A stretch of 63,996 nucleotides of DNA, counting the filler, from Malassezia furfur (Eukaryota), in the NCBI GenBank assembly GCA_052055015.1. It is 26 parts of 26 records of this genome, joined end to end, with 100 filler letters (N's around TTAATTAATTAA, not from the genome) between each part and the next. Parts side by side here need not be neighbours in the genome. Positions count along the whole stretch, not along the records: positions 2,537 to 4,959 come from JBQJIT010000915.1; positions 5,060 to 7,479 come from JBQJIT010000916.1; positions 7,580 to 9,993 come from JBQJIT010000917.1; positions 10,094 to 12,505 come from JBQJIT010000918.1; positions 12,606 to 15,017 come from JBQJIT010000919.1; positions 15,118 to 17,522 come from JBQJIT010000920.1; positions 17,623 to 20,019 come from JBQJIT010000921.1; positions 20,120 to 22,513 come from JBQJIT010000922.1; 18 more parts are not named here. The stretch is one strand, 5' to 3'. Both the position numbers and the translations under genes were made by a program. The first letter of the stretch is position 1. Every line of letters starts with the position of its first letter. This document shows positions 1 through 63,996 of this stretch, one piece after another. Under the pieces are notes generated by a model that was not told the origin of the DNA, did no database searches, and saw only the letters and a list, made by a program, of their open reading frames with translations.

Positions 1-2134
1 GACTCGTGCAGAAAGTGGATCGACGCGGCGTGCGGCGGTCGAGCGGCGGCGCAGCGAGCGCGAGGTCGCCGAGCGCTGTACGCGGCGGTCGCGGTTGATG
101 CGCATCGTCTCGAGCGCGGCGTGCGCGCGCAGCTGGCACATGCCGCTGAGCAGGTAGTCGGCCTTGCCCGAGGAGCGGAAGCGCTTCGACTCCTGCGGGA
201 CGAGCGGCTTGCGCGAGAGGACGAGCTCGAACTCGCGGCGGGCCTCGGCCTCGTTGCCTTGCGCGCTGTACAGGCAGCCGAGCTCGTAGTGCGCGTAGTA
301 CACGAGGTAGCGGTCGACCGCGTCGAGGAAGTGGCCGTACTCGAACACCTTGAGGAAGGAGTGGAGGGCGTCGTCCGCGACCTCGGCCGGGACGATCGGC
401 TCGCCGGCCGGGTGGCGCACGAGCGTCTGGGGCTCGGGGTAGGCGACGTAGCGCAGCGCGACGCCGCGCAGGAAGAAGGCGAGGCAGTAGAGCGCGTAAA
501 AGTCGCGGTCGCCCGCGCCGTACGCGCTCGGCGAGTCGTACGCCTCGAGCTCGTCGATGACCTCGTCGATGCGCGTCAGCTGCTGGCTCGTGAGCAGGAA
601 GACGGGCGCCTGCTCGAGGCAGTGCCACAGGTAGGAGAACTCGATCGCGGGCAGGCCGAGCTGCGTGAGCGAGTCAAACTTGGCCGCCTTCAGGCGCACG
701 AAGCGCTCAAACGGCAGGTGGCGCCCCGCGACGCGCTGCACGAGCCCGGGGACGGTGTGCATGATGGCGTTGCTCTGTGCGCGGCTGTGCGAGCTCGACT
801 CGTACAGCATCGCGGCCTTGGCGTACTGGTAGATCGCCTTGGACCAGTTCGACTCGCGCGAGAGCACGTCGTAGCACTCGTACGCGCGGTCGTAGTCGCT
901 CGTGGTGAGGTAGGTGAGCGACAGGCTCCAGAAGCACAGGTGGTGCAGCTGCTTGAACGCGCGCTGCGCCTCGATCGCGCTGCGGTAGCACTCGATCGCC
1001 TTCTCCGGCATCGCCTGCGTCGCGTACAGGCGCGCCGAGAAGTACAGGAAGAAGATGCCGCGCGGGAAGCGCTGCAAATTCCACGAGAGCACCTGGTCCG
1101 CGAGCGTCAGGTCGACGTCGGTCACCGGGATGTACGCCGAGATGACCAGGTGGTACAGCAGGAGCATCATGTCGCACAGCGGGCGGCGCACGCCCTCCAT
1201 CTCTGCCGAGATGGCCGGCAGCCGCTTGTTCTTCGACCAGCCGCCCGCGCGCATAAAGAGCTGCAGCGCCTGCTGCCGGTCGCCGGTGAACCCGACCTTT
1301 TCCATGAGGCCGAGCAGGCGCTTGGGCAGCAGCGACAGAATCAGCTGGCACAGCCCGTTGCTCAGGTAGATGCCCGAGCGCAGGTCCTGGTCCACCGGCT
1401 TGACCGACGTGCGCCCCTGGATGTTGGCCTCCTCGACGGCCGCGTCCGCCTCCTCGAGGCCGCGCAGCAGGTCGCGCATGATCGCATACGCGTTGCGCAG
1501 CGTCATCGCCTGGCGCACAAAGCCGACCGTGCCGCCGGCGTACACAATGCCGAGCACCGCGCGGAGCAGCGTCGCCTCGGCAAACACGAGCTCGGCGTGC
1601 TGCTCCTGCAGCGTGCGGCGCTGCAGCGGCGGCGCGCCCGACGTCGGCAGGAAGCGCGCGAGGCGGCCCGGCTTCTTGCGCAGCACGTCGGCGATCGCCA
1701 TCGTGTGCTTGCAGCACTTCATCGCGATCTGCAGGTCGCTCGGCTCGTACGTCATGAGCGACTTGATGCAGTTGATCAGCGTCATGCCCACCGAGCGGTA
1801 CAGCCGGCGGTCCGCGCCGGACTCGCACAGCTGCTCGGCCTCGCGCATCTGCGAGTTGAGGAAGAGCTCCATCGCCTCGTGCGCCACGTCGAGGTCCTCG
1901 CGCAGCTCCGCCTCGCTCTGCCGGCACAGCGACGCGCTCACCTTGGCGTCCGTATACGCGGGCGCCAGCACCGTCTCGGGCGTGTAGCCGAGGTCGTCGT
2001 CGTCCTCCTCGTCGTCGAGGTCCTCGCTGATCTCCGACTGCTCCTCGTCGTCCAGCTCAAAGTCGGCCGCCATCGCGTCGCGCCGCGCGTGCGCATCGCC
2101 GTTCGGCAGCGCATGCCGCTCCTCCTCCACGATC

Positions 2135-2168
<34 letters not shown>

Positions 2169-2310
2169 TCCCGACCGTCTCCCGGAATCCGCCCAGGTCC
2201 TCGGCGACGGGCGCCGCCGCCGCCAGGTCCGCCACCGAGTACGCCGGCGCCGGCGTCTCGACGTGCTCGTCCGCCGACGCAAACGACGACGCAGACCGCA
2301 TGCTCGACAT
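1..2310 (-). CDS. IML2: IML2/TTC39 (DUF3808) TPR protein; 3' end runs off the window; frame stays open upstream to 2436
   Basis: Hand translation (absent from the ORF track): AMELFLNSQMREAE, IKSLMTYEPSDL, RFPRGIFFLYFSARLY, FKQLHHLCFWSL, WSKAIYQYAKA, YYAHYELGCLY. First in-frame ATG at 2310, with an acidic N-terminus. Confidence 0.85.
2137..2166. repeat. (GTC)10 microsatellite encoding poly-Asp in IML2
   Basis: Ten perfect GTC units read directly. Confidence 0.9.
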
Positions 2311-2436
2311 GCTCGGCTTGTTCCCGAGCGACGGCACGACGCTCGCGAGCGCAGCGCCGGCGGCGCCCGCCGCACCGGCCACGTCTAGGCCGCGTCCGCA
2401 GCAGGTAAAGTTGCGGCAAAAGGTGGACTCTAGCCG

Positions 2437-2536
2437 NNNNNNNNNNNNNNNNNNNNNNNNNNNNNNNNNNNNNNNNNNNNTTAATTAATTAANNNNNNNN
2501 NNNNNNNNNNNNNNNNNNNNNNNNNNNNNNNNNNNN
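2437..2536. other. Artificial contig spacer (44N-TTAATTAATTAA-44N), first of 25
   Basis: Identical 100-nt spacers start at 2437, 4960, 7480, 9994, 12506, 15018, 17523, 20020, 22514, 25004, 27494, 29980, 32459, 34933, 37398, 39855, 42309, 44762, 47203, 49642, 52073, 54499, 56920, 59331 and 61739. The 12-mer is palindromic and places stops in all six frames. Confidence 0.99.
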
Positions 2537-2694
2537 CGTCCAAGGACGCCGCGGACCTGGCGCAGGAGAACGAGGATCTGCTGGTGCTGCTTGACGAGCT
2601 CTCTACGAAGCACAAGCGGAACAAGGAGCGGATGCGGCTCCAGGGCTGGGACGTCAGCGACGACGATGACGACGACGATGACGACGAGCTTTAG
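2537..2694 (+). CDS. USO1: Uso1/p115 vesicle tether, extreme C-terminus (partial)
   Basis: QENEDLLVLLDELSTKHKRNKERMRLQGWDVSDDDDDDDDDEL* matches the p115 C-terminal DLLVLL..K.RL..LG..VS-acidic pattern. Confidence 0.75.
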
Positions 2695-4517
2695 AGGTAG
2701 GGCAACGACGTAGGAACAAACGCCGCTTTGCGCCACGCAGGGAGCACGAGCTCCTCGTCCGAGTCGGAGGCGAGCGCGGCGAGTGCGTCGGGTGGCGGTT
2801 GCGCCGGTGCCGGCGCCGCCAACGCAGGTGCCGCGGCCGGCGGCGCCGCATCGCCTGGCACATTGGTCACAGGCGCCGAACGCACGGGCGACGCTGGCGC
2901 AACGGGCGCGCTTGCGTCCGGCAGCGGTGCGGTCGCAGCTGGCGGCGGCATCGCTGCGGCAGCTGCGGCACTGTCGACCTCCGTGAACCCTGCGCTCCCC
3001 TCGCCCAGCACCGCCGGCTGCCCGGGCGGCTCAGGCGACCCCGTCCATGCACGCGACTCCGACGCGCGGCGCGCACCGAGCGACAGTGCACTGTGCTGCA
3101 GCGGCGACATGGGCGGCGACGGCGACGGCGACGGCGAGCCAAGCGCAAGCGCCACAGGGGCCGCACCTTTGGGCTTCTCGGGCGTGGCACACACGAGCGT
3201 ATGTGCCTCGGCCGCCGCGCCCCATCGGCTCGCGGGCCGCTTCCGCTTGCTCGTAGGCGCCGTATGCAGACTAGGGACCGACACACTCGTACTCCGCTTA
3301 AATTGCCGCGGCATGTGCACCTCGCGCTGCCGCCGGTCGGCACGGATCATGGTGCGCTCGTCGGACCGCGCCGGCGCCTCCTTGGGCTTTTCGACCGGCT
3401 GCGCAGGCGCGGACTTGGTGCGTTTCAGACGGCGCGCGACCGACCGCGGCGCAACGTCCACGTCGGTACCCGGGCCGGGGCCGAAGCACTTGGCGCGCAG
3501 CCGCGCACACTCTTTCGGCAGGGTTTTGCGGAACGCAGGTTCAAGCACCGCCGCACATACCCACTGTGCCTCGTCACGCGTGTCTTGCGTATCGCGCAGC
3601 CGAGACGCCGATCCATACGCGGCGTGCGTCGAGGACGGCGGCGCACACTCCAGCAGGCACAGCTGGTCGCCTAGCTGGTCCCATAGCTGCGGAAGCAGCG
3701 CCAGGCGCGCGGCATACGGCGGGTCGGGTCCGTCGGTGGACGGTTGTGGGGTATGGGACGCGCCTGGACTGCCAGACGAGCTGGGCGCGTTCGACTCGCG
3801 CGCAGGAGCCACGGGGGTCGCTGCGGGTGCGTCGGGCGCCGCGCTTGGCGCCGCCTCCGCTGCGCGTGGCCGAGACGACGGCGCGGGACTCGCGCGCGGC
3901 GACATTGTATCCCACGCAAATGCAAAAGGCAGCGCCGGGGCCAGACCGTTCCAGCGCGTGGGTTTGGACGTCTTGCGTTTTTTGGGCGCCGGCGCAGCGC
4001 TCGGCGGCGCAGGGTCGGCAGCGAGCGACGCGTCGCCGAGCGCGCGGCGACTCAGGAGCCATGCGACGAGGACCAGCTGCAGTTGTACCCTGTGTGAGTA
4101 GGCGACGTACTCGCGGCAGTGCATGGCCAGCGTGAACTGGGCAAGCGCGCCCGGCTCGTGCGCTGTGCGTGCCAAAGGGCCGTGCACGGCCGCGGCTTGC
4201 ATCGCGTCTGCCTCGAGCGAGCGAGACGAGGGCCCCTCGCCGCGGCGCAGCGCCTCGATGGACGCGCTCGCCCAGGCTGGGAAGCGCGCACGGAGCTCGG
4301 CTGGGGTGCGCACGAGGTGCACGACGCGACGTGCGCCGGCCTCGACCGAGTGCAGCACGTCGAGGAACGCACGGAGCGGCGTGTGTGCCTCTCCGAGCCA
4401 CAGGCACTGCACGTACATGCGCTCCAACGTCTCCCACCCGTCGCGCGCAGGCGGCTCGGCGGCGAGCGCGTGCGCGGCCGGCCGCAGCCGCACCGCGTCC
4501 GACGCGTCGTCGTGCAT
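2691..4517 (-). CDS. SLD3: Sld3/Treslin-like replication initiation factor
   Basis: RVQLQLVLVAWLL...QLGDQLCLLE...RDEAQWVCAAVLEPAFRKTLPKECARLRAKCFG resembles the fungal Sld3 domain. The C-terminus has CDK-type S/TP sites (VCATPEK, SPSPSP). Likely ATG at 4517. Confidence 0.55.
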   Translation of the reverse strand: MHDDASDAVRLRPAAHALAAEPPARDGWETLERMYVQCLWLGEAHTPLRAFLDVLHSVEAGARRVVHLVRTPAELRARFPAWASASIEALRRGEGPSSRSLEADAMQAAAVHGPLARTAHEPGALAQFTLAMHCREYVAYSHRVQLQLVLVAWLLSRRALGDASLAADPAPPSAAPAPKKRKTSKPTRWNGLAPALPFAFAWDTMSPRASPAPSSRPRAAEAAPSAAPDAPAATPVAPARESNAPSSSGSPGASHTPQPSTDGPDPPYAARLALLPQLWDQLGDQLCLLECAPPSSTHAAYGSASRLRDTQDTRDEAQWVCAAVLEPAFRKTLPKECARLRAKCFGPGPGTDVDVAPRSVARRLKRTKSAPAQPVEKPKEAPARSDERTMIRADRRQREVHMPRQFKRSTSVSVPSLHTAPTSKRKRPASRWGAAAEAHTLVCATPEKPKGAAPVALALGSPSPSPSPPMSPLQHSALSLGARRASESRAWTGSPEPPGQPAVLGEGSAGFTEVDSAAAAAAMPPPAATAPLPDASAPVAPASPVRSAPVTNVPGDAAPPAAAPALAAPAPAQPPPDALAALASDSDEELVLPAWRKAAFVPTSLPYL

Positions 4518-4587
4518 GGCCAGGTACGCCCGATCGCCCGATCGCCCTCTGCTCCGCACCGGCCGCGATTAGGACGCGCAGAGCAGC

Positions 4588-4959
4588 ATGCAGCGCGTCG
4601 ACTCCGGCGCGCTGGGCGACACCATGAGCCAGTCGGCGGTGATCAATATGATGCAGCCGATGGGCAGCATGAGTCTGAGCCCGTGTACGTGGCGTGGCTG
4701 ACTGCAGCAAGTCGCTATGTGGTGCTGGGCGCCAAGATCGGGCTGTTTGTGCTCGACCTCGAGAATCCGTATGCGCTGCCGCAGTTTTACGCGCACCGCA
4801 CCACCTGGGAGGTGGCCGACATCCAGTGGAATCCGCACCATGTGCGGCACGAGTGGATCGCGAGCACGTCGAACCAGAAGCTCGTGCTGTGGAACCTGCA
4901 CCGTCCCGAAGCTGCCAAGGCGCCGCTGCCCGCCGACGTCGTGGTGAACAGCGGCGCCT
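4588..4959 (+). CDS. MTC5: SEACAT/GATOR2 WD40 subunit Sea3/Mtc5/WDR59, N-terminus (partial); intron 4685-4707
   Basis: Removing a 23-nt intron gives MGSMSLSPSSRYVVLGAKIGLFVLDLENPY...TTWEVADIQWNPH...WIASTSNQKLVLWNL. Confidence 0.85.
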
Positions 4960-5059
4960 NNNNNNNNNNNNNNNNNNNNNNNNNNNNNNNNNNNNNNNNN
5001 NNNTTAATTAATTAANNNNNNNNNNNNNNNNNNNNNNNNNNNNNNNNNNNNNNNNNNNN

Positions 5060-5396
5060 CGCGCTCGAGCGCGAGGCCTGTGCGCTGCTCGCCGCGCGCG
5101 GCGTCGACGACGCGCTCGTGTTTGCGCGGCAGCGCATCGACCGCGCCGCGTTCTTTGCCGCGTTTGCACACGCCGTCTGGCCCCGCGTCGAGCGCCAGAG
5201 CGACGCGGCGATGCCCACGACGAGCGCAGTGCTCGGCGGGCTCGTCGCACAGGACCTACTGAACGCGCTCGGGCGGCGCGAGGCGCCGCTCGTCAACTGG
5301 CTGCTCCTCGACACCTCCACCGGCACGGCGCCGGTGTGTGCGGTCGGGACGCCGGCGCCCGCCGCGCGCGCGCTAGGCGCGGACGGCAGCCTGTAG
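5060..5396 (+). CDS. AOS1: SUMO E1 subunit Aos1/SAE1, C-terminus (partial)
   Basis: [33 protein letters not shown] is the ThiF-family C-terminal motif typical of Aos1/Rad31. Confidence 0.7.
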
Positions 5397-6317
5397 CGCG
5401 TCCCACGTCGCCTGGTCGATGTCGTAGTGCACACCATCACACACGGGCGTCTCCACGGGCGCCCACCACAGCGCCGCATGCGGGCCCAGCACCTGGCGCC
5501 AGTTGGCACGTGCGCCGACGTTGTACAGGTGGTGCCGCGGCGCGCGCGGCGTGCGCGGCAGCAGCTGCGCGTGTGCGCCGTCGCGCGGCGCCAGCAGCGT
5601 CGCGAGGCGCGCGTACGACGCGGGCGGCGCATCGTCGGGCATGTCGCCGTCGCGGCGCACGCGCTCCATGCCCTCGATGTACTCGAGTGTCGTGTAGTTT
5701 TTCGTCGCGAGGTACGCGTGGAACGAGGCGAACGGGGTGAGCGCGAGCGCAAACTGGGTGAGCGTGCGACGTACGACGAGCGCGACGACGGCGAGGGCCA
5801 TCCACGACACGGGCAGCGCAATGTCGTCCGTCGGCGCGTCGAGCAGGCGCGCAAACGCGGCGCCGAGGGTATACAGCGTGTAGAAGCACAGCGCGTCGGT
5901 GTACGCGAGCAGCAGCAGGAACGCGTGGTGGTTGCGCAGGCCGATGCACGTGTCCATCACCCACGGGCAGTGGTGGTCCATGCGCAGGACGCAGCGGCCG
6001 CACTTGCGGCAGTGGTGGCAGCGGTCGGGCTTGGGCGCCGCGCACTTGCTGCACCACCGCCGCGCGCCCGTCGAGCGCTTCACGGTGCGCACGGCCTCGG
6101 GCGCGAGGTCGGTGCGCGCGGCGGCCGACGTGCGAAGACCCGCGACGACGTACGACCACGCGCTCATCCCCGCGAGGAACGCGGCGACGCCCACACGCAC
6201 GGCCGTCTGCGCCGTGTCGCGCCACACGGGCACAATCACCTCGGCGACGAGCGTGAGCAGCGTCCAGGCGAGCAGCGCCAGCACCACCGCGCCGGACGCC
6301 TGGCCGAGCCGCGACAT
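5373..6317 (-). CDS. DHHC palmitoyltransferase (Pfa3-like); in-frame 21-nt intron 5754-5774
   Basis: [37 protein letters not shown] motif, [14 protein letters not shown], four TM segments. Confidence 0.9.
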
Positions 6318-6398
6318 GGTGGAGGCACCCAAGGGGGCGCCGGCGGGCGGCCGCCTCCACCCAGTGGAGGCGGCGCTCTGCCGCGCGGCGCGTCGAGG

Positions 6399-7377
6399 AT
6401 GGCCGAGCTGGACAGTGCGTGTGTGCCGCTCACCCAGAACTCGCGATCCGCGGCGTGCGCTCGTTCGACCCCAAGGCGGTGCACATCATCCAGTTCTTCA
6501 AGCCGCTCACGGTGATCGTCGGGCACAACGGCAGCGGCAAGACGGTGCGTGCACAGCTGACCCCAGACGATCGTCGAGTGCCTCAAGTATGCGGCGACCG
6601 GCGACCTGCCGCCGAACACCAAGGGCGGCGCGTTCGTGCACGACCCCATGCTCGCCGGCACCGACACGGTCAAGGCGCAGGTGCGCCTGCGCTTCCGCAA
6701 CACGCACGGCGTCCGCATGAGCTGCGTCCGCAACGTCCAAGTGTCGCGCAAGCGCACGGGCGCACTCACACTCAAGACGCTTGAGGGCGTGATTGGCGTC
6801 GACGACGACTCCGTGGACGCACACACGGTACGTGCGCCCACTCACCCAGCGCGCGGCCATCTCGACGCGGTGCGCCGAGCTCGACCAGGAAATGGCGCAC
6901 CTGCTCGGCGTCTCGCGTGCGATCCTCGAGCACGTCGTGTTCTGCCACCAGGAAGAGTCAAACTGGCCGCTCTCGGAGCCGGCCGTGCTCAAGAAGCGCT
7001 TCGACGAGATCTTTGAAGTGACACGCTACACCAAGGCGCTCGACGCGCTCAAGGCGCTCCGCAAGCAGCGCCAGCAGGACGCGCGCGTCGACGACGCCGA
7101 GCTCCGTGCGCTCCAGCACGACAAGGAGCGCGCCGACGCCGTCCAGCGCACACTCGACACGCTCGACGCGTCCATCGCCGAAAAGACACGCGCCGTCGAG
7201 GCGCTCGAGACCGACCTCGACGCGCGCACCGCCGCGAACGACGCACTGCGCGACGCCGCCGCACAGTTCCGCGACGTACTCGCGCGCGCCGCATCGCTCG
7301 AGGAGCGCCGCGACCTGTACGCGTCGAGCGCCGCCGAGCTGCGCCGCTCCGCGACGCTGCGCGACGCGCCGATCGCC
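6399..7377 (+). CDS. RAD50: Rad50 N-terminus (partial); introns 6415-6437, 6545-6566, 6828-6849
   Basis: Spliced: [17 protein letters not shown]...[40 protein letters not shown]...[20 protein letters not shown]. Confidence 0.97.
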
Positions 7378-7479
7378 GCGCTCGACGCGTTCAGGTCGCG
7401 GCGCTCCTCGCGCGATGCGGCGCGCGCGAGTACGTCGCGGACCTGTGCGGCGGCGGCGCGCAGTGCGTCGTTCGCGGCG
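7230..7479. repeat. Fold-back inverted repeat at contig end (arms 7230-7331 and 7378-7479)
   Basis: 7378-7479 is the reverse complement of 7230-7331 with 4 mismatches and a 46-nt loop. Confidence 0.9.
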
Positions 7480-7579
7480 NNNNNNNNNNNNNNNNNNNNN
7501 NNNNNNNNNNNNNNNNNNNNNNNTTAATTAATTAANNNNNNNNNNNNNNNNNNNNNNNNNNNNNNNNNNNNNNNNNNNN

Positions 7580-8236
7580 CGTCCCATGATCCGCGGTCCC
7601 CCGGCCCTCCAACTGCTCGACCGGATGCGCCGCCTCGCTGATACCTCGTCGGTGTGCGACCTGCTCGACACGGAGCTAGTCGAGCCGTCCACGGACCCCT
7701 TGCCCCCCTGGTCGCGCGCGCACATCGCTGCGGTGCCGGCCGCGCGGTGCACGCAGCCGGCCGATGCGCCGCGCGGTGCGACATGCCATGCCGCGCTCGT
7801 GCACACGCTCGGCACGCTCGCGGCGCGCGACTGGCTGCATGCGACGCGCGCGTGGCCTGGTGCCGTGGCGCCGGGCCTCGACGTGGCGCTGCTCCCCCGC
7901 ACATACACGCGCCTGGACGCGGATCGCCTGGCGTACGGCCGGCACGTGGTGCAGCTGCTCGCGCTGCTGCGGGTGTCGCCGAGCGAGCAGCTGCCGCGGA
8001 CGCCGCTCGTGGTGGAGTATGCGGCGTACGTGCGGCAGATGATGTACCTCGACCAGCTGCGGCAGGTCGCCTACGCGACGCACCTGCAGGCGGCCGACGG
8101 CGTTCGTGCGACGCGCAACTCGACGCAATTACTGTACGATACCTATGCACTGCGCACGCACGCACACCAGCCGTGGATCGCCTTGGGGCCCACGGAGCGT
8201 GCGGCGGCACACGCGACGCAGTTTGCGCATCCGTAG
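7580..8236 (+). CDS. C-terminal fragment, possibly Elg1/ATAD5 alternative RFC subunit (partial)
   Basis: Coding-like frame. VEYAAYVRQMM...VRATRNS resembles Elg1 C-termini from memory; weak. Confidence 0.4.
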   Translation, partial: RPMIRGPPALQLLDRMRRLADTSSVCDLLDTELVEPSTDPLPPWSRAHIAAVPAARCTQPADAPRGATCHAALVHTLGTLAARDWLHATRAWPGAVAPGLDVALLPRTYTRLDADRLAYGRHVVQLLALLRVSPSEQLPRTPLVVEYAAYVRQMMYLDQLRQVAYATHLQAADGVRATRNSTQLLYDTYALRTHAHQPWIALGPTERAAAHATQFAHP

Positions 8237-8263
8237 CCACACCGTAGGCCGCGGCCGTCTGCC

Positions 8264-9993
8264 TCACGCCCCGCCCGCGAGCCGGCGCTGGTGCGCGGCC
8301 CACTGCGCCTCGAGCGTACGCTGCTCGGCGGCGAGCCGCGCCTGCTCGGCGGCGAGCTGCTCGCGGCGCTCGACGAGCCGCGCCTGCTCCGCATTGAACT
8401 CGGCCTGCGCGGCTTGCTCGGCGGCGAGGTACCGCTCCTCTTGGGCACGCGCCGCCTGCTCGACCGCGAGCTCCGCACGGCGGTCCTCGAGCACGCGCTG
8501 CTCAAACGCCTCGCGCTGCGCTTGCGCCAGCTTGGCCTCCGCCTCGACCTGCGCGATGCGCTCCGCCTCGCGGAAGCGCTCGTACTCGGCCTGCGCGACC
8601 TCTTCCGCGGTGGGCGGCACGTCGCTCGCGCGGCGCGTGCCGTTCTGGCGGCGCACAAGGCGCTCGATTCGGTGCCGCTCCGCACGGTCCTGGCGCGCGC
8701 GCTCCTCGGCGAGCTCGCGCTGCACCTCGAGGTAGCGCAGCTCCGCACGCGACAGCGCGGGCTCCGCGGGCTCGGCGGGCACCGCGCCGTCGACAGGCGC
8801 AGCGGCGCGCGGCGCAACAACTACCTCCTCGGGCTCCGGCGAGACGGCGCGCGCGGCCGCCGCGCCGTGCACGGACGGCTCGTCGGACAGGTCGACGGGC
8901 GCGCTGACCGCCTCGAGGAGACGCTCGCCGAGCGGCTCGTGGTGCTCCTTCTTGGGGTGGGCGTGCGGCGCCGAGAGGTCGATGGGCGCGCTGACCGCCT
9001 CGCGCAGGCGCTCGCCCCAGTCCTCCTTGGTCTTGGGCTTGTGCGGCAGCGCCTTGTCGAGGTGGAGGCGCTCCACATCCGCTGCCAGGACCCCATCGCC
9101 GCCCGCCTGCATCTCGAGCGCGTCCTCATACTCCTGGGGGAACGCGTCGGTCGACATGGCCGCGGACGTCGGCTGCGTGTACAGGACCGTGTTGGGCCGC
9201 GCCGAGCTCGGCGAGCGTCGTGCTCTGCAGGTAGGCCGGCAGCGGCTGCGCCGTGGATGCCGCGGAGGTCGCGCGCACGGGCTGCGTCGTGGACGCCGCG
9301 GAGGCAGCGCGCACGGGCTGCGCCTCGGCGGGGGCGGCCGTCGAGGCCGTGGATGCACGAGGCGCCACGGGCGAGGCCGCCTCGCGCGGGGCAACGGGAG
9401 ACGTGGGAGCGCGCGCCACCGGGGACGTAGGCACACGCGCCGCCACCGGAGACGTAGGCACACGCGCCGCCACCGGGGACGTAGGAGCGCGCGCCGCCAC
9501 CGGAGACGTAGGAGCGCGCGCCGCCACCGGGGACGTAGACACACGCGCCGCCGGAGACGCCGGCACCGCCGCGGGCTTGCTGCCGCCCGACATCACCGAC
9601 ACCGCCGACGCCGTACGCGTGTGCAGCGGCATGCCGGCCATCGGGATCGCCGGCGCCGCACCCGGGTGACGCGTGGCGCCCCACGACCCCGCACGGGGCC
9701 GCGTCGTGGACACTACAGTGTTCGGGGGCCCCGCCAGACGCGGCGCGGCCGGCGTACGGGCCGTGACCGTCGCTGCGCGCGCGACGCCCGGGCCCTCGGT
9801 GCGGCTCAGGCCGTCGGTGCGGCTCAGGCCGTCGGTGCGGCTGAGGCTCTCGGAGCGGCCGAGGCCCTCGGTGCGGGCCGAAGGGAACGTCTTCTTGCGT
9901 GCGAGCGTGGCCGGCGGCGCGGCACCGACGTGCTCCTGGAACACGGAACCCTGCGGCCGCGCACCGGCGGCGCTCGCAGCCGGCGCACCCACG
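8264..9993 (-). CDS. Low-complexity S/T-P repeat and coiled-coil protein (5' partial), apparent frameshift near 9210-9235
   Basis: Frame 9126-9992 carries LSRTDG and TSPVAARVP repeats. Frame 8264-~9220 carries a duplicated GERL(R/L)EAVSAP(I/V)DLS and an E/R/A coiled coil. Confidence 0.5.
9391..9560. repeat. 27-nt coding tandem repeat, ~5-6 copies (TSPVAARVP)
   Basis: Units like GCCACCGGGGACGTAGGCACACGCGCC start at 9415, 9442, 9469, 9496 and 9523, with degenerate flanks. Confidence 0.9.
9791..9876. repeat. 18-nt coding tandem repeat, ~4.8 copies (LSRTDG)
   Basis: GGCC(G/C)TCGGTGCGGCTCA-like units at 9791, 9809, 9827, 9845 and 9863. Confidence 0.85.
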
Positions 9994-10093
9994 NNNNNNN
10001 NNNNNNNNNNNNNNNNNNNNNNNNNNNNNNNNNNNNNTTAATTAATTAANNNNNNNNNNNNNNNNNNNNNNNNNNNNNNNNNNNNNNNNNNNN

Positions 10094-11585
10094 CCCACGA
10101 CATGTAGTGCCCGGCGTCGGCCGCCGCGCCCTTGTGCGTGACGATCGCTGCAAGGTCGTACAACGCGCTCGGGTTGCACCCTGTGTCGCTCTTTAGTTCG
10201 GGGTCGATCACGGCCTCAATGTCGGCGCGCTCCTTGGCACGCAACGCGCGCTCCTCGTCGTCGGTGATCGCGTTGCCCTCTTGTCGCTCGGGGGCTTCGG
10301 CGGGTGCCTCACCCGAGGCCTCACGCGCCTTGGACGCGTCCTGCTGGCGTGCCTTGACGCGGCGGCGCACCTTGGCGCGCTCCTCGCGCTCCTTCGCCAC
10401 GGCCTTCACCTTCTGGCTAAGGGGCGCGACGCGCTGTTTCAGGTCGTCGGTGGCAAACACACTCGCGTCCAGCTCAAGCGGGAACTTGACTTTGCGCATA
10501 ATCTTGGTTTTTCTGTGTGAGTCGCGACGACGTACTTGTTGATGTCGCGGCGCCAGTAGAAACGCACAAAGTGCACAGAGAGGTACATGGGCAGACGTGC
10601 GATGCGGCTCTGCTCGGTGTACAGCGCCGTGCGGCCCAGGTGCTCTGAGTGCTTTTCAATCTGCTGCGTGAGCGTCTCGAGGATGCCCGCAGTCATCTCG
10701 TTCGTGGTGCTCGAAATGTTGCACTGCAGCACCAGGAACGGGTCGCTGTGCTGCGTCTTGGGCTCCTCGGGCGTCTCAGGAATCGAACGCCTGCGTCAGC
10801 CAGTCACGCACTCAATCGCCATGTGTCCGGTGAGGTATTCTTGCACAAAACGGTCCTGCCCACCGTTCAGTGCAAGGTAGGTACCGAGCGCGTTGAGGAT
10901 ACGCACGTACGCCTCTTCGGCGTCCTGCTGCGCAAAGCCACCGCCACCCTGTGCCATTTCGGCAAACTGCGGCGCGACCTTGCGCAGCAGCGTCAGGAAC
11001 ACCAGCGGAGGGAACGCCTCCGGCGCCTTGTTCATCTCGCGGAACAGGTCGCGCAGCGATGCCGTGAGGCTCGCCTCGCCGTCGCTCGCGCCGACGCTGC
11101 CCGCGTACTGCTCGAGTGCCGTGCTAAGTTCAGGAATGCACCGCAGCACCTGGAGCGTCGAGTTTAAATAGCACGTATTGCCGAGGTTTACGAGTCCGAC
11201 CTTGTGACCGCTCTGTGGTGAGCCCATGGACACGTACGGCCTGCGCGATCTCGTCGTCCTGCATGTCTTCGAGGAACTGCACGGGCTTGGCCGGCGCTTG
11301 AGGCAGCGCACCCGCGGCACCCAGCACCATGAACTGCTGACCCTGTGTGAGCCAAAGGACGTACGGCACGCGCGCCAATCTTGGACAGGTCCGTGTCGTC
11401 CTTGAGCAGGCCGCCCTTGACCATCACCTTTTGGCGCTCCGGGGGGACGTGCGTCAGCTCTGCGATCGCGTCCTTGAACGCGCGGCCCTGCGCACTTGTG
11501 TCGAGCTGCACATCGTACTGCGTAAGACATGCACTCCACGCACCACTTTCCCGTTGTGCTTGACTTTCACCGGAACCGTGCTCAT
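10094..11585 (-). CDS. UBP6: Proteasome deubiquitinase Ubp6/USP14 (3' partial); introns 11518-11543, 11343-11364, 11213-11237, 10791-10811, 10513-10535
   Basis: Ubl domain (VPPERQKVMVKGGLLKDD), GLVNLGNTCYLNSTLQ, QQDAEE, FVRFYWRRDINKKTKIMRKVKFP, THKGAAADAGHYMSW. Five micro-introns restore one frame. Confidence 0.97.
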
Positions 11586-11688
11586 CTTAGCCATGAGCGA
11601 CGCCGTGGCGCCGCGCGCCGCGCCGCGACGCGTGGCTCGACCGTTGCGCTCGGCCGAAGAAAAAAAGTGGTGCCCCTTCAGCTCCACG

Positions 11689-12505
11689 ATGGCCAAGGTC
11701 GCGAAACGCACCAAAAAGTTCGTCAAGAACCGGCTCGAGCAGACGCTGCAAGATCGGCGCGACCACAAGAAGCGCTCGGCGCATGTGCGCGAGCGCCAGG
11801 CCAAGCAGGCGCGCCGGCCTGAGCGCGCGGCGCACGACGACGAGGACGAGGACGACGCGCCGGTGCACGACGCACCGCAGGACACGTGCGTTGCGAATGA
11901 CTGACGCAGGCCCGCGAATGACGTGGACGCCTTTTTGCAGGGCGGATTTGAGGCCGACATGGGCAGCGAGAGCGAGGATGACGATGCGAGCATCGCGGAC
12001 GATGCCGACCTCGACGCCATGGACGACGTGTCGGACGACGAGGGCGGGCATGTACAGGACCTCGAGAAGCTCAAGGAGACAGACCCCGAGTTCTATAAGT
12101 ACCTACAGGAGAACGACCGCGACCTGCTGCAGTTTGGGCAGGGCGGCGACGAGGCCGAGGCGATGGACGCCGACGACGACGACGAGTCCGAGGCGAGCGA
12201 CGAGGATGCGATCCCTGTGGTGACGCCCGAGATGCTGCGCCAGTGGCAGCGTGCGCTGCTGCGGCACAACTCACTGCGTGCATTGCGCCGCCTGTTGCTC
12301 GCGTTCCGCTCGGCGGTGTATACGGGCGACGAGGAGGGCGAGTATGCCTATCGCATTGAGGACGGTCCCATCTTTTCCAAGGTGCTCCTCACTACGCTGA
12401 AATACACGCCCAAGGTCGTGGCCCACCATGCGCCTGCGCGGCGCCTGGCCGACGGCCGGTACAAGGTGCCGACGCACACGAAGAAGTGGAGCACGTTGGT
12501 GCGCC
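11689..12505 (+). CDS. NOC2: Nucleolar complex protein Noc2 (3' partial); intron 11886-11909
   Basis: MAKVAKRTKKFVKNRL...DLEKLKETDPEFYKYLQENDRDLLQF...SLRALRRLLLAFRSAV. Confidence 0.92.
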
Positions 12506-12605
12506 NNNNNNNNNNNNNNNNNNNNNNNNNNNNNNNNNNNNNNNNNNNNTTAATTAATTAANNNNNNNNNNNNNNNNNNNNNNNNNNNNNNNNNNNNNNN
12601 NNNNN

Positions 12606-14915
12606 GCGCACCGTCGGCCGCGTGCGCGCCTTGGCGGACTCGGCGCGCGGCTTGGGCCACTCGTCGTGCAGGTGCGCCCCGACGAGACGCGCCGCGGCCT
12701 GCGCCGTGACCCGCACCGCGTTGCCCTCGATCACCGCGGGGTTGCGCGTGGCGATGCCCTTCAGCAGGAAGGTGTTCAAGAAGAGCGAGATGACCAGCAC
12801 GACCGACAGCCACTTGCTCACGACAGGGTCGCTCAGGCCGACCTTCCACGCGTGCATGAAGCTGTCGAGCGCCGACAGCGCCGGCGCACGCGACGTCGCC
12901 GCCTGCGCGCCGCGGCCCAGGCGGCCCAGCAGCGAGCCGGAGGACGCCGAGGAGGCCGACGCGCCGCGCACGCCGCTCGCGTTCACCGCCGCGTCCAGCA
13001 GCAAGCTCGCGCGCCCAGGCGCGCCCTGCGTCTGGTCGACCAGCACCACCACCGTCGGCGGGCTCACAATCACGCTCAGGTCCGCGTCCGCGGGCTGCGT
13101 CGCGGCGTACGCGTCGAGCAGCTTCGCCAGCGCGGGGTTTGTCAAGCTCGCGTCGCACACCGACGACGCACCGAGCGCCTGGTCGTACAGCGTCGGCGCA
13201 CGCGATGTGTGGTGCCGCTCGAGCGTCGTGTGCAGCGAGAGCGTCGACAGCAGGTTGAACGCGTGCAGCGACACGAGCGTCAGCAGCAGCAGCAGTTTGA
13301 GGCGCGCCAGCGGGTGCTCGATCGGGCGCAAAACACGCTCCCACCACCGCAGCGCACGGCGCGGCGGCGCGGCGTGCGTGCGCTTCGGCTCGGCGGGCGC
13401 TTCGCTCGCCGCGTCGTCCACCGCGGCCGGCGCCGGCGCATCGGTGCGGCGCACGCGCTGCACCTCGAGCACGACGCACAGCACCGCCACAAAGAACGTG
13501 AACAGCAGCGTCGCGTCGTACACGAGAATCAGCGCGGCCAGCTGGCAGAACTCGCGCAGGCCACTGATGCCGCTGCACGCGCCGACCAGCAGGATGCTGA
13601 TCTCGATCGCATACGCACGCACCAGGCCACCGCACGTCGTGTGCAGCGCATGCGCAGCCACCTCGCGCACGGGCGTCGCAGCGACAAACGCACCGAGCGC
13701 CTGCTCGCGCTGCACCCGCTGCGTGAGCGCCTGCACAAAGCGCTGCTCGGGCGTGATGATGTCCGACAGCGCGTCGTTGTCGGCATCCGCATCGGCGGGC
13801 GCCGGCGCCGGCGGCTTGGCAAAGAACGCACGCGTCAACACGTACGGCTTCTCAAACCCGACCGTGATCACCAAAAAGGGCAGCGCCTCGGACAGCAGAA
13901 TCGGGTCGACGGGGATGTGGAGCATATGCGCCGTGACCAGCGCAAAGAAGAAGGCAAACGTGCTCGACAGCAGCACACACGTGCCCAGCCAGAAGCCCGA
14001 CGGGAAATGCCGCATCGACAGATACAGGTGCAAGAAGGAGCCGTGCATCAGAATGTACGCCCCGAGCAGCACCGTAAAGTCGATGCGCTCCGCACTGCGG
14101 ATCAGCGTCCAGAGCCGCTGGAAGACGCGGCGCACAAACGACCCCACAAAGTGCACGGAGAAGTAGCGCACATCGCTGTGCTCCGTCGAGGGCACCAGCG
14201 GCTGCACCCACAGCGCACCGTTGCGCCAGCGCGCGACTTCGGCCGCGTCGCCCGCCGACTGCGGCACAAGCGCCGCAAGTGCCGCATCGAGCGCCGCGTT
14301 GAGCGTCGCGGGGCCCAGCTTGCGGTGCACCGCAAGCCGCTCGTATGCACTGATCCCATGCGTGATGCACCCAATCACCTCGGCCACCGTGTCGTTGCCC
14401 GTGTCGTGCACCGGCACAGGCGCAAACGCGCACTCCGACGCGCTCTGCAGCGAGCGCGCCAGCGGCGGGAGCACGGCGGTGCGCCGCAGCGTGCGCGCCG
14501 CCTCCGTGCCCGCGGGTCCGTCGGTGACCACGACCCACTCGAGGTACTGCGTCTGGGCATGGTCGAAGAACGCGTGGATGTCGTCCAGCGCCCCGTTCTG
14601 CTCGACCTCGAGCAGCGGGCGCCACACATCGCCCGCACGGCGCACAAACACGGGGCGCCGCGCCGCGGCCAGCACCGCACCGGGCGACGCAGTGCCCGCG
14701 CGCTGCGCCGAGAGCGTCACGACGTCCGACAGGCTCGAGAAGAGCAGCGAGTGCGTGATCGCATGCACGATGTAGAAGTACGCGAACGTCGCCAGCACAA
14801 ACACCAGCACAATCACCTCGATGGGGTGCCGTGCAGCCTTGGACGCCGCCGCGGCAATCTTCGCCGCGGGGTAGCTGAGCCGCGCGCGCGCGCTCCGCTC
14901 GCGCAGATCCTCCAT
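12606..14915 (-). CDS. HMG1: HMG-CoA reductase, membrane and sterol-sensing half (catalytic domain off-contig)
   Basis: ARHPIEVIV (HPIH domain), LLSEALPFLVITVGFEKP, SGISGLREFCQLAALIL, DPVVSKWLSVVLVISLFLN. Confidence 0.93.
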
Positions 14916-14953
14916 GTGCGAAGCCAACCAGCGCCGCCGTCGTCCGCTGCTAT

Positions 14954-14963
14954 GTCACGTGAC
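14954..14963. promoter_or_regulatory. Palindromic E-box GTCACGTGAC about 40 bp upstream of the HMG1 ATG
   Basis: Perfect 10-bp palindrome with a bHLH-type core (Cbf1/SREBP class), overlapping TGACGT. Function is inferred. Confidence 0.5.
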
Positions 14964-15117
14964 GTGGGGTCCTACGTACGCCGGCCACGCGCCGCGCCGC
15001 GGGGGGCGCCGCGCGGCNNNNNNNNNNNNNNNNNNNNNNNNNNNNNNNNNNNNNNNNNNNNTTAATTAATTAANNNNNNNNNNNNNNNNNNNNNNNNNNN
15101 NNNNNNNNNNNNNNNNN

Positions 15118-17522
15118 GTGCTCGGGCGGCGGCGGGTCGAACGAGGCGCGCGTGCGGCGCACCGTGCGGCGGTGCGCGGGCAGCGGCGCGACTTCGAGTG
15201 CGACGAGCAGCTGCCTCGGCCCCCAGTAGCGCAGCGCGAGGCCTGGCGCCGCGGCGCGCGCGCGCGGCAGGACGCGGCGCAGGCCGTCGAGGAGCGCGAC
15301 GTGCTCCTCGGCGCCCAGCACCGTCTGGAAGTCGCGCAAAAGCAGCGTCGCGAAGAAGGCCATCGACACGTAGTCCGCGAGCGCCTCGCTCTGCACCACG
15401 AGGTCCTTGAGCAGCTGCACCTGCAGCGACGTCCACCCGAACGGCGGCTTGGCGGTGCGTGCGGCCTCGGCGCTCTGCGCAAACGCGGGGAGCAGCGTGC
15501 GCGCCGCCGGGGCGTCGGCGCCCACGACGCTCTCGAGCAGCGGGCCGTACTGCTCGGCAACGACGCGCCGGCGCGCGCGCTCGAGGATGTGCGTGCTCGG
15601 GACATGGAGCAGCGGGCAGGTGAGCAGGTCGATCCCGTACGTGTCGCACGCGAGCAGGCCCAGCAGCAGCGCGGGGTTCGCCGTGTCGTGCATCCCCGCG
15701 CACTCGTAGCCGACGTCGAGGTGCGTGTCGGTGGTCGCGACGCGCAGGCGCAGCGCCTCGTGCAGCAGCGTCTCGAGCGACGGCGCACGCCCGGGCGCCT
15801 GCGCCCGGGCGCGGAAGGAGCGCGCCAGCAGCGTCGACACCACGCCGTCCAGCAGGCGCACGACATGCGCGAGCCGCCGCCGGTAGCCGACGAGCCCGAG
15901 CAGCTTGGCGACCGCGCCGAGCGTCGCGATCTGGTCGGTCGCGGGCAGCGTACGCAGCGCGGGCGTCAGCGCGGTGCACGCGGCGCGCGCAATCTCGTCG
16001 CGGTACACGCCCGAGTTGGCCGACAGTTCGGTGTGCCGCGCGCTGCCGGCCACGAGCGCGGGGGGTGTGCCGCCAAACAGCATCTGGTCGAACGCCTCGC
16101 CGTTCCACCCGCCCGACGCCCACACGGCGAGCAGGAAGCGCGCATACGCTAAGCACGCCGAGACATGCACGAGCGGCGGCGTATAGTCGCGGGGCGTGTC
16201 GCTCGTCACGGAGCGCTGCGCCTCGAGCTGCACCTGCGGCGGCGCAAGGCACTTGGCGTACACGGTGAGCGCGAGCGCGTACGCCTCGGCAATGTCCTTC
16301 CATGCGAGCGCGGGGATGACGGGCTCGCGCACCTCCTTGTCCTTGTCCTTGTCCTTGTCCTTGGCCTGGTGCAGGGTGAAGGCGAGGCACGGCGCCTCGC
16401 TGTGCGCCGCGCCGCCGAGGCGCGCGACAAGCATCCGCGCGACCGCCCAGCCCTCGAGCGCAGACGCGAACCACACCGCGTCCTGGCCGCCGGCCAGCGC
16501 GCGCTCGCGGTTCGACACGGTGAGCAGGGTGTCGTAGAGCTCAAGCGCGCCCCACAGGTCGCCGCTCAGCAGCGCGAGGTCGCCGCGCACCTTGGTGTGC
16601 CGCGCGGAGCCGAGCGGGCCCGTGGCGGGCAGCGCGGCGGGCGTAGGCGTGGCCGAGGTGCGCCGCTTGCTCAGCGCACCAAACACCTTGGACGCCGCGC
16701 CGGGCGGCGGCGTCGACACGGCCTGCGCGTGGCGCGGCGGGAGCGGCGGCGCATCGAGCGGCGTGTGCCCGCGCCCCCACACGTTCGTCGCGCTCTTGTT
16801 CATCGCCGCGCGGATCGCGGGCGACACGGTGTCGGTGAGCGTCTCGCGCGGCGTCTCGAGCGGCGTGCCTTCGAGGGCGCCGACGAGCGTGTCGAGCTGG
16901 TCGAGCAGCGCGCCGACGAACTCGGCGAGCTGCGTGCGCAGGTAGAACCGCACGTCCTTTGCATCGCGCCGCACCGCGGGGAACACAAAGAGCCCGCCGT
17001 CGCGGCGCCCACCGAATCCAGGCGCGTGCGTCGACGGCGGCTGGAAGTCGGACGCGGGCTCCTCGGCCGTGACGCCCAGGTCGCCGTCGCCCGCAGCCGC
17101 GCGCGCATCCTCGTCGTTCGGGTCGACGTCAAACGCAAACACGCGGTGCACGAGCGCGTTGGGGTGCGCGGACCGCAGGTGCCCCGCGACGTGGGGCAGC
17201 TCCTGGCTGCACGCGGGCGTACGTGCGTCGTAGGTCGTCAGGCCCAGCACACCGAGCACCTGCTCGTGCAGCTGGAGCGGCGCAAGGTACGCATGCGCGG
17301 GGTCGTACGTCGTCGCGAACGAGATGTGCACCTCGCCCTGCTGGTACAGCGGGCTCGAGGGGAACACGTTCGACTTGGCCCGCGGCACGTCGCGCAGGCG
17401 CAGGCAGTCAAAGTTGCGCACAAACGACGCCCACTTTTCAAACTCGGCATTCTCCAGCGGCGACGCAGGCACCAGCAGCACCTTGATCTTGGCCGGCGCA
17501 CAGAACGACGCCGTGCCGTGCG
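15118..17522 (-). CDS. TRS120: TRAPP II subunit Trs120/TRAPPC9 (partial at both ends)
   Basis: KVLLVP...FEKWASFVRNF, KVRGDLALLSGDL, DAVWFASALEG, RFLLAVWASGGW, LVGYRRR, PFGWTSLQVQLLKD. Confidence 0.88.
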
Positions 17523-17622
17523 NNNNNNNNNNNNNNNNNNNNNNNNNNNNNNNNNNNNNNNNNNNNTTAATTAATTAANNNNNNNNNNNNNNNNNNNNNN
17601 NNNNNNNNNNNNNNNNNNNNNN

Positions 17623-18380
17623 GTGCGCCGCGCTGGCGCTGCGGGCAGCGGCGGAGGAGACGCAGAACGCTTGCGCGCGGCACGCGGCGCCGCTTCCGAC
17701 GGCGAGGCACGCGCGCCGCGCGGCTTCGCGTCCGCGGCCGCGTCCTTGCGCGCTGGCTTCGCGCGCACACCAGACGCATTCCACTTGCCGGGCCACGCGG
17801 CAAAGCCGCCGCGGTCGCCCAGCAGGCAGATAGCATCGTAGGCCGCGTCATCTACGGGCTGGACACTCAGGCGCGAGCGGTGCAGCAGCGGCATCGCGGC
17901 CACGCTCGCGAGCTGCGCGTCACTGAGGTACGCGACATCCGCACGCTCCGACTCGCTCAGGCCCTCGGCAAGGTGCTGCAGCAGCGCCAGCGGCACAAAG
18001 TGCGGCAGGCGGCGCACAAACTGCACGTCCACGCGGTACCACCGCGGGTCGTCTGGGCGCGTGTGCGGGTCAAAGTACGGGTGCTCGGCGTCCCACGCCG
18101 TGGGGTCCGGGTACCCCTCGCGACACACCTCGGCGAGCGCCGCAACACCTACAGGTAAGACACGCAGATACGTACCCGGGAGTTTGGTGTTGCTGTGGTA
18201 GAACAGCACACGGTGCCCCACCTTCATCTCGTCGCGGAGAAAATTGCGCGCCTGGTAGTTGCGCACGCCCTCCCATGGCGAGGTGCGCACGCGCTCAAAC
18301 GTCTCTGCGCTGAACGACACATCCACGCCGCGCACGCGGCGTTCGTCCGGCTCCGCCTTCAGCAGCCAATGCGTGGGCAT
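17623..18380 (-). CDS. EVE-domain protein (THYN1-like), 3' partial; in-frame 27-nt intron 18149-18175
   Basis: HWLLKAEP, PWEGVRNYQARNFLRDEMKVGHRVLFYHSN, EGYPDPTAWD..HPYFDP, RSRLSVQPV. Confidence 0.92.
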
Positions 18381-18453
18381 GGGGCACTCCCTCCACATAT
18401 GCGGGGCTTGTGGGGTGCGTCGGGCTGCGGTACGGGCTGCGGCGAGTACTATC

Positions 18454-19129
18454 ATGGCGCGCCTGGGGGCCTGGTATCACCACTGTTTCGAGACGCGCCC
18501 GTGGGCGACGCTGATCGCCACCAACGGCACGCTCACGCTCGTGGCCGACGCGCTGGCGCAGAGCTACGAGCGCGAAAAAACCGCACTCGCACGCGAGCAT
18601 GAGAAAATTTTGCCCACGCCGACCGAGCATGTCCCGTGGGACTGGCACCGCTCGGGACGCTTCCTGCTCTTTGGCTCCGCGATGGCGCCGCTCCTCGGCG
18701 AGTGGAACCACTTCCTGGAGCACCGATTCCCGATGCGCAGCCCGACGGGCAAAATTATCGCAATGGGCCTCGTCCGCCGCGTCGCGATGGACCAGCTGCT
18801 GTTGTACGTGGCGCGCTCACCCCAGCGCACCGTTCGGCCTCGCGATGTTTGTCGGCTCCATGGGCATCATGGAGGGGCGCCGCACGCTCGACTCGCTCCA
18901 GGCCAAGTTCCACGACGTACGTCGCGCTCGCACTCACCGATCAGGTCTATGGCCCCGCGCTGCTCGCCAACTGGTCGATCTGGCCGCTGCTCCAGCTGTT
19001 CAACTTTGGCGTCCTCCCGTTGCGGTACGCTGCGCAGCCCACTCACACAGCTTCCGCGTGCCGTTCTCGGCGTCGTGCGGCGTCGCATGGACGCTCTATC
19101 TCTCGATCCTGAACCAAAAGGATGTGTAG
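18454..19129 (+). CDS. SYM1: Mpv17/PMP22 family protein (Sym1-like); introns 18804-18825, 18917-18944, 19025-19050
   Basis: Spliced: VADALAQ...WDWHRSGRFLLFG...RRVAMDQLLFAPFGL...ALLANWSIWPLLQLFNFGVLPLRFRVPF...WTLYLSILN. Confidence 0.9.
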
Positions 19130-19153
19130 ATAAGGAGTACGTACGTGCGTGCA

Positions 19154-20019
19154 TTAGATATATACAGAGGTGTGCTCCAAGTTCTCAAACGTGTCCTGCG
19201 GCGTCTTGACCTGCAGGTCGTACCAGCGCCCAGAGCGGTCCGCCCCGTTCAGCACCGCAATCAGCACCCACCACGCCTGCCAGTCGACCGCCGGCACAAT
19301 CACATGGCCCTCCTTGATGGTCGACAGCCAGCTCTTCCACGCCATCGCGCTCCACGCACCGCTCGGCGAGGGGTACGGGCACGGGATGCCGATGTCGAGC
19401 TCCCCGGGCTTGGGGCGGTACGCGCGCTCCGCACGCACCGCCTGGTCGCCGGGCGGGGGGAATCGCTCGGCAAACATGTTCGAGTCAAAGATGCACTTGT
19501 TCAGATACTCCAGCTCCCACCCGCACTCAAACACCCACCGCGACGTGCCGAGCTGCTGCAGCACAAACTGCGCCGACGCACAGCTCAGCCCCATCGGCGT
19601 CTGGACGTGGCTCGGCCGCAGCCGCGTCCGCGCCCAGCGGTAGTCGCCGTGCTCCTCGCCCCCGGGCGACACGCGCAGCGCCTCGGGCACCCCGTCGAGG
19701 CGCTGGAAGCCGTACGCGCCCTGCACCGCGTCCGCCTCGACGCACGGCGACGGCGCCGCACGCCCGCGCACATGCGCGCCCGTGACGCCGCGCAGCGGCG
19801 GCAGCGTCTCGCGGCCCATCTCGTGCGCCAGGTAGTGCCGCACCCGCACCGTCTCGTACTCGGCCACCCAGTTGAACAGGCTCGAGAACAGCGCGCTCCA
19901 GTCGCCCCACGTGCGCTGCAGCGTGTGCCGCGCGAGCCGCGGCACGCCGGGCGAGCGCCGCGGCGCACCGTCGCCCTCGGCGGAGACGCCCGTCGCAAAC
20001 GACGCGGCCTCGTCGGCGG
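19154..20019 (-). CDS. Hypothetical protein, C-terminal part (5' partial)
   Basis: Complex, Trp-rich open frame (WKSWLSTIKEGHVIVPAVDWQAWWVLIAVLNGADRSGR). Family not recognised. Confidence 0.6.
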
Positions 20020-20119
20020 NNNNNNNNNNNNNNNNNNNNNNNNNNNNNNNNNNNNNNNNNNNNTTAATTAATTAANNNNNNNNNNNNNNNNNNNNNNNNN
20101 NNNNNNNNNNNNNNNNNNN

Positions 20120-21008
20120 CGGACGCACGGTGCAGGATAGCTACGTTGTCGCGCCATTGCCCGGCGACAAACACATAGTCGTCGTCGAGCGCAAGCGCCT
20201 GCACGCGGTACGCCTCGTGCAGTGTATTGTCGAGGGGGTAGGTGCGCACGACGCGCGCGGTCGCAATGTCCGTCTCGACGTACTGGTCGTCCTTTTTGCT
20301 GCATGAGCCACGCACGTACCAAGCGAGTACCGGGTAGAAGAGGCACAGCGCGCGCCCCGGCTCGGCCCACGAGCGGTGCCACACATAGTGGCCGCGCGCC
20401 GCGCCGTGTGCGCCGTGTGCCGCGCGCCACAGGTGCGCGCGCGTCGGCATGTACTCGTCGTGCAGCAGCCATCCGTGCGAGACGCCGAGGTGCTTGCGGG
20501 AGAGGACGTCGTCCTGTACGGCCGGCGTCGCCCACAGGACCGCGCCGGTCGCGGCGTCGAGCGCACGCAGGTTCGCCGACGTGCTCTCGATCACGATGCC
20601 TTGCGACGTGCTGGGTGAGCGGGGGCCGACGTACTCGAGGGCGACGCGCTCGACGTGCGCTGGAGCCTCTTCGGCGTCGGGCGGGCGGTAGACGGTGCGC
20701 CGGGGGTGCAGCGCCGCGGGTATAGGGTGTGTGCGCCCCCACGCACGCCTGCGTGCGTGCCAGCGGCGCTGGACGTCGCACAGGGTCGCGGCGCTGGCAA
20801 ACACCGGCACGGTGCTGTGGAGCGCCGCGTCGAGGGGCGTGTCGCGTGCGGCGCGCGCCCACACGCTTTCGTCGAGGCACACGGCGTGCCATTCTGTGTG
20901 AGCAGGGAGCGGGAGCGTACCTCGGCACACGCGGCACGCGCGCGCGAGGTCCCACGGGTCGAGCCACGCAAGTACCGCCGCGAGCACCTCGGGCGGTACC
21001 GCGTGCAT
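20120..21008 (-). CDS. F-box protein with beta-propeller-like region (paralog A, 3' partial); in-frame introns 20894-20920 and 20299-20319
   Basis: MHAVPPEVLAAVLAWLDPWDLARACRVCREWHAVCLDESVW is an F-box once the 27-nt intron is removed. Confidence 0.8.
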
Positions 21009-21078
21009 GCGTGGCAGGTGGAGGTGGGGCGCACGGGCGCAGGCCAGGCACAAGGGAAGTGGGAGGAGTCTAGGGGAC

Positions 21079-22513
21079 CTATGGCGTGGGCTCCCGCTCG
21101 GGCTCCCGCTCGGGCGCGGGCTCGGGCTCGGACTCTGACTCGGGCTCGGAGCTCGCGAGGATCGAGTCTGCCTCTGCCTCGAGCTCTTGCAAGGCAAAGT
21201 CCAGTGCGGGGCTCGCGAGCTCGGCGTCCATGTCCGAGGTGTCAGCGTCCGCGTCGGCGTCCGCGTCGGCGTCCGGCTGCGCCTCGGCGGTGAGGAGCGC
21301 GATGTGGTCGAGCGGCATGGGCGGCGGCGTCGCGGCGGTCGCATGGTCGAGCGTCTCGGGCGGCTTGGCGCGGTCGTCAAAGTGGAAGCCGGTCACCATG
21401 CTCGAGTCGTGGTGCAGGCACTCGGCCTGGTAGCCGGGCGGGAAGTCGTCGGGCGACACGTTGATCTCGCGGTCGAGGGCCTGCCGCGTGACGCAGTAGA
21501 CGCCCGTGGCGTCCATCTGGACGCAGCTGCACCCGCGGAACTGGTCGATGGGCCCCGTGAACCAGTCGAACGCGTTCGGCGGGTCGGACCACTCGTACAC
21601 GGCAAAGGGCACGTCGATGCGCCGCCCGTCGGCGTCGCGCCCGTGCGTCGGCGCATTCAGGTCGAGCACGGTGAGCGTCTCGTACACGGCGGCGACGCGG
21701 CCGTTGGCGACGCTCAGCTGCCCGTGCATTTCGGTGCGCGGGCGGCGGCGGAACTGCGGCGCGTCGTCGGTGCCGTCGGCGGGCGGCACGTCGCGCTCCG
21801 TGGCAAAGAGGTGCATGCGCAGCGGCTGCGTCGGTGTCTCGCCCGCGAGCACCGCGCGGTAGTCGGGCACGAGGAGCAGCCCCGACTCGCCGAGCACGAC
21901 GAGCGTGCGCGCGTCGCGGTCAAAGTGCACCGCGTGCCAGGCGTAGCACAGCTGTGCGGGGTCGCGCGGCGCGCGGTGCGCGAGCTGCGCGAGCCAGCGC
22001 GGGGCGCGCACGCGCTCCTGCTCGCGGAGGAGCAGCGCGTGGCGCTCGCCCGTGGTGCGCGGCACGGAGCGGAAGCAGTGCGGCACGCCGTGGCGCTGGA
22101 CGTGCTCGGCGAGCGTCCAGACGACCGCGCCCGTGTCGCGCCGCAGCGCCGAGACGCGGTTCGCGCCGAAGCCTACGAGAAAGAGGTAGGTGTCGTCGAA
22201 CTCGATGTAGTGGATGTTGCGGTGCACATGCAGCGTGTCGTCGAGCGGGACGCGGCGCACGAGCGACTTGGTGCGCACGTCGAGCTCCGCGTACGTGTCA
22301 AAGATGGTGACGCTGCGTCAGGCGGCAACACAACGTACAAGGCGAGCGTGGGGAACTGCAGGCGGTACGCGCGCACCATCTCGGGCACGTCGAGGATCGT
22401 GTAGCGCACAAACTCGCCGCGGTGCGCTTCGTGCGCGTCCGGCACGAGGCGCGCGCTGCGCCAGATCTCAAAGTGCCCCGGCGCGTCGCGGTCGAACACG
22501 AGCCAGCCGTTGT
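21079..22513 (-). CDS. Paralog B of the adjacent F-box/propeller protein (5' partial); intron 22313-22338
   Basis: GWLVFDR...FEIWR...RGEFV...RAYRLQFPTLAF...PLDDTLH...IHYIEFDDTYLFLVG aligns by eye with paralog A. Acidic tail. Confidence 0.7.
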
Positions 22514-22613
22514 NNNNNNNNNNNNNNNNNNNNNNNNNNNNNNNNNNNNNNNNNNNNTTAATTAATTAANNNNNNNNNNNNNNNNNNNNNNNNNNNNNNN
22601 NNNNNNNNNNNNN

Positions 22614-24952
22614 GGATTGCGTGGGCGAACGACCGGGGCGTGCGCATCGTCGACGCGCACACGCACGATCTGATCACGCGCATCGCCGCGCCCGAGCCCG
22701 GCGTGCGTGCGGAGTTGGCGCCGTACACGCTTGTGTGGCACTCGCCGACGTCGCTGCTCGTGGCGCAGGGGCAGCGCATCACCATTGCGCGCGTGCATGC
22801 GCGCAACGCGGCGGCGGCCGACGTGCTGCAGAGTGTCTCGGGGCTCTCGACGCTGGTGCCTGGCGTCGGGGCGGCCGCGCCGTTGTTCTACGTCGAGATC
22901 ACCGACATCTTTGAGCTCGACTGCCTCGTGGCCGGCGTCGCGCCGGACGGCGACCGCCTCGTGGTGCTGGCATACGTCGTGCACGCCGACGACCTGCGCC
23001 GCCTGCGCGACGAGGGCGCCGTGCGCCTCGCGCACGATGTGCAGCACCCCGAGCTGCGCGTGATCAACGCGCACGGCGAGGAGGTGGGCAGCGACGTGCT
23101 CGACATCGACCCCGTGCGCCTGCGGTGCCGCGACGTGCACCTCGCGTCGGTCGTCGAGCGGGACGTTGCTGCGCCGGCGCATGCGCGTGCGGAGCGCCGG
23201 GTGCTGTACGTTGCGGCGCGCACGCAGCTCACCGCGGCACACCCCCGCACGGCGCGCGACCACATCGCCTGGCTGCTCGACCGCCGGGCGTACCGGGCGG
23301 CGCTCGAGGCGCTCGAGGCGCTCGGCAGCGCAGGCGCGCGCGCGCTCGGCTTCGACATGGCGGCGATCGGCCGCGCCTACCTGCAGCACCGCATCGCGCA
23401 GGGCGACTATGCGGGCGCCGCGGCGCTCTTCCCCGTGCTGCTGCGCACCGATGCGGCGGCATGGGAGGAGATGGTGCTGCTGTACCTCGACCGCGGCGAG
23501 CTGCCCGCCGTGCTGCCGCACATCCCGACGCACGAGCCGGTGCTGAGCGAGATGGTGTACGACATGGTGCTCGTCGACCTGCTGCACCACGACCCCGCGC
23601 AGCTGCTCGCGACGCTGCGCACGTGGCCCGCGTCGATCTACTCGCGGCAGGCGGTCGCGGCGGCGATCCAGGACCGCGCCGCGGGCTCGATGACGCTCGT
23701 GGCGTGCCTCGCGGAGCTGTACCTCGCGTCGCACGCGCCGGGCAAGGCGCTGGGCTACCTGCTGCAGCTGCGCGACCCCACGGTGTTTGCGCTGATCCGC
23801 GAGCACAACCTGTTCACCGACGTGCAGGACAAGCTCGCGCAGCTCGTCGCGCTCGACCAGGACCTCGCCGGCACGCCGCGGCCCGCGGCGAACGCCGTGA
23901 CGCCGCTCCTCGTCGACCACCTGCACTCGATCCCGATCGGGCGCGCCATGGCGCAGCTCGCGCCGTTCCCGTGGTATGCGTACGTGTACCTCGATGCGCT
24001 CTTTGACCGCGACCCGCCGCTCGTGTCCGAGTACCCCAACGAGCTCGTGGCGCTCTACGCCGAGTTCCACTACGCCAAGCTCATGCCCTTCTTGCGCACA
24101 ATGAGCTACGTGTACTCCTTCGAAAAGGCGTACCAGGTGTGCGAGGCGCACGACTACGTCCCCGAGATGATCTTCTTGCTGGGGCGCACGGGCGACGTGC
24201 GCGGCGCCCTCAACCTCATCATCGAGCGCCTGCACGACGTGCGCATGGCCGTCGACTTTGTCAAGCAGCAGGACGACGCGGAGCTGTGGGACCGCCTGCT
24301 CGACTACGCACGCGACCGCCCCGCGTTCCTGCGCGGGCTGCTCGAGCACGTCGGCGGCGAGATCGACCCGTCGCGCATCCTGCGCCTCATCCGCCCCGGC
24401 CTCGCGATCCCCGGGCTGAAGCACGCGGTGATCAAGACGCTGCACACCATCCACCTCCAGCACTCGCTCCTCCAGGGGTGCCGCGACGTGCAGACCCAGG
24501 CGGTGAACGAGCTGACGGCACACTACCGCGCCTCGCTCGACGCCGCGCGCGCCTGCGACGCCCACACGCGCTGCGTCGTGTGCGCCGCGCCGCTCCTCGC
24601 GCGCGCCGAGGCCGCCGTGCTCTTTTTCTGCTGGCACGCCGCGCATCTCGCGTGCGTCGCTCCGGACACGGCGCGCGCCGCGGCGCCCACGCCCTTCGCG
24701 CCGGTCGAGGCGCCCGCCAGTGCGCGGTATGCGCGCGAGAGCGCCGCATGGGTGCGCGCCGACCCCGCCAACGACGCGCTGCCGAGCCTCGCAGCGGACC
24801 GCGACGAGACGCGCTGGACGCCCGCGGCCCAGACACAGGCCCAGGTGCAGCACCGCGCCGTGCGCCGCGCCAAGCAGCTCGCCACGCTCCCGCTCGCGCA
24901 CACTGGGTGCCCGGTGTGTGCGGAGCGCAACGCGTACCGCCTCGAGGAATAG
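22614..24952 (+). CDS. VPS41: HOPS subunit Vps41 (5' partial)
   Basis: IAWANDRGVRIVD, RDHIAWLL, clathrin-repeat region (LMPFLR..YSFEKAYQVCEAHDYVPEMIFLLGRTG...QDDAELWDRLL), C-terminal RING-H2. Confidence 0.93.
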
Positions 24953-25103
24953 GGTATCTAGACTATGTGCACACCGACGCCGGCGGCTCCACCTGGGGGA
25001 CCTNNNNNNNNNNNNNNNNNNNNNNNNNNNNNNNNNNNNNNNNNNNNTTAATTAATTAANNNNNNNNNNNNNNNNNNNNNNNNNNNNNNNNNNNNNNNNN
25101 NNN

Positions 25104-27493
25104 CGCCGACTCGCGGGTCGGCTTGGGCGTCTCGGTGCGCTCTTCGTGGGACTTGCGTGCGGGTGCCTCGGACGACGGCCGCCCGTCTTGGCTAAGGCGC
25201 ACGGGCGTGCCGGGCTCCTTGCCGCCCTCAAACGCGTCCATTGCGTTGAGACGCGGCGACTGTGTCGCGGGCGGCCGCTTCCCGAACGAGAAGCGCGGGC
25301 GGTACGCGAGCGGCGGCGTTGCACTACCCCCACTCTTTTCCATCGACGCGCGCGCGACCGACGGCGGGGGCACGGGCGGCGGCGTCTTGGTCTGCAGCAC
25401 CTCGGCGAGGCGCTCGCCCTTCCACGCCGGCTCGTGCAACGCCTGCATCTTGCTTGCGAGGTGCTCGACGTCGCGGCGCATGCGCTGGTGTGCCTCGGGC
25501 GTGCGCACCTCGATCTTGCCGAGCGCCACGCTCCAGCTCGCGTCAATGTCCTGGCACACCCTGGCGAGGATCGCCTGCGCGGACGCCGTGTCGAGGTACT
25601 GCGTCATGACGCGGTGCAGTGTGCCCGTCTCGCGCACGAGGTCCTGCACTGCCTGGCTCGGTGGCGCGTCGTCGGCAAACGGCGCGTCCCAGTCGTGCTG
25701 GGCGGCCAGGGCACGTGCGTGCACCTGGATGCGGTCGCCCATGATCGCGACGAGCTTGGCGTGGATCTCGAGCTGGTGCTCGGCAAAGTCGCGCTGCAGC
25801 TTGTCGAACTCGTTCAGCAGCACCGCCTGCTGCGGCCGCAGGTGGCGCGCACACAGCGCACGCAGCGGCGCAATCAGCGACACCATCAGCGACAGCGACT
25901 GCGACGCCAGCGCCAGGTGCCGCGCGGTAATGTTCTTCAGGCCCGCCGAGCGCATGGCCCCCGCGCCGAGCACCACTTGGCACGTGCGCGAGTTGAACTG
26001 CTTCAAAAACTCAACCACCCACCCGAGCGTCTCGGCGGCGAACATGGGCAGGTTGACCAGCACACGCACATAGTCGCTCAGCAGCGTCAGCACCACACCG
26101 CTCGCGCGCACCACAAAGTAGCGCTCGTCGTCGAGCGTGAGCGTACGCTGCGCCTCGCCCGTCGCAGCGGGTGCGGCCGACGCCGGCGGCGCAAACAGGC
26201 GCGTCGCGATCGTGTATGCGTCGCCGTCGCGCTCGGCCGTCGCACGGAGCTGCGCAACGGTGTGCACCAGCTCGGGAGGCACCGGGGCCGGCGCCCACAC
26301 CTCCTCCTCTACGGCCTTGACCGCGCGCTCGATGCGCGTCTTGTGCAGGTGTGCCAAGAACGTCTTGGCCTGCGCGAGCACCGCGCTGCGCAGGCCGACG
26401 GCCGCGCGGTCGTTGGCACACTCGATGCGGTGCACAAATTGCCACGCGAGCGCAAAGTACGGCACAAATGTCTCGAGCGGTTCCTCGGCGAGCCGCGGCG
26501 TGCGTGCCGTCAGCACCTGCGTCGCGATGCGCTGCGCACGCGCCCAGGCGGCGTGGGTCGCCATGTCGAGCGACTCGGCGGCCTCGCGGCTGTCGGACGC
26601 GGCGCGGCGCAGCTGTGCGTCCTGCGCCGCACACACGCGCGCGCTCAGCAGCACCGCACGGAACAGCACCGCACACAACCCCACATACTCGTCCCACGAC
26701 GCGGCGCGCACGCGCTGCAGCGCCTCGTCGCTCTCACGCACGAGCGCCGCTGCCCACGCAGCGTCGGTGTCGTGGGCCAATGCCGCGCCTGCGATGCGCT
26801 CGAGACGCCGACTCGACTGCTCGGCGTACGTCGCCAAAGCGCCGCCGAGCGCGCTGCAGCGCTGCAAAAGCGCCACGACGCGCGCGGCTTCGGGCCACGC
26901 GGCATCCTCCACGGCCTCGGCGGCGGGCAGCACGGTGTCGACGGCGACGTCGCGCGCGTGCGCCGCGCCGAGGTCGATGGGCGGCTGCTTGTCGATGGCG
27001 TCGTCGAGCAGCTGTGCGAGCTCGCGCTGGAGCGCCGTGCCGATGCTCTCCTGCGCCTCGTCGAGCTGCGGCACGAGCGGCTGCAGCGCCCGCAGCGGTG
27101 CACCGCCCGCCAGCTCGCCACGCAGCTCGTCGAGCACCGCGAGCGCATTTTCCAGCTCGCCGTGCTGCACGAGCAGCAGGAGCAAATCGCGGCGCTCGAG
27201 CAGGCGCCGCACGTCGTCGAGCATCGCGGCCTGCTTCGCGAGCTGCTCGTGCTCGGTCTGCAGCGTGGCGAGGCGCAGGCCGCTGGCGACCTGCTCGCCG
27301 ACGCTCGCGAGGTGCGCGTGGAGCGCGTCGATCTGTGCGATGCACGCCGCGGTGTCCTTGCTGAGCTGCTGCAGCGTCTCGAGGGCGTCGAAGAAGGAGG
27401 CGCTGCGCGCGCCGATCTCGACGACGAGGTGCTGCTCAATGACGTCCGAGTAGTAGCTCAGCTTCTCCTGCAGCATCTGGTTGAGCACGACGC
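25104..27493 (-). CDS. VPS54: GARP subunit Vps54 (partial at both ends)
   Basis: LQEKLSYYSDVIEQHLVVEI..RSASFFDAL and FNSRTCQVVLGAGAMRSAGLKNITARHLALASQSL. Confidence 0.95.
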
Positions 27494-27593
27494 NNNNNNN
27501 NNNNNNNNNNNNNNNNNNNNNNNNNNNNNNNNNNNNNTTAATTAATTAANNNNNNNNNNNNNNNNNNNNNNNNNNNNNNNNNNNNNNNNNNNN

Positions 27594-29952
27594 GCACCGT
27601 CTGCACCACCGACATGCGCTGCTCGCGCATCACCGAGAGCGCCTCAAAGATGATGTCCGTCGTGCCGTACCACACGTCGCGCGCCTCGCGCACTTCGGAC
27701 GCGTCGCGGTCCGCCTTGCCTTGCTCGGCCGCGTCGAGGCGCGCCTGGACGCGCTGCAGGTAGTACAACACGGTGTCAATGATGATCTGTGTGCCCGTGC
27801 GCCCGATGCCCGCCGAGCAGTGCACGACGATCGGACCATCGTGCGCGCCGCGCGCCGCCTCCGCGCGCGCCGACAGCGCGAGCAGCTCGTCGGCCGAGTC
27901 GGGCACGCTGTGGTCTGGCCAGCCGAGGTACTGGAACTGGTGCACGCGGCGTGTCGCGTCATCGCGGCGCACGACAAGCACACGGTGCAGTGCAATGGGC
28001 GCGTCGCCCGCGAGACCGAGGTCGGCGCGCGTCAGCGTCTCCTCGCGCTCGACCTCCACCGAGAGTTTCGGCGAGGCAAACGTCCAATAGTTGTGGCACT
28101 GCAGCCGGCCCGCCTCAAACTCGCGCGCCAGCATCACAATGACATGGGTATTCTGCTCCCAGATCGCCTCCCAAAACGCAAGGAACGTCACGGGGAGCGG
28201 CGCTTGCGTCGCGATGCTCACGCGGTGGCTCCCGCGATGGCGCAGCGGGTTGACAAACGATGCATTCACGTAGTTCGACCCAGGGTCGTTGGGGTCCAGC
28301 GGATGCGACAGCTTCACGCGCGAGTGCTCAAACGTCCACAGATTGCGGTACCGGTTGTCCATCCCTCGCTCGAGCGCCGCCGTAATGCTCAGCGGGAAAC
28401 CGCCGTCCTGCGGCACCTCACGCTCCGTCGGTGTCTGTGGGTGCGCCGCACGCGTCGAGAGCTGGGCAGTGTCGATGCGCGTGTCGTTGTGCGAGTGGCG
28501 GCGCATCACGCCTTGCAGCCGCTCCTGCTCGCTCTTTTCAATCCGGAAAAAGAGCTCGGCGAGGTGCTCGGCACGCTTTTTGGAGGGCAGCGCCAGCAGC
28601 GACTGGAGGAACGCTGGCAGGCGCGCTTTTTGTGCATCGGACAGTTCGCCCGGCTCGAGCGGGACCACGTCGGTGATGCCGCACGATAGCTCGAGATTCT
28701 GCCGAATGTTGTCAAAGAACGGGTTCGCCGCCTGTGCCGGGGCCTGAGCGTCGCACGTCGGCAGCCGGAACGCCTCAAGCGACAAGCCACGTGGCCGAAC
28801 GATCTCGGGTGACACAGGCAGGGACTGCGCGCGCACCGCCTGCACCTCGTCCCGCACAATGTACGGCTTGGCCTCGACGAGCGCCTGGAACGCCGAAAAA
28901 CCGCCGTGCAGCCAGCACAGGTGCCCGGGGTACTCTTCCTGCGCAAATTTGCAAAGCAGGCCCACCAGGCACGGACCGCCGCCGCCCGACGTCGAGCGGC
29001 CCATGCTCGTCGCCGACACGGCGTCAGTGTCGAGCACAATAACCCACGCATTTGCTGCGTGTGTGCGCCACGCCGCAAAGCGCTCGCGCTCGGCACCAGG
29101 GTCCAGCATCTGCGTCTCGAGACGCTCGAGCGTGAACTCTTTGCGCTTCAGCAGCGTGCTGGGCGCACACAGGTTCACACTATCGCTAATGTGACCACGT
29201 GCAAACGCTGTCGCAGGACGAATGTCGACCACCAACACCGGATCCTCTGCCTGGAGCCGCTCGACCAGATCCGCGGCGGTAAGCGACTGGATGCGCCCAG
29301 AAGCCAGCTCGGGGATGTTGGGCGATGGCGAGCGTGACTGGGGCCGGCGGGCCGCGAGTGCACCCTGCGGCAGCGCCGCACCACTGGGCACCGCACCGCC
29401 CTGCCCAGGCAGACGCAACGTCGGTATCGACAAATTCGGCGCGCTGCTGGGCCGCTTTTCGGCCTCGTGTGGCACTGTCGGGAAAAAGCTCGGCACGCCA
29501 GGTGAGGGACGCGGCGCTTCAAGGGTGGGAGACGCCACAGGTGCCGCAGGCACCGCAGGCACCGCAGGCGGTGCGGGGGCCGCAGGCATGCCGGGCACGC
29601 CCAAGAACGCGGACGACGCGCGAGGTGCGTCATTCGGTGCTTGGGCCCCGGTGGTAGACGGCACAGCACCCGGGGTACGCGGCAGCGTAAGTGGCGTACG
29701 TGGCAGGTTCAGTGGCGTACGCGGCATTGCCGGCGCATTGGGCGTGCGTCCTCCAAGTGCAGGTGGGGCAAGCATGGCGGCCCACGGGTGGTCGGGCGGC
29801 ACCACGGGTTCGGCGCGCTCCGGCGACGCCACGGCTGCTGCCGCCGGCGTGTCGGGCGCTACAGAGAGCGTAAAGTAGTCCGGCGGACCATTGGGCTGCT
29901 CGCCGCGGGACGGATCCGCGGCGAACGCGCGGCCAGGCGGTCCGTCGGCCAT
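27594..29952 (-). CDS. MAPK-directed tyrosine phosphatase with rhodanese domain (Ptp2/Ptp3/Pyp1 type), 3' partial
   Basis: VVDIRP..FARGHISDSVNLCAPSTLLKR (rhodanese), NRYRNLWTFEHSRV, YVNASF, GWPDHSVP, VVHCSAGIGRTG, MREQRMSVVQT. Confidence 0.92.
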
Positions 29953-30231
29953 AGAGACGCAGACGCCGTGCGAGTCGAANNNNNNNNNNNNNNNNNNNNN
30001 NNNNNNNNNNNNNNNNNNNNNNNTTAATTAATTAANNNNNNNNNNNNNNNNNNNNNNNNNNNNNNNNNNNNNNNNNNNNGTTGCTGCACGAGAAACGCCT
30101 CGCGCTGGGCAATCACATTGGAGCCGTTGCGCCCCGCGCCCCACGCACGCGCCGGGGCCGGGGCCGGGCGTTTGGATCAGAAACACACAAGGTCTATACA
30201 CGAGCTATGAACGAGGGAAAAATAGACGCAT

Positions 30232-31200
30232 CTACAGGTAGTGCACGAGCATCGGCGAAAAGCTCAGCGAGTCGGGCAGGCCCAGCGCCGGCGGCTCCTC
30301 GTCCGAGAGCCGGTTGTTGGGCACGACGGCGGTGCGGGTCGGCGCGGCGCGCGTCGGTGCGCGCGGCGGCGCAACGTCGACCGCGCCGGCGGGCTTCTCG
30401 GCGACGCCGCGCTCAAAGTCGAGGCCGAGCAGCCACGCATCGTCGTGCAGGCCGAGCGACAGGCGCTTGCTGGCGCCCGTGTCGAGCGTCGGCAGCGCAG
30501 GGGCGGTGTCGAGCACGGGCAGCTCGGGCGTGGTGCCGAGCGCGGGCGAGGGCACTTCTTGCATCGACGGCAGCGTGCTCGACGGGCCCTGCGCACTGGC
30601 GCGCTTGGTGCCTGCCTGCGCAGGATGCAGCAGGCTCGACGACGACGCGGCGACGGTCGTCGGCGCGGTCGACTGCGATGCGTGGCTGAACAGCGAGGGC
30701 GAGTCGCTCAGGCGCGCCTGCGACAGGCGCTGGCTCGTGCGCGCCGAGCCGCTGGGCGTCGGCGGCTGGCCCGGCGCAATCATCTCGGGCAAAAAGAGGT
30801 CGTCGTGGTCCGAGTGCGCCGTCATGAAGCTGTCACGCTGCGACGGCGTCACCGGCTCCGACAAAAGGTGCGCCGACGGGATCGGCACGCGCTGCAGCAG
30901 CTTCGGCGAGGTCGCCGCGGCGTACTCGGCGTCCCACCCACCGACGCTGCGGCTCCGGCGGCGCGCACGCATCTCCGACTCGCGGCGGCGCAGCGTGTGC
31001 TGCACGGGCTCGGGCTCCTCGTAGGCGCGCGCGGGCTCCGGCGTCGGCGCGGGCTCCGGAGCCGGCGTCTGCACCTTGCGGAACAGCGCGTGCAGCAGGC
31101 CGCTGCGCGGCGCCGGCTTGTCGGCGCGCGGCGACGCAGTGCGCGTGTAGTAGGCGCTCGGCTGCGTCTCGGTGGGGGCGCGCGGCGACGGCGTGAGCTG
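30232..31200 (-). CDS. Low-complexity Ser/Pro-rich protein, C-terminal part, 5' end missing
   Basis: Coding-like frame (RRRESEMRARRRSRSVGGWD, RDSFMTAHSDHD). It extends upstream to a stop near 31270 with no ATG before 31074. Confidence 0.5.
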   Translation of the reverse strand, partial: QLTPSPRAPTETQPSAYYTRTASPRADKPAPRSGLLHALFRKVQTPAPEPAPTPEPARAYEEPEPVQHTLRRRESEMRARRRSRSVGGWDAEYAAATSPKLLQRVPIPSAHLLSEPVTPSQRDSFMTAHSDHDDLFLPEMIAPGQPPTPSGSARTSQRLSQARLSDSPSLFSHASQSTAPTTVAASSSSLLHPAQAGTKRASAQGPSSTLPSMQEVPSPALGTTPELPVLDTAPALPTLDTGASKRLSLGLHDDAWLLGLDFERGVAEKPAGAVDVAPPRAPTRAAPTRTAVVPNNRLSDEEPPALGLPDSLSFSPMLVHYL

Positions 31201-31209
31201 GGCGGCGAG

Positions 31210-31527
31210 CCGCCGGAGGTGTCGATGGAGCGCGTCGAGGAGCTGGTGGCCATCGGCGAGGACCAGCTAACCCTCAAGGCGCTGCCGGAGCTGCGTGCGC
31301 TCGCGCGCGAGATGCGCGCGCTGTCGAAGCAGATGAGCGATCTGCTGGCGCACCATCTGATGGTGCGCGAGGCGTTCCATGCGGACGCCGAGGTGTACAA
31401 TGCCATGATCCGCGACCTGGTCGCTGGTGCGTCGACGAAGCATGCGACGACGCGCAAGCTTGAGAAGCGCGGGCTGCTAAGCCGCGCGACATCGCTGCGC
31501 CGCTCGCGGCCCGGGACGCCGACATAG
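31210..31527 (+). CDS. Helical C-terminal fragment of an unknown protein (or small ORF from ATG 31225)
   Basis: MERVEELVAIGEDQ...MSDLLAHHLMVREAFHADAEVYNAMIRDLVAGA...GTPT*. Coding-like codon usage only downstream of about 31210. Confidence 0.5.
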   Translation, partial: PPEVSMERVEELVAIGEDQLTLKALPELRALAREMRALSKQMSDLLAHHLMVREAFHADAEVYNAMIRDLVAGASTKHATTRKLEKRGLLSRATSLRRSRPGTPT

Positions 31528-31567
31528 GATGTAGTGGACCGAGCGAGGTGGGTGCAGAGGAGGAGGC

Positions 31568-31684
31568 TGGGTATCTAGCTAGGGGAGCGTGTGGGAGCGG
31601 AGGAAGAGGTTGGGTATCTAGCTAGGGGCGCGTGCGGGAGGCATCCGAGGGTCGGCGCGTGCGGGAGGCATCCGAGGGTCGGCG
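31568..31684. repeat. Compound repeat: 30-nt unit x2 at 43-nt period, plus 27-nt unit x2
   Basis: TGGGTATCTAGCTAGGGG(A/C)GCGTG(T/C)GGGAG at 31568 and 31611. GGCGCGTGCGGGAGGCATCCGAGGGTC at 31627 and 31654. Confidence 0.85.
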
Positions 31685-32320
31685 GGTTCGGTCGGCTTCC
31701 GACGGTCGGCGCGCCGCGGGCCGCACCGCCTCGGGGCGCACCACCTCGGGCTGCGCCGCCCCCGAAGGCCGGCGGGCGTGCGCCTCTGCCTTCCCGTGGC
31801 TGCGGTGCGCAGCGCGCGCGGCGTAGGCCGCGGCGATGGCATCCGCGCTCTTTTCTACAAACGCGGGGTTGTCGTGCGTGGGCTTGCACGGCAAGACGGC
31901 ACCGGCGCGCTTGGCGCGCTCGTATGCCTCGTTGGGCACGAGATCCTTGTGCCGGTGCGGGGAGATGTGCAGAAAGCGCACGACGCAGTACGCTTCGGGG
32001 CACACGCGGTGCTTTTCCGCCTCGTCGTAGCCGATGAGCGGCCAGGTGCCGTCGACGTGCCAGGCGTGCTTGAGTGTTTTGACCTGGGTGAGCGGGCAGC
32101 GTACCACGAGGTTCAGCGGGATGCCCCGCGGCTGGTTCGGCATCGCCACCGAGCGCCGCGAGTCGAGCGTGCGGTACAGCGGCCCGAGCAGTTTCTGCGA
32201 CGCGGCCAGTTCCTCGGCGTTGGGGTCATTGGAAAAGAGCGCCTCGATACGTGCCAGTGCTGCGCGGTACTTGGCCTCGTTCGGGGGCACGCGCCCGTCC
32301 AGGGAGGCGGTCGTGCCCAT
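31622..32320 (-). CDS. Hypothetical protein; in-frame 21-nt intron 32084-32104
   Basis: Complete ORF with a complex central region. The canonical micro-intron GTACGCTGCCCGCTCACCCAG supports strand and gene status. Confidence 0.6.
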   Translation of the reverse strand: MGTTASLDGRVPPNEAKYRAALARIEALFSNDPNAEELAASQKLLGPLYRTLDSRRSVAMPNQPRGIPLNLVVRCPLTQVKTLKHAWHVDGTWPLIGYDEAEKHRVCPEAYCVVRFLHISPHRHKDLVPNEAYERAKRAGAVLPCKPTHDNPAFVEKSADAIAAAYAARAAHRSHGKAEAHARRPSGAAQPEVVRPEAVRPAARRPSEADRTRRPSDASRTRRPSDASRTRP

Positions 32321-32558
32321 CCTTCGGGGCGCAAGAACCGTGGGGTGCGGCGTAGGAAGCCTCCACATGCACCCAGCGGTGCGCGTTGCGGGCGTGCGGA
32401 GCGCGGCGCTACGGCGCGCAGCGCAGGGGGCTGCGTCGGCCGCGCCGCCGTGCGGGGTNNNNNNNNNNNNNNNNNNNNNNNNNNNNNNNNNNNNNNNNNN
32501 NNTTAATTAATTAANNNNNNNNNNNNNNNNNNNNNNNNNNNNNNNNNNNNNNNNNNNN

Positions 32559-33219
32559 GCGGCCCCAGGGGCGCTTTGGCGGCCAGCGCCCGCGCCCAGG
32601 CCTCGGCACGCACCCATGCGCCGCCGTGCCGCACGCCGAGCCCATCGAGGGCATCGGCGGCGTCCAGCAGCGCATCGCGATCGACGTCGGGCACGTACGC
32701 GGCATGAACGACCGCCACGATGCACCGCAGGGCGGCCGCCGAGCACGACGGTACTCGTGCGGACGTGCACCGCACGGCGCATAGATCAGGATCCAGCGTG
32801 TCGGCATCGATCGCGCGCAGGTCGTCCTGCAGTGGGCAGAGGCACGCGGCGACCGTGGCCTCGCCGATGCGCAGGTGCCGCGCGAGTCTTGGCACGAGGT
32901 CCGTGCGTCGCTCATCGGTATACATCCAGTGCACAACGTCGCGCACAAGCTGTGCGGCCTGCGCGCCCCGTGGCGAGCGGCGCCACAACCGCTGCACGCC
33001 CCTGGGCCAGAGCCACGACGCAAGTGCGCCGCGCAGCCGCGCGCGGATCATCCCTGCGTGAGTGTGTCGCGTACCCTGATGCGCGTGCTCGGTACCGTCC
33101 GCCAGCGCCCACGTGTACACCGTTGCATCCGTGGAGCGCCGCGCCTCAAGCGCGCGCAGATCTGCGCGCCATGCGTGCTGCGCGTCGGCGGCGATCGCGT
33201 GCGCCCACGGCGCGCTCAT
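32559..33219 (-). CDS. Hypothetical protein, possibly degenerate BTB/POZ (3' partial); in-frame 21-nt intron 33054-33074
   Basis: EHAHQGMIRAR and VVHWMYTD resemble BTB elements. Micro-intron GTACGCGACACACTCACGCAG. Confidence 0.45.
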
Positions 33220-33296
33220 CGTCGCTGCATGCCCCACAGGTGGAGGCCGGCTCGGCGAGATTTTGCGCCGGCCGGACTTCTTCCAAACGAGGGGGA

Positions 33297-34805
33297 ATGG
33301 AAGGTGCGTCGCCGTTGCATGCGGAGACGTCCTCGGCAGAGTATGCGCGGCTCGCGCCCAGGGTGTGCGCGATGATCGAGGCATGGATGCGCGAGGGCGA
33401 GCAGCCGGGTGCGCCGGTGATGCCGCATGCAACGGAACGCGCGTACCGCGAGCAGGTGCGCCTCGCGCTGCCGGACGACGGCGTAAGCGACGGCGCACTG
33501 CTGGCAGTGATGCGTGAGCTGCTCGAGAACAGCGTGAACCCGTGGACGGACCGCTTCCTGGCAAAGCTGTACTCGGCGCCGACGGTCGCGAGCATGTGCG
33601 GCGACATGCTGCTCTCGGCGATGAACGCGAGCGTGCATGTGTTCAGCGCGTCGCCCGCGCTGACGCTCGTCGAGGAAGAGTGCGTACGTGCGCTGTGTGC
33701 GCTGTACGGCTTTGGCGCGCGCGCCGACGGCATCACGATGCCCGGTGGCGCGGCCTCCAATACCCTCGCGGTGCAGACCGCGCTGTGCTGTGCGTTTGGC
33801 GGCGCGTACCGCCGCGGGGGCATCTTTGCACTGCTGCACACGCTCACGGAGCAGTACGGGCGCGTGGGGACCGGCGCGCGCCCCGCGCTACTCACCAGCG
33901 CCGACAGCCACTTTAGCATCGACCGCGCGGCGCTCGCGTCGGGGCTCGGCCTGGACGCCGTCGTGCACATTGAGAGCGACGAGCACGGGCGGATGCGCGT
34001 CGACGCACTGGAGCGCACGCTCGCCGAGATGTGTGGCGACCCCGCACATCCCCGTGGGATGCCCTTCTTCGTCAATGCGACGAGCGGCACGACGGTGCTG
34101 GGCGCGTTTGATCCGCTGCCGGCCATTGCGGCGCTGTGTGAAAAGTACCACTGCTGGCTGCACGTCGATGCGTCGTGGGGCGGCGCGGCGGTCTTTTCGC
34201 CCACGCTGCGCGACACGCTGCTGCGCGGCGTGGAGCGTGCCCAGAGTCTGACGGTGAACCCCCACAAGCTGCTCAACGTGACGCACCAGTGCTCCTTCTT
34301 GCTGGTGCAAGAGGCGCGCGTCCTGCGCGAGCACGCGATCCATGCCGGCTACCTGTTCCACGACGGCCAAGGCGCGGAGCACGGCCCCGTCGCCGACCGC
34401 GCCATGAAGACGCTGGGGTGCGGGCGGCGCGGCGAGGCGCTCAAGCTGTACCTCACCTGGCGCCAAGTCGGCACGCGCGCGCTCGGTGCCCACCTGGATG
34501 CGGGCGTGCGCGTGGCGAACGCGGTGCTCGCGGCGATCCGCGCGAACGATGCGCTCGAGGTCGGTCCGCTGGCCGCGCCCCTCTTTCTACAGATCTGTTT
34601 CCGGCCGCGGTGCATGCCTGGCGGCGTAACCGGGAGCGACGCGACGCGTGCGCTCGAGGCGCGCCTGCAGGAGACGCGGCAGTACGCGGTCGACTTTGCG
34701 CCGACGCGCAGCGGGGACTATGTGCGGCTGGTGGTGCATCCGCGCGTGCCGGCGGCGCACTACTTTGCGCTGCTCGACCACGTCACGGCGCTCACGCGCG
34801 AGTAG
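33297..34805 (+). CDS. Group II PLP-dependent decarboxylase (GAD/CSAD/aspartate 1-decarboxylase-like)
   Basis: SVNPWTDRFLAKLYS, MPGGAASN, SHFSIDRAA, FFVNATSGTTVLGAFDP, WLHVDASWGG, VNPHKLL (PLP lysine), KTLGCGRR. Confidence 0.93.
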   Translation: MEGASPLHAETSSAEYARLAPRVCAMIEAWMREGEQPGAPVMPHATERAYREQVRLALPDDGVSDGALLAVMRELLENSVNPWTDRFLAKLYSAPTVASMCGDMLLSAMNASVHVFSASPALTLVEEECVRALCALYGFGARADGITMPGGAASNTLAVQTALCCAFGGAYRRGGIFALLHTLTEQYGRVGTGARPALLTSADSHFSIDRAALASGLGLDAVVHIESDEHGRMRVDALERTLAEMCGDPAHPRGMPFFVNATSGTTVLGAFDPLPAIAALCEKYHCWLHVDASWGGAAVFSPTLRDTLLRGVERAQSLTVNPHKLLNVTHQCSFLLVQEARVLREHAIHAGYLFHDGQGAEHGPVADRAMKTLGCGRRGEALKLYLTWRQVGTRALGAHLDAGVRVANAVLAAIRANDALEVGPLAAPLFLQICFRPRCMPGGVTGSDATRALEARLQETRQYAVDFAPTRSGDYVRLVVHPRVPAAHYFALLDHVTALTRE

Positions 34806-34834
34806 AACGAAGGACAGGGAAGGACGAAACGAAG

Positions 34835-34932
34835 CTATGCTTGCGAATGCGACGCAGACGTGGTGGTCATCAGCACGTCGCGGACGTAGCGCAGTTTCTT
34901 CATCAACTGGCGCACAAACCGGCGCTCGCTCG
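34835..34932 (-). CDS. C-terminal end of an unidentified gene (partial)
   Basis: SERRFVRQLMKKLRYVRDVLMTTTSASHSQA*. Confidence 0.45.
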
Positions 34933-35032
34933 NNNNNNNNNNNNNNNNNNNNNNNNNNNNNNNNNNNNNNNNNNNNTTAATTAATTAANNNNNNNNNNNN
35001 NNNNNNNNNNNNNNNNNNNNNNNNNNNNNNNN

Positions 35033-35372
35033 CTGTGCTTCCTTCGTATGCGACCGTCCCGACCGCGGGCGCCGCGGCGCCGCTCGCGGGCATCGCCGAG
35101 GGCTGCTGGTGTGCATACTTGGAGCGCAGCTCGGAGAACTGCTGCGTGGTGTACGTCTTCTGCGAGAAGGCGTGCATCGCCGCAATTTCGTCCTTCAGGC
35201 GGTCGTTCACGAAGCGGTGCCGCTTGAGCGTCGGCATCCCCTCGAACTGGTCCGAGACGAGCACCACGTCGTACGCCTGGCCGCACCCGCCCGACACGTC
35301 GGCAACGAACAGCGTGTTGATCTGCCCGACTTTTTCGTGGATCGCGGCCTCGAGCTCTGCCTGGGTGACCAT
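35033..35372 (-). CDS. BOL2: BolA family protein (Bol2/Fra2 type) with C-terminal extension, 3' partial
   Basis: VADVSGGCGQAYDVVLVSDQFEGMPTLKRHRFVNDRLKDEIAAMHAFSQKTYT. Confidence 0.88.
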
Positions 35373-35413
35373 CGTCGTGAAGTGGAGGGAGCCGCCACGC
35401 GGGGCCCACCACC

Positions 35414-36469
35414 ATGCGCGTCGCCTCGGTGCAGTTTGCGCCGCAGCCCGGCAAGTGCGAGGAAAATGCCGCGCACATCCGCGCGATGCTCAAGAGGTAT
35501 GCCGCCCCGGCACTCACCCAGCGTCGCGCCCGGCTCGCTCGACCTGCTTGTCCTGCCCGAGATGGCCCTGACCGGTAGGCGTCTGCGCACTGACCCCAGG
35601 CTACCTGTTCGACTCGTTCGACCACATTGCGCCGCTGCTCGAGCTGCCGTACCGCGGCGAGGGCGCCACGTATGCGCTCGCGACGTCGCTCGCGAAGCAG
35701 CTGGGGTGCTACGTCGTGGCAGGCTTCCCTGAGCGCATGTCGCCCGAAGCGCTCGAAGACTGCCAGCTTGCGCAGGGTCTGGTGGATGCCCGCACGCCGC
35801 AGGCGCTCGAGGCGGCCACGTCGACGTACCTGCCCAAGGTGCGCGACCAGGCGTTCAACTCGGCGATGCTCGTGGACCCGCAGGGCAACCTGGCCAACGT
35901 CTTCCGCAAGCACTTCCTCTACGAGGCCGACACACCGTGGGCCGACGAGGGCCGCGGCTTCTCGTACGTGGACGTGCCACGCCTCGGGCGAATCTGCGTG
36001 GCGATCTGCATGGACCTGAACCGTACGTCGCGCGCGCACTCACCGCCCAGCCTACCTGCTCGACTCCGACTTTGAAAAGTACGAGCTCGCGCACTACTGC
36101 GACAAAAACCAGATCGACCTGCTCGTCCTCCCGATGAACTGGCTCCTGCCCGAGGAGGAGCACGAGCCGTACCGTGCGGACCCCAGCCTGAACCAGCCGA
36201 GCGTCGCGACGATCAACTACTGGGTCGCACGGTGCATCCCGCTGTGGGTGCCCGGCATGGGCGAGCCGGGCCACGAGGGCCACCGCACGACGCTCATCGC
36301 GGCAAACCGCACGGGCAGCGAAAAAGGTGCGTGCGCCGGCGCTCACCCAGACACCATCTTTGCGGGCTCCTCGAGCGTGATTTCGTTCCGCGCGGGCGAC
36401 CAGGCCAACCTGCTTGGCGCCGCGGGGTGCCGCGACGACGCGGTGCTCACCGTCGAAGTGCCTATGTAG
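35414..36469 (+). CDS. NTA1: Protein N-terminal amidase Nta1 (nitrilase superfamily); introns 35497-35521, 35575-35599, 36023-36050, 36327-36350
   Basis: Spliced: MRVASVQFAP...DLLVLPEMALTGYLF...GFPE...FRKHFLYEADTPWADEG...ICMDLNPY...MNWL...ANRTGSEKDTIFAGSS (E-K-C triad). Confidence 0.9.
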
Positions 36470-36477
36470 CCGGGCGT

Positions 36478-37397
36478 CTATACATCACTGCTCTCCATCC
36501 ACGAGATCTCGTCGTCGCCCACCACGAACGAGTCGTTCGAGTACGCGTCGTCGTCCGAGTGCCCCACCTCCGACGAGGGCTGCAGCGCACGCCGGCGCGC
36601 AAGCAGCTCTTGCAGCCGGTCGCGCCCGCGGAACGGCGTGGGGGCGCGCTGCGATAGGAGCGACTGCAGGTAGATGGCCTCTTGGTTGTAGCCGTCGTGC
36701 TGCGTCGCGGCAAAGTCGCCGACCGCCGCGCGATCCTCGTCGTTCTCGTCCGAGGACCCGGGGCCCGAGTCGTCCTCGTCCGACTCGCCGTGCACGTCAC
36801 TGTCCGTCTCGCGCTCGGCCTCTTCGAAAAAGAGGGACTCATGGTGAGCCGTGCGCCGGCGTTTTCGGCGTACCGGCGACGCACGCCGGGGCGGCGACGA
36901 GGGCACACGGAGCGACGACGACGCCGTCGCCGCACACGCGACGGACGACGAGGGCGCAGCGAGACGCGCTTCGTCCACGTCCACGTCCGATTCCTGCGAC
37001 AAGAGGAAGAGCGGCGCCGGCGGCGCACGGACCGCATCGTCCGCCGCCGGACCGTCGGAAGTGGGCCGAGCCGCATCCTCGGGCGCCGAATAGGGCGTCG
37101 ATGTGTCCGCGGCCTGCTCTGCGAGCTGTGCCACGAGCGGGTGCGGCGCAAACCGCCGCTCGCTCGGCGCGGCACTGGCGAGTGGGGCAGGCGACGAGCC
37201 AATGTGCCATGCGTCCGACAACTCGGCCGGCGACGGCGACACGAGTGTGGTGTCGGGCGCGGGCGCGGGCGGCGACGACGACGGCGGCAGCGGCGCCGAG
37301 GGCCGTGCGGATCGGCGTGCGCCAAGTGTGCGCTTGGTGGCCGATGTCGGCCGTGGCGCGCTGGGCAGAAGCGGCGCGTGGGTATGTACAGGGGAGG
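36478..37397 (-). CDS. Acidic low-complexity C-terminus, possibly of Mph1/FANCM helicase (5' partial)
   Basis: FFEEAERE...ENDEDRAAVGDFAATQ..GYNQEAIYLQSLLSQ...YSNDSFVVGDDE resembles FANCM/Mph1 C-terminal motifs from memory. Confidence 0.45.
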
Positions 37398-37497
37398 NNN
37401 NNNNNNNNNNNNNNNNNNNNNNNNNNNNNNNNNNNNNNNNNTTAATTAATTAANNNNNNNNNNNNNNNNNNNNNNNNNNNNNNNNNNNNNNNNNNNN

Positions 37498-38868
37498 CGC
37501 GGTCGGCGCCGCGTCTGGTGCGTCCTGCGTTGGCGCCGGCGGCGGCGGCGGCGGCGGTGGCGCCGATTGCACCGACTGCCGCAGGACAGTCACCACCAAC
37601 GGGTACTCGTACGCAAGGAACAGTACACCCGCGAGGAACGCCACGGCAAACTGCGCGTCAGTCATCCACGTACCATGCCGAGACTCAGGGAGCTGTTCAG
37701 CGACGCGCCCACAATCAGGTGCGCAAGGCACACATGCGCGTCGTACATGGTCTGGATAAAGAACGACACGCCCGATACCTTGGCGATCGCGCTCTCGGTG
37801 CGCACGCGCTCGGTCATGCGCGTCATCAGCACGAGCTGCACTAGGACGATGGCCATCATCCCGAGCAGGTACCACCGAGTGTCGCCCCAGAATTGGCGCA
37901 TCGCGATTCCTTCGAGCGCCGGTGTGCCGATACGCAGCGCACACGTGTCCGACACACCGACCACCGCGAGGTGCATGGCCGGGAGCCGCCGCGTCACGAT
38001 ACCGTTGGGGTGCGCGAGTTGGTCCTCGCGCAGGCGCAGTGCCGCTTCGTCCACGCGCGCGCCGAGCGGCGCGAGCTGGCCGTAGAGATGCATCGAGCAG
38101 TTGTTTGCGCCGATGGCGCTCGGCGCATCGGATGGCGCAAGCGGCTCGTGGTGCGCAAGCATCGCATCGATGCGCTCGAGGCGGTCGTCGATGTCGTGTA
38201 CCACCGCCGTGTAGGTATCGTTGACGAGCTGTGTGTCGTTGAGCGGCACCATCGCGAGCACCTCGCGGATGTCGAGGATATGCGGCGAGGTCCGCGGCAT
38301 CCCGACAATGTACAGGCGTCCCGTGTGGGGCACCAGCACCCCGTTGACGTCGAGCTCGATGCCGACGCGGCTCTGGCTGGTGTTGCGCGGCAGGGTGACG
38401 ACCATCGAGCCCCACACCTGCGACACGTTGGTGTGCTGCACATCCCGCTCGTATAGCTGCGCCTCGAGGCGCGTTTTCTTGGCGAACCAGTCGAGCGCGC
38501 CCCGATCGAGCGCCACGCGCGTGTCGTTGGCGTCGGGCGCGGCGTAGGCGTGCGTACTGAAATTCCCGTCAAAGAACCCGCTCACGTTGCGCGGGAACAC
38601 ATAGTCGCCGGTGACCGGCGCATAGATATCGTGCAGCGGCGCCGCGAGTGCCGCGTCGTCGTCGTGCACCTGCGTCAGCGGCGCAACGTACAAAGGTCCA
38701 GTTGCCCTGCTCGGTGGCATTGTGCGTGAGCCAGCCGTGCACTTCGGTGCGCTCGCGCGTGATGCGCGCACGCGCACGCTCAAGCACCTCGCGGTCGTCG
38801 CTCGCGCACACGCCGTACGCGAACAGCGCCAGGAGCGCCAGGCCGACGATGCGCACGGCCCCCGCCAT
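37498..38868 (-). CDS. TUL1: Transmembrane E3 ligase Tul1/Dsc1, N-terminal half (3' partial); introns 38670-38691, 37651-37673
   Basis: Signal peptide, FPRNVSGFFDGNF lumenal motif, CSMHLYGQL, VGVSDTCALRI, RTESAIAKVS..SFFIQTMYD TM region. Confidence 0.75.
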
Positions 38869-38938
38869 GGTGCGTCGTGGAGCGCCGCGCGGCTGAGTCA
38901 GCACACGTCTTCGCGTGGGACGACGCTGAGGGAGCAGG

Positions 38939-39854
38939 ATGCAGGTGCATGTGCTCGGCGTCGGCGCGATCGGGTCGCTGCTCGCGGGCCACCTGCGCTC
39001 GCTCATGGCGACGCGCGAGATGGCAGATGCGACGCGGCTCAAAAAGTTTGTGCGCATGCCGTCGCTCCCACGGCTGAGCGTGCCGTACGACGTGCGCCGT
39101 TTTCTTCCGCGCCCGGAGCGCTCGGGCATCACGCTGCACCTGCGCGAGCGGCACCGCCCGCTCCCGTCCAACAAGCCGCCGCTCGGCAGCCAGGTGATTG
39201 TCGAGCGCGATGGCGCGCGCATGCAGACGTCCGGCTACCGCGTCGAGTTTATGTCCGCGGCCGCGCAGGCGCCGACGCGGGTGCTCGTGCCCGACGCGCA
39301 CGGCGGCCTGCAGGACGCGCCGGCGCACGACGCCAAGGCGCCGATCGACTGCCTGATTGTCGCGACCAAGGCGGACGCGACGCTCTCGGCGCTGCGGCGC
39401 TTCCTCCCCCGCATCACGCCCGCAACCACCGTCGTGCTGGTGCAGAATGGGATGGGCGTGCTCGACACGCTTCTCGAGCAGTACTGGCGCACGCCCAAGT
39501 CGCGGCCCAATGTGATTCTCGCGAGCGCGACGCACGGGTGCTTCCTAAAGCGGCCCCTGCACACGGTGCACGCGGCGTTCGGCGCGATCCACTTTGGCAT
39601 CCTGCCGAGCGCGCGCGGCGGTGCGCACGGCTTTGAGCGCGCGGTGTACGCCGAGGACGGCGCGCCCGTGTCGCTGGACGTCTCGGCGATCCCGGACCAG
39701 CCCGAGACGCGCACGCTGCGCGAGACGGTCGCGCTGCTGCTTGCGCTGCCGCTGGATGTGCACTGGGAGCCCATCCGGCAGTTCCAGCTGCGTGCGCTGC
39801 GCAAGCTGATCATCAACGCGTGCATCAACCCGACGACCGCGCTCGTCGACTGCC
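38939..39854 (+). CDS. PAN5: Ketopantoate reductase (ApbA/PanE family), 3' partial
   Basis: VHVLGVGAIGSLLAGHL, IDCLIVATKA, VLVQNGMG, ASATHG, KLIINACINPTTAL. Confidence 0.9.
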
Positions 39855-40023
39855 NNNNNNNNNNNNNNNNNNNNNNNNNNNNNNNNNNNNNNNNNNNNTT
39901 AATTAATTAANNNNNNNNNNNNNNNNNNNNNNNNNNNNNNNNNNNNNNNNNNNNGCGCGCCGCGCGGCGACTCGGCCATGAGCACGTGGAGGTGGAGGCG
40001 AAGCGGCCGGCCGTCTCGCGAGC

Positions 40024-41310
40024 ATGGCTGCGGACGCTTCCGGCGCGGCGCCGGACGAGCGCTACGAAGAAAAAGACGAGGCGTACTTTTCGTACTATGC
40101 AATGCTCACGCACCAGGCGCAGATGCTGCAGGACGCGGTGCGCACGTCTGCGTACCAGAGCGCGATCCTGCAGCACGCGCCCGCCTTCCAAGGTATGTCC
40201 ATCTCTCACGCAGACCGCCGTGTGATGGACGTCGGCGCGGGCAACGGCATCCTGTCGCTCTTTTCGATCCAGGCGGGCGCCGCGGTGGTGTATGCGGTGG
40301 AGGCGTCCGGCGTCGTGGGGTGCCTGCACCAGCTCGCGGCCGCCGCCGCGGACGCCGAGGCGCCGGTGAATGCATGGGCACGCGACAAGCTCGCGGTCGT
40401 GCACGGTAGGTGCGCGCCACTGACGCAGCGCGCGTAGAGGACGTGACGCCCGCGATGCTCGCGGAGCGCACGCCGGCGGGCGCGCCGGCGGGCGAGCAGG
40501 TGGATACGATCGTGTCCGAGTGCCTGGGGGTGGTGCGTGTCGCGGCTGACGCAGCTTTTGGTGCACGAGCGCATGTGCGAGTCGTTTCTCGAGGCGCGCG
40601 ACCGCTTCCTTAAGCCGGGCGGCGCGCTGTTCCCGCGCACCGGCACGCTGTGCTTCTCGCTGCTGTCCGATGCGCGGCTCTGGCAGGAGGTGCACACGCG
40701 CGGCGAGTGGTGGAACACGAGCAACTTCTACGGCGTGGACCTGACGCCGTTCCTCGGCGCGTCGCGTGCCGAGGCGTTTGCGAGCCCGGTGGTCGGCTGC
40801 TTTTCGCCGACGCACATCGTCGGGGCGCAGACGGACGCGGCGACGGCGGCGCTCGTGTGCCCCGAGGACGCGGTGAACAGGTACTTGGTCGACTTTTCCA
40901 CCGTGTCGCTCGAGGATCTGCGCACGTTTGACGTGCCGATCGCGTTCGACTGTGTCACGGAGCCGGTGGTGGTGCATGGGCTCGGCGCGTGGTTCGACCT
41001 GTCGTTCCTGCAGCCCGGCGAGGAGGCGGACGAGGCGGCGGGCGCGGGCGTGATGACCACGTCGCCGTTCGCGCCCGCGACGCACTGGGCGCAGGTGCGC
41101 CTGCTGTTCGCCGAGCCGCTCGCGCTGAACCGCGGGCAGTGTGTGCTGGGCACGCTGCACTTTTCCGCAAACGCGAGCCGCTCGTACGACATCCGCGCCG
41201 AGCTGCATGTCCCGCTGTCTCCCGAGACGCCCGAGGTGCCGCTGTACCGGCGCACGGCGCTCTGGAAGCTCGACAAGCAGACCTACTCCTGGGAAACGAC
41301 GGGCGCGTAG
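40024..41310 (+). CDS. CARM1: Type I arginine methyltransferase, CARM1/PRMT4-like; introns 40193-40213, 40406-40428, 40533-40554
   Basis: [83 protein letters not shown]. Confidence 0.85.
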
Positions 41311-41391
41311 GGCCGTAGCGGGGGAGGGGGGTGGGGGGGTGCCTCCACCTGGTGTTAGTCAGCGGCGCGACTTTTTTCCTCGTGCACGACG

Positions 41392-42308
41392 ATGCGGAAG
41401 CAGCTCGATCCACGGATCCCGACGCTGATCCGCAACCAGGTCGCGACCGGGCACCGCTCGTTCTTTGTGATCGTCGGCGACCATGCGCGTGACCAGGTGG
41501 TGAATCTGCACTTTCTGCTCGCGCAGTCGCGTGTGGAGGCGCGGCCGAGCGTGCTGTGGTGCTACAAGAAGGACCTTGGCTTCACGACGCACCGCAAGAA
41601 GCGCGAGGCCAAGATCAAGCGCGACATCAAGCGTGGTGTGCGCGACCAGGACACGCAGGACCCGTTCGAGCTGTTTGTGAGCGTGACCGACATCCGCTAC
41701 TGCTACTACAAAGACACGCCGAAGATCCTCGGCCGGACGTTTGGCATGCTCGTCCTGCAGGACTTTGAGGCGATCACCCCCAACCTGCTCGCGCGCACCA
41801 TCGAGACGGTCGAGGGCGGCGGGATCGTCGCGCTGCTCCTGCCGACCATGTCGAGCCTGCGCCAGCTGTACTCGCTGTCGATGGATGCCCACGCGCGGTA
41901 CAAGAGTGCGTCGACGGACGAGGACATCGTCGCGCGCTTCAACGAGCGCTTCCTGCTGTCGCTCAGTGCGTCGCCGAGCTGCCTGTTCCTTGACGACGAG
42001 CTGAACGTGTTGCCGCTGAGCCGCGGCAAGGAGATTCGGCCCCTGCCGGAAACCAGTGCGGGGCAGAGCGTCGGCGGTGTCGGCTCGGCGGTGCAGAAAG
42101 GGCGTGCGCGGCGCGCGCGCGAGCAGGAGCTGGCGGACGTGCAGGCGGACGTCGCCGAGACCAAGGTCGTGGGCGATGTGATCCGGCACGCCAAGACGCT
42201 CGACCAGGCGAAGGCGGTGCTGACGATCCTCGATGTGCTGGCGAGCAGCTCGCTGTCGACCACCGTTGCGCTCACCGCGGGGCGTGGGCGCGGCAAGTCG
42301 GCGGCGCT
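41392..42308 (+). CDS. KRE33: RNA cytidine acetyltransferase Kre33/NAT10, N-terminus (3' partial)
   Basis: MRKQLDPRIPTLIRN...SVLWCYKKDLGF...LQDFEAITPNLLARTIETVEGGG...TAGRGRGKSAA. Confidence 0.97.
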
Positions 42309-42408
42309 NNNNNNNNNNNNNNNNNNNNNNNNNNNNNNNNNNNNNNNNNNNNTTAATTAATTAANNNNNNNNNNNNNNNNNNNNNNNNNNNNNNNNNNNN
42401 NNNNNNNN

Positions 42409-42841
42409 GCGAAGTGCGGTACGCTTCGCTGCGCCGCGGTGGCGGCGAGCGCGAGCGCGCGCGTGCCGTGCGCTGCGTGTCGGAGCGCGGCGGGGTATCG
42501 GGCGACGGCGGCGGGGGCACCCACTCCTGGTCCTGGATCGCGAGGCCCGGGAGCATCTTGGCGCGCTCGTCCGCGCTCTTCTCTGCCTTCGGTGCCGCGC
42601 GCTTGTGCTTGGGGTGCAATGTGGTGATCAGGCGGTCGAGGTTCTCGGCGAACGCGGTGGAGAACTCGGCGCCGGCCTCGTCGAGTTTCGCCTGGAACGC
42701 CTTGAACGACGGCGACTCGTCATGGAGCGCGATCACGAACTCGGCGAGCGTACGGTCATGGATGCCCAGATGGTTTTGGATCTCTGTCGCGATCTTCGAC
42801 ACCAGCGACAGGAACTCGAGCCGGTACAGCGGATCGTCCAT
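42409..42841 (-). CDS. PRP22: Spliceosomal DEAH helicase Prp22/DHX8, N-terminus (3' partial)
   Basis: MDDPLYRLEFLSLVSKIATEIQNHLGIHDRTLAEFVIALH...LITTLHPK...PGLAIQD. Confidence 0.9.
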
Positions 42842-42983
42842 CGGTGGCGAGCGGCGCGCCGCGGCGCGTAACGTGTTCCACGTGCACAGGCGCGCTTCCG
42901 ACGCGCGCGGCACGACGCGCTTCCGTCTCGCCATGGCCTCCACGGTGCGCGCGCCGCCGCGGCGGCGGAGCGAGCGGAGAGTA

Positions 42984-44761
42984 ATGGAGCGTACGTGCAC
43001 ACAGCTAACGCAGTCAAGGTGCTCTACTCTCTTGACACGAGCCCTCACCATACCATGATCGCGCGCGCGTCGCAGCGCGTCGCCGTACGCGTCGCGCACG
43101 CGCCTGCACCGCTCGGGACGCTCGGGCGGGTCGCGCTGAAGACGTGTTTGGGCGTGATCTGCGTCGCAAGCCCGGAGCTCGTGCTGGACCGCGCGAACGA
43201 CTACATTGTGTACGCCGTCGACCCGGAAGAGTCGCACCGCGCCGCGCAGCGCTCGCCGACGCACCGCGCACCCGACGCGGCGCGGGCCGCGCCTCATGCG
43301 AGCCCGTCGCGGCGCAGCGGCACGCCACACGTGCTAGTCGGCAAGGGCTTCCTGAGTGGCGCGCTTGAGGAGCCGGGCGACGGCACCTCGTACGTCACCG
43401 GGCGCGTCCGCACCGAGCCGCGGCACACCTACTCGGCGTTTTCCTCGGACGAGGACGAAGAGGGCGACGACGCGTCCAACGACGTGCTCGAGGTCGTCCT
43501 CCGCATGAAAGAGGCGCCACAGCAGAGCCGCGAGCACCTCGCAACGCTCATGCAGGGCCTCGGCGAGGCACGGCACACGCCGCCAGCGCGCGCAGCGTCG
43601 ACGTCTGCCCCAGCGCCGGCACCCACACCGGCCCCCGCGCCCGCCGCGCCGTCGTCGCCGACCGCCGAGCAGCGGCAGCTCATGTCGATGCTGCATGTGA
43701 TTGCCGGCGCACTGCCCGACCAAAAGACGCGCGCGCCGCCGCCGAGCGCACCGAGCGCGCCGACCAGCGGGCGGGCGGACCGGATCTGCTATAACTGCGG
43801 CACGACCACGTCCAAGACGTGGCGCATGCTGCAGCTGCCAGCGGGCGAGCCCGTGCCGCACCCTGCCGCGGAGCGCCCGCCAGCAGACGCCGTGCCGCTT
43901 ACGTGGACGCCCAAGTACGCGCGGGCAACGCAGTGCGTCGCCGACGGCGAGACGCGATGGCAGGCGTGCAATGCGTGTGGCCTCTACTTTACGAAATACA
44001 ACACGTCGCGCTCCGAGCGCATGTGTGCAGGCGCGCGCGCCGACAAGCGCCGCGACGCACGCGCGCCGAAACGCATCAAGACCGAGGAGACCGGCAGCGG
44101 CAAGCCGCTCCGAGCGCCGCCTGCCGCGCAGCACACGCGCGCGCTGCAGGACCTGAGTGGGAACGTGTCGCCCGTGCGGCGCACGGCGTCGAGTCCCGTG
44201 CGCTCACAGCGCATGCCCCCGCCCGCCGCGAGCCCACGCACGGCGCGCAACGTACGTGCGGTCACGCCCGGACAGTACGGCGTGCCGTCGTACCTGATCC
44301 ACTCGTCGCCCAACACGGCGATGCACCGCCTGCTGAGCGAGACGGAGCACGACCTCGACGAAATGCACGCGCACGGCGATCTGCCGACGCCCGGCAAGCT
44401 GCTGGCGCTGCGTGCTGCACAGACCTCGCCGAGCCCCGTGCGCCGCAGCCCACGCAAGCAGCCGCACGGCACGCGCGGCGCCGTCAACCCATACGCGACG
44501 CACGCAAGCGGCACGACGCCGCTGTTTGCGCACGCGACGCCTTCCTCGCCGGCGCTGCCGCTCGACGAGCACGCCGAGGGCCCGCCGAGCCCCAGTGCGG
44601 AGCGCGCAAGCCGCGCCGAGCGGCGTGCACCGCGCGCGTCGCCTGCGGCGCCCGTGCGGCCCGCGCACGACGACGTGTTTGGTGCACATGCATGGCTGCA
44701 CACGCACGCTGCGCCGACGCTCGCGCCCGCCCCGGCGGCCGACACAGCGCCCGCACCGTCG
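42984..44761 (+). CDS. Ams2/Spt21-like GATA transcription factor (3' partial); intron 42991-43013
   Basis: Spliced N-terminus MELKVLYSLD...GRVALKTCLGVICVASPELV..DYIVYAVDPEE (Ams2/Spt21 N domain). GATA finger CYNC...CNACGLYF. Confidence 0.8.
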
Positions 44762-44861
44762 NNNNNNNNNNNNNNNNNNNNNNNNNNNNNNNNNNNNNNN
44801 NNNNNTTAATTAATTAANNNNNNNNNNNNNNNNNNNNNNNNNNNNNNNNNNNNNNNNNNNN

Positions 44862-47175
44862 TCGCGGCGCGCACCTCGGGCGACGCGTCGCTCAGCAGGC
44901 AGCACAGCTTGCCGTGCGCGTCCTTGGCGATCGCCTTGGCCTTGCCTGCCTCGCTGTTGTCCCAGAGCTGTGCGAGGCACAGCGCAGACCACTGGCGCAG
45001 CAAGAAGTCGTCGTCCTCGAGGTGCTCGAGGCAGCTGTCCATCACGTCGGTCTCCAGGCACGCGTCCTGCCCCAACGGGAAATCTTGGCAGAAGACGGCG
45101 AGGATAAAGGCACACATTGCGCGGTGCTCGGACACATTGGGGATCGGCAGCGTGCCGGGCGTGCCGCCGCCGGCCGCCGGCGCGGCGCCGTTCGAGGCGT
45201 GCGCCGTCCAGGAGCCGTGCGTGTTGCCCTGGAATGGCGACAGGACCGTGGCAAAGTACATGTAGCCATTGTCACGCAGCAGATCCACCTGGCAGCTGTG
45301 GTCCACCGCGAGGATGCGTGCCCAGATGTAGATCAGCACCGGCTTGAGGTCCGCCGCGGGGCTCTGGAGCAGCTTGAGCACGTACGGGAAGATGCCGATG
45401 CTCAGCGCCAAATTCACCGCCCACGGCCCCAAGTCCAGGAACTGGGAGAGGAGAATCAGCGCACGCAGGCGGTGCACCTGCGACAGGAGCACCTGTAGCA
45501 CGATCGGCAGCTGGCTCGGCGGGTCGTGCTCGAACCCACGTGCCTCGGCGTCGTCGGCGATCGCCGCGTCGGCCTCGTAGCCGTGCACGGCGCCCGCCTC
45601 CGCGGCGGCGCGCATCTCGGGGCGCGTCGTGCCCGGGCCGCTCGCGAGCAGCACGGGGTGCCGCTGGACGCGCCGTCGTGGCGCACGACGGCTCACGTCG
45701 CCCTGCGAGAGCCACACCTCGAACGCCTTGAGCTGCTCACTAAAGAAGCTGCTGTGCTGGTACTCGAACGCGGCCAGGTGCGGGGGCATGGGGTCGCCGC
45801 CGTTGGCCGCGACCACGCGTGCATTCTCTTTGGCGAGGAGCGTGGGCAGCTGCGCCAGACACTGGTCCACCGCCAAGTCCCACGAGTCCCACAGCGGGTG
45901 ATTGTGCGTCGGGGGCAGGCGCGGGTGGCTCACAGGCGTGCAGTGGTAGAAGCGCATGATGCGCTCCGCGAGCAAAAAGTTGCGCAGCAGCGCCGCGACC
46001 ATCAGATCGTCGCGGAAGAAACGGCGGAAGAGCGCGCGGGGCAGCACCGTCCAGGCGATCGTGTCGGTCACCGCCGTGAGGATCCAGTTGAGCTCACCGA
46101 GCGGCGTGCGCCGGTCTTGCAAGCGCCCCGGGATGCTCATCACCATATCGACGTTTAGCGCGCTCGGCAGCGGGTTCTGCAGCACGAACCAGCGCAGCGA
46201 GATCTCGATGGGCGACGTGAGGCAGCACGTGAACAGGTCCGCAGGCAGGTCAGGGTTCATCGGCAGGATCTCGTCCGCGCCGCACGCCGCCAGGTGGATC
46301 GACTCGCGCAACGGGAACTGCGGCTCGCCGTGCGCATCGACGGTGATGCCATCCGCGTTGGGCAGCGGCGGCGGCTCGCGGCCCTCGCTAAGCGCCGCCT
46401 TGGCCTCCTCCTCGGCACGCGCCTCGGCGAGCGTGCGGAAGTTGTTCACAATGTTGCCTGCGGCGCTCGTGTCCCACACGTAGATGCACGGGCTCCCGAG
46501 CCAGGTCTGCAGGTCGTACAGCGTGAGGGGGATGTACTGCGTGTACGCCTTGTTGAACACCCAGATCTCACCGCCCGGCGTGGGTTTCGGCACGCCGTAC
46601 CCGTTGTAGTAAAACAGCACGCGCTCCTCCTTGGCGGTGCGCCGCAGGTTGGTGCAGAAGCGCTTGATCTCCTCGACGATCGGGTCGAGGTACTGCTTGT
46701 AGCGCGTCTTCATGCTGAGCGTTTCGAACTGCACCTGCAGATTGCGCCCGATCGCCGGCAGCGCCTTGCTCGCGTCGAGCGACTCGGGGTCCATCCAGCA
46801 GATCAGCTTCGCGCACGGGTTCGTCTTGCTCACGTCCGGCGGGTCGACGCCAAGGTTGAGGCACATCACGAGCGCCGCGGTGACGGTGCGCAGGCGTTCG
46901 CGCATGCGCCAGTCGGGCAGATCCTGTGCGCGGCGGGCGTGTGGGTCGCCATTCGTGGTGTGCCGCTTGTTGTTCCAATGCGTGAGGTAGGGCGACTCGA
47001 GCAGCATCCAGTCCTCCACCTCGGGCTGCAGCAGCGCGCCGTGCCGCGGCCCGGTGAGCGTCGAGTCGGCCGCGGACGTGGTGCTCTCCACCTCCTCGTC
47101 GATATCCGACGGCGGGGCCGGCGCGGCGCGCGCTGGCACCGTATCGGGTGCCCGTGCGCCGCTGCGCTCCACCAT
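44862..47175 (-). CDS. KOG1: TORC1 subunit Kog1/Raptor (3' partial)
   Basis: DWRMRERLRTVTAALVMCLNLGVDPPDV, GEIWVFNKAYTQYIP, PADLFTCCLTSPI, QLPIVLQVLLSQVHRLRAL. Confidence 0.98.
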
Positions 47176-47425
47176 GGCTCGGGGCGGGCGACGCACGGCG
47201 CGNNNNNNNNNNNNNNNNNNNNNNNNNNNNNNNNNNNNNNNNNNNNTTAATTAATTAANNNNNNNNNNNNNNNNNNNNNNNNNNNNNNNNNNNNNNNNNN
47301 NNCGGAGAGACAGGGCATTCACATGGGCGGGTGCGGCGCGGCGGCACGCACCCACCGCCCAGAAGCGGTGCGGGCGGTCGTCGTAGGCAGTCCTAGTGTG
47401 TCCAAAATACACACACGATCGTATC

Positions 47426-47601
47426 TTACTTCGCGCGCGCGGCGTTGTTCGAGAGGTTGTCCACCTGGCGCATCGTCGACACGGCGAGAATCTGTGTAAG
47501 GTTCCGAATGCCGCTGCACATACATGGTAGATCACAATCAGGATCATCGCACCGCTGCCGAGCGCGTTCGAGATCGTCGTGAGCACAGTGTCGGTAATCA
47601 T
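47426..47601 (-). CDS. OST4: Oligosaccharyltransferase small subunit Ost4 (47 aa); intron 47492-47523
   Basis: Spliced: MITDTVLTTISNALGSGAMILIVIYHILAVSTMRQVDNLSNNAARAK*. Confidence 0.88.
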
Positions 47602-47750
47602 CGTGGCAAGAGATAGGCAGGGCAGGTCGAGGTACGCAAGTGACGTGCGGACTGTCCGAATAAATTTTTTGCTGCGAGAAATCACGCAAGCGGTGCTTTG
47701 TCATGACGTCATACCCAATTGGAAATCTATGAGCGCGCTGGGCCAGGAGC

Positions 47751-48566
47751 CTACTCCTTTCGCCGCTTGCCGGTAGTCGACACCTTTTTGCGTGCGCCGG
47801 CGCCCGACTTGGCACGCGCACGATTCGCGGCACGCCGGATTTCGGCCTGCTGGTGGTTGCGCTCGCGCTGCCGATGCCGCTCTTCGGCACGCTCAGCGGC
47901 CGAGAGGTAGTGGTGCTCGCGCTTTGCCGGCGTCGGCGCCGCGGTTTCCGTAGCAAACGTGTGCGTAGCATTCGCGACCTCGGGCTCGAGAATCGACGTG
48001 AGGCTTCCTGAGGGGCGTGTGTAGGACGGTTTTTTGGGTTTGCCCGGCTCCTCGCGCGCCTCCCTCCGCGCGGCGCGGCGCGACGACGGCGGAAGCTGTT
48101 CGCGCGGCGCGGGTTTCGGCGCAGGCGCGGCCCAGTCGTCCACGTCGAGTTCCTGTACGGTGACATGCGCGCGGCGCTCGTCGTTCTCGAAATCGTGCTC
48201 CTCCTGCATGCGCGCCTCCTCGTCGTCCGCCTCGTCGTCCGACAAGAGGCCCAGCGCGCGGCGCTCGGCGCGCACATTCTCGGCGGCCTGCTCCTTGCGC
48301 GCCAGTGCGGCATCGCGCCGGCTCTGTCGGATCTCTTCGCGGATCTTGGCCTGCTTGGCGTCGTGCGCGTGCTGCTTGCGCTGCTGCTTGCGTTTCGAGA
48401 AACCCGTGAGGTATTCGCGCCGCGCGTCCTCATCGAACGTGACCGTCTGCCGCTTCTCGAAGCGCCGCTTGGGCGGAGGTGGGCGCAGCGGCGGCGCGCG
48501 CTTCTTGAGTACCGGCTTGCTCTTTTGTGCCGACTCGGTGAGCTGCTGCAGCGTGCTGCCGGCCAT
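47751..48566 (-). CDS. RRP17: rRNA processing protein Rrp17/NOL12
   Basis: TVTFDEDARREYLTGFSKRKQQRK signature, basic C-terminus. Confidence 0.9.
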   Translation of the reverse strand: MAGSTLQQLTESAQKSKPVLKKRAPPLRPPPPKRRFEKRQTVTFDEDARREYLTGFSKRKQQRKQHAHDAKQAKIREEIRQSRRDAALARKEQAAENVRAERRALGLLSDDEADDEEARMQEEHDFENDERRAHVTVQELDVDDWAAPAPKPAPREQLPPSSRRAARREAREEPGKPKKPSYTRPSGSLTSILEPEVANATHTFATETAAPTPAKREHHYLSAAERAEERHRQRERNHQQAEIRRAANRARAKSGAGARKKVSTTGKRRKE

Positions 48567-48658
48567 GATGAAGCGTGCCTGCAAGCTGCGCGCAGGCACA
48601 CCCGATCGGGCGCCGTAAAAAAAAGGCCCGATCGCGCGCCCAGACGCCCCCCACCCCC

Positions 48659-49641
48659 ATGCGCGCGACGCCGACACAGGCGAAGCCGCGCGCACCTGCG
48701 GTCTCGGGCCTGGGCCGCGGCGCCGTGGGCCAGGCGCAGATTGCAGACAAGAGCGGGCGCATCACCGAGTACTGGTCCGAGGACGACAAGTGCCCGATCT
48801 GCAAGACGGACCGCTACCTGTCTCCGCGGCTGCGGCTGATGGTCAGTCCGTGCTATCACAAGATGTGTGAGTCGTGCATCGATCGGCTTTTCTCGCTGGG
48901 TCCAGCGGCATGCCCTGTGTGTGGGAAGATTGTGCGCAAGCAGCAGTTTAGCGCGCAGACGTTCCAGGACCTCGGCGTCGAGGAAGAGGTCGCCATCCGC
49001 CGGCGCGTCGCCAAGCTCTTCAACCGGCGCCCCGAAGACTTTCCGAGCCTCAAGGCATATAACGACTACCTGGAGGAGTTTGAGGAGATCACGTTCAACC
49101 TCGTCAACAAGGTCGACGTGGAGCATACGCAGCAGCGGCTCGCGCAGTACGAGGCGCGCAACAAGGCCGTCATCGCCGCGCACCAGCAGCAGCGCGAGCA
49201 CGAGTCCGATCAGCAGCTGCAGGCCGACGAGGAGGCGCGGCACGAGCGCCAGGTGCGTGCGCAGCGCGTGCTCGCCGAGCAAAAGCTTGAGCAGGAGCAG
49301 CGCGAGGAGGACGAGCGCGAGATGGTCGCGGCGCTCGCGACCGGGCGCAGCATCGAAGACGTGATGCGCGACCGTGCAAAGCGGCTCGAGGCGCGTGCAC
49401 GCGATGCACAGAAGCGCGAGCGCGCCGAGCAGCAGCGCCTGCAGGAGTACGAGCGCGAGCGGCAGGCGCGGCGGAATGCGGCGCCCAAGCCGCGGCAGAC
49501 GGCGGCCGAGGCCGAGGTGGTGCGTGAGGCGACCCGCTCGGACTACGTAGGTGCGTTTGCGACGATCGATGACGGCGCGGCGCTGGCGCCCGCGCGTGCC
49601 GCGCCCGCAGCGCCAACAGGCGCTCGCGCTCGAGGCGCATC
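48659..49641 (+). CDS. TFB3: TFIIH/CAK assembly factor Tfb3/MAT1 (3' partial)
   Basis: CPICKTDRYLSPRLRLMVSPCYHKMCESCIDRLF...QTFQDLGVEEEVAIRRRV...YNDYLEEFEEITFNL. Confidence 0.96.
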
Positions 49642-49741
49642 NNNNNNNNNNNNNNNNNNNNNNNNNNNNNNNNNNNNNNNNNNNNTTAATTAATTAANNN
49701 NNNNNNNNNNNNNNNNNNNNNNNNNNNNNNNNNNNNNNNNN

Positions 49742-51610
49742 GCCGCCCGACGCGCCGCTCCCCGCGGCGCCGCCGCTCGCGCGCCCGCTGCTCGGCGGGC
49801 TGTACCTGACGGACCTGCTCGTGGTGTCGGTGTCGCTCGTCGCCAACCTGCTGCGCACCTGCTCGCTCGCCGAGCTGCTCGACATGGTGTGGTTCGGCGC
49901 GGTGTACCTGCGTACGTGATGCGCACTCACCCAGTCTTCCGCCTCGCGGCGCAGATGCGCTCGCGCTGGATGCTCAGCAAGCGCCAGATGCGCCTCTCGG
50001 GCTCCGGCGCACCGTGCTTCTTCTCGGTGTTTGTGCTGTGCGGCGCACGGTACATCCTGATGCGCTTCCCGTTCCTGCTGCCGCGCGTCACCCTCGCCCA
50101 GGAGACCACGGGGCCCCTCGTGCAGTGGCGCACGGGCGGCGCCGTGGCGCACCTCGTCGCGCCGCTCGGGCCGCCCACCGAGCCCGGCGCACCGATACCC
50201 CCCTTTCGCGCCTACTGGATCCGCGGCGAGCGCCGCGCGCCGCCGACCGCGCGCCGGCGCATCGTCGTGCTGTTCGTGCACGGCGGCGGCTTCGCGCTCG
50301 GCTCTGTCGCGCTGTACACCGAGCCGCTGCTCCGCGTGCTCGGGCACGTCGCCAAGGCGAGCGCGGGGCGCGTGCGCGCCGAGTGCGTCGCGCTCGAGTA
50401 CGACCTCGTGCCCGGCGTGCGCTTCCCCGAGCCGCTGCTGCAGTGCCTGCGCTGCTACGCACACCTCGTCGAGTTCGAGCGCATCCCGCCCGAGGAGATC
50501 GTGCTGTGCGGCGACAGCGCCGGCGGCGGGCTCGTGCTCTCCATGCTGCTGTGCCTCACGGGCCAGGCACGCGACGCGCCGCTCCTCGGCACCGAGCGCG
50601 ACTGGAGCCTGCTGCCGCTGCCCGCGCGCGCGGTGCTCATCAGCCCGGTCGTCGACCTGCGCCCGCACGCGGCGCTCGTCTTCGACGGGCTGCGCCAGCT
50701 CGCCGCGGCGCGCGACCTGCGCGCCCGCAAGGCGGTCGCGCGCCGCCTGCTCGCACAGGGCACGCCGAGCGCCCTCGACTTTCTCGCGCCCGAGGCGCTG
50801 CTGCACTACGCGCAGCTGTACACCGGCGTGCTGCGCCGCCCGCGGCGCGCCCAGGGGCCCGCCGAGACGCTGCGCAAGCTCCTCGCCTCCTACGCCCCGC
50901 GCCCGGGCGTGCTGGCCCCCGTGCAGACGCTCGCGTATTACACGCTGCGGCTGCTCTCGCGCCCGCTGCTGCGCGGCGCGGCGCGCGCCGCGTACGGCGC
51001 GCCCGTCCCGGCGTACGCCAGCGCGCACGCGCCCGTCGTGCCGCCCGGCGAGGCCCAGAGCGACGCGGTGCTGCCCCCCGGGCCGCTGTACCGCACCTCG
51101 GCGCTGCTGGGCGTGCACGGCGCGGAGCAGACGACGCTCGCCACGAGCCCGCTGGTGAACCCGGCGCTGGGCGCGTGGGACGAGGTGCACCTTGCGCGCG
51201 GTCTGTACGTCACGTACGGGTGCAACGAGGTGCTCGCGCCCGACATTGACGCCTGGGCGACGCGCGTGCGGCGCGCGTGGGCGGCCGCCGACTGGCCCGC
51301 GGGCCTCGACGTGCACGTCGAGCCGGGGCCCGACGGCGTGCACGTCTGGCCGTTCGTCACCATGTACCTGGCCGCGCGGCTGTCGAAACGCGAGCGTGGG
51401 CTGCGCACGCTCGCGCACGCGCTGCTGCAGCTGTACCCGGACGAGGCCGTGGACGAGGGCGCGGACCTCTCGCCGCAGGTCGACGTCGACGCGGTCGAGT
51501 TTGGCTCGCCGGCGTCCATGCCGAGCGACTACGAGGAGGAGCACACCGAGGACCGCGCCGCGCAGCTTGCCTGGGAGCAGGAGCTGATGCGCCTCGGCCT
51601 GCGCGTGTAG
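49742..51610 (+). CDS. HSL-family alpha/beta hydrolase (lipase/esterase, Say1-like) with hydrophobic N-terminus (5' partial); intron 49912-49934
   Basis: FVHGGGF oxyanion motif, CGDSAGG nucleophile elbow, LISPVVD, GCNEVL, GVHVWP. Confidence 0.88.
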   Translation, partial: AARRAAPRGAAARAPAARRAVPDGPARGVGVARRQPAAHLLARRAARHGVVRRGVPAYVMRTHPVFRLAAQMRSRWMLSKRQMRLSGSGAPCFFSVFVLCGARYILMRFPFLLPRVTLAQETTGPLVQWRTGGAVAHLVAPLGPPTEPGAPIPPFRAYWIRGERRAPPTARRRIVVLFVHGGGFALGSVALYTEPLLRVLGHVAKASAGRVRAECVALEYDLVPGVRFPEPLLQCLRCYAHLVEFERIPPEEIVLCGDSAGGGLVLSMLLCLTGQARDAPLLGTERDWSLLPLPARAVLISPVVDLRPHAALVFDGLRQLAAARDLRARKAVARRLLAQGTPSALDFLAPEALLHYAQLYTGVLRRPRRAQGPAETLRKLLASYAPRPGVLAPVQTLAYYTLRLLSRPLLRGAARAAYGAPVPAYASAHAPVVPPGEAQSDAVLPPGPLYRTSALLGVHGAEQTTLATSPLVNPALGAWDEVHLARGLYVTYGCNEVLAPDIDAWATRVRRAWAAADWPAGLDVHVEPGPDGVHVWPFVTMYLAARLSKRERGLRTLAHALLQLYPDEAVDEGADLSPQVDVDAVEFGSPASMPSDYEEEHTEDRAAQLAWEQELMRLGLRV

Positions 51611-51716
51611 CGGGCGATGCGATGCGCCCGCTGGGCGCCCCGCCAAAGCCAGGTGTGAGAGAAAGAGGGATGCGTGCCGCATGGTGCATGCGTCTATAGT
51701 CTACAAGCATAGGAGG

Positions 51717-52072
51717 TCACTCCATGGGGTTGGTGTACGCCGCCTGCTCCTCGTCCTGGTCCGCGGTCGAGCACAGCCCGCAGCCGAGCAGCAAATCCGA
51801 CCAGTACCACCGCTTCGACGGCTCGGCCAGCTCGGGATCCGGCGTGCGGGTACCCAGCTCCATCGCCGCGTGGGGGCCGGCGTAGTCGGGCGTCGCGGTG
51901 CCCGACGCCTCGCTGGGCCCAGGCACCGGCGACGCAAAGGGGTCGGCGGTCGCGATCGATGTCGCACCGCTCGCGACGTCCGCCTCGTCCTGGTGCGCCA
52001 CCTCGGGGATCGCCGTAATGTGCCCGCGGTGCGTGTCGCTCCGCGCGAGGCCCGTCGGGCCGCGGCGGGCGG
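51717..52072 (-). CDS. C-terminus of an unidentified protein (partial)
   Basis: Ends RWYWSDLLLGCGLCSTADQDEEQAAYTNPME*. Confidence 0.45.
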
Positions 52073-52172
52073 NNNNNNNNNNNNNNNNNNNNNNNNNNNN
52101 NNNNNNNNNNNNNNNNTTAATTAATTAANNNNNNNNNNNNNNNNNNNNNNNNNNNNNNNNNNNNNNNNNNNN

Positions 52173-52314
52173 CGACCTCGCGCCGCTCGCCGTGCGCGGC
52201 GTCGACGCGGCGCGCGCCGCCTTCTGCGCCGCGTACACCCAGCGCGACGCGCGCGTCACGCGCAAGCAGTTTGCGCCTGCGGTGCGTGCGGTGTGCGCGT
52301 CGCTTGCCAAGTAG
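52173..52314 (+). CDS. C-terminus of an unidentified protein (partial)
   Basis: AFCAAYTQRDARVTRKQFAPAVRAVCASLAK*; stop lies 7 bp from the PEX5 stop. Confidence 0.4.
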
Positions 52315-52321
52315 CTACGGT

Positions 52322-54394
52322 CTAGAAATCAAAGCCCGCGTCGCGGAACTGCTGCAGGTCCGAGCCGACGTGGCACGCATTCGCGAGGTCCATGCGGTTG
52401 AGCACGACAAAGATGCTGCGCAGCGTGCTCCACAGGCTCTCGCTCTCCTTGCTCGCGGCGAGCGGCGGCGCGGCGCGCTCCGTCGGCCCGTCGGCCGTGT
52501 CGGGCAGCGGCTGCGCACGCTGCAGCGTCAGCGCCGACAGGAGGTGCTCGGCGGCCTGGTGGTGCGCGCCGAGGTTCAGGCACGACACGCTCAGGTTGTA
52601 GATGGCGCGCGTGAACGTGGGCCGCAGCTCGAGCGCCTTGTGGTACGCCTCGGTGGCCAGCTCGGGGTTCCCGCCGTTGGCGAGCGTCGCGCCGAGCCGG
52701 TTCCACAGCTGGAAGTCGTCCGGGCGCGACTGCAGCGCCGCCTCGAAGCAGTCGCGCGCCTGGTCGTAGCTCGACGAGGAGTAGAAGAGCACACCGAGCG
52801 CGACCTGCACCTCGGCGTCCATCTGCCCGCTCGCCGCGTTCTCGCGCGCGGCCTTCAAGAAGAGGTCGCGCACGTAGTTCAGCCGCGCCCACGGGTTCGT
52901 TGCGTCGTCGCGCAGCGCGGGGAACTCGGGCGACGGCGCCAGGTGGGGGTGCGTGCGGTGCAGGTAGCGCAGCAGCGTCGCGTTCGCCGCCTGGTCGTAG
53001 CCCTCGTTGATGTACGACACCGCCAGCGACAGATACGCGCCGAGGTTGTTGGCGTCGAGCTCCAGCGCGCGCTCCAGCGCCTGGATCGCCTTTTCCTCGT
53101 GCTCGTTCATCGCCTGCGACTCGCCGAGCCGCTGCCACGCACGGCTCCGCTCGGCGTCGGTGCGCTGGATGTCGTCGGCGCCCTGCAGCGCCGCATCGCG
53201 CTGCGTCGCCACCTCGAACAGCAGCGCCGCATCCGTCAGGCTCCCGTTGTGCTCGAGCAGCCGCACGCCCTCGGCAAACGGCGCGGGGTGGTCCACGTAC
53301 GGGTTCGCGGGCGCATACGTGTACTCGCCGAGCATCGGGAAGCCGTGCTCGTCCACGTCGTTGAGCGTCGGCCGCAGGCGCTCCTCTTCCTCGCCCAGCC
53401 CATCGGTCTCGTTCAGCCCGAGCTCGCCCGGGCCCAGGCCGCCGCCGGGGTGCGTCGACTGCGACGGGTCCTCCTCCCGGATCGCCTGGATCAGCTGCTC
53501 CTCCCACTGCGCCAGGTCGTCGTTCCCCTTGTGCACGCTGGGGTCCTTGAGCGCATTCCACAGCTCCTCGAACCGGGGGTTCGCGTCGCGGAACGTCGTG
53601 CCCAGCCGGTCCTCAAACTCGCGCAGCTTTGCGTGCTCCGCGGCCTCCTCCTCGGCGCTCAGCGGCGCGTCCGCAGGCCCCGCCGTCGCCGCCTCGCCGG
53701 CCGCCGCCTCGGGCTCCTTGCCTTTGCCCTTGCCTTGCGTGCTCTCCTCGAGCCGGCGGAACTGCTCCTCCCACTGCGCATCGTCCAGCTCGACAATGCG
53801 CTCGCCACGCACCTCGCTCGCCGGCGGCGCACGCATGCTCATGCCCATGCCCATGCCCATGCCCCCCATGCCCATGCCCATCGGCATGCCCATGCCCATG
53901 CCCATCGGCATGCGGTGCGTCGGACCGCCGTGGGCCGCGCGCTCGGGCGCATGCTGTGCGGCGGACGCGCCGCTCGGCGGCGCATGCGCACCGCGCGCGG
54001 CAAACTGCTCGCTCCACGCGTGCGAGGGCGCCGCGCGCTGCGGCGCCGACGCCGCCGACGGCCGCTGCATCTCGTGCGCCCACGCGGACGGCGGCGCACC
54101 CGCATGCGCGACCGGCGCGCCGGCGCCACGCATCGCATCCATCTCGGCACGCATCGCATGCATGTCAAACGCCGGCGCGCCCGCGCGCGGATGCGCAAAC
54201 GCCTCCATCTCAGGCGCCGGCCCCGCACCAGCGGGGCGCGTGCGGAACTGAGGGCGCTGGGCGCCCGCGCCGTCCGCCGGGCGCAGACCGTCCTGCTGCA
54301 GCGAGCGGTCGGTCTGCGCATGCTTCAGGAACTGCGACATTGTGTTGCTCGACGTGCTGCACTCCGCGCCGGACAGCATCGACTGGAACGCCAT
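52322..54394 (-). CDS. PEX5: PTS1 receptor Pex5
   Basis: N-terminal Cys (MAFQSMLSGAECS), WxxxF motifs (WSEQF, WEEQF), TPRs (AWQRLGESQAMNEHE, LWNRLGATLANG, PTFTRAIYNL). Confidence 0.96.
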   Translation of the reverse strand: MAFQSMLSGAECSTSSNTMSQFLKHAQTDRSLQQDGLRPADGAGAQRPQFRTRPAGAGPAPEMEAFAHPRAGAPAFDMHAMRAEMDAMRGAGAPVAHAGAPPSAWAHEMQRPSAASAPQRAAPSHAWSEQFAARGAHAPPSGASAAQHAPERAAHGGPTHRMPMGMGMGMPMGMGMGGMGMGMGMSMRAPPASEVRGERIVELDDAQWEEQFRRLEESTQGKGKGKEPEAAAGEAATAGPADAPLSAEEEAAEHAKLREFEDRLGTTFRDANPRFEELWNALKDPSVHKGNDDLAQWEEQLIQAIREEDPSQSTHPGGGLGPGELGLNETDGLGEEEERLRPTLNDVDEHGFPMLGEYTYAPANPYVDHPAPFAEGVRLLEHNGSLTDAALLFEVATQRDAALQGADDIQRTDAERSRAWQRLGESQAMNEHEEKAIQALERALELDANNLGAYLSLAVSYINEGYDQAANATLLRYLHRTHPHLAPSPEFPALRDDATNPWARLNYVRDLFLKAARENAASGQMDAEVQVALGVLFYSSSSYDQARDCFEAALQSRPDDFQLWNRLGATLANGGNPELATEAYHKALELRPTFTRAIYNLSVSCLNLGAHHQAAEHLLSALTLQRAQPLPDTADGPTERAAPPLAASKESESLWSTLRSIFVVLNRMDLANACHVGSDLQQFRDAGFDF
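53838..53907. repeat. (CCCATG)n hexamer repeat encoding a Met-Gly tract in Pex5
   Basis: About 10 interrupted CCCATG units. Confidence 0.8.
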
Positions 54395-54427
54395 CGTGGA
54401 AGACGCTGCGGGGCACCGCGCCACCAC

Positions 54428-54444
54428 CACGTGGCTACCACGTG
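54428..54444. promoter_or_regulatory. Tandem CACGTG E-boxes upstream of PEX5
   Basis: CACGTG at 54428-54433 and 54439-54444, 11 bp apart and 34-50 bp upstream of ATG 54394. Confidence 0.45.
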
Positions 54445-54598
54445 CTATCACCACTGCGAAAAGTCGCCGAGCCGGCGCGCCTTGGTGCGGGGCGCCGGNN
54501 NNNNNNNNNNNNNNNNNNNNNNNNNNNNNNNNNNNNNNNNNNTTAATTAATTAANNNNNNNNNNNNNNNNNNNNNNNNNNNNNNNNNNNNNNNNNNNN

Positions 54599-55084
54599 CC
54601 GGCGCCGGCGCTGCGTGCGCTCGTGGACCTGCGGTGGCCCGAGGAGCCCGATCCGCTCGTGTACCTCGACCCGCTGCGGCGCACGGACCCGAAGCCGCTG
54701 CGGCTGGCGGAGCTGGAGGCGCTGGCGACGGATGCGACGCTGCGGGCGATCCTCACGCCGAGCACGCCGCTGCACCCCCATGGAGCGGTGAACGAGACGC
54801 TGCGCGAGGCGCTGCGGACGTGGGATGCGCTGCCTTCGGCGCGGCACCGCGACGCGGCGCTGGAGCTGGTGCTGGGCGTCGGCACGCAGAGCCCCGTGTA
54901 TGCGCACGAGGCGTATACCCCCCCTGCGCAGCGAGCGCGTGCGCCCGCGGGCCGGCGCGGTGTGAGCGAGGCGGAGCTGCTGCGGCTGGGCCTGCGCATC
55001 GGCCCCGACGAGGTGCGTGCGATCCAGCACATGGCGGAGCGCGTGAGTGCGGTGACGACGGATGCGGCATACGTAGCTACGTAG
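54599..55084 (+). CDS. C-terminus of an unidentified protein (partial)
   Basis: Coding-like frame ending LGLRIGPDEVRAIQHMAERVSAVTTDAAYVAT*. Confidence 0.55.
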   Translation, partial: PAPALRALVDLRWPEEPDPLVYLDPLRRTDPKPLRLAELEALATDATLRAILTPSTPLHPHGAVNETLREALRTWDALPSARHRDAALELVLGVGTQSPVYAHEAYTPPAQRARAPAGRRGVSEAELLRLGLRIGPDEVRAIQHMAERVSAVTTDAAYVAT

Positions 55085-56919
55085 CGAGTTTGCACGTGGT
55101 GCGCTGTTCGTGTGCGCGGCGCGCGGCGTCGACGAGGTGCGCGAACTCGGCGGGCCCTGCGCTCTGGCACAGCTGGTAGAAGCGCGATGCGGTGTTTTGG
55201 AGGAGCGCGTGTGGCTCGCCGATCTCGGCGACGCGCCCGTGGTCGAGGAAGAGGAGCTGGTCGTACGCGATGACGGAGCGCAGGCGGTGCGCGATGGTGA
55301 GCACCGTGCTGAAGCAGAAGGCGTCCTGGATCACCTGCGTGATGCGCACGTCGGTGTCGTAGTCGATCGACGAGCTTGCCTCGTCAAACACCACGACGTG
55401 CGAGCGGCGGAGCGTCGCGCGCGCGAGGCACAGGAGCTGGCGCTGGCCCTGGCTGAGGTTGGTGCCGCCCTCGGCGATGCGGAAGTCGAGGTCTGCGAAC
55501 GCGCTCGAGTCCGAGGTGACGAGCGTGACGCGGCGCATCGCCTCGAGGAGCTGTGCATCGTCGAACTCGCCAAACACGTCGAGCGCGGAGCGCAGCGTGC
55601 CCGAGAGGATCACGGGGTCCTGCGGCACGATCTGCAGGCGCGAGCGGAGGTCGGTGAGCCCGAGCTGCGCGAGGTCCACGCCGTCGATCTGCATCGTGCC
55701 CGCGTGCGGCTCGACGAAGCGGAGCAGTGCGCTCGCGAGCGTCGACTTGCCGCTGCCCGTCGGCCCGACGACGGCGAGCTTGGCGCCCGGCGCGATGGCG
55801 AACGACACGCCGTGGAGCACATCGGGCAGATCGGGCGCGTAGCGCACGCACAGGTCGCGCACGACGACGTGGCCGTCGGCGGGCCAGTGCGGCGGCGGGC
55901 GCACGGCGGTGGTCTCGGGTGCCTCCTGGTCGATGGTGTCGGCGTACTCGAAGACGCGCTCGACGGCGACGCCGCTGGTCTGGAAGACGGTGTACATGCG
56001 CATGAGGATGAGCAGGATGAAGTTGAGCTCGATCAGGAAGGTGATGGAGAAGTCGGCGAGCGACGCGTCGAGGTTGCGCTGCAGCAGGATCGACACGCAC
56101 GCGCCGAGCACCAGGAACGCCGAGACGAGGTTGAACATCTGGCTGATCCAGCGCCCGCCCTGCGCCGCCCACCACACGAAGCGGTTGTTGTTGTCGAGCA
56201 CGGCGTGCATCTCGTGCGTGAAGCGCTGCTGTGCGCCGTACGCGCGCAGCGTCACGACGCCGTGCACCGCGTTGCCGAACGCGCTCACGACGCGGCTGCG
56301 CGACGTCGAGGTGAGGCGCTGCAGGTCGCGCGCCGTGGCGATGTAGCGCTGCGAGAGCGTCGTGTAGAGCGGCGTGAGCGCCAAGAGCGCCGCGACAAAC
56401 TGCCAGCCGCTCACGACGTACAGCGCGATGCACGTCGCGAGCAGCTGCGTCGCCTTGATCGTCACGTCGGCGATCGCGCGCGCAAACTTGCTGTCGAGCA
56501 CCTCGAGGTCCTGGCCGAAGCGGTTCAGCAGGCCGCCGCGCGTCGCGAGGTCGTGGAAGCGCAGCGGCGCGCGCAGCGTGCGCCACAGCATGCGGTCGAA
56601 CAGGCGGTTCGACGCGTGGAGCGACATGGCGTACAGCCCGACCCAGCGCAGCACGCCGAACAGCATGCCGGCGCACACCAGCGCGACGTACCACGCGAGC
56701 CACCACGCGCTCGCGTGCACCGAGTGCCCGAGCGTCGCGCTCCACTCGCGCAGCCACGCGTTCGTGACAAGCTCCCACAGGTTGCTCGCGGCGAACAGCG
56801 CGAGCGTCACGAGGCACAGCGGCCACCCGCTGCTCGCCTCGATGTAGGCGCGCCACACGCGCCACGCAATGTGCCCGCGCTCGCGGCGCTCGGGCGCACG
56901 GGCCACGTGCGCGGGCGGC
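55077..56919 (-). CDS. ABCC/MRP-type ABC transporter, TMD2 + NBD2 (5' partial)
   Basis: LRAPLRFHD...LLNRFGQD, VAVERV, Walker A GPTGSGKST, signature LSQGQRQLLCLARA, Walker B VVVFDEASSSID, TIAHRL. Confidence 0.95.
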
Positions 56920-57168
56920 NNNNNNNNNNNNNNNNNNNNNNNNNNNNNNNNNNNNNNNNNNNNTTAATTAATTAANNNNNNNNNNNNNNNNNNNNNNNNN
57001 NNNNNNNNNNNNNNNNNNNTGCGCTGACGTCGGCGGGCCTGGGCGACGTCGGGGCGCGTGCGGCGGCGCCCGACGACACGCAGCGGCGCGGCCCCATCAG
57101 TCTGCATGCGGCGGCAGTGAACAAGGCGGCGGCGCGTACGGCGGTGGCTACGGGGCGGGTGGGGGACG

Positions 57169-58634
57169 TCAAAAGTCGAGCGAGTGCTTCGTCGTGGCTG
57201 GGTCAGTAGGGCGCACGTACCGCGTTTCGCGTCGCGCACCTCGCGCAGGAGCTTGGCGGTGGCGCGGTCGAACTGCTCGACGAACGGGCGCAGGCTCGTC
57301 TTTTCCCACTCGCCCTTGGCGTGCGGCGCGGCGGGCGACGACGCGGCGTGCTGCGCCTTGTGCCGGTTGAGCTCGCGGAGGAGCTGCGCGACGGTGGGCG
57401 CGCCGCTGTGCGGGTCAAAGTGCTGGATCTGCTCGACCTCCAGCGGCACACACACGCGCCCCGTCGAGGGGTGCACCACGAACGGCGACTTGAGCAAGTG
57501 GTTCTGGCGCTTGGACACCTCGGCGTCGATGCGGGGGTAGGTATACTGCAGCACGATGTCCTCGATCGCCGCGACCCACGCAGGGCGCACGCGCTCGGCG
57601 CTCTTGCTCGCCGTCTCGAGCACGTCGTCCCACTTGCGCACGCTCGAGCGCGGCGCGGCGGCCCACTTGGCCTCGAGGCGCGCGACCGCCTCGCTGTCGT
57701 TTGCCGGGAGCAGCGCGAGCAGCGTCTCCCACCGCGCGCGCTCGCGAAACACGTCCTGGTCGGTGAGGATCACGTCGAAGAACGCGCGCTGCAGGGGGCC
57801 GCGCGCGGCGGACGCCGTGCCCTGGGAGCCCGAGTTGGCCACGACCTCGGCGCCGAGCGCGCGGCGGAGGCTCGGGTGCAGCACGCGTGGCGCGCCGGGC
57901 GCCGCGTTGCCGAGCGCGACCTTTTTCGTCTGGTTTGCGCTGCCGCGGATCACCTCGGTCCAGCCGACGAGCGCCTTGCGTGCCTCGTCGGGGAGCGCGC
58001 GTGCCTCGGGGTCGGACACCCAGCAGTGGATACCGCGGCGCCCCGAGTACACCCAGACGATGTGGCGGAAGCCGAAGTCTTCGCGGAGCACGCTGTCGAG
58101 CACCTCGACGGCGACCGCGATCAGTTTCCAGCACCGCGCGCAGATCTGCTTGTCGGAGCAGCACGTGCGGATCTCGTCGTAGTCGGTCATGTCGATATCG
58201 AACACGAGCTCGCGCTCCACGGGCCGGAAGCTCGCCTTCTGCATCGTCTTGCGGTCCTTGGGCTTGGCGCTGTACACCGGCCCGATCTCGAAACGCGACG
58301 GGTTCAGGCGGCACACCTCGCGCTTCCACTCGTCCCAGCTCGAGAAGCTCTGGTAGCGCAGGTACGCGTCGTTCTGCAGCGTGAACGCAAACTCGCGGTG
58401 CGTGAAGCTGCGCGTCAACGCCACGTCCTGGTTCAGCCAGGTGAAGAGCGAGCGGAAGGGCAGCAGCCGGCGGTAGTAGGCGAGGAGCGCCATCGGGTCG
58501 ACGGACTCGTCGCGCTCGAGCGCATGCTCGTCGACCATCGCCAGCACATCGTCCAAGCTCGTGTCGGTGTACAGCGGCGCGGCGGGCGCCGGCGCCCCCG
58601 CACTCGTCGCACGCACCGGGTCGTGGGCGGCCAT
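57169..58634 (-). CDS. PRI1: DNA primase small subunit; intron 57198-57220
   Basis: REFAFTL, ERELVFDIDMTDYDEIRTCC, WVYSGRRGIHCWVSD, YPRIDAEVSKRQNHLLKSPFVVHPSTGRVCVP. Splicing gives the end KRATTKHSLDF*. Confidence 0.97.
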
Positions 58635-58692
58635 GGCGTGTCCGAAAGCCGCGCGCGCGCGCGTCGCGCGTGTCTTGGTCAGCCTCCACACC

Positions 58693-59330
58693 ATGGTCCG
58701 GTGGGCGAGCGGACGGACCAAGGTGCAGCTGAAGCTCGCGGTGCAGCGCGCGCACATGCTGCAGGCGAAGCGCGAGTCGCTTGCGAAGAAGGCGCGGCGC
58801 GATATCGCGGACCTCGTGGTGCGCGGCAAGGTCGAGACCGCGCGCGTCAAGACCGAGTCGCTCATTATGGACGACGTGCACATCGAGCTGCTCGAGCTGC
58901 TCGAGCTGTACTGCGAGACGCTCTACGCGCGCTTTGCGCTGCTCGAGATGCCGGGGTACGTATGCCGCACTCACACAGCACGGAGCCGCCCGAGGCGATC
59001 CGCGAGCCGCTGCTCGCGATCCTGCATGCGGCGCACCGCACCGAGCTGGCCGAGCTGCACACGCTGCAAGAGATGCTCGCGGCGCGGTACGGCCCCGAGC
59101 TCGCCAAGGACGCGCTCGAGAACGTGGACGGGTGCGTGTCGCCGCGCGTCACGCGCAAGCTGGCGTTCCACATGCCGCCGCCGGAGCTGGTGGATGCGTA
59201 CATGGACGAGAGTACGTCGAGAGGCTCACGCAGTTTGCAAGGCGTACGATGTGCCGCTCCCCGGCGCACACGAAGATGCGGGCGCGGCGGACACGGCGGG
59301 CGCGAGCGGCGAGGCCGCGGGCGACGCGGC
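58693..59330 (+). CDS. IST1: ESCRT-III associated Ist1 (3' partial); introns 58956-58978, 59212-59233
   Basis: TKVQLKLAVQR...RRDIADLV..GKVETARVKTESLI.DDVHIELLELLELYCE...LVDAYMDEICKAYDV. Confidence 0.93.
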
Positions 59331-59430
59331 NNNNNNNNNNNNNNNNNNNNNNNNNNNNNNNNNNNNNNNNNNNNTTAATTAATTAANNNNNNNNNNNNNN
59401 NNNNNNNNNNNNNNNNNNNNNNNNNNNNNN

Positions 59431-60722
59431 GCCGCGGCGGGCCGCGTGTGTCGCCGCCGCCCCCGGGCACGCGGCGCCTGGGCGAGCGCGTACGTGTGCG
59501 CACGCTGTGGGACATCTGCCCCAAGGGCTTTGAAGAGACCGACCCGATCTCGGCCAAGGCGACGGGCTACTTTGGCGCGCCGGTGAACACGAGCGTCGTG
59601 GCGATCATGGCCGAGGGCATGGACGACCCGGCGCCGCCGGCGGTGTTGGCCTCCTCGCGGCTCGACCCGCTCGCGGCGCAGGCCGTGTACAACGCCAAGC
59701 GCCACCAAAAGCTGCGCCGGCTGTACGTCGGTAACGTGTCGCCCGACATGTCGGCGACGTCGCTGCGCGCATTTGTGAACCACACGATGAACGAAAAGAA
59801 GCTCACCGCGAGCCTCGGCAAGGAGCCGTGCATGCGCGTGGACCTGGTGCCCGGCGAGTCGCGCGCCGTGCTCGAGTTCCGGCACCCGGACGACGCGACG
59901 AACGCCATGTTCCTCGACGGGCAAGAGTACCAGCGGCGTGCGCTGAGTTTTGCGCGCCCCGACGACTACAGCGGCACGGACACATCGTATGCGACGATCA
60001 AGTCGCTGCAGACCACCGTGCCGGATAGCCCGAACAAGCTGTACGTCGGCAGCATCCCGACCTTTCTCAACGCCGAGCAGGTCCAGGAGCTGCTCAAGGC
60101 GTTTGGCGAGCTGCGCCACTTTGACCTGCTCGTGGACCACAACGGCAACTCGCGCGGGATTGCGTTCTGCGAGTTCTTCGACGAGACCATGACGCAGATC
60201 GCCATCGAGGGGCTCACGGGCCTCGTGGTCGGCGAGCAGCGCCTCGTGTGCAAGCGCGCCGTGCCGGAGAAGGACGAGCGCGAAGAGGTGCAGGAGACGT
60301 CGGACACGCCGACGCGCGCCATGACCATGCTCAACATGGTCACCCCCGAGGAGCTCGAGGACGACCAAGAGTACCAGGACATTCTGGAGGACGTGCGGGA
60401 GGAGTGCACCAAGTACGGCACGATCACCGACATCCGCATCCCGCGGCCGGCCGCGACGCTGCAGAGCGACGCGTCGCGCTCGTGGCAGCGGCGCGCGGAC
60501 AACAACCCGGACGCGCCGCTCGGCAAGGAGCGCGTGGGCGTCGGCCGTGTGTATGTGCAGTTCGCCACCGAGGCGCAGTGCACCGCGGCGCTGCAGGCGA
60601 TTGCGGGCCGCCAGTTTGACGGGCGCATGGTGATCTGTGCGTACATCAAGGACGAGGCGTGGCCCTCGGACGAGGACGGCCCGAGCGCGGCGTCGCAGGC
60701 CGTTGACCGTAGGGAGGGGTAG
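59431..60722 (+). CDS. U2AF2: Splicing factor U2AF large subunit (U2AF65/U2AF2), 5' partial
   Basis: ULM RTLWDICPKGFE, RRM1 RRLYVGNV, RRM2 VPDSPNKLYVGSIPTFLNAEQVQELLKAFGEL, UHM MLNMVTPEEL...EECTKYG...IAGRQFDGR. Confidence 0.92.
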
Positions 60723-60815
60723 GCCCATGTACAAATCTGCATACGCGCTATCCACACACATACATACACAGCCGCCGGCGCCGGCGCCGCCCACGCGACG
60801 CAGCGCGCGCGTGCC

Positions 60816-61738
60816 TTACCGCTCCCGGTTGCGGAAGTGGAGGAGCTTGGGCAGCTCCGTGATCGGGCACGCCTTGCGCAGAAACTCGTGCTGGAGCAGC
60901 TCGTCGGCGGTCGCGCGGCTCTTGACGTCCGCGCAGAGGCACACCGCAAGGAATCCCTTGAGCTCGCGCGAGAGCAGCTCGGGCTTCTTGAGCGTGGGCG
61001 TGCCGTTGGTCGCGATCATGTAGAGCGCCTTGAGCGGCTCCTCGTCGAGGTACGGCGGCTCGTTCTCGATCATCTCGATCGCCATGATGCCGAGCGACCA
61101 GATGTCGACCTTGGCGCCGTACTCCTTCTGCTTCACGACCTCGGGCGCCATCCAGTAGGGCGTGCCGACCATCGTCGCGCGCTTGCTCTTTTGGTCGGTG
61201 AGCTTCGCACAGAAGCCGAAATCGGTGATCTTGACCTGGCCGAGGTTGTTGAGCAGGATGTTGTCGCTCTTGATGTCGCGGTGGATGATGTTCTGGTTGT
61301 GCAGGTGCTCCAGACCCTTGCACGTCTCGAGCGAGATCGCGGCGATCTGCGACTCCTCCAGCGTGTTGTTGTCGATCACGTCCGTCAGCGCACCGCCCTC
61401 CATAAACTCCATCACCACCCACAGATCCGTGTCGCGCACCAGGAACGCGTCCAGGAAGTTGACAATGTTGGGGTGCTGCGACTCCTTCATCACCAGGATC
61501 TCGTTGATAATGAGCTCCTTGCGCGGCTGGTGCGCCAGATCCATCGCCTTGATCGCCACTCGCTGCCCGGTCGCGAGCGCCTTGGCCACATACACGCTCC
61601 CGGACGCACCCTGCCCAATCTTTTTCACCTTGCTGTACAATAGGTTGGGGTCGTCGCGGCTCACCACACTGCGCAGCATCTCCATGATCTGCGCCTCATT
61701 CAGCGTGCTGATCCGCCGGTCGCCCCGGCGCGCCGGCG
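60816..61738 (-). CDS. CLA4: PAK kinase Cla4, kinase domain (5' partial)
   Basis: [79 protein letters not shown]. Confidence 0.92.
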
Positions 61739-61838
61739 NNNNNNNNNNNNNNNNNNNNNNNNNNNNNNNNNNNNNNNNNNNNTTAATTAATTAANNNNNN
61801 NNNNNNNNNNNNNNNNNNNNNNNNNNNNNNNNNNNNNN

Positions 61839-62373
61839 AGGTGCCGCCGCGCCCGGCGGCGTGCCCGCAAGCGTCGGGCGCCGGCGCACAACGCAGCACG
61901 CCCCGTGGCTCGTGCGTGCGTCCGAGTACTTTGCCGCGTTCCAGCACGCGAGCGGCCACGCGGCGCGCCCGCTCGACCTCGCCCCAAGTGTGCCGAGTAC
62001 GCCACGTGGCGTGGTGCGCGGCGTCCTGCGGGGGCTCGACGACACGGCGACGCCCACGCGCACGCACGCGGGCGGCCACGCGCTGCGCGACCGCTCCGTG
62101 CTGCGCTCGCGCAGCCAGGCGAACCTGTACGCGGATGCGACCCCCGCGCGTACACGCGCGCGGCCACCCGTGCCTGTGCGCGACGAAGTGCCGCACACCC
62201 CGACGCCGGCGACGGCCGCCGCGCCGCACGACGCGGCGACGCCCACGCCCGGTGCTACCGCTGCCGCGCCCACGCCGACGCCCAAGCGCCACGCGGATCC
62301 TGCCAACTGGGTCCCAGGGGCGCTCCCCGTAGATAGTGTGCCAAGCACCCCGGTCAAGCCGGGGGGTGTGTAA
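61839..62373 (+). CDS. Low-complexity T/P-rich C-terminus of an unidentified protein (partial)
   Basis: Open frame ending ANWVPGALPVDSVPSTPVKPGGV*, 12 bp from the RIO1 stop. Confidence 0.45.
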
Positions 62374-62385
62374 TGGGAAAATGGG

Positions 62386-63996
62386 CTACTTTTTCCGTGC
62401 GTTGGCCTTCTTCATCTTCTTCTTCTTCTCGGCCTTGGGCATCTTGTGCTTCCGCCGCTCGCGGTTCGCGGCCTTGACCTGCTTCTTGTGCTCCTTGCGC
62501 TCGTCGCGCTCGCGCTGCCGCCTCTCATCGTCTGCAGCGTCGTCGTCGGCCCGTGCCGACCCGGCGTCCGAATCCGCCTCCGAGCCCGCGTCCGAGTCCG
62601 TGTCCGTGTCCGTGTCCGAGCCGCTTGCGTCCATGTGGCTCGTCTCCGGTGCAGCTGCCTCCCCGTTGGATGCCGCAGCGGTGCGCTGCGCGGCCGCCTG
62701 CTCGACCTGGTCGAGGCCCGTGACCTGCGCATAGATCAGTTCCTGCGCCTCACCGGCCTGTGCCTTGGCCGCATCGCGCTCGGGGTCGTACAGCTCGTCC
62801 AGGTTGCGGGGGAGGTACGACTGGCGGAACACGGCTTCCTCGTGCTCCTGCTCGGGCGCGTTCTCCATCTGCTCCATCATCTGCTCAAGCTCAGCGACAA
62901 GCGACGCCTCGGTCTCGACCGCACCGTCGTCCCCGATCGCGTCCTTCGGCGCGAGGGTCGCGGCTGCTTCCTCGTCCTCGTACAGTTTCTCGAGACCCGC
63001 AACACCGCCTTTCCGCGCACGCCCTGCGTCGCGCACAACAAAGTGGAACGTAGTGCGCAGCCCCAGCGTCGCGACGCCATGCCGCCCAAAGTAGTCCTCA
63101 ATGTGCGAAATGTCCTCACGCAGAAAGTCGAACGCATGGGGGTGGTCATGCTCGACAGACTGCGACACGTCAATGATCCAGAGGTGGCCCTCGTGGAACA
63201 GGATGTTGTACTCGCTCAGATCCGCATGCACCAGGCGGCACCGGTGGTACATGAGACGCACCGCCGCGACCAGCTCGCGGTATAGCCGCGCCCAGTCCTG
63301 CGCAGGGATCGCCGACTCGGCGTCCTTGAGCCGTGGACTCGGCCAGCCATCGGCATCGCCCAGAAACTGCATCACCAGCACATGGTCACGCAGCTCGATC
63401 GGCTGTGGCGCACGCAGCTCGGCGTGCACGAGGCGCTTGAGGTTGCGCATCTCCTTCTCGGCCCACAGCCGCACCATCTTGCGGGGGTTGTGCCGGCTGT
63501 ACCCATGCCGGAAACGGAACTCGCCCGAGACATAGCGGTCGCGGTCCTTGAATACGAGGATGCTCGTCTTGTAGATTTTCACGGCCGCACTGCCGGAGGC
63601 GCCGTCTGCCTCGGTGGGCGGCATGGTCGCGTGGTATACGTTGGCCTCCTTGCCGGTGCTTACACAACCATTCACCTGTTCAAGCAGCTCGCGCTTGATC
63701 ATCTTGTACAGGATGAGCAGTGTGCGGGGGTCCAGCACCTGCTGCAGCGTCGCGCGGTCCGCCTTGTCTTTCCGCCGGTTCTCGTCTGTGCGGTTCGTCT
63801 TGCGGGGGACGCGCGCATCGACGCTGCCGCCCGCGACGAACGACGGGTCGTATTGGTTGTCAATATGAATGCGCGACGCATATTGGGCCAGCGCAGAGAT
63901 CTGCGCGGCCGTCTTGCTCGCATGTGCGCCGGTGTCGTCGGCTGGCAACCCATCCACGGCGTCGGCCGCACTGGCTTCGGCGGCGGCCGCCGCCGA
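62386..63996 (-). CDS. RIO1: Atypical kinase Rio1 (5' end beyond the window)
   Basis: DKADRAT..QVLDPRT, GCVSTGKEANVYHA, KIYKTSILVFKDRDRYVSGEFRF, LVHADLSEYN, IIDVSQSVEHDHP. Confidence 0.97.
   Translation of the reverse strand, partial: SAAAAAEASAADAVDGLPADDTGAHASKTAAQISALAQYASRIHIDNQYDPSFVAGGSVDARVPRKTNRTDENRRKDKADRATLQQVLDPRTLLILYKMIKRELLEQVNGCVSTGKEANVYHATMPPTEADGASGSAAVKIYKTSILVFKDRDRYVSGEFRFRHGYSRHNPRKMVRLWAEKEMRNLKRLVHAELRAPQPIELRDHVLVMQFLGDADGWPSPRLKDAESAIPAQDWARLYRELVAAVRLMYHRCRLVHADLSEYNILFHEGHLWIIDVSQSVEHDHPHAFDFLREDISHIEDYFGRHGVATLGLRTTFHFVVRDAGRARKGGVAGLEKLYEDEEAAATLAPKDAIGDDGAVETEASLVAELEQMMEQMENAPEQEHEEAVFRQSYLPRNLDELYDPERDAAKAQAGEAQELIYAQVTGLDQVEQAAAQRTAAASNGEAAAPETSHMDASGSDTDTDTDSDAGSEADSDAGSARADDDAADDERRQRERDERKEHKKQVKAANRERRKHKMPKAEKKKKMKKANARKK

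Follow-up and report, generated by a model that had tools for sequence, protein, structure and literature searches.

Short segments of 21–32 nt appear to interrupt many genes of the skin yeast Malassezia furfur (assembly GCA_052055015.1), which raises the questions whether these segments are genuine spliceosomal introns, whether their lower limit of 21 nt is real, and how much of this was already on record. The window analyzed here, 63,996 nucleotides including filler, joins 26 contigs of ~2.4 kb and holds 62 kb of sequence. The observation proved real, well built and largely already known: interruption of genes by real introns of 21–32 bases is striking, yet has been reported in outline for the genus.

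Intron census and length range

By motif definition on both strands 38 intron candidates were compiled (Table 1), a procedure that would overlook any intron in an untranslated region or, in poorly coding genes, any that lacks these motifs. A gene finder restricted to these introns took up 35, all GT-AG, and the resulting gene models are free of stops. Their lengths are 21 nt (5 introns), 22 (7), 23 (9), 24 (3), 25 (3), 26 (3), 27 (2), 28 (2), and 32 (1), with a median of 23 and a mean of 23.8. A preliminary description of this DNA had listed 35 introns of 21–32 nt, median 23, between positions 4685 and 59233; the independently rebuilt set agrees in count, range, median and outermost introns (4685–4707 and 59212–59233), and the RAD50, UBP6, and NTA1 examples cited there were all found in place. 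Only two of its length classes changed, 21 nt (formerly six introns) and 24 nt (formerly two). Its 27 introns needed for an open frame were likewise recovered, as 25 introns that are not multiples of three plus two of the ten multiples of three that carry an in-frame stop. Among all candidates, the flanking coding frames match the intron length modulo three in 36 of 38, against one third expected by chance; the two that do not, 6415 and 57198, lie next to exons of 16 and 29 nt.

Table 1. Introns and candidate introns, with positions counted along the whole window. A slash marks the splice junction; x3, length a multiple of three; open, stop-free.
Position	Strand	Length (nt)	Gene	Frame	Evidence
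4685..4707	+	23		not x3, in-frame stop	GTACGT..CTGAC..CAG; coding on both sides
5754..5774	-	21	DHHC palmitoyltransferase	x3, open	See text
6415..6437	+	23	RAD50		Follows 16-nt first exon; good motif, spliced translation
6545..6566	+	22	RAD50, GKT/TIVE, GTGCGTGCACAGCTGACCCCAG		Pfam AAA_23: upstream exon 2-33, downstream exon 34-114
6828..6849	+	22	RAD50		Pfam AAA_23 34-114, then 115-194
11518..11543	-	26	UBP6, junction 1		KHNGK/VYD gapless in 13/16 homologues
11343..11364	-	22	UBP6, junction 2		15/15 covering homologues gapless within 5 residues
11213..11237	-	25	UBP6, junction 3		Gapless in 14/16 homologues
10791..10811	-	21	UBP6, junction 4, GTGCGTGACTGGCTGACGCAG	x3, in-frame stop	16/16 homologues gapless
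10513..10535	-	23	UBP6, junction 5		FYWRRDIN/KKTKIMRKV gapless in 16/16; Pfam UCH to 163, then from 166
11886..11909	+	24		x3, in-frame stop	Coding on both sides
18149..18175	-	27	EVE/THYN1-like	x3, open	Pfam EVE to 54, then from 58
18804..18825	+	22	Mpv17/PMP22-like, junction 1		DQLLF/APFGLA gapless in 13/15 homologues
18917..18944	+	28	Mpv17-like, junction 2		Gapless in 11/15 homologues
19025..19050	+	26	Mpv17-like, junction 3		PLR/FRVPF gapless in 10/15, others missing or diverged; Pfam Mpv17_PMP22 to 43, then from 45
20894..20920	-	27	F-box	x3, open	See text
20611..20634	-	24	F-box	x3, open	Motif and frame consistency
20299..20319	-	21	F-box	x3, open	Branch motif CTCAT; motif and frame consistency
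22313..22338	-	26		not x3	Strong coding on both sides (scores 21.0 and 17.2)
32084..32104	-	21		x3, open	Motif and frame consistency; no Pfam family match for the gene
35497..35521	+	25	NTA1-like, junction 1		P0176 identity; 8/14 homologues gapless, variable region
35575..35599	+	25	NTA1-like, junction 2		Donor GTAGGC; P0176 identity; LPEMALTGY gapless in 12/14
36023..36050	+	28	NTA1-like, ICMDLN/PY		P0176 identity; 12/14 homologues gapless
36327..36350	+	24	NTA1-like, junction 4	x3, open	P0176 identity; 10/14 homologues run on gapless
38670..38691	-	22	DUF2921-type membrane protein	not x3	Coding on both sides
37651..37673	-	23	DUF2921-type membrane protein	not x3, stop within	
40193..40213	+	21	Arginine methyltransferase, junction 1	x3, open	12/13 homologues gapless
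40406..40428	+	23	Arginine methyltransferase, junction 2		Donor GTAGGT; 12/13 homologues gapless
40533..40554	+	22	Arginine methyltransferase, junction 3		SECLGV/LLVHERM gapless in 13/13
42991..43013	+	23	Ams2/SPT21-GATA		Good motif with CTAAC; after 7-nt first coding exon (ME/K)
47492..47523	-	32	Ost4	not x3	Exon 1 matches Pfam Ost4 1-26 of 34; exon 2 very short
49912..49934	+	23	Alpha/beta hydrolase	not x3, stop within	After 28-nt first exon; coding on both sides
57198..57220	-	23	DNA primase small subunit		Precedes last 8 codons; good motif
58956..58978	+	23	Ist1	not x3	Pfam Ist1 to 76, then from 80
59212..59233	+	22	Ist1	not x3	Motif and upstream coding sequence; no PDB match for exon 3
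4090..4110	-	21	Weakly coding gene		Uncertain candidate; perfect motif; left out by gene model
33054..33074	-	21			Uncertain candidate; perfect motif, weak coding context
47727..47754	-	28			Doubtful candidate, GTAGGC..CTCATAG; branch A just 3 nt from end

The chance control used the motif GT[AG][CT]G[CT], 6–60 nt, CTNA[CT], 0–4 nt and [CT]AG on both strands. It returned 35 matches of at most 32 nt (the 38 candidates minus three with GTAGG donors, and thus a different 35 from the gene-model set), compared to 2.75 ± 1.72 and a maximum of 9 in 200 dinucleotide-preserving shuffles. At 37–77 nt, in contrast, the 11 observed matches are at chance level (~10.8 expected). When the same motif was given a GC start, it matched 11 times; ten of these matches are inconsistent with the frame and one is nested inside a verified GT intron.

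Three candidates lie outside the gene models. The coding segment 4098–4529 (minus strand, score 37) extends up to 4090..4110, whose status as an intron is uncertain, as is that of 33054..33074, where the motif is the evidence. The candidate 47727..47754 is probably not a coding intron; the upstream Nop25-like frame hits a stop codon within the first bases of this candidate.

Even with the introns accepted as real, the sharp floor and the narrow range might be effects of a small, motif-guided sample, with some shorter introns and a much longer tail genome-wide. This reading is a serious possibility, to which we give somewhat less than even weight. The sample comprises 35–38 introns from short contigs, and published figures for the genus are higher: the 5350 introns of M. 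sympodialis have a mean length of 30 bp, with RNA-seq support for 99%, and number ~0.7 per kb (Zhu et al., 2017, PMC5389616, Table 2), and M. restricta introns average 37.2 bp with a median of 30 (PMC9241646, Table 1), 7 nt above the median here. The legend to Figure S8 of the former study mentions maximum intron sizes in the right margin (PMC5389616), and a 16-residue insert at UBP6 junction 3 of Malassezia sp. CBS 17886 suggests an orthologous intron of ~48 nt. Moreover, annotators have set minimum intron lengths of 15–20, the gene finders for M. restricta and M. arunalokei having been run at 20 and 15 (PMC9241646; PMC6473144). Within the window, however, motif-free GT-AG scans (12–400 and 15–150 nt) and a listing of all same-strand pairs of coding segments yielded no credible intron outside 21–32 nt, and the control-motif matches above 32 nt do not exceed chance. 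Below 21 nt no candidate in the window survived at scan minima of 12–15 nt, each shorter one being rejected because it lies within a longer candidate whose donor is better; among these is a 19-nt alternative with a poor donor inside the primase intron.

Homologous proteins and public gene models

For 20 of the 35 junctions there is support from homologues, Pfam profiles or solved structures: five in UBP6, four in the NTA1-like gene, three each in the arginine methyltransferase and Mpv17-like genes, two in RAD50 and one each in Ist1, EVE, and DHHC, those of RAD50 and Ist1 having been checked via contiguous Pfam profile positions. Residues 8–459 of the spliced UBP6 protein align as one segment to an unbroken frame of a metagenome contig (L001, 59% identity), and the protein is also collinear with uninterrupted open reading frames in three others (L010, L012, and L019). 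The best named match of a UBP6 exon is M. psittaci (74%), and no M. furfur entry was found for it. The alignment of the spliced methyltransferase model to M. brasiliensis protein P0122 is free of gaps (387 of 406 residues identical, both 406 aa, three introns), and the NTA1-like model with its four introns is identical over 317 of 317 residues to the NCBI M. furfur protein P0176; public annotation therefore already removes these introns.

Not every homologue is gapless at every junction. At NTA1 junction 1 just 8 of 14 are gapless, and at Mpv17 junctions 2 and 3 the figures are 11 and 10 of 15. At Mpv17 junction 2 three exceptions diverge past the junction, apparently through mis-called frames, and one has an upstream insert. 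At the NTA1-like ICMDLN/PY junction, inserts of 8 and 9 residues are present in two Malassezia homologues, and one homologue (P0004) has 16 additional residues at UBP6 junction 3 that look like a retained orthologous intron. For methyltransferase junction 2 a 32-nt alternative (40406–40437) was rejected, as it would drop three residues, whereas 12 of 13 homologues are gapless with the 23-nt form. Near gene ends the evidence is of other kinds: Pfam Ams2-SPT21_N begins at residue 1 of exon 2 in the Ams2/SPT21-GATA gene, whose start codon assignment is putative, and the spliced primase C-terminus fits the 18 residues remaining in chain 8g9f_D past the alignment end, a match in length only.

A minority of the 35 could be coding sequence that resembles the motif by accident, the segments in question being the stop-free multiples of three at 20894, 20611, 20299, and 32084. 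If these are retained the frame stays open, no homologue or profile spans their junctions, and about 2.75 chance matches are expected in the window. We nevertheless consider this unlikely, because all four sites combine a strong donor with a branch motif at canonical spacing, and the Pfam F-box-like match breaks off exactly at the 20894 donor (profile position 29 of 47), whether the exon is taken by itself or the read-through is used. Furthermore, the four testable introns of this type (5754, 18149, 36327, and 40193) all behave as introns. Aligned with the read-through, human THYN1 (3eop, 5j3e) leaves a gap of exactly 9 residues at 18149..18175, and human DHHC20 (6bml) a 7-residue gap at 5754..5774, where the location in a variable loop makes the support moderate.

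That the segments are instead assembly frameshifts, programmed frameshift sites or some other excised element is extremely improbable even in a highly fragmented assembly and with an intron case built on sequence comparison, since GTRYGY, CTNAC, and YAG recur at fixed spacing 13-fold over chance, as is unexpected of random errors, homology is restored exactly at GT and AG in the 20 tested junctions, and a spliced product reproduces a public protein residue for residue. With architecture, enrichment, frame restoration, collinearity with homologues and identity to one public protein all observed here, the segments are very probably genuine major-type GT-AG spliceosomal introns of a minimal four-part plan in a Malassezia genome, either M. 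furfur or a near-identical relative. The preliminary assignment to spliceosomal-type introns of a GC-rich fungus thus holds; the named matches are Malassezia proteins, one of them the fully identical M. furfur entry. The species assignment draws on this entry and on one full-length match at 95%.

Novelty is largely removed, because public gene models already splice these introns and the literature reports short introns in Malassezia, as had been anticipated: besides the values given above for M. sympodialis and M. restricta, "very short introns" are on record for the genus (PMC7426719). Exactly these introns are removed in P0176 and P0122, which are annotation records and cover the two genes compared. 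The mean of 30 bp published for M. sympodialis and the median of 30 bp for M. restricta lie above the mean of 23.8 and median of 23 nt found here. M. sympodialis shares the genus and the GT-AG borders, but the window is much richer in G+C and its introns are shorter (PMC5389616). Its cumulative intron size distribution has been published as a figure, and the passages on introns in that paper are silent on median, floor, branch motif and spacing (PMC5389616); in the annotation passages for M. restricta and M. arunalokei the signals are undescribed (PMC9241646; PMC6473144). No printed description of this intron architecture was found in the literature.

Signal layout and the 21-nt minimum

The tallies of the 35 introns bear out the architecture outlined previously (GTRYGY or occasionally GTAGG, a short spacer, CTNAC, YAG, no polypyrimidine tract). 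Donors are GTACGT (20), GTGCGT (7), GTACGC (3), GTATGT (2), GTATGC (1), GTAGGC (1), and GTAGGT (1); branch motifs are CTCAC (19), CTGAC (11), CTTAC (3), CTAAC (1), and CTCAT (1); acceptors are CAG (34) and TAG (1). In the usual fungal branch consensus, CTRAC, the branch A is preceded by a purine, whereas the commonest base at this position in the present introns is C (19/35). Only 1–4 nt separate the branch motif from YAG, and a polypyrimidine tract is therefore absent. The linker has a G+C content of 73%, the introns as a whole 64%. In all 35 introns the first AG past the branch A serves as the 3' site, at a distance of 5 nt in 26 of them, and in six an AG ahead of the branch motif is passed over.

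Two minima underlie the floor: the branch A never precedes intron base 16, and the 3' end follows it by at least 5 nt. The two distances are uncorrelated (r = 0.05), and the joint minimum is occupied by five introns compared to 5.9 expected under independence. The 21-nt floor thus results from adding two independent minima, and total length as such is not what is limited. Of the "hard 21-nt floor" proposed earlier, the absence of surviving shorter introns in the window stands, but the sample is small and the floor splits into two.

The minimal plan of these introns has four parts. It opens with a 5' splice site of 6 nt (27/35 have GTACGT or GTGCGT), from which a linker rich in G+C and no shorter than 6 nt leads to the branch motif of 5 nt (30/35 have CTCAC or CTGAC). 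The fourth part is the 3' splice site, at the first AG beyond the branch A, and no space is left for a polypyrimidine tract. Such introns would be recognized by intron definition and removed by the spliceosome, with branching at the CTNAC A and the 3' site chosen by scanning to the first AG, and the two minima may be steric in origin.

Comparison with ultra-short introns elsewhere

Ciliate genomes with ultra-short introns are rich in A+T, and in Paramecium stop-free introns of a multiple of three are depleted. The introns described here belong to the same length class and are likewise cut down to the splice signals, but they are G+C-rich, and just two of the ten multiples of three contain a stop. 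Passages on ciliates give ~25 bp for Paramecium and Nyctotherus (PMC5014332) and 15–16 bp for Stentor (PMC13644364); 21 nt is therefore no universal limit. The "steric minimum" suggested in the preliminary description accordingly keeps its floor in this sample but finds no support as a universal steric limit, other eukaryotes splicing introns of 15–20 nt. Because the two minima are uncorrelated and introns of 15–16 nt occur in Stentor, 21 nt appears to be a limit of the signal layout of this lineage and not of spliceosomes in general. The ultra-short introns of myxozoans and dicyemids have a nearly equal median (22 bp, compared to 23 nt here), but these are parasitic animals (PMC13644364). Ciliates, microsporidia, and dicyemids are listed in that paper as exceptions below 30 bp, with no mention of Malassezia (PMC13644364). 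Typical fungal introns have GT-AG borders, a GTNNGY-type 5' site and, close to the 3' end, a branch motif of CTNAC type in common with those of the window, but are two to three times longer, with a mean of 63 bp given for Cryptococcus neoformans in the relevant passage of PMC8476143.

Reconstruction of the intron set

The intron set was rebuilt independently of the list in the preliminary description, using a codon log-odds score trained on 12 long open frames. A motif-free search of all GT..AG segments of 15–150 nt with strongly coding flanks, and with frames fitting the intron length, gave 24 clusters of frame breaks, of which the clean ones were 21–29 nt long and of the form GTRCGT...CTSAC...YAG. 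A motif scan combined with frame scoring yielded 38 candidates. A gene finder restricted to these took 35 (hereafter the 35 introns), and every intron-containing gene model was stop-free. The introns measure 21–32 nt (21 nt, five; 22, seven; 23, nine; 24, three; 25, three; 26, three; 27, two; 28, two; 32, one), with a mean of 23.8 nt and a median of 23 nt; of two other Malassezia species, one has a published mean of 30 and the other a published median of 30. Because 25 of the 35 lengths are not multiples of three and two of the ten multiples contain an in-frame stop, 27 introns are needed for an open frame. The preliminary description had reached the same total and the same number needed, and the coordinates of its three example introns proved exact; its length histogram agrees in all other classes, one intron being shifted between the 21- and 24-nt classes.

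The excess of such elements over chance was assessed by counting the motif GTRYGY, 6–60 nt, CTNAY, 0–4 nt, YAG on both strands. Matches of up to 32 nt numbered 35, compared with 2.75 ± 1.72 (maximum 9) in 200 dinucleotide-preserving shuffles; these 35 are the 38 candidates minus three with GTAGG donors, and thus differ from the gene-model set of the same size. At 37–77 nt, the 11 observed matches are at the chance expectation (about 10.8), and longer introns with these signals are therefore not in surplus. The change of frame equalled the length modulo three in 36 of the 38 candidates, where one third would be expected; the other two border on exons of 16 and 29 nt. As a negative control, a GC-start version of the motif gave 11 matches, 10 with inconsistent frames and one lying inside a verified GT intron; no credible GC-AG intron was found.

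Several other segments were rejected or remained marginal. The long "introns" that emerged from naive gene finding with a flat length prior (12–400 nt) were confined to antisense or weak models, and all of them fell away. Longer frame-break clusters of 52–130 nt, considered as introns, resolved into three groups (Table). The TAG at 8234-8236 parts two plus-strand ORFs in the same frame (7532-8233 and 8237-9427, coding scores 66 and 73), the second of which is overlapped by a minus-strand ORF (8267-9592). A stop-containing intron at this TAG was rejected, since no GT-AG segment with a branch motif spans it and the end of the minus-strand ORF adjoins; most simply, the site would represent two convergent gene ends, and either strand may be the coding one at 8270-9590. 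Candidate 47727-47754 was discarded as a coding intron. Two further 21-nt segments, 4090-4110 (-) and 33054-33074 (-), have perfect intron signals and lie where the coding score is weak and Pfam families are absent; unrecognised genes or untranslated regions may account for them.

Homologues across the junctions

The sequence consists of 26 contigs, with sizes falling from 2,436 to 2,308 nt, and between each and the next is a linker in which TTAATTAATTAA is flanked by 44 N on either side; its G+C content is 65–70% along the full length. Since it is a chain of separate contigs, genes are cut at contig ends and contigs that adjoin here are not genomic neighbours; gene ends at linkers are artefacts, and introns within contigs are unaffected by the joining. 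The host is Malassezia, all of the closest named matches being to this genus, and the two full-length matches that follow place it as M. furfur or a near-identical relative. The spliced model of the NTA1-like gene is identical to an NCBI M. furfur protein (P0176) at 317 of 317 residues, and the spliced arginine methyltransferase model aligns without gaps and at equal length to an M. brasiliensis protein (P0122; 387/406 identical, 95%). Public gene models therefore already excise exactly these introns. A search with the UBP6 exon found no M. furfur entry, the closest named match being from M. psittaci (74%).

Homologues, profiles or structures support 20 of the 35 junctions, and the remaining 15 lie outside these comparisons. 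The UBP6 comparison drew on 16 homologues, whose sources include Malassezia, smuts, Mucorales and Ascomycota, among others. At its five junctions, alignments were gapless in 13 of 16, in all 15 covering the site, in 14 of 16, and in all 16 at both the fourth and the fifth (FYWRRDIN|KKTKIMRKV). Spliced UBP6 also matched the metagenome contig L001 as a single segment (residues 8–459, 59% identity, one uninterrupted frame), and three further metagenome contigs (L010, L012, L019) likewise as one segment. Such a control by uninterrupted ORFs is independent of anyone's gene calls. The UBP6 homologues in these four contigs have one open frame over the whole protein and are intronless genes or transcript-derived contigs. 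When metagenomes were scanned for orthologous Malassezia loci, none of 80 loci was from Malassezia, the best being 58% identical.

The four introns of the NTA1-like gene were gapless in 8, 12, 12 and 10 of 14 homologues, the three of the arginine methyltransferase in 12, 12 and 13 of 13, and the three of the Mpv17-like gene in 13, 11 and 10 of 15, where the non-gapless rows are truncated or diverge past the junction. A 32-nt alternative for the second methyltransferase intron (40406-40437) was ruled out by the homologues. In six comparisons, Pfam profile positions continue from one exon into the next (RAD50 at two junctions; Ist1, Mpv17_PMP22, EVE and UCH at one each; Table); a search of Ist1 exon 3 against the PDB gave no match.

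Two stop-free introns with lengths that are multiples of three were checked by translating the read-through. Over this read-through, intron 18149-18175 (27 nt) corresponds to an exact 9-residue gap in human THYN1, and intron 5754-5774 (21 nt) to a 7-residue gap in human DHHC20. Four more introns of this kind (starting at 20894, 20611, 20299 and 32084) lie outside the homology comparison; at the first of them (20894-20920, -), a match to an F-box-like profile stops exactly at the donor, even with the read-through included. All three introns (27, 24 and 21 nt) of this F-box gene (20064-21008, -) are stop-free multiples of three, so that a protein made with any one of them retained would carry extra residues in frame and would not be truncated.

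Predicted proteins of other Malassezia species contain in-frame inserts, deletions or frame divergence exactly at the junctions described here (Table). The inserts start like a translated donor and finish with ..L-T.. or ..V-T-N-R-Q, as expected from translated CTNAC..CAG. Owing to this resemblance to translated splice signals, they look like orthologous introns of approximately 24, 27 and 48 nt retained by annotation, and several public Malassezia protein records thus visibly retain or mis-handle what their sequences predict to be orthologous introns. For such records the layout (GTRYGY, at least 6 nt, CTNAC, first AG) offers a practical rule for annotation repair.

Table. Positions and composition of features in the M. 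furfur sequence and its homologues
Feature	Position or junction	Detail
Linkers between contigs	2437-2536, 4960-5059, onward to 61739-61838	
Short first coding exons	6399-6414, 42984-42990, 49884-49911, 11544-11585, 22339-22379	
Clusters of 52–130 nt, short-intron pairs	18804+18917, 40406+40533, 11213 plus neighbour, 35575, 59212	
Clusters of 52–130 nt, antisense or negative-score artefacts	35316-35391, 58353-58379, 59844-59966	
Clusters of 52–130 nt, gene boundaries	55073-55202	
Clusters of 52–130 nt, antisense overlap (same group as the gene boundaries)	9082-9187	
Inserts of 8 and 9 residues	36023-36050	Proteins P0179, P0183
Insert of 16 residues	11213-11237	Protein P0004
Affected protein	40193-40213	P0138
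Affected proteins	18804-19050	P0224, P0233, P0237
RAD50 AAA_23 (Pfam)		Profile to 33, then 34; to 114, then 115
Ist1 (Pfam)		Profile to 76, then from 80
Mpv17_PMP22 (Pfam)		Profile to 43, then from 45
EVE (Pfam)		Profile to 54, then from 58
UCH (Pfam)		Profile to 163, then from 166
Donors		GTACGT 20, GTGCGT 7, GTACGC 3, GTATGT 2, GTATGC 1, GTAGGC 1, GTAGGT 1
Branch motifs		CTCAC 19, CTGAC 11, CTTAC 3, CTAAC 1, CTCAT 1

Splice signals and the 21-nt floor

All 35 introns begin with GT and end with AG, the acceptor being CAG in 34 and TAG in one. The 5' splice site is GTRYGY in 33 and GTAGGY in two, and an extended consensus for putative U1/U6 pairing is present. A branch motif CTNA[CT] that matches the yUnAy criterion occurs in every intron, its A lying 5–8 nt from the 3' end, and is directly preceded by a purine in 30 of the 35. 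Immediately 5' of the branch A, 20 introns have C (CTCAC 19, CTCAT 1) and 11 have G; the usual fungal branch consensus has a purine at this position. With these signals, the restored frames and the collinear homologues, the interpretation as spliceosomal introns in the preliminary description was right, and the 35 elements are, by their sequence features, major (U2-type) GT-AG introns. Scans of the window against Rfam and for tRNAs detected no Rfam family, snRNA gene or tRNA.

The branch A is found at intron base 16–22, and once at 27, which sets the minimum from 5' site to branch at 15 nt; from the branch A to the intron end there are 5 nt in 26 introns, 6 in five, 7 in two and 8 in two. Without exception, the 3' site is the first AG past the branch A, and in six introns an earlier, unused AG is located upstream of the branch motif. 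A polypyrimidine tract is absent, as just 1–4 nt separate the branch motif from the YAG, and the linker composition within the introns is 35% C, 38% G and 14% T. Such a tract is a metazoan-type feature and not defining in fungi. The two distances are uncorrelated (r = 0.05), and their joint minimum of 21 nt was seen five times, compared with 5.9 expected under independence. These spacings suggest that recognition would start at the branch motif and then settle on the first AG downstream of it, with no use of a polypyrimidine tract; the 21-nt floor would then be the sum of two separate spacing limits and not a limit on total length.

Candidates shorter than 21 nt did not survive: each sits inside a longer intron whose donor is better, and each fails on frame or homology; those of 17–20 nt were ruled out by frame, donor quality or homology. 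One widely used aligner reads gaps below 21 nt as deletions, and since the floor was derived from sequence alone, it is not an artefact of aligner or gene-finder settings. The preliminary description had spoken of a hard floor near a steric minimum. A floor fits the sample, in which no surviving candidate is shorter than 21 nt, whereas a physical limit is unsupported, as Stentor splices introns of 15–16 nt according to a 2026 paper (PMC13644364). Given this and the small sample, the "steric minimum" is at most a minimum for the layout of this lineage. The putative excision from mRNA as a lariat has indirect support, from the public gene model and from RNA-seq-backed introns of M. sympodialis.

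Published Malassezia introns and other intron systems

Very short introns are, as a phenomenon, known and annotated in Malassezia. A review attributes 'very short introns' to the genes of the genus (PMC7426719), and the curated annotation of M. sympodialis contains 5350 introns with a mean of 30 bp, 99% of them supported by RNA-seq, with sizes published as a cumulative figure (PMC5389616). Introns of M. restricta average 37.2 bp, with the median at 30 bp (PMC9241646), and the annotation of this species allowed introns down to 20 and 15 (PMC6473144). For M. furfur, a gene annotation that draws on RNA-seq evidence of introns exists (bioRxiv 10.1101/638429). The essentials are thus already contained in the literature on the genus and in public M. 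furfur gene models, and the novelty is low. The 2026 paper on ultra-short introns, where it names exceptions below 30 bp, lists ciliates, microsporidia and dicyemids, and Malassezia is absent from that list (PMC13644364). In the open literature searched, no paper gave an intron motif, spacing or floor for any Malassezia, and the detailed architecture, together with the very low median in a G+C-rich species, may be undescribed.

What is left is of descriptive interest, namely the rigid layout in four parts and a median that would place these introns among the shortest known sets. A joint reading, which we hold only tentatively and consider rather unlikely as a whole, is that the M. furfur intron set is among the shortest and most rigid of culturable, genetically tractable eukaryotes, that its layout is unpublished, and that it implies a lineage-specific recognition of branch and 3' site in which no U2AF-type tract reader takes part. 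Many aligners and gene finders have default limits at or above such lengths. For probing how closely the branch and the two splice sites can be spaced, a yeast that can be transformed and has 21-nt introns would be convenient.

The median of 23 nt is level with myxozoans and ciliates, whereas the introns here are 64% G+C. Tiny introns of ciliates are under translational surveillance, and stop-free multiples of three are depleted among them. In contrast, no depletion of multiples of three is seen here (10 of 35 versus about 11.7 expected, in a small sample), and just two of these ten contain an in-frame stop. In several genes, very short first coding exons of 7–42 nt directly precede a tiny intron (Table). 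These short first exons are a 5'-end bias of introns, which also exists in other intron-poor yeasts.

Follow-up and report, generated by a model that had tools for sequence, protein, structure and literature searches.

Textbooks present U2AF65 as the protein that reads the polypyrimidine (Py) tract, and there is debate over how much it could do with protein contacts and nothing else. Schwartz et al. reportedly treated the co-evolution of splicing factors with splicing signals in 2008. The locus described here raises the question of what remains of the RNA-reading surface of U2AF65 in a yeast whose introns carry no such tract. The gene lies in a window (the whole stretch of DNA that was analyzed) of 63,996 nt, which is made up of 26 contigs of ∼2.3–2.4 kb each, with 100-nt spacers of N/TTAATTAATTAA between them. 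The DNA is not contiguous, and since the window consists of joined contigs, genes on the two sides of a spacer are not neighbors.

The U2AF65 (U2AF2) large-subunit ortholog is located on the plus strand at 59433..60722, with an open frame at 59433-60719 and a stop codon at 60720-60722. The 429 codons plus stop that are visible follow an N spacer (59331-59430), and because the contig edge cuts the 5′ end of the gene, the N-terminus of the protein is absent from the window. The encoded protein (P0001) shares 99% identity with a protein of 500 amino acid residues (P0002), the cluster of which contains proteins of M. furfur and M. brasiliensis; the N-terminus of P0002 is rich in Arg, Asp and Glu and has no RS dipeptides. 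Of the features by which membership in the U2AF65 family was judged, the ULM and the UHM were found by sequence, and the tandem RRM folds in the AF2 model and its structural matches. Among the 120 best database hits, the top named matches were Malassezia orthologs and proteins named ‘pre-mRNA splicing factor U2AF large chain’, each named Malassezia species occurred once, and no second U2AF65-like Malassezia protein was present; nor did these hits include a canonical U2AF65 paralog, which an earlier sequence-only reading of this DNA had named as evidence against itself. Judged by these matches, the gene appears to be the single U2AF65 ortholog of a Malassezia furfur-like yeast. No other splicing factor was found by a Pfam scan of 26 further ORFs in the window. 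For all comparisons, 19 Malassezia-clade orthologs were set against those of 101 other fungi (44 other Ustilaginomycotina and 57 remaining fungi), and in the U2AF65 tree the Malassezia clade was monophyletic within the Ustilaginomycotina orthologs.

The introns of the window are 21–32 nt long and consist of GTACGT, 6–11 nt, a CTSAC branch motif, 2–3 nt (range 2–5) and AG. This composite motif occurred 36 times; in 200 dinucleotide shuffles the count was 5.3 ± 2.3, with a maximum of 11. The search accepted only a CTNAC or CTNAY box paired with the nearest downstream AG, so that longer or otherwise built introns would escape it. Among 54 looser candidates, 19 passed a frame test; many of the 35 that failed have a length divisible by 3 and contain no stop, and hence fall outside the reach of such a test. 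Among the 19 frame-supported introns the median length is 23 nt, and a pyrimidine tract is absent from all (longest pyrimidine run ≤4, longest T run ≤2); in 13 of them, 3 nt separate the presumed branch A from the AG. The introns were derived from motif and frame and the branch points from the motif only, while two introns were also identified by homology. These two, of 23 nt (58956..58978, plus strand) and 22 nt (59212..59233, plus strand), lie in the same IST1 gene on the contig next to the U2AF65 contig in the window; both passed the frame test, and their junctions are confirmed by comparison with M. furfur Ist1 (P0206) and with four homologs from outside Malassezia, all of which align gap-free. 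The proposal of 21–32-nt introns that lack a Py tract and have the branch site near the AG is thus supported by motif and frame and, for two introns, by homology. Three other searches were set aside: an initial screen by open frames and GC3, whose 233 candidates were mostly antisense-frame artifacts; a dynamic-programming gene parser, which recovered the short introns along with many spurious long ones, merged genes of opposite strands and served as a sanity check only; and a loose motif screen (53 matches, against 22.8 ± 5.2 in shuffles), which was replaced by the stricter composite motif on account of its high chance background.

Published values are similar within the genus, with a mean of 30 bp in M. 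sympodialis (PMC5389616, in excerpt) and a median of 30 in M. restricta (PMC9241646, in excerpt). Relatives with canonical U2AF65 motifs have longer introns: the median is 95 nt in U. maydis, with a polyT peak 15–40 nt from the acceptor (PMC2483917, in excerpt), and the mean is 426 bp in P. hubeiensis (PMC8476143). The footprint of canonical U2AF65 is given as nine contiguous nucleotides in the excerpted text of PMC4786784.

Residues 89-276 of the window protein align to RRM1,2 of human U2AF65 with an E-value of 2.6e-33 (phmmer against the PDB). Within RRM1 (residues 94-180; 59712..59972, plus strand) the fold is retained and the RNA-contact surface is degenerate. Translation of 59856..59879 gives ESRAVLEF as the RNP1 motif, in agreement with the earlier claim, and this stands in for the canonical K-[GNS]-[YFW]-A-F-[VIL]-E-F; relative to the human protein it carries K195→E, N196→S, F197→R and F199→V. 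The phmmer alignment pairs human ‘knfaflef’ with ‘esravlef’ and ‘kgyafcey’ with ‘rgiafcef’, and on this pairing F197→R and F199→V, together with Y302→I in RRM2, are real substitutions. The RNP2 motif LYVGNV (59721..59738, plus strand) retains its Y in this species, a residue missing from 15 of the 19 Malassezia-clade proteins. In β4, residues 172-174 (S-F-A; 59946..59954, plus strand) are aligned to human K225-I-R227. The roles of most RRM1 contact residues were tabulated from PMC4786784, in which K225 and R227 are donors to uracil O2; with K225→S and R227→A, both uracil-O2 donors of RRM1 β4 are gone. Q147→K and R146→Q were also found, and the window RRM1 does not have the canonical set of contact residues.

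The losses extend across the genus. R146 is kept in 6/19 Malassezia proteins and in 97/101 other fungi, and the corresponding counts are 5/19 and 93/101 for Q147, 3/19 and 99/101 for Y152, 3/19 and 98/101 for K195, 2/19 and 98/101 for F199, 0/19 and 93/101 for K225, and 3/19 and 100/101 for R227; at K195 the charge is reversed to E in 9/19 Malassezia-clade proteins. Aromatic residues at RNP2-2, RNP1-3 and RNP1-5 of RRM1 occur in 99, 100 and 100 of the 101 non-Malassezia fungi and in 4, 9 and 8 of the 19 Malassezia-clade proteins, no Malassezia protein has all three together, and the losses differ between species in a mosaic manner. For the RRM1 columns that were lost, entropy within the genus is 1.99 bits, with 5.6 residue types per column, and the RNP and β4 contact positions show 5–8 residues per site with no new genus consensus. 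Mosaic losses and high column entropy fit relaxation better than a single adaptive switch, and the alignments indicate that the RNA face of RRM1 has lost constraint throughout Malassezia. The same substitutions in relatives with long introns would have told against the sequence-only reading; they were seen in 0/101 non-Malassezia fungi, a set that includes Pseudozyma hubeiensis, with the long mean intron given above, and a Cryptococcus related to C. neoformans, whose mean intron is 63 bp. Pfam RRM_1 gave no match on RRM1, and the only family that matched was RRM_occluded, at 31.7 bits (cut-off 30). The RRM_occluded match was dropped as evidence because canonical orthologs of other fungi have the same precomputed family.

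According to the AF2 model (mean pLDDT 90.8), the protein contains two β-α-β-β-α-β units, and the RRM1 block, with this topology, has a pLDDT of 90–97. The 16 best Foldseek matches of the model were all human U2AF65 RRM1,2. On this prediction, the folds of both RRM1 and RRM2 appear to be retained. The inter-domain arrangement of the model was unlike every solved U2AF65 state (rmsd 10.8–16.9 Å, TM 0.40–0.47), and nothing was drawn from it.

RRM2 (residues 199-277; 60027..60263, plus strand) is less altered. It was recognized as Pfam RRM_1 (E 2.2e-21, residues 203-271), its RNP2 reads LYVGSI, and translation of 60153-60176 yields the RNP1 motif RGIAFCEF, as had been claimed. In the preceding inter-RRM linker (residues 181-198; 59973..60026, plus strand), the N-terminal part is divergent and the C-terminal T-x-V-P-D, with the equivalents of T252, V254 and D256, is retained. 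K260, F262 (as Y), F304, V254, D256 and T252 are thus present in RRM2 and linker of the window protein, and Y302→I, N289→D (residue 231), G338→E and K340→D are lost. Retention within Malassezia is 18/19 for K260, 19/19 for an aromatic at F262, 19/19 for an aromatic at F304, 18/19 for V254 and 17/19 for D256. The claimed loss of RRM2 aromatics therefore stands for Y302, but not for F304, the RRM2 residue picked out for stacking on uracil (PMC4786784). Taken together, the alignments suggest that the RNA face of RRM2 was lost in part only, at Y302, N289 and the C-terminal extension. The linker from RRM2 to the UHM (residues 278-292; 60264..60308, plus strand), which takes in the lost equivalents of G338 and K340, is short, as previously noted: the RRM2–UHM spacer measures 23 residues in the window protein, with a median of 25 in Malassezia (23–27, n = 19), 47 in other Ustilaginomycotina (36–59, n = 44) and 42 in other fungi (32–60, n = 57).

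The protein-docking parts were found in recognizable form, as the sequence-only reading had it. The ULM, the U2AF35-binding motif (residues 20-36; 59490..59540, plus strand), has its tryptophan W26 at 59508-59510 within RTLWDICPKGFE of P0001, and this column is W in 18/19 Malassezia-clade proteins and in 80/82 non-gapped other fungi. The UHM, the SF1/SF3b155-binding domain (residues 293-415; 60309..60677, plus strand), matches U2AF65 UHM structures in the PDB with an E-value of 5e-20, and G392, R393 and F395 (R393-Q-F395 here) are invariant in 121/121 aligned sequences. The ULM tryptophan and the UHM thus appear, from their conservation, to be under normal constraint in Malassezia.

When positions at least 90% conserved in the 101 other fungi were followed into Malassezia, 17/33 columns were kept in RRM1, 23/42 in RRM2, 3/6 in the linker and 26/28 in the UHM (UHM against RRM1, p = 5e-4, Fisher's test). 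In these alignments the loss of constraint seems to be domain-specific, with RRM1 hit and the UHM spared. Tree path lengths in Malassezia and in the others were 1.88 and 0.50 for RRM1, 1.46 and 0.28 for RRM2, which is the most accelerated domain by ratio, and 0.85 and 0.37 for the UHM. Evolution in Malassezia is thus faster for each of the three domains, which indicates that general lineage acceleration contributes. The change is consequently less specific than had been supposed, as the entire protein is faster, including the UHM (2.3-fold).

We favor, with a probability of roughly 0.6, the reading that selection on RRM1 was lifted when the Py tract collapsed and that U2AF65 survives as a bridge between SF1 and U2AF35, possibly with residual RNA contact by RRM2. 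The introns of Malassezia would have shrunk to ∼21–32 nt, which would leave no space for a nine-nucleotide Py-tract footprint. RRM1, normally the reader of the AG-proximal half of the tract, would then have been freed from purifying selection, and its contact residues may have drifted apart between species while the fold stayed. With their core contacts in place, RRM2 and the adjoining linker may still engage a small number of nucleotides, and the docking parts, namely the ULM tryptophan for U2AF35 and the UHM for SF1/BBP and later SF3b155, would remain under normal constraint. SF1 on CTSAC and U2AF35 on CAG would place U2AF65 via protein–protein contacts, with the composite branch-site/3′ splice-site element of ∼10 nt as the platform for its positioning, and U2AF65, once placed, would recruit the U2 snRNP.

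The faster rate of the whole protein could also reflect generic fast evolution of a compact-genome lineage, in which the RRMs drifted with compensation and Py/RNA binding by RRM1–RRM2 was essentially kept. The acceleration of the UHM, and that of the concatenated domains (3.4-fold), would be expected from such a process, and the RRM folds and hydrophobic cores that are intact in the AF2 model, together with the retained K260, F262 and F304 of RRM2, agree with it. We nevertheless consider it quite unlikely, given the difference in column retention between UHM and RRM1, the fact that the RRM1 losses hit known RNA-contact residues and include the charge reversal at K195, and a set of 19 frame-supported introns that offers no uridine or pyrimidine stretch to bind. 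An unlikely course of events is also that RRM1 (and RRM2) was remodeled for a new ligand, be it the C/G-rich nucleotides between branch site and AG, exon sequence or a protein docked in a UHM-like manner. Some replacements are indeed fixed in the genus (F→L161 in RRM1; Y→F211, L→V266 and K329 as R in RRM2, each in 19/19, with L208 only I or V), as a folded domain RRM1 remains under constraint (within-genus identity 0.49), and the lost RRM2 columns are low in within-genus entropy (1.15 bits); the contact sites of RRM1, however, settle on no new consensus, and neither a partner nor an RNA element was identified.

It would also be conceivable that the 3′ splice site is now read by a UHM protein of the SPF45/PUF60/RBM39 type, or by SF1 and U2AF35 alone, and that U2AF65 is nearing Mud2-like dispensability. 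There is precedent for both halves of this idea: SPF45 takes the place of U2AF where short human introns have a truncated Py tract (10.1101/784868, in excerpt), and S. cerevisiae Mud2, which retains just a recognizable UHM, is dispensable (PMC8624252, in excerpt). However, every or almost every one of the 19 Malassezia-clade proteins has conserved the ULM tryptophan, the UHM and the RRM2 core, which argues for a continuing function, and a second U2AF65-like Malassezia protein is absent among the 120 best hits; a hand-over of this kind is thus very unlikely. A bolder form of the favored reading holds that RRM1 touches no RNA, that U2AF65 has become a shortened protein tether, and that CTSAC, 2–3 nt and AG (∼10 nt) are read solely by SF1 and U2AF35, RRM1 perhaps serving as a UHM-like docking module. 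We put this forward tentatively and regard it as somewhat doubtful; if it were true, Malassezia would have a natural minimal system of 3′ splice-site recognition and would stand, as a living genus, between the U2AF and Mud2 modes of spliceosome assembly.

The bridge reading as we favor it is narrower in several respects than the sequence-only reading, which had spoken of a protein-only bridge, of co-evolution with the introns and of an undescribed system. RRM2 and the C-terminal linker retain the main uracil-contact residues (K260, F262, F304, V254, D256), and from the sequence a residual RRM2 contact with RNA would be just as likely as none. The co-evolution of U2AF65 with short introns is seen in a single clade and counts as one evolutionary event (n = 1). 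Among the counterpoints are myxozoans with 22-nt introns, which are reported to retain conserved U2AF1/2 (PMC13644364, in excerpt), so that loss of the tract need not bring decay of the RRMs. Introns of this architecture have already been published for Yarrowia, Giardia and Trichomonas (PMC2483917, in excerpt) and do not amount to an undescribed system.

Canonical U2AF65 (human; S. pombe Prp2/U2AF59; fungal orthologs) shares with the Malassezia protein the order of Arg-rich N-terminus (in P0002), ULM, RRM1, linker, RRM2 and UHM. The Malassezia protein differs in that RNP2, RNP1, β4 and the N-terminal extension (R146, Q147) of RRM1 are not conserved, in that RRM2 is without Y302, N289 and G338, and in that the inter-RRM and RRM2–UHM spacers are both shortened across the genus. 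With S. cerevisiae Mud2, which was compared by description, it has in common a weak or dispensable Py tract, a UHM–SF1/BBP link that is kept and a diverged RNA-binding part (PMC8624252; PMC2377449, both in excerpt). In Mud2, however, the UHM is the sole recognizable part, and budding yeast is without U2AF35 (PMC8624252, in excerpt), whereas Malassezia retains the ULM tryptophan, both RRM folds and the RRM2 core contacts, and its U2AF65 does not fall into the Mud2 type. The Malassezia protein was therefore rated as intermediate between canonical U2AF65 and yeast Mud2, a condition reached independently in a basidiomycete.

Yarrowia lipolytica, Giardia and Trichomonas, like the window, have introns without a 3′ Py tract (PMC2483917; PMC2911113, both in excerpt). 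The distance from branch point to AG is 2 nt in Y. lipolytica and 4 nt in Giardia and Trichomonas (same sources, in excerpt), compared with 3 nt in 13/19 introns here. Ultra-short length is not a general feature of their introns, the median being 204 nt in Y. lipolytica (PMC2483917, in excerpt), as opposed to 21–32 nt here. The excerpted texts of PMC2483917 and PMC2911113 draw no link between U2AF65 sequence and branch-point-anchored 3′ splice sites. The SPF45-dependent human short introns, with their truncated Py tracts, do not rely on RNA binding by U2AF65 (10.1101/784868, in excerpt), as may hold for those of Malassezia, but they represent a factor swap inside one genome, whereas in Malassezia the U2AF65 protein itself is altered genus-wide.

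Two modes of U2AF65 action have been proposed, binding to the tract or placement by SF1 and U2AF35 (PMC8624252, in excerpt). Malassezia, a culturable and transformable genus, could provide a natural test of the SF1/U2AF35-positioning mode, with the tract gone, RRM1 decayed and the ULM and UHM intact. For annotation, introns of 21–23 nt will be mis-called by any gene finder that counts on a Py tract. The Malassezia U2AF65 orthologs are themselves poorly named in public records, where many are entered as ‘hypothetical protein’ and that of M. sympodialis as similar to SNP1.

The open frame of the U2AF65 orthologue runs over 429 codons (59433-60719, plus strand) to a TAG stop at 60720-60722, on a piece (59431-61738) whose contig edge removes the 5' end of the gene. 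The RNP1 motifs reported for it by the sequence-only reading were recovered exactly by translation, ESRAVLEF at 59856-59879 in RRM1 and RGIAFCEF at 60153-60176 in RRM2. When solved structures were searched with phmmer, residues 89-276 aligned with human U2AF65 RRM1,2 (E 2.6e-33) and residues 293-341 with the human UHM (E 5e-20). Because the printed alignment pairs 'knfaflef' with 'esravlef' and 'kgyafcey' with 'rgiafcef', the human motifs given in that reading are correct, and the substitutions F197->R, F199->V and Y302->I (human numbering) are all real. Pfam reported RRM_1 for RRM2 only (E 2.2e-21), and RRM1 was matched by RRM_occluded alone, barely over its cut-off. Residues 86-285 were modelled with AF2 on a 60-sequence alignment; the model had a mean pLDDT of 90.8 and two canonical RRM topologies, and its 16 best Foldseek matches were human U2AF65 RRM1,2. 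As modelled, the RRM fold is retained. The modelled domain orientation was unlike every solved U2AF65 state, and no inference was drawn from it.

The window protein was aligned with the best 120 of 643 matches with E <= 1e-10. Nineteen of these formed a monophyletic Malassezia clade in the tree, with clusters including M. furfur, M. brasiliensis, M. obtusa, M. yamatoensis, M. japonica, M. vespertilionis, M. sympodialis, M. caprae, M. equina, M. nana, M. globosa, M. arunalokei, M. pachydermatis, M. cuniculi and Malassezia sp. CBS 17886; the remaining 101 were from fungi ranging from other Ustilaginomycotina through chytrids. The protein is an orthologous U2AF65 with ULM and UHM intact, and each named Malassezia species contributed a single match among the best 120 of 643. 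In the 101 other fungi the motifs were near-fixed, as LY[VI]GN[IV] (RRM1 RNP2), K[GNS][YFW]AF[VIL]EF (RRM1 RNP1) and KG[FY]AF[CF]EY (RRM2 RNP1). The Malassezia proteins varied in RRM1 RNP2 (LVVSNV, LDVSGI, LHVSPV, LQIDSV and others) and in RRM1 RNP1 (ESRAVLEF, EGTALLEF, RNYAMVEF, KHSAWLEF and others). RNP aromatics generally stack on bases. The three RRM1 aromatic positions were aromatic in 4/19, 9/19 and 8/19 Malassezia proteins vs 99/101, 100/101 and 100/101 others; the losses differed between species, and all three aromatics occurred together in 0/19. The RNP observation is confirmed, and it extends from one species to the genus.

The roles of the human contact residues were taken from portions of PMC4786784 and PMC3616741, in which F304 is the only residue described as stacking on uracil. 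When counted in the same 19 Malassezia and 101 other proteins, contacts in RRM1 and its N-terminal extension were kept at R146 in 6/19 vs 97/101, at Q147 in 5/19 vs 93/101 and at R150 in 13/19 vs 99/101, at K195 in 3/19 (E in 9) vs 98/101, at K225 in 0/19 vs 93/101 and at R227 in 3/19 vs 100/101. Malassezia keeps the main contacts in RRM2 and in the adjoining C-terminal part of the linker, with K260 kept in 18/19, V254 in 18/19, D256 in 17/19 and T252 in 14/19, and with an aromatic residue in 19/19 at the positions of both F262 and F304. Within RRM2, Y302 was replaced by an aliphatic residue in 15/19, N289 was kept in 0/19 and G338 in 1/19 vs 99/101. RRM1 has thus lost most of its contacts and RRM2 some of them: RRM1 is folded with RNA-contact residues that are no longer conserved, and the RNA face of RRM2 is partly kept. 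The short RRM2-UHM linker noted in the window protein proved to be genus-wide: its median is 47 residues (36-59, n=44) across other Ustilaginomycotina and 42 (32-60, n=57) across the remaining fungi, but 25 (23-27, n=19) in Malassezia. The spacer between the two RRMs measured 21 residues vs 26 in the others.

Of the alignment columns with a conservation of 90% or more across the 101 other fungi, those kept by Malassezia numbered 17/33 in RRM1, 23/42 in RRM2, 3/6 in the linker and 26/28 in the UHM (Fisher's test, UHM vs RRM1, p = 5e-4; UHM vs RRM2, about equal p). With the ML topology fixed, branch lengths between the Ustilaginomycotina ancestor and the tips were 1.88 in Malassezia vs 0.50 in others for RRM1 (3.7-fold), 1.46 vs 0.28 for RRM2 (5.2-fold) and 0.85 vs 0.37 for the UHM (2.3-fold); thus the whole of U2AF65 is accelerated in Malassezia, the RNA-binding module more than the UHM. 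Identity to non-Dikarya fungi, a cruder measure, pointed in the same direction (Malassezia vs others: RRM1 0.36 vs 0.56, linker 0.29 vs 0.64, RRM2 0.53 vs 0.76, UHM 0.46 vs 0.46).

The introns of the window were inferred from sequence, with branch points presumed from the motif. A composite motif, GT[AG]NG[TC], 4-20 nt, CTNAC, 0-6 nt and YAG, was searched on both strands; the intron pattern demanded a branch box and ended at the first AG after it. The window held 36 sites, compared with 5.3 +/- 2.3 (max 11) in 200 dinucleotide-preserving shuffles, and all 36 were 21-32 nt long, though 18-40 was permitted (e.g., 6545-6566, 18804-18825, 18917-18944, 19025-19050, 40406-40428 and 40533-40554). Their 5' splice site was almost always GTACGT or GTGCGT, and CTSAC lay 2-3 nt before CAG. 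With a looser pattern, 19/54 candidates passed an independent test in which removal restores the frame or abolishes a stop and both flanks are coding by a window-trained codon model. The other 35 did not pass, many of them being stop-free multiples of three beyond the reach of the test, and chance matches are surely present among them. The introns that passed had a median of 23 nt, GTACGT in 13/19, a branch box of CTGAC (9/19), CTCAC (9/19) or CTTAC (1/19) and a terminal CAG in 19/19, with no pyrimidine run above 4 and no T run above 2 outside the 5' splice site. In 13/19 the presumed branch A was separated from the AG by 3 nt, with spacings of 4 nt (3 introns), 5 nt (1) and 6 nt (2) in the rest; the common 3-nt distance is below the human minimum of 8 nt given in PMC8624252. 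Two of the 19, in the IST1 gene on the adjacent piece (58956-58978 and 59212-59233), had junctions confirmed by homologues: annotated M. furfur Ist1 continues across both, and four non-Malassezia homologues are gap-free. The claim of 21-32 nt introns with no Py tract and a presumed branch site near the YAG thus stood; the introns leave no space for a Py tract.

A literature search for work connecting Malassezia with U2AF, the branch site or the Py tract found no such paper among those listed. Splicing signals and factors were reportedly compared across eukaryotes by Schwartz et al. in 2008, before most Malassezia genomes. Published Malassezia intron sizes agree with very short introns: the 5,350 introns of M. 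sympodialis average 30 bp (PMC5389616), those of M. restricta have a median of 30 (PMC9241646), and a review mentions 'very short introns' (PMC7426719). Relatives with canonical U2AF65 motifs have longer introns, with a median of 95 nt and a polyT peak 15-40 nt from the acceptor in U. maydis (PMC2483917), a mean of 426 bp in P. hubeiensis and a mean of 63 bp in C. neoformans (both PMC8476143), the aligned Cryptococcus proteins being from other species of that genus. Human U2AF65 is described as needing nine contiguous nucleotides (PMC4786784).

The link between a decayed RRM1 and tract-less ultra-short introns is plausible on these comparisons and survived the refutation tests that were run. 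Intron collapse would have removed the AG-proximal half of the tract, the substrate of RRM1, and the RNA face of RRM1 would then have drifted; U2AF65 would be positioned chiefly via SF1 on CTSAC and U2AF35 on CAG and would still recruit U2 snRNP through its UHM and basic N-terminus, while RRM2 may retain a short RNA contact. We give this proposal as a whole a probability of about 0.6. Counting against it, the association of introns with RRM1 comes from a single clade, and the lineage is accelerated overall, the UHM included. Plain drift with binding preserved is improbable. Columns lost from RRM1 hold varied residues across Malassezia species (mean entropy 1.99 bits, 5.6 residue types), and lost RRM2 columns more often carry one new, often conservative replacement (1.15 bits, 3.3 types). 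RRMs re-specialised for a new ligand are unlikely, if the foremost of the alternatives. Human short introns employing SPF45 in place of U2AF offer another precedent (10.1101/784868); for Malassezia, where the ULM and UHM are intact, a hand-over to another factor is the least probable account.

The interpretation offered by the sequence-only reading gains partial support. The RRM1-drift proposal differs from its 'protein-only bridge', which overstates the evidence, as RRM2 keeps K260 and the F262/F304 aromatics. Nor is the intron architecture an undescribed system: according to PMC2483917 and PMC2911113, the branch point is anchored beside the AG with no Py tract in Y. lipolytica (2 nt) and in Giardia and Trichomonas (4 nt), and placement of U2AF65 by SF1 and U2AF35 instead of the tract has already been proposed (PMC8624252). 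The most fitting description of the protein is a U2AF65 orthologue whose RRM1 departs from the canonical RNP motifs, a state between canonical U2AF65 and S. cerevisiae Mud2, whose sole recognisable part is the UHM (PMC8624252), whereas the Malassezia protein keeps ULM, RRM folds and UHM.

The window consists of 26 pieces of ~2.3-2.4 kb sorted by decreasing length and is not one genomic stretch; its 25 spacers (within 2437-61838, e.g., 59331-59430) are 100 nt of N with TTAATTAATTAA mid-spacer, genes on the two sides of a spacer are not genomic neighbours, and many genes are truncated at contig ends. A protein-kinase gene (ORF 60819-61736, minus strand; Pkinase E 3e-75) is convergent with U2AF65, and only 93 nt (60723-60815) separate the two stops, illustrating the compactness of the genome. 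On another contig, the DNA primase small-subunit gene (57021-58922, minus) accompanies IST1 (58693-59330, plus), and the long primase ORF continues spuriously across the IST1 5' region, as expected at a GC content of ~68%, where antisense frames stay open.

The window protein was 99% identical to P0002 (500 aa), a database protein clustered with proteins from M. furfur and M. brasiliensis; the next-closest of the best 120 of 643 matches were from M. obtusa (89%), M. yamatoensis (87%) and M. japonica (76%). In P0122, an NCBI M. furfur model, ~11 residues before the ULM are in a different frame, reading RRAACVAAAPG where P0002 and the window frame (59433-59470) read GGPRVSPPPPG. The P0122 reading can be obtained from the other frame of the window, and SPPPPGT agrees with the other Malassezia proteins compared before the ULM; the difference may reflect a pair of indels between strains or an error in annotation. 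The M. sympodialis orthologue (P0163, in the P0011 cluster) is named 'Similar to S. cerevisiae protein SNP1 (component of U1 snRNP)' and the majority of the remaining Malassezia orthologues 'hypothetical protein', the automatic naming having probably been misled by the degenerate RRMs.
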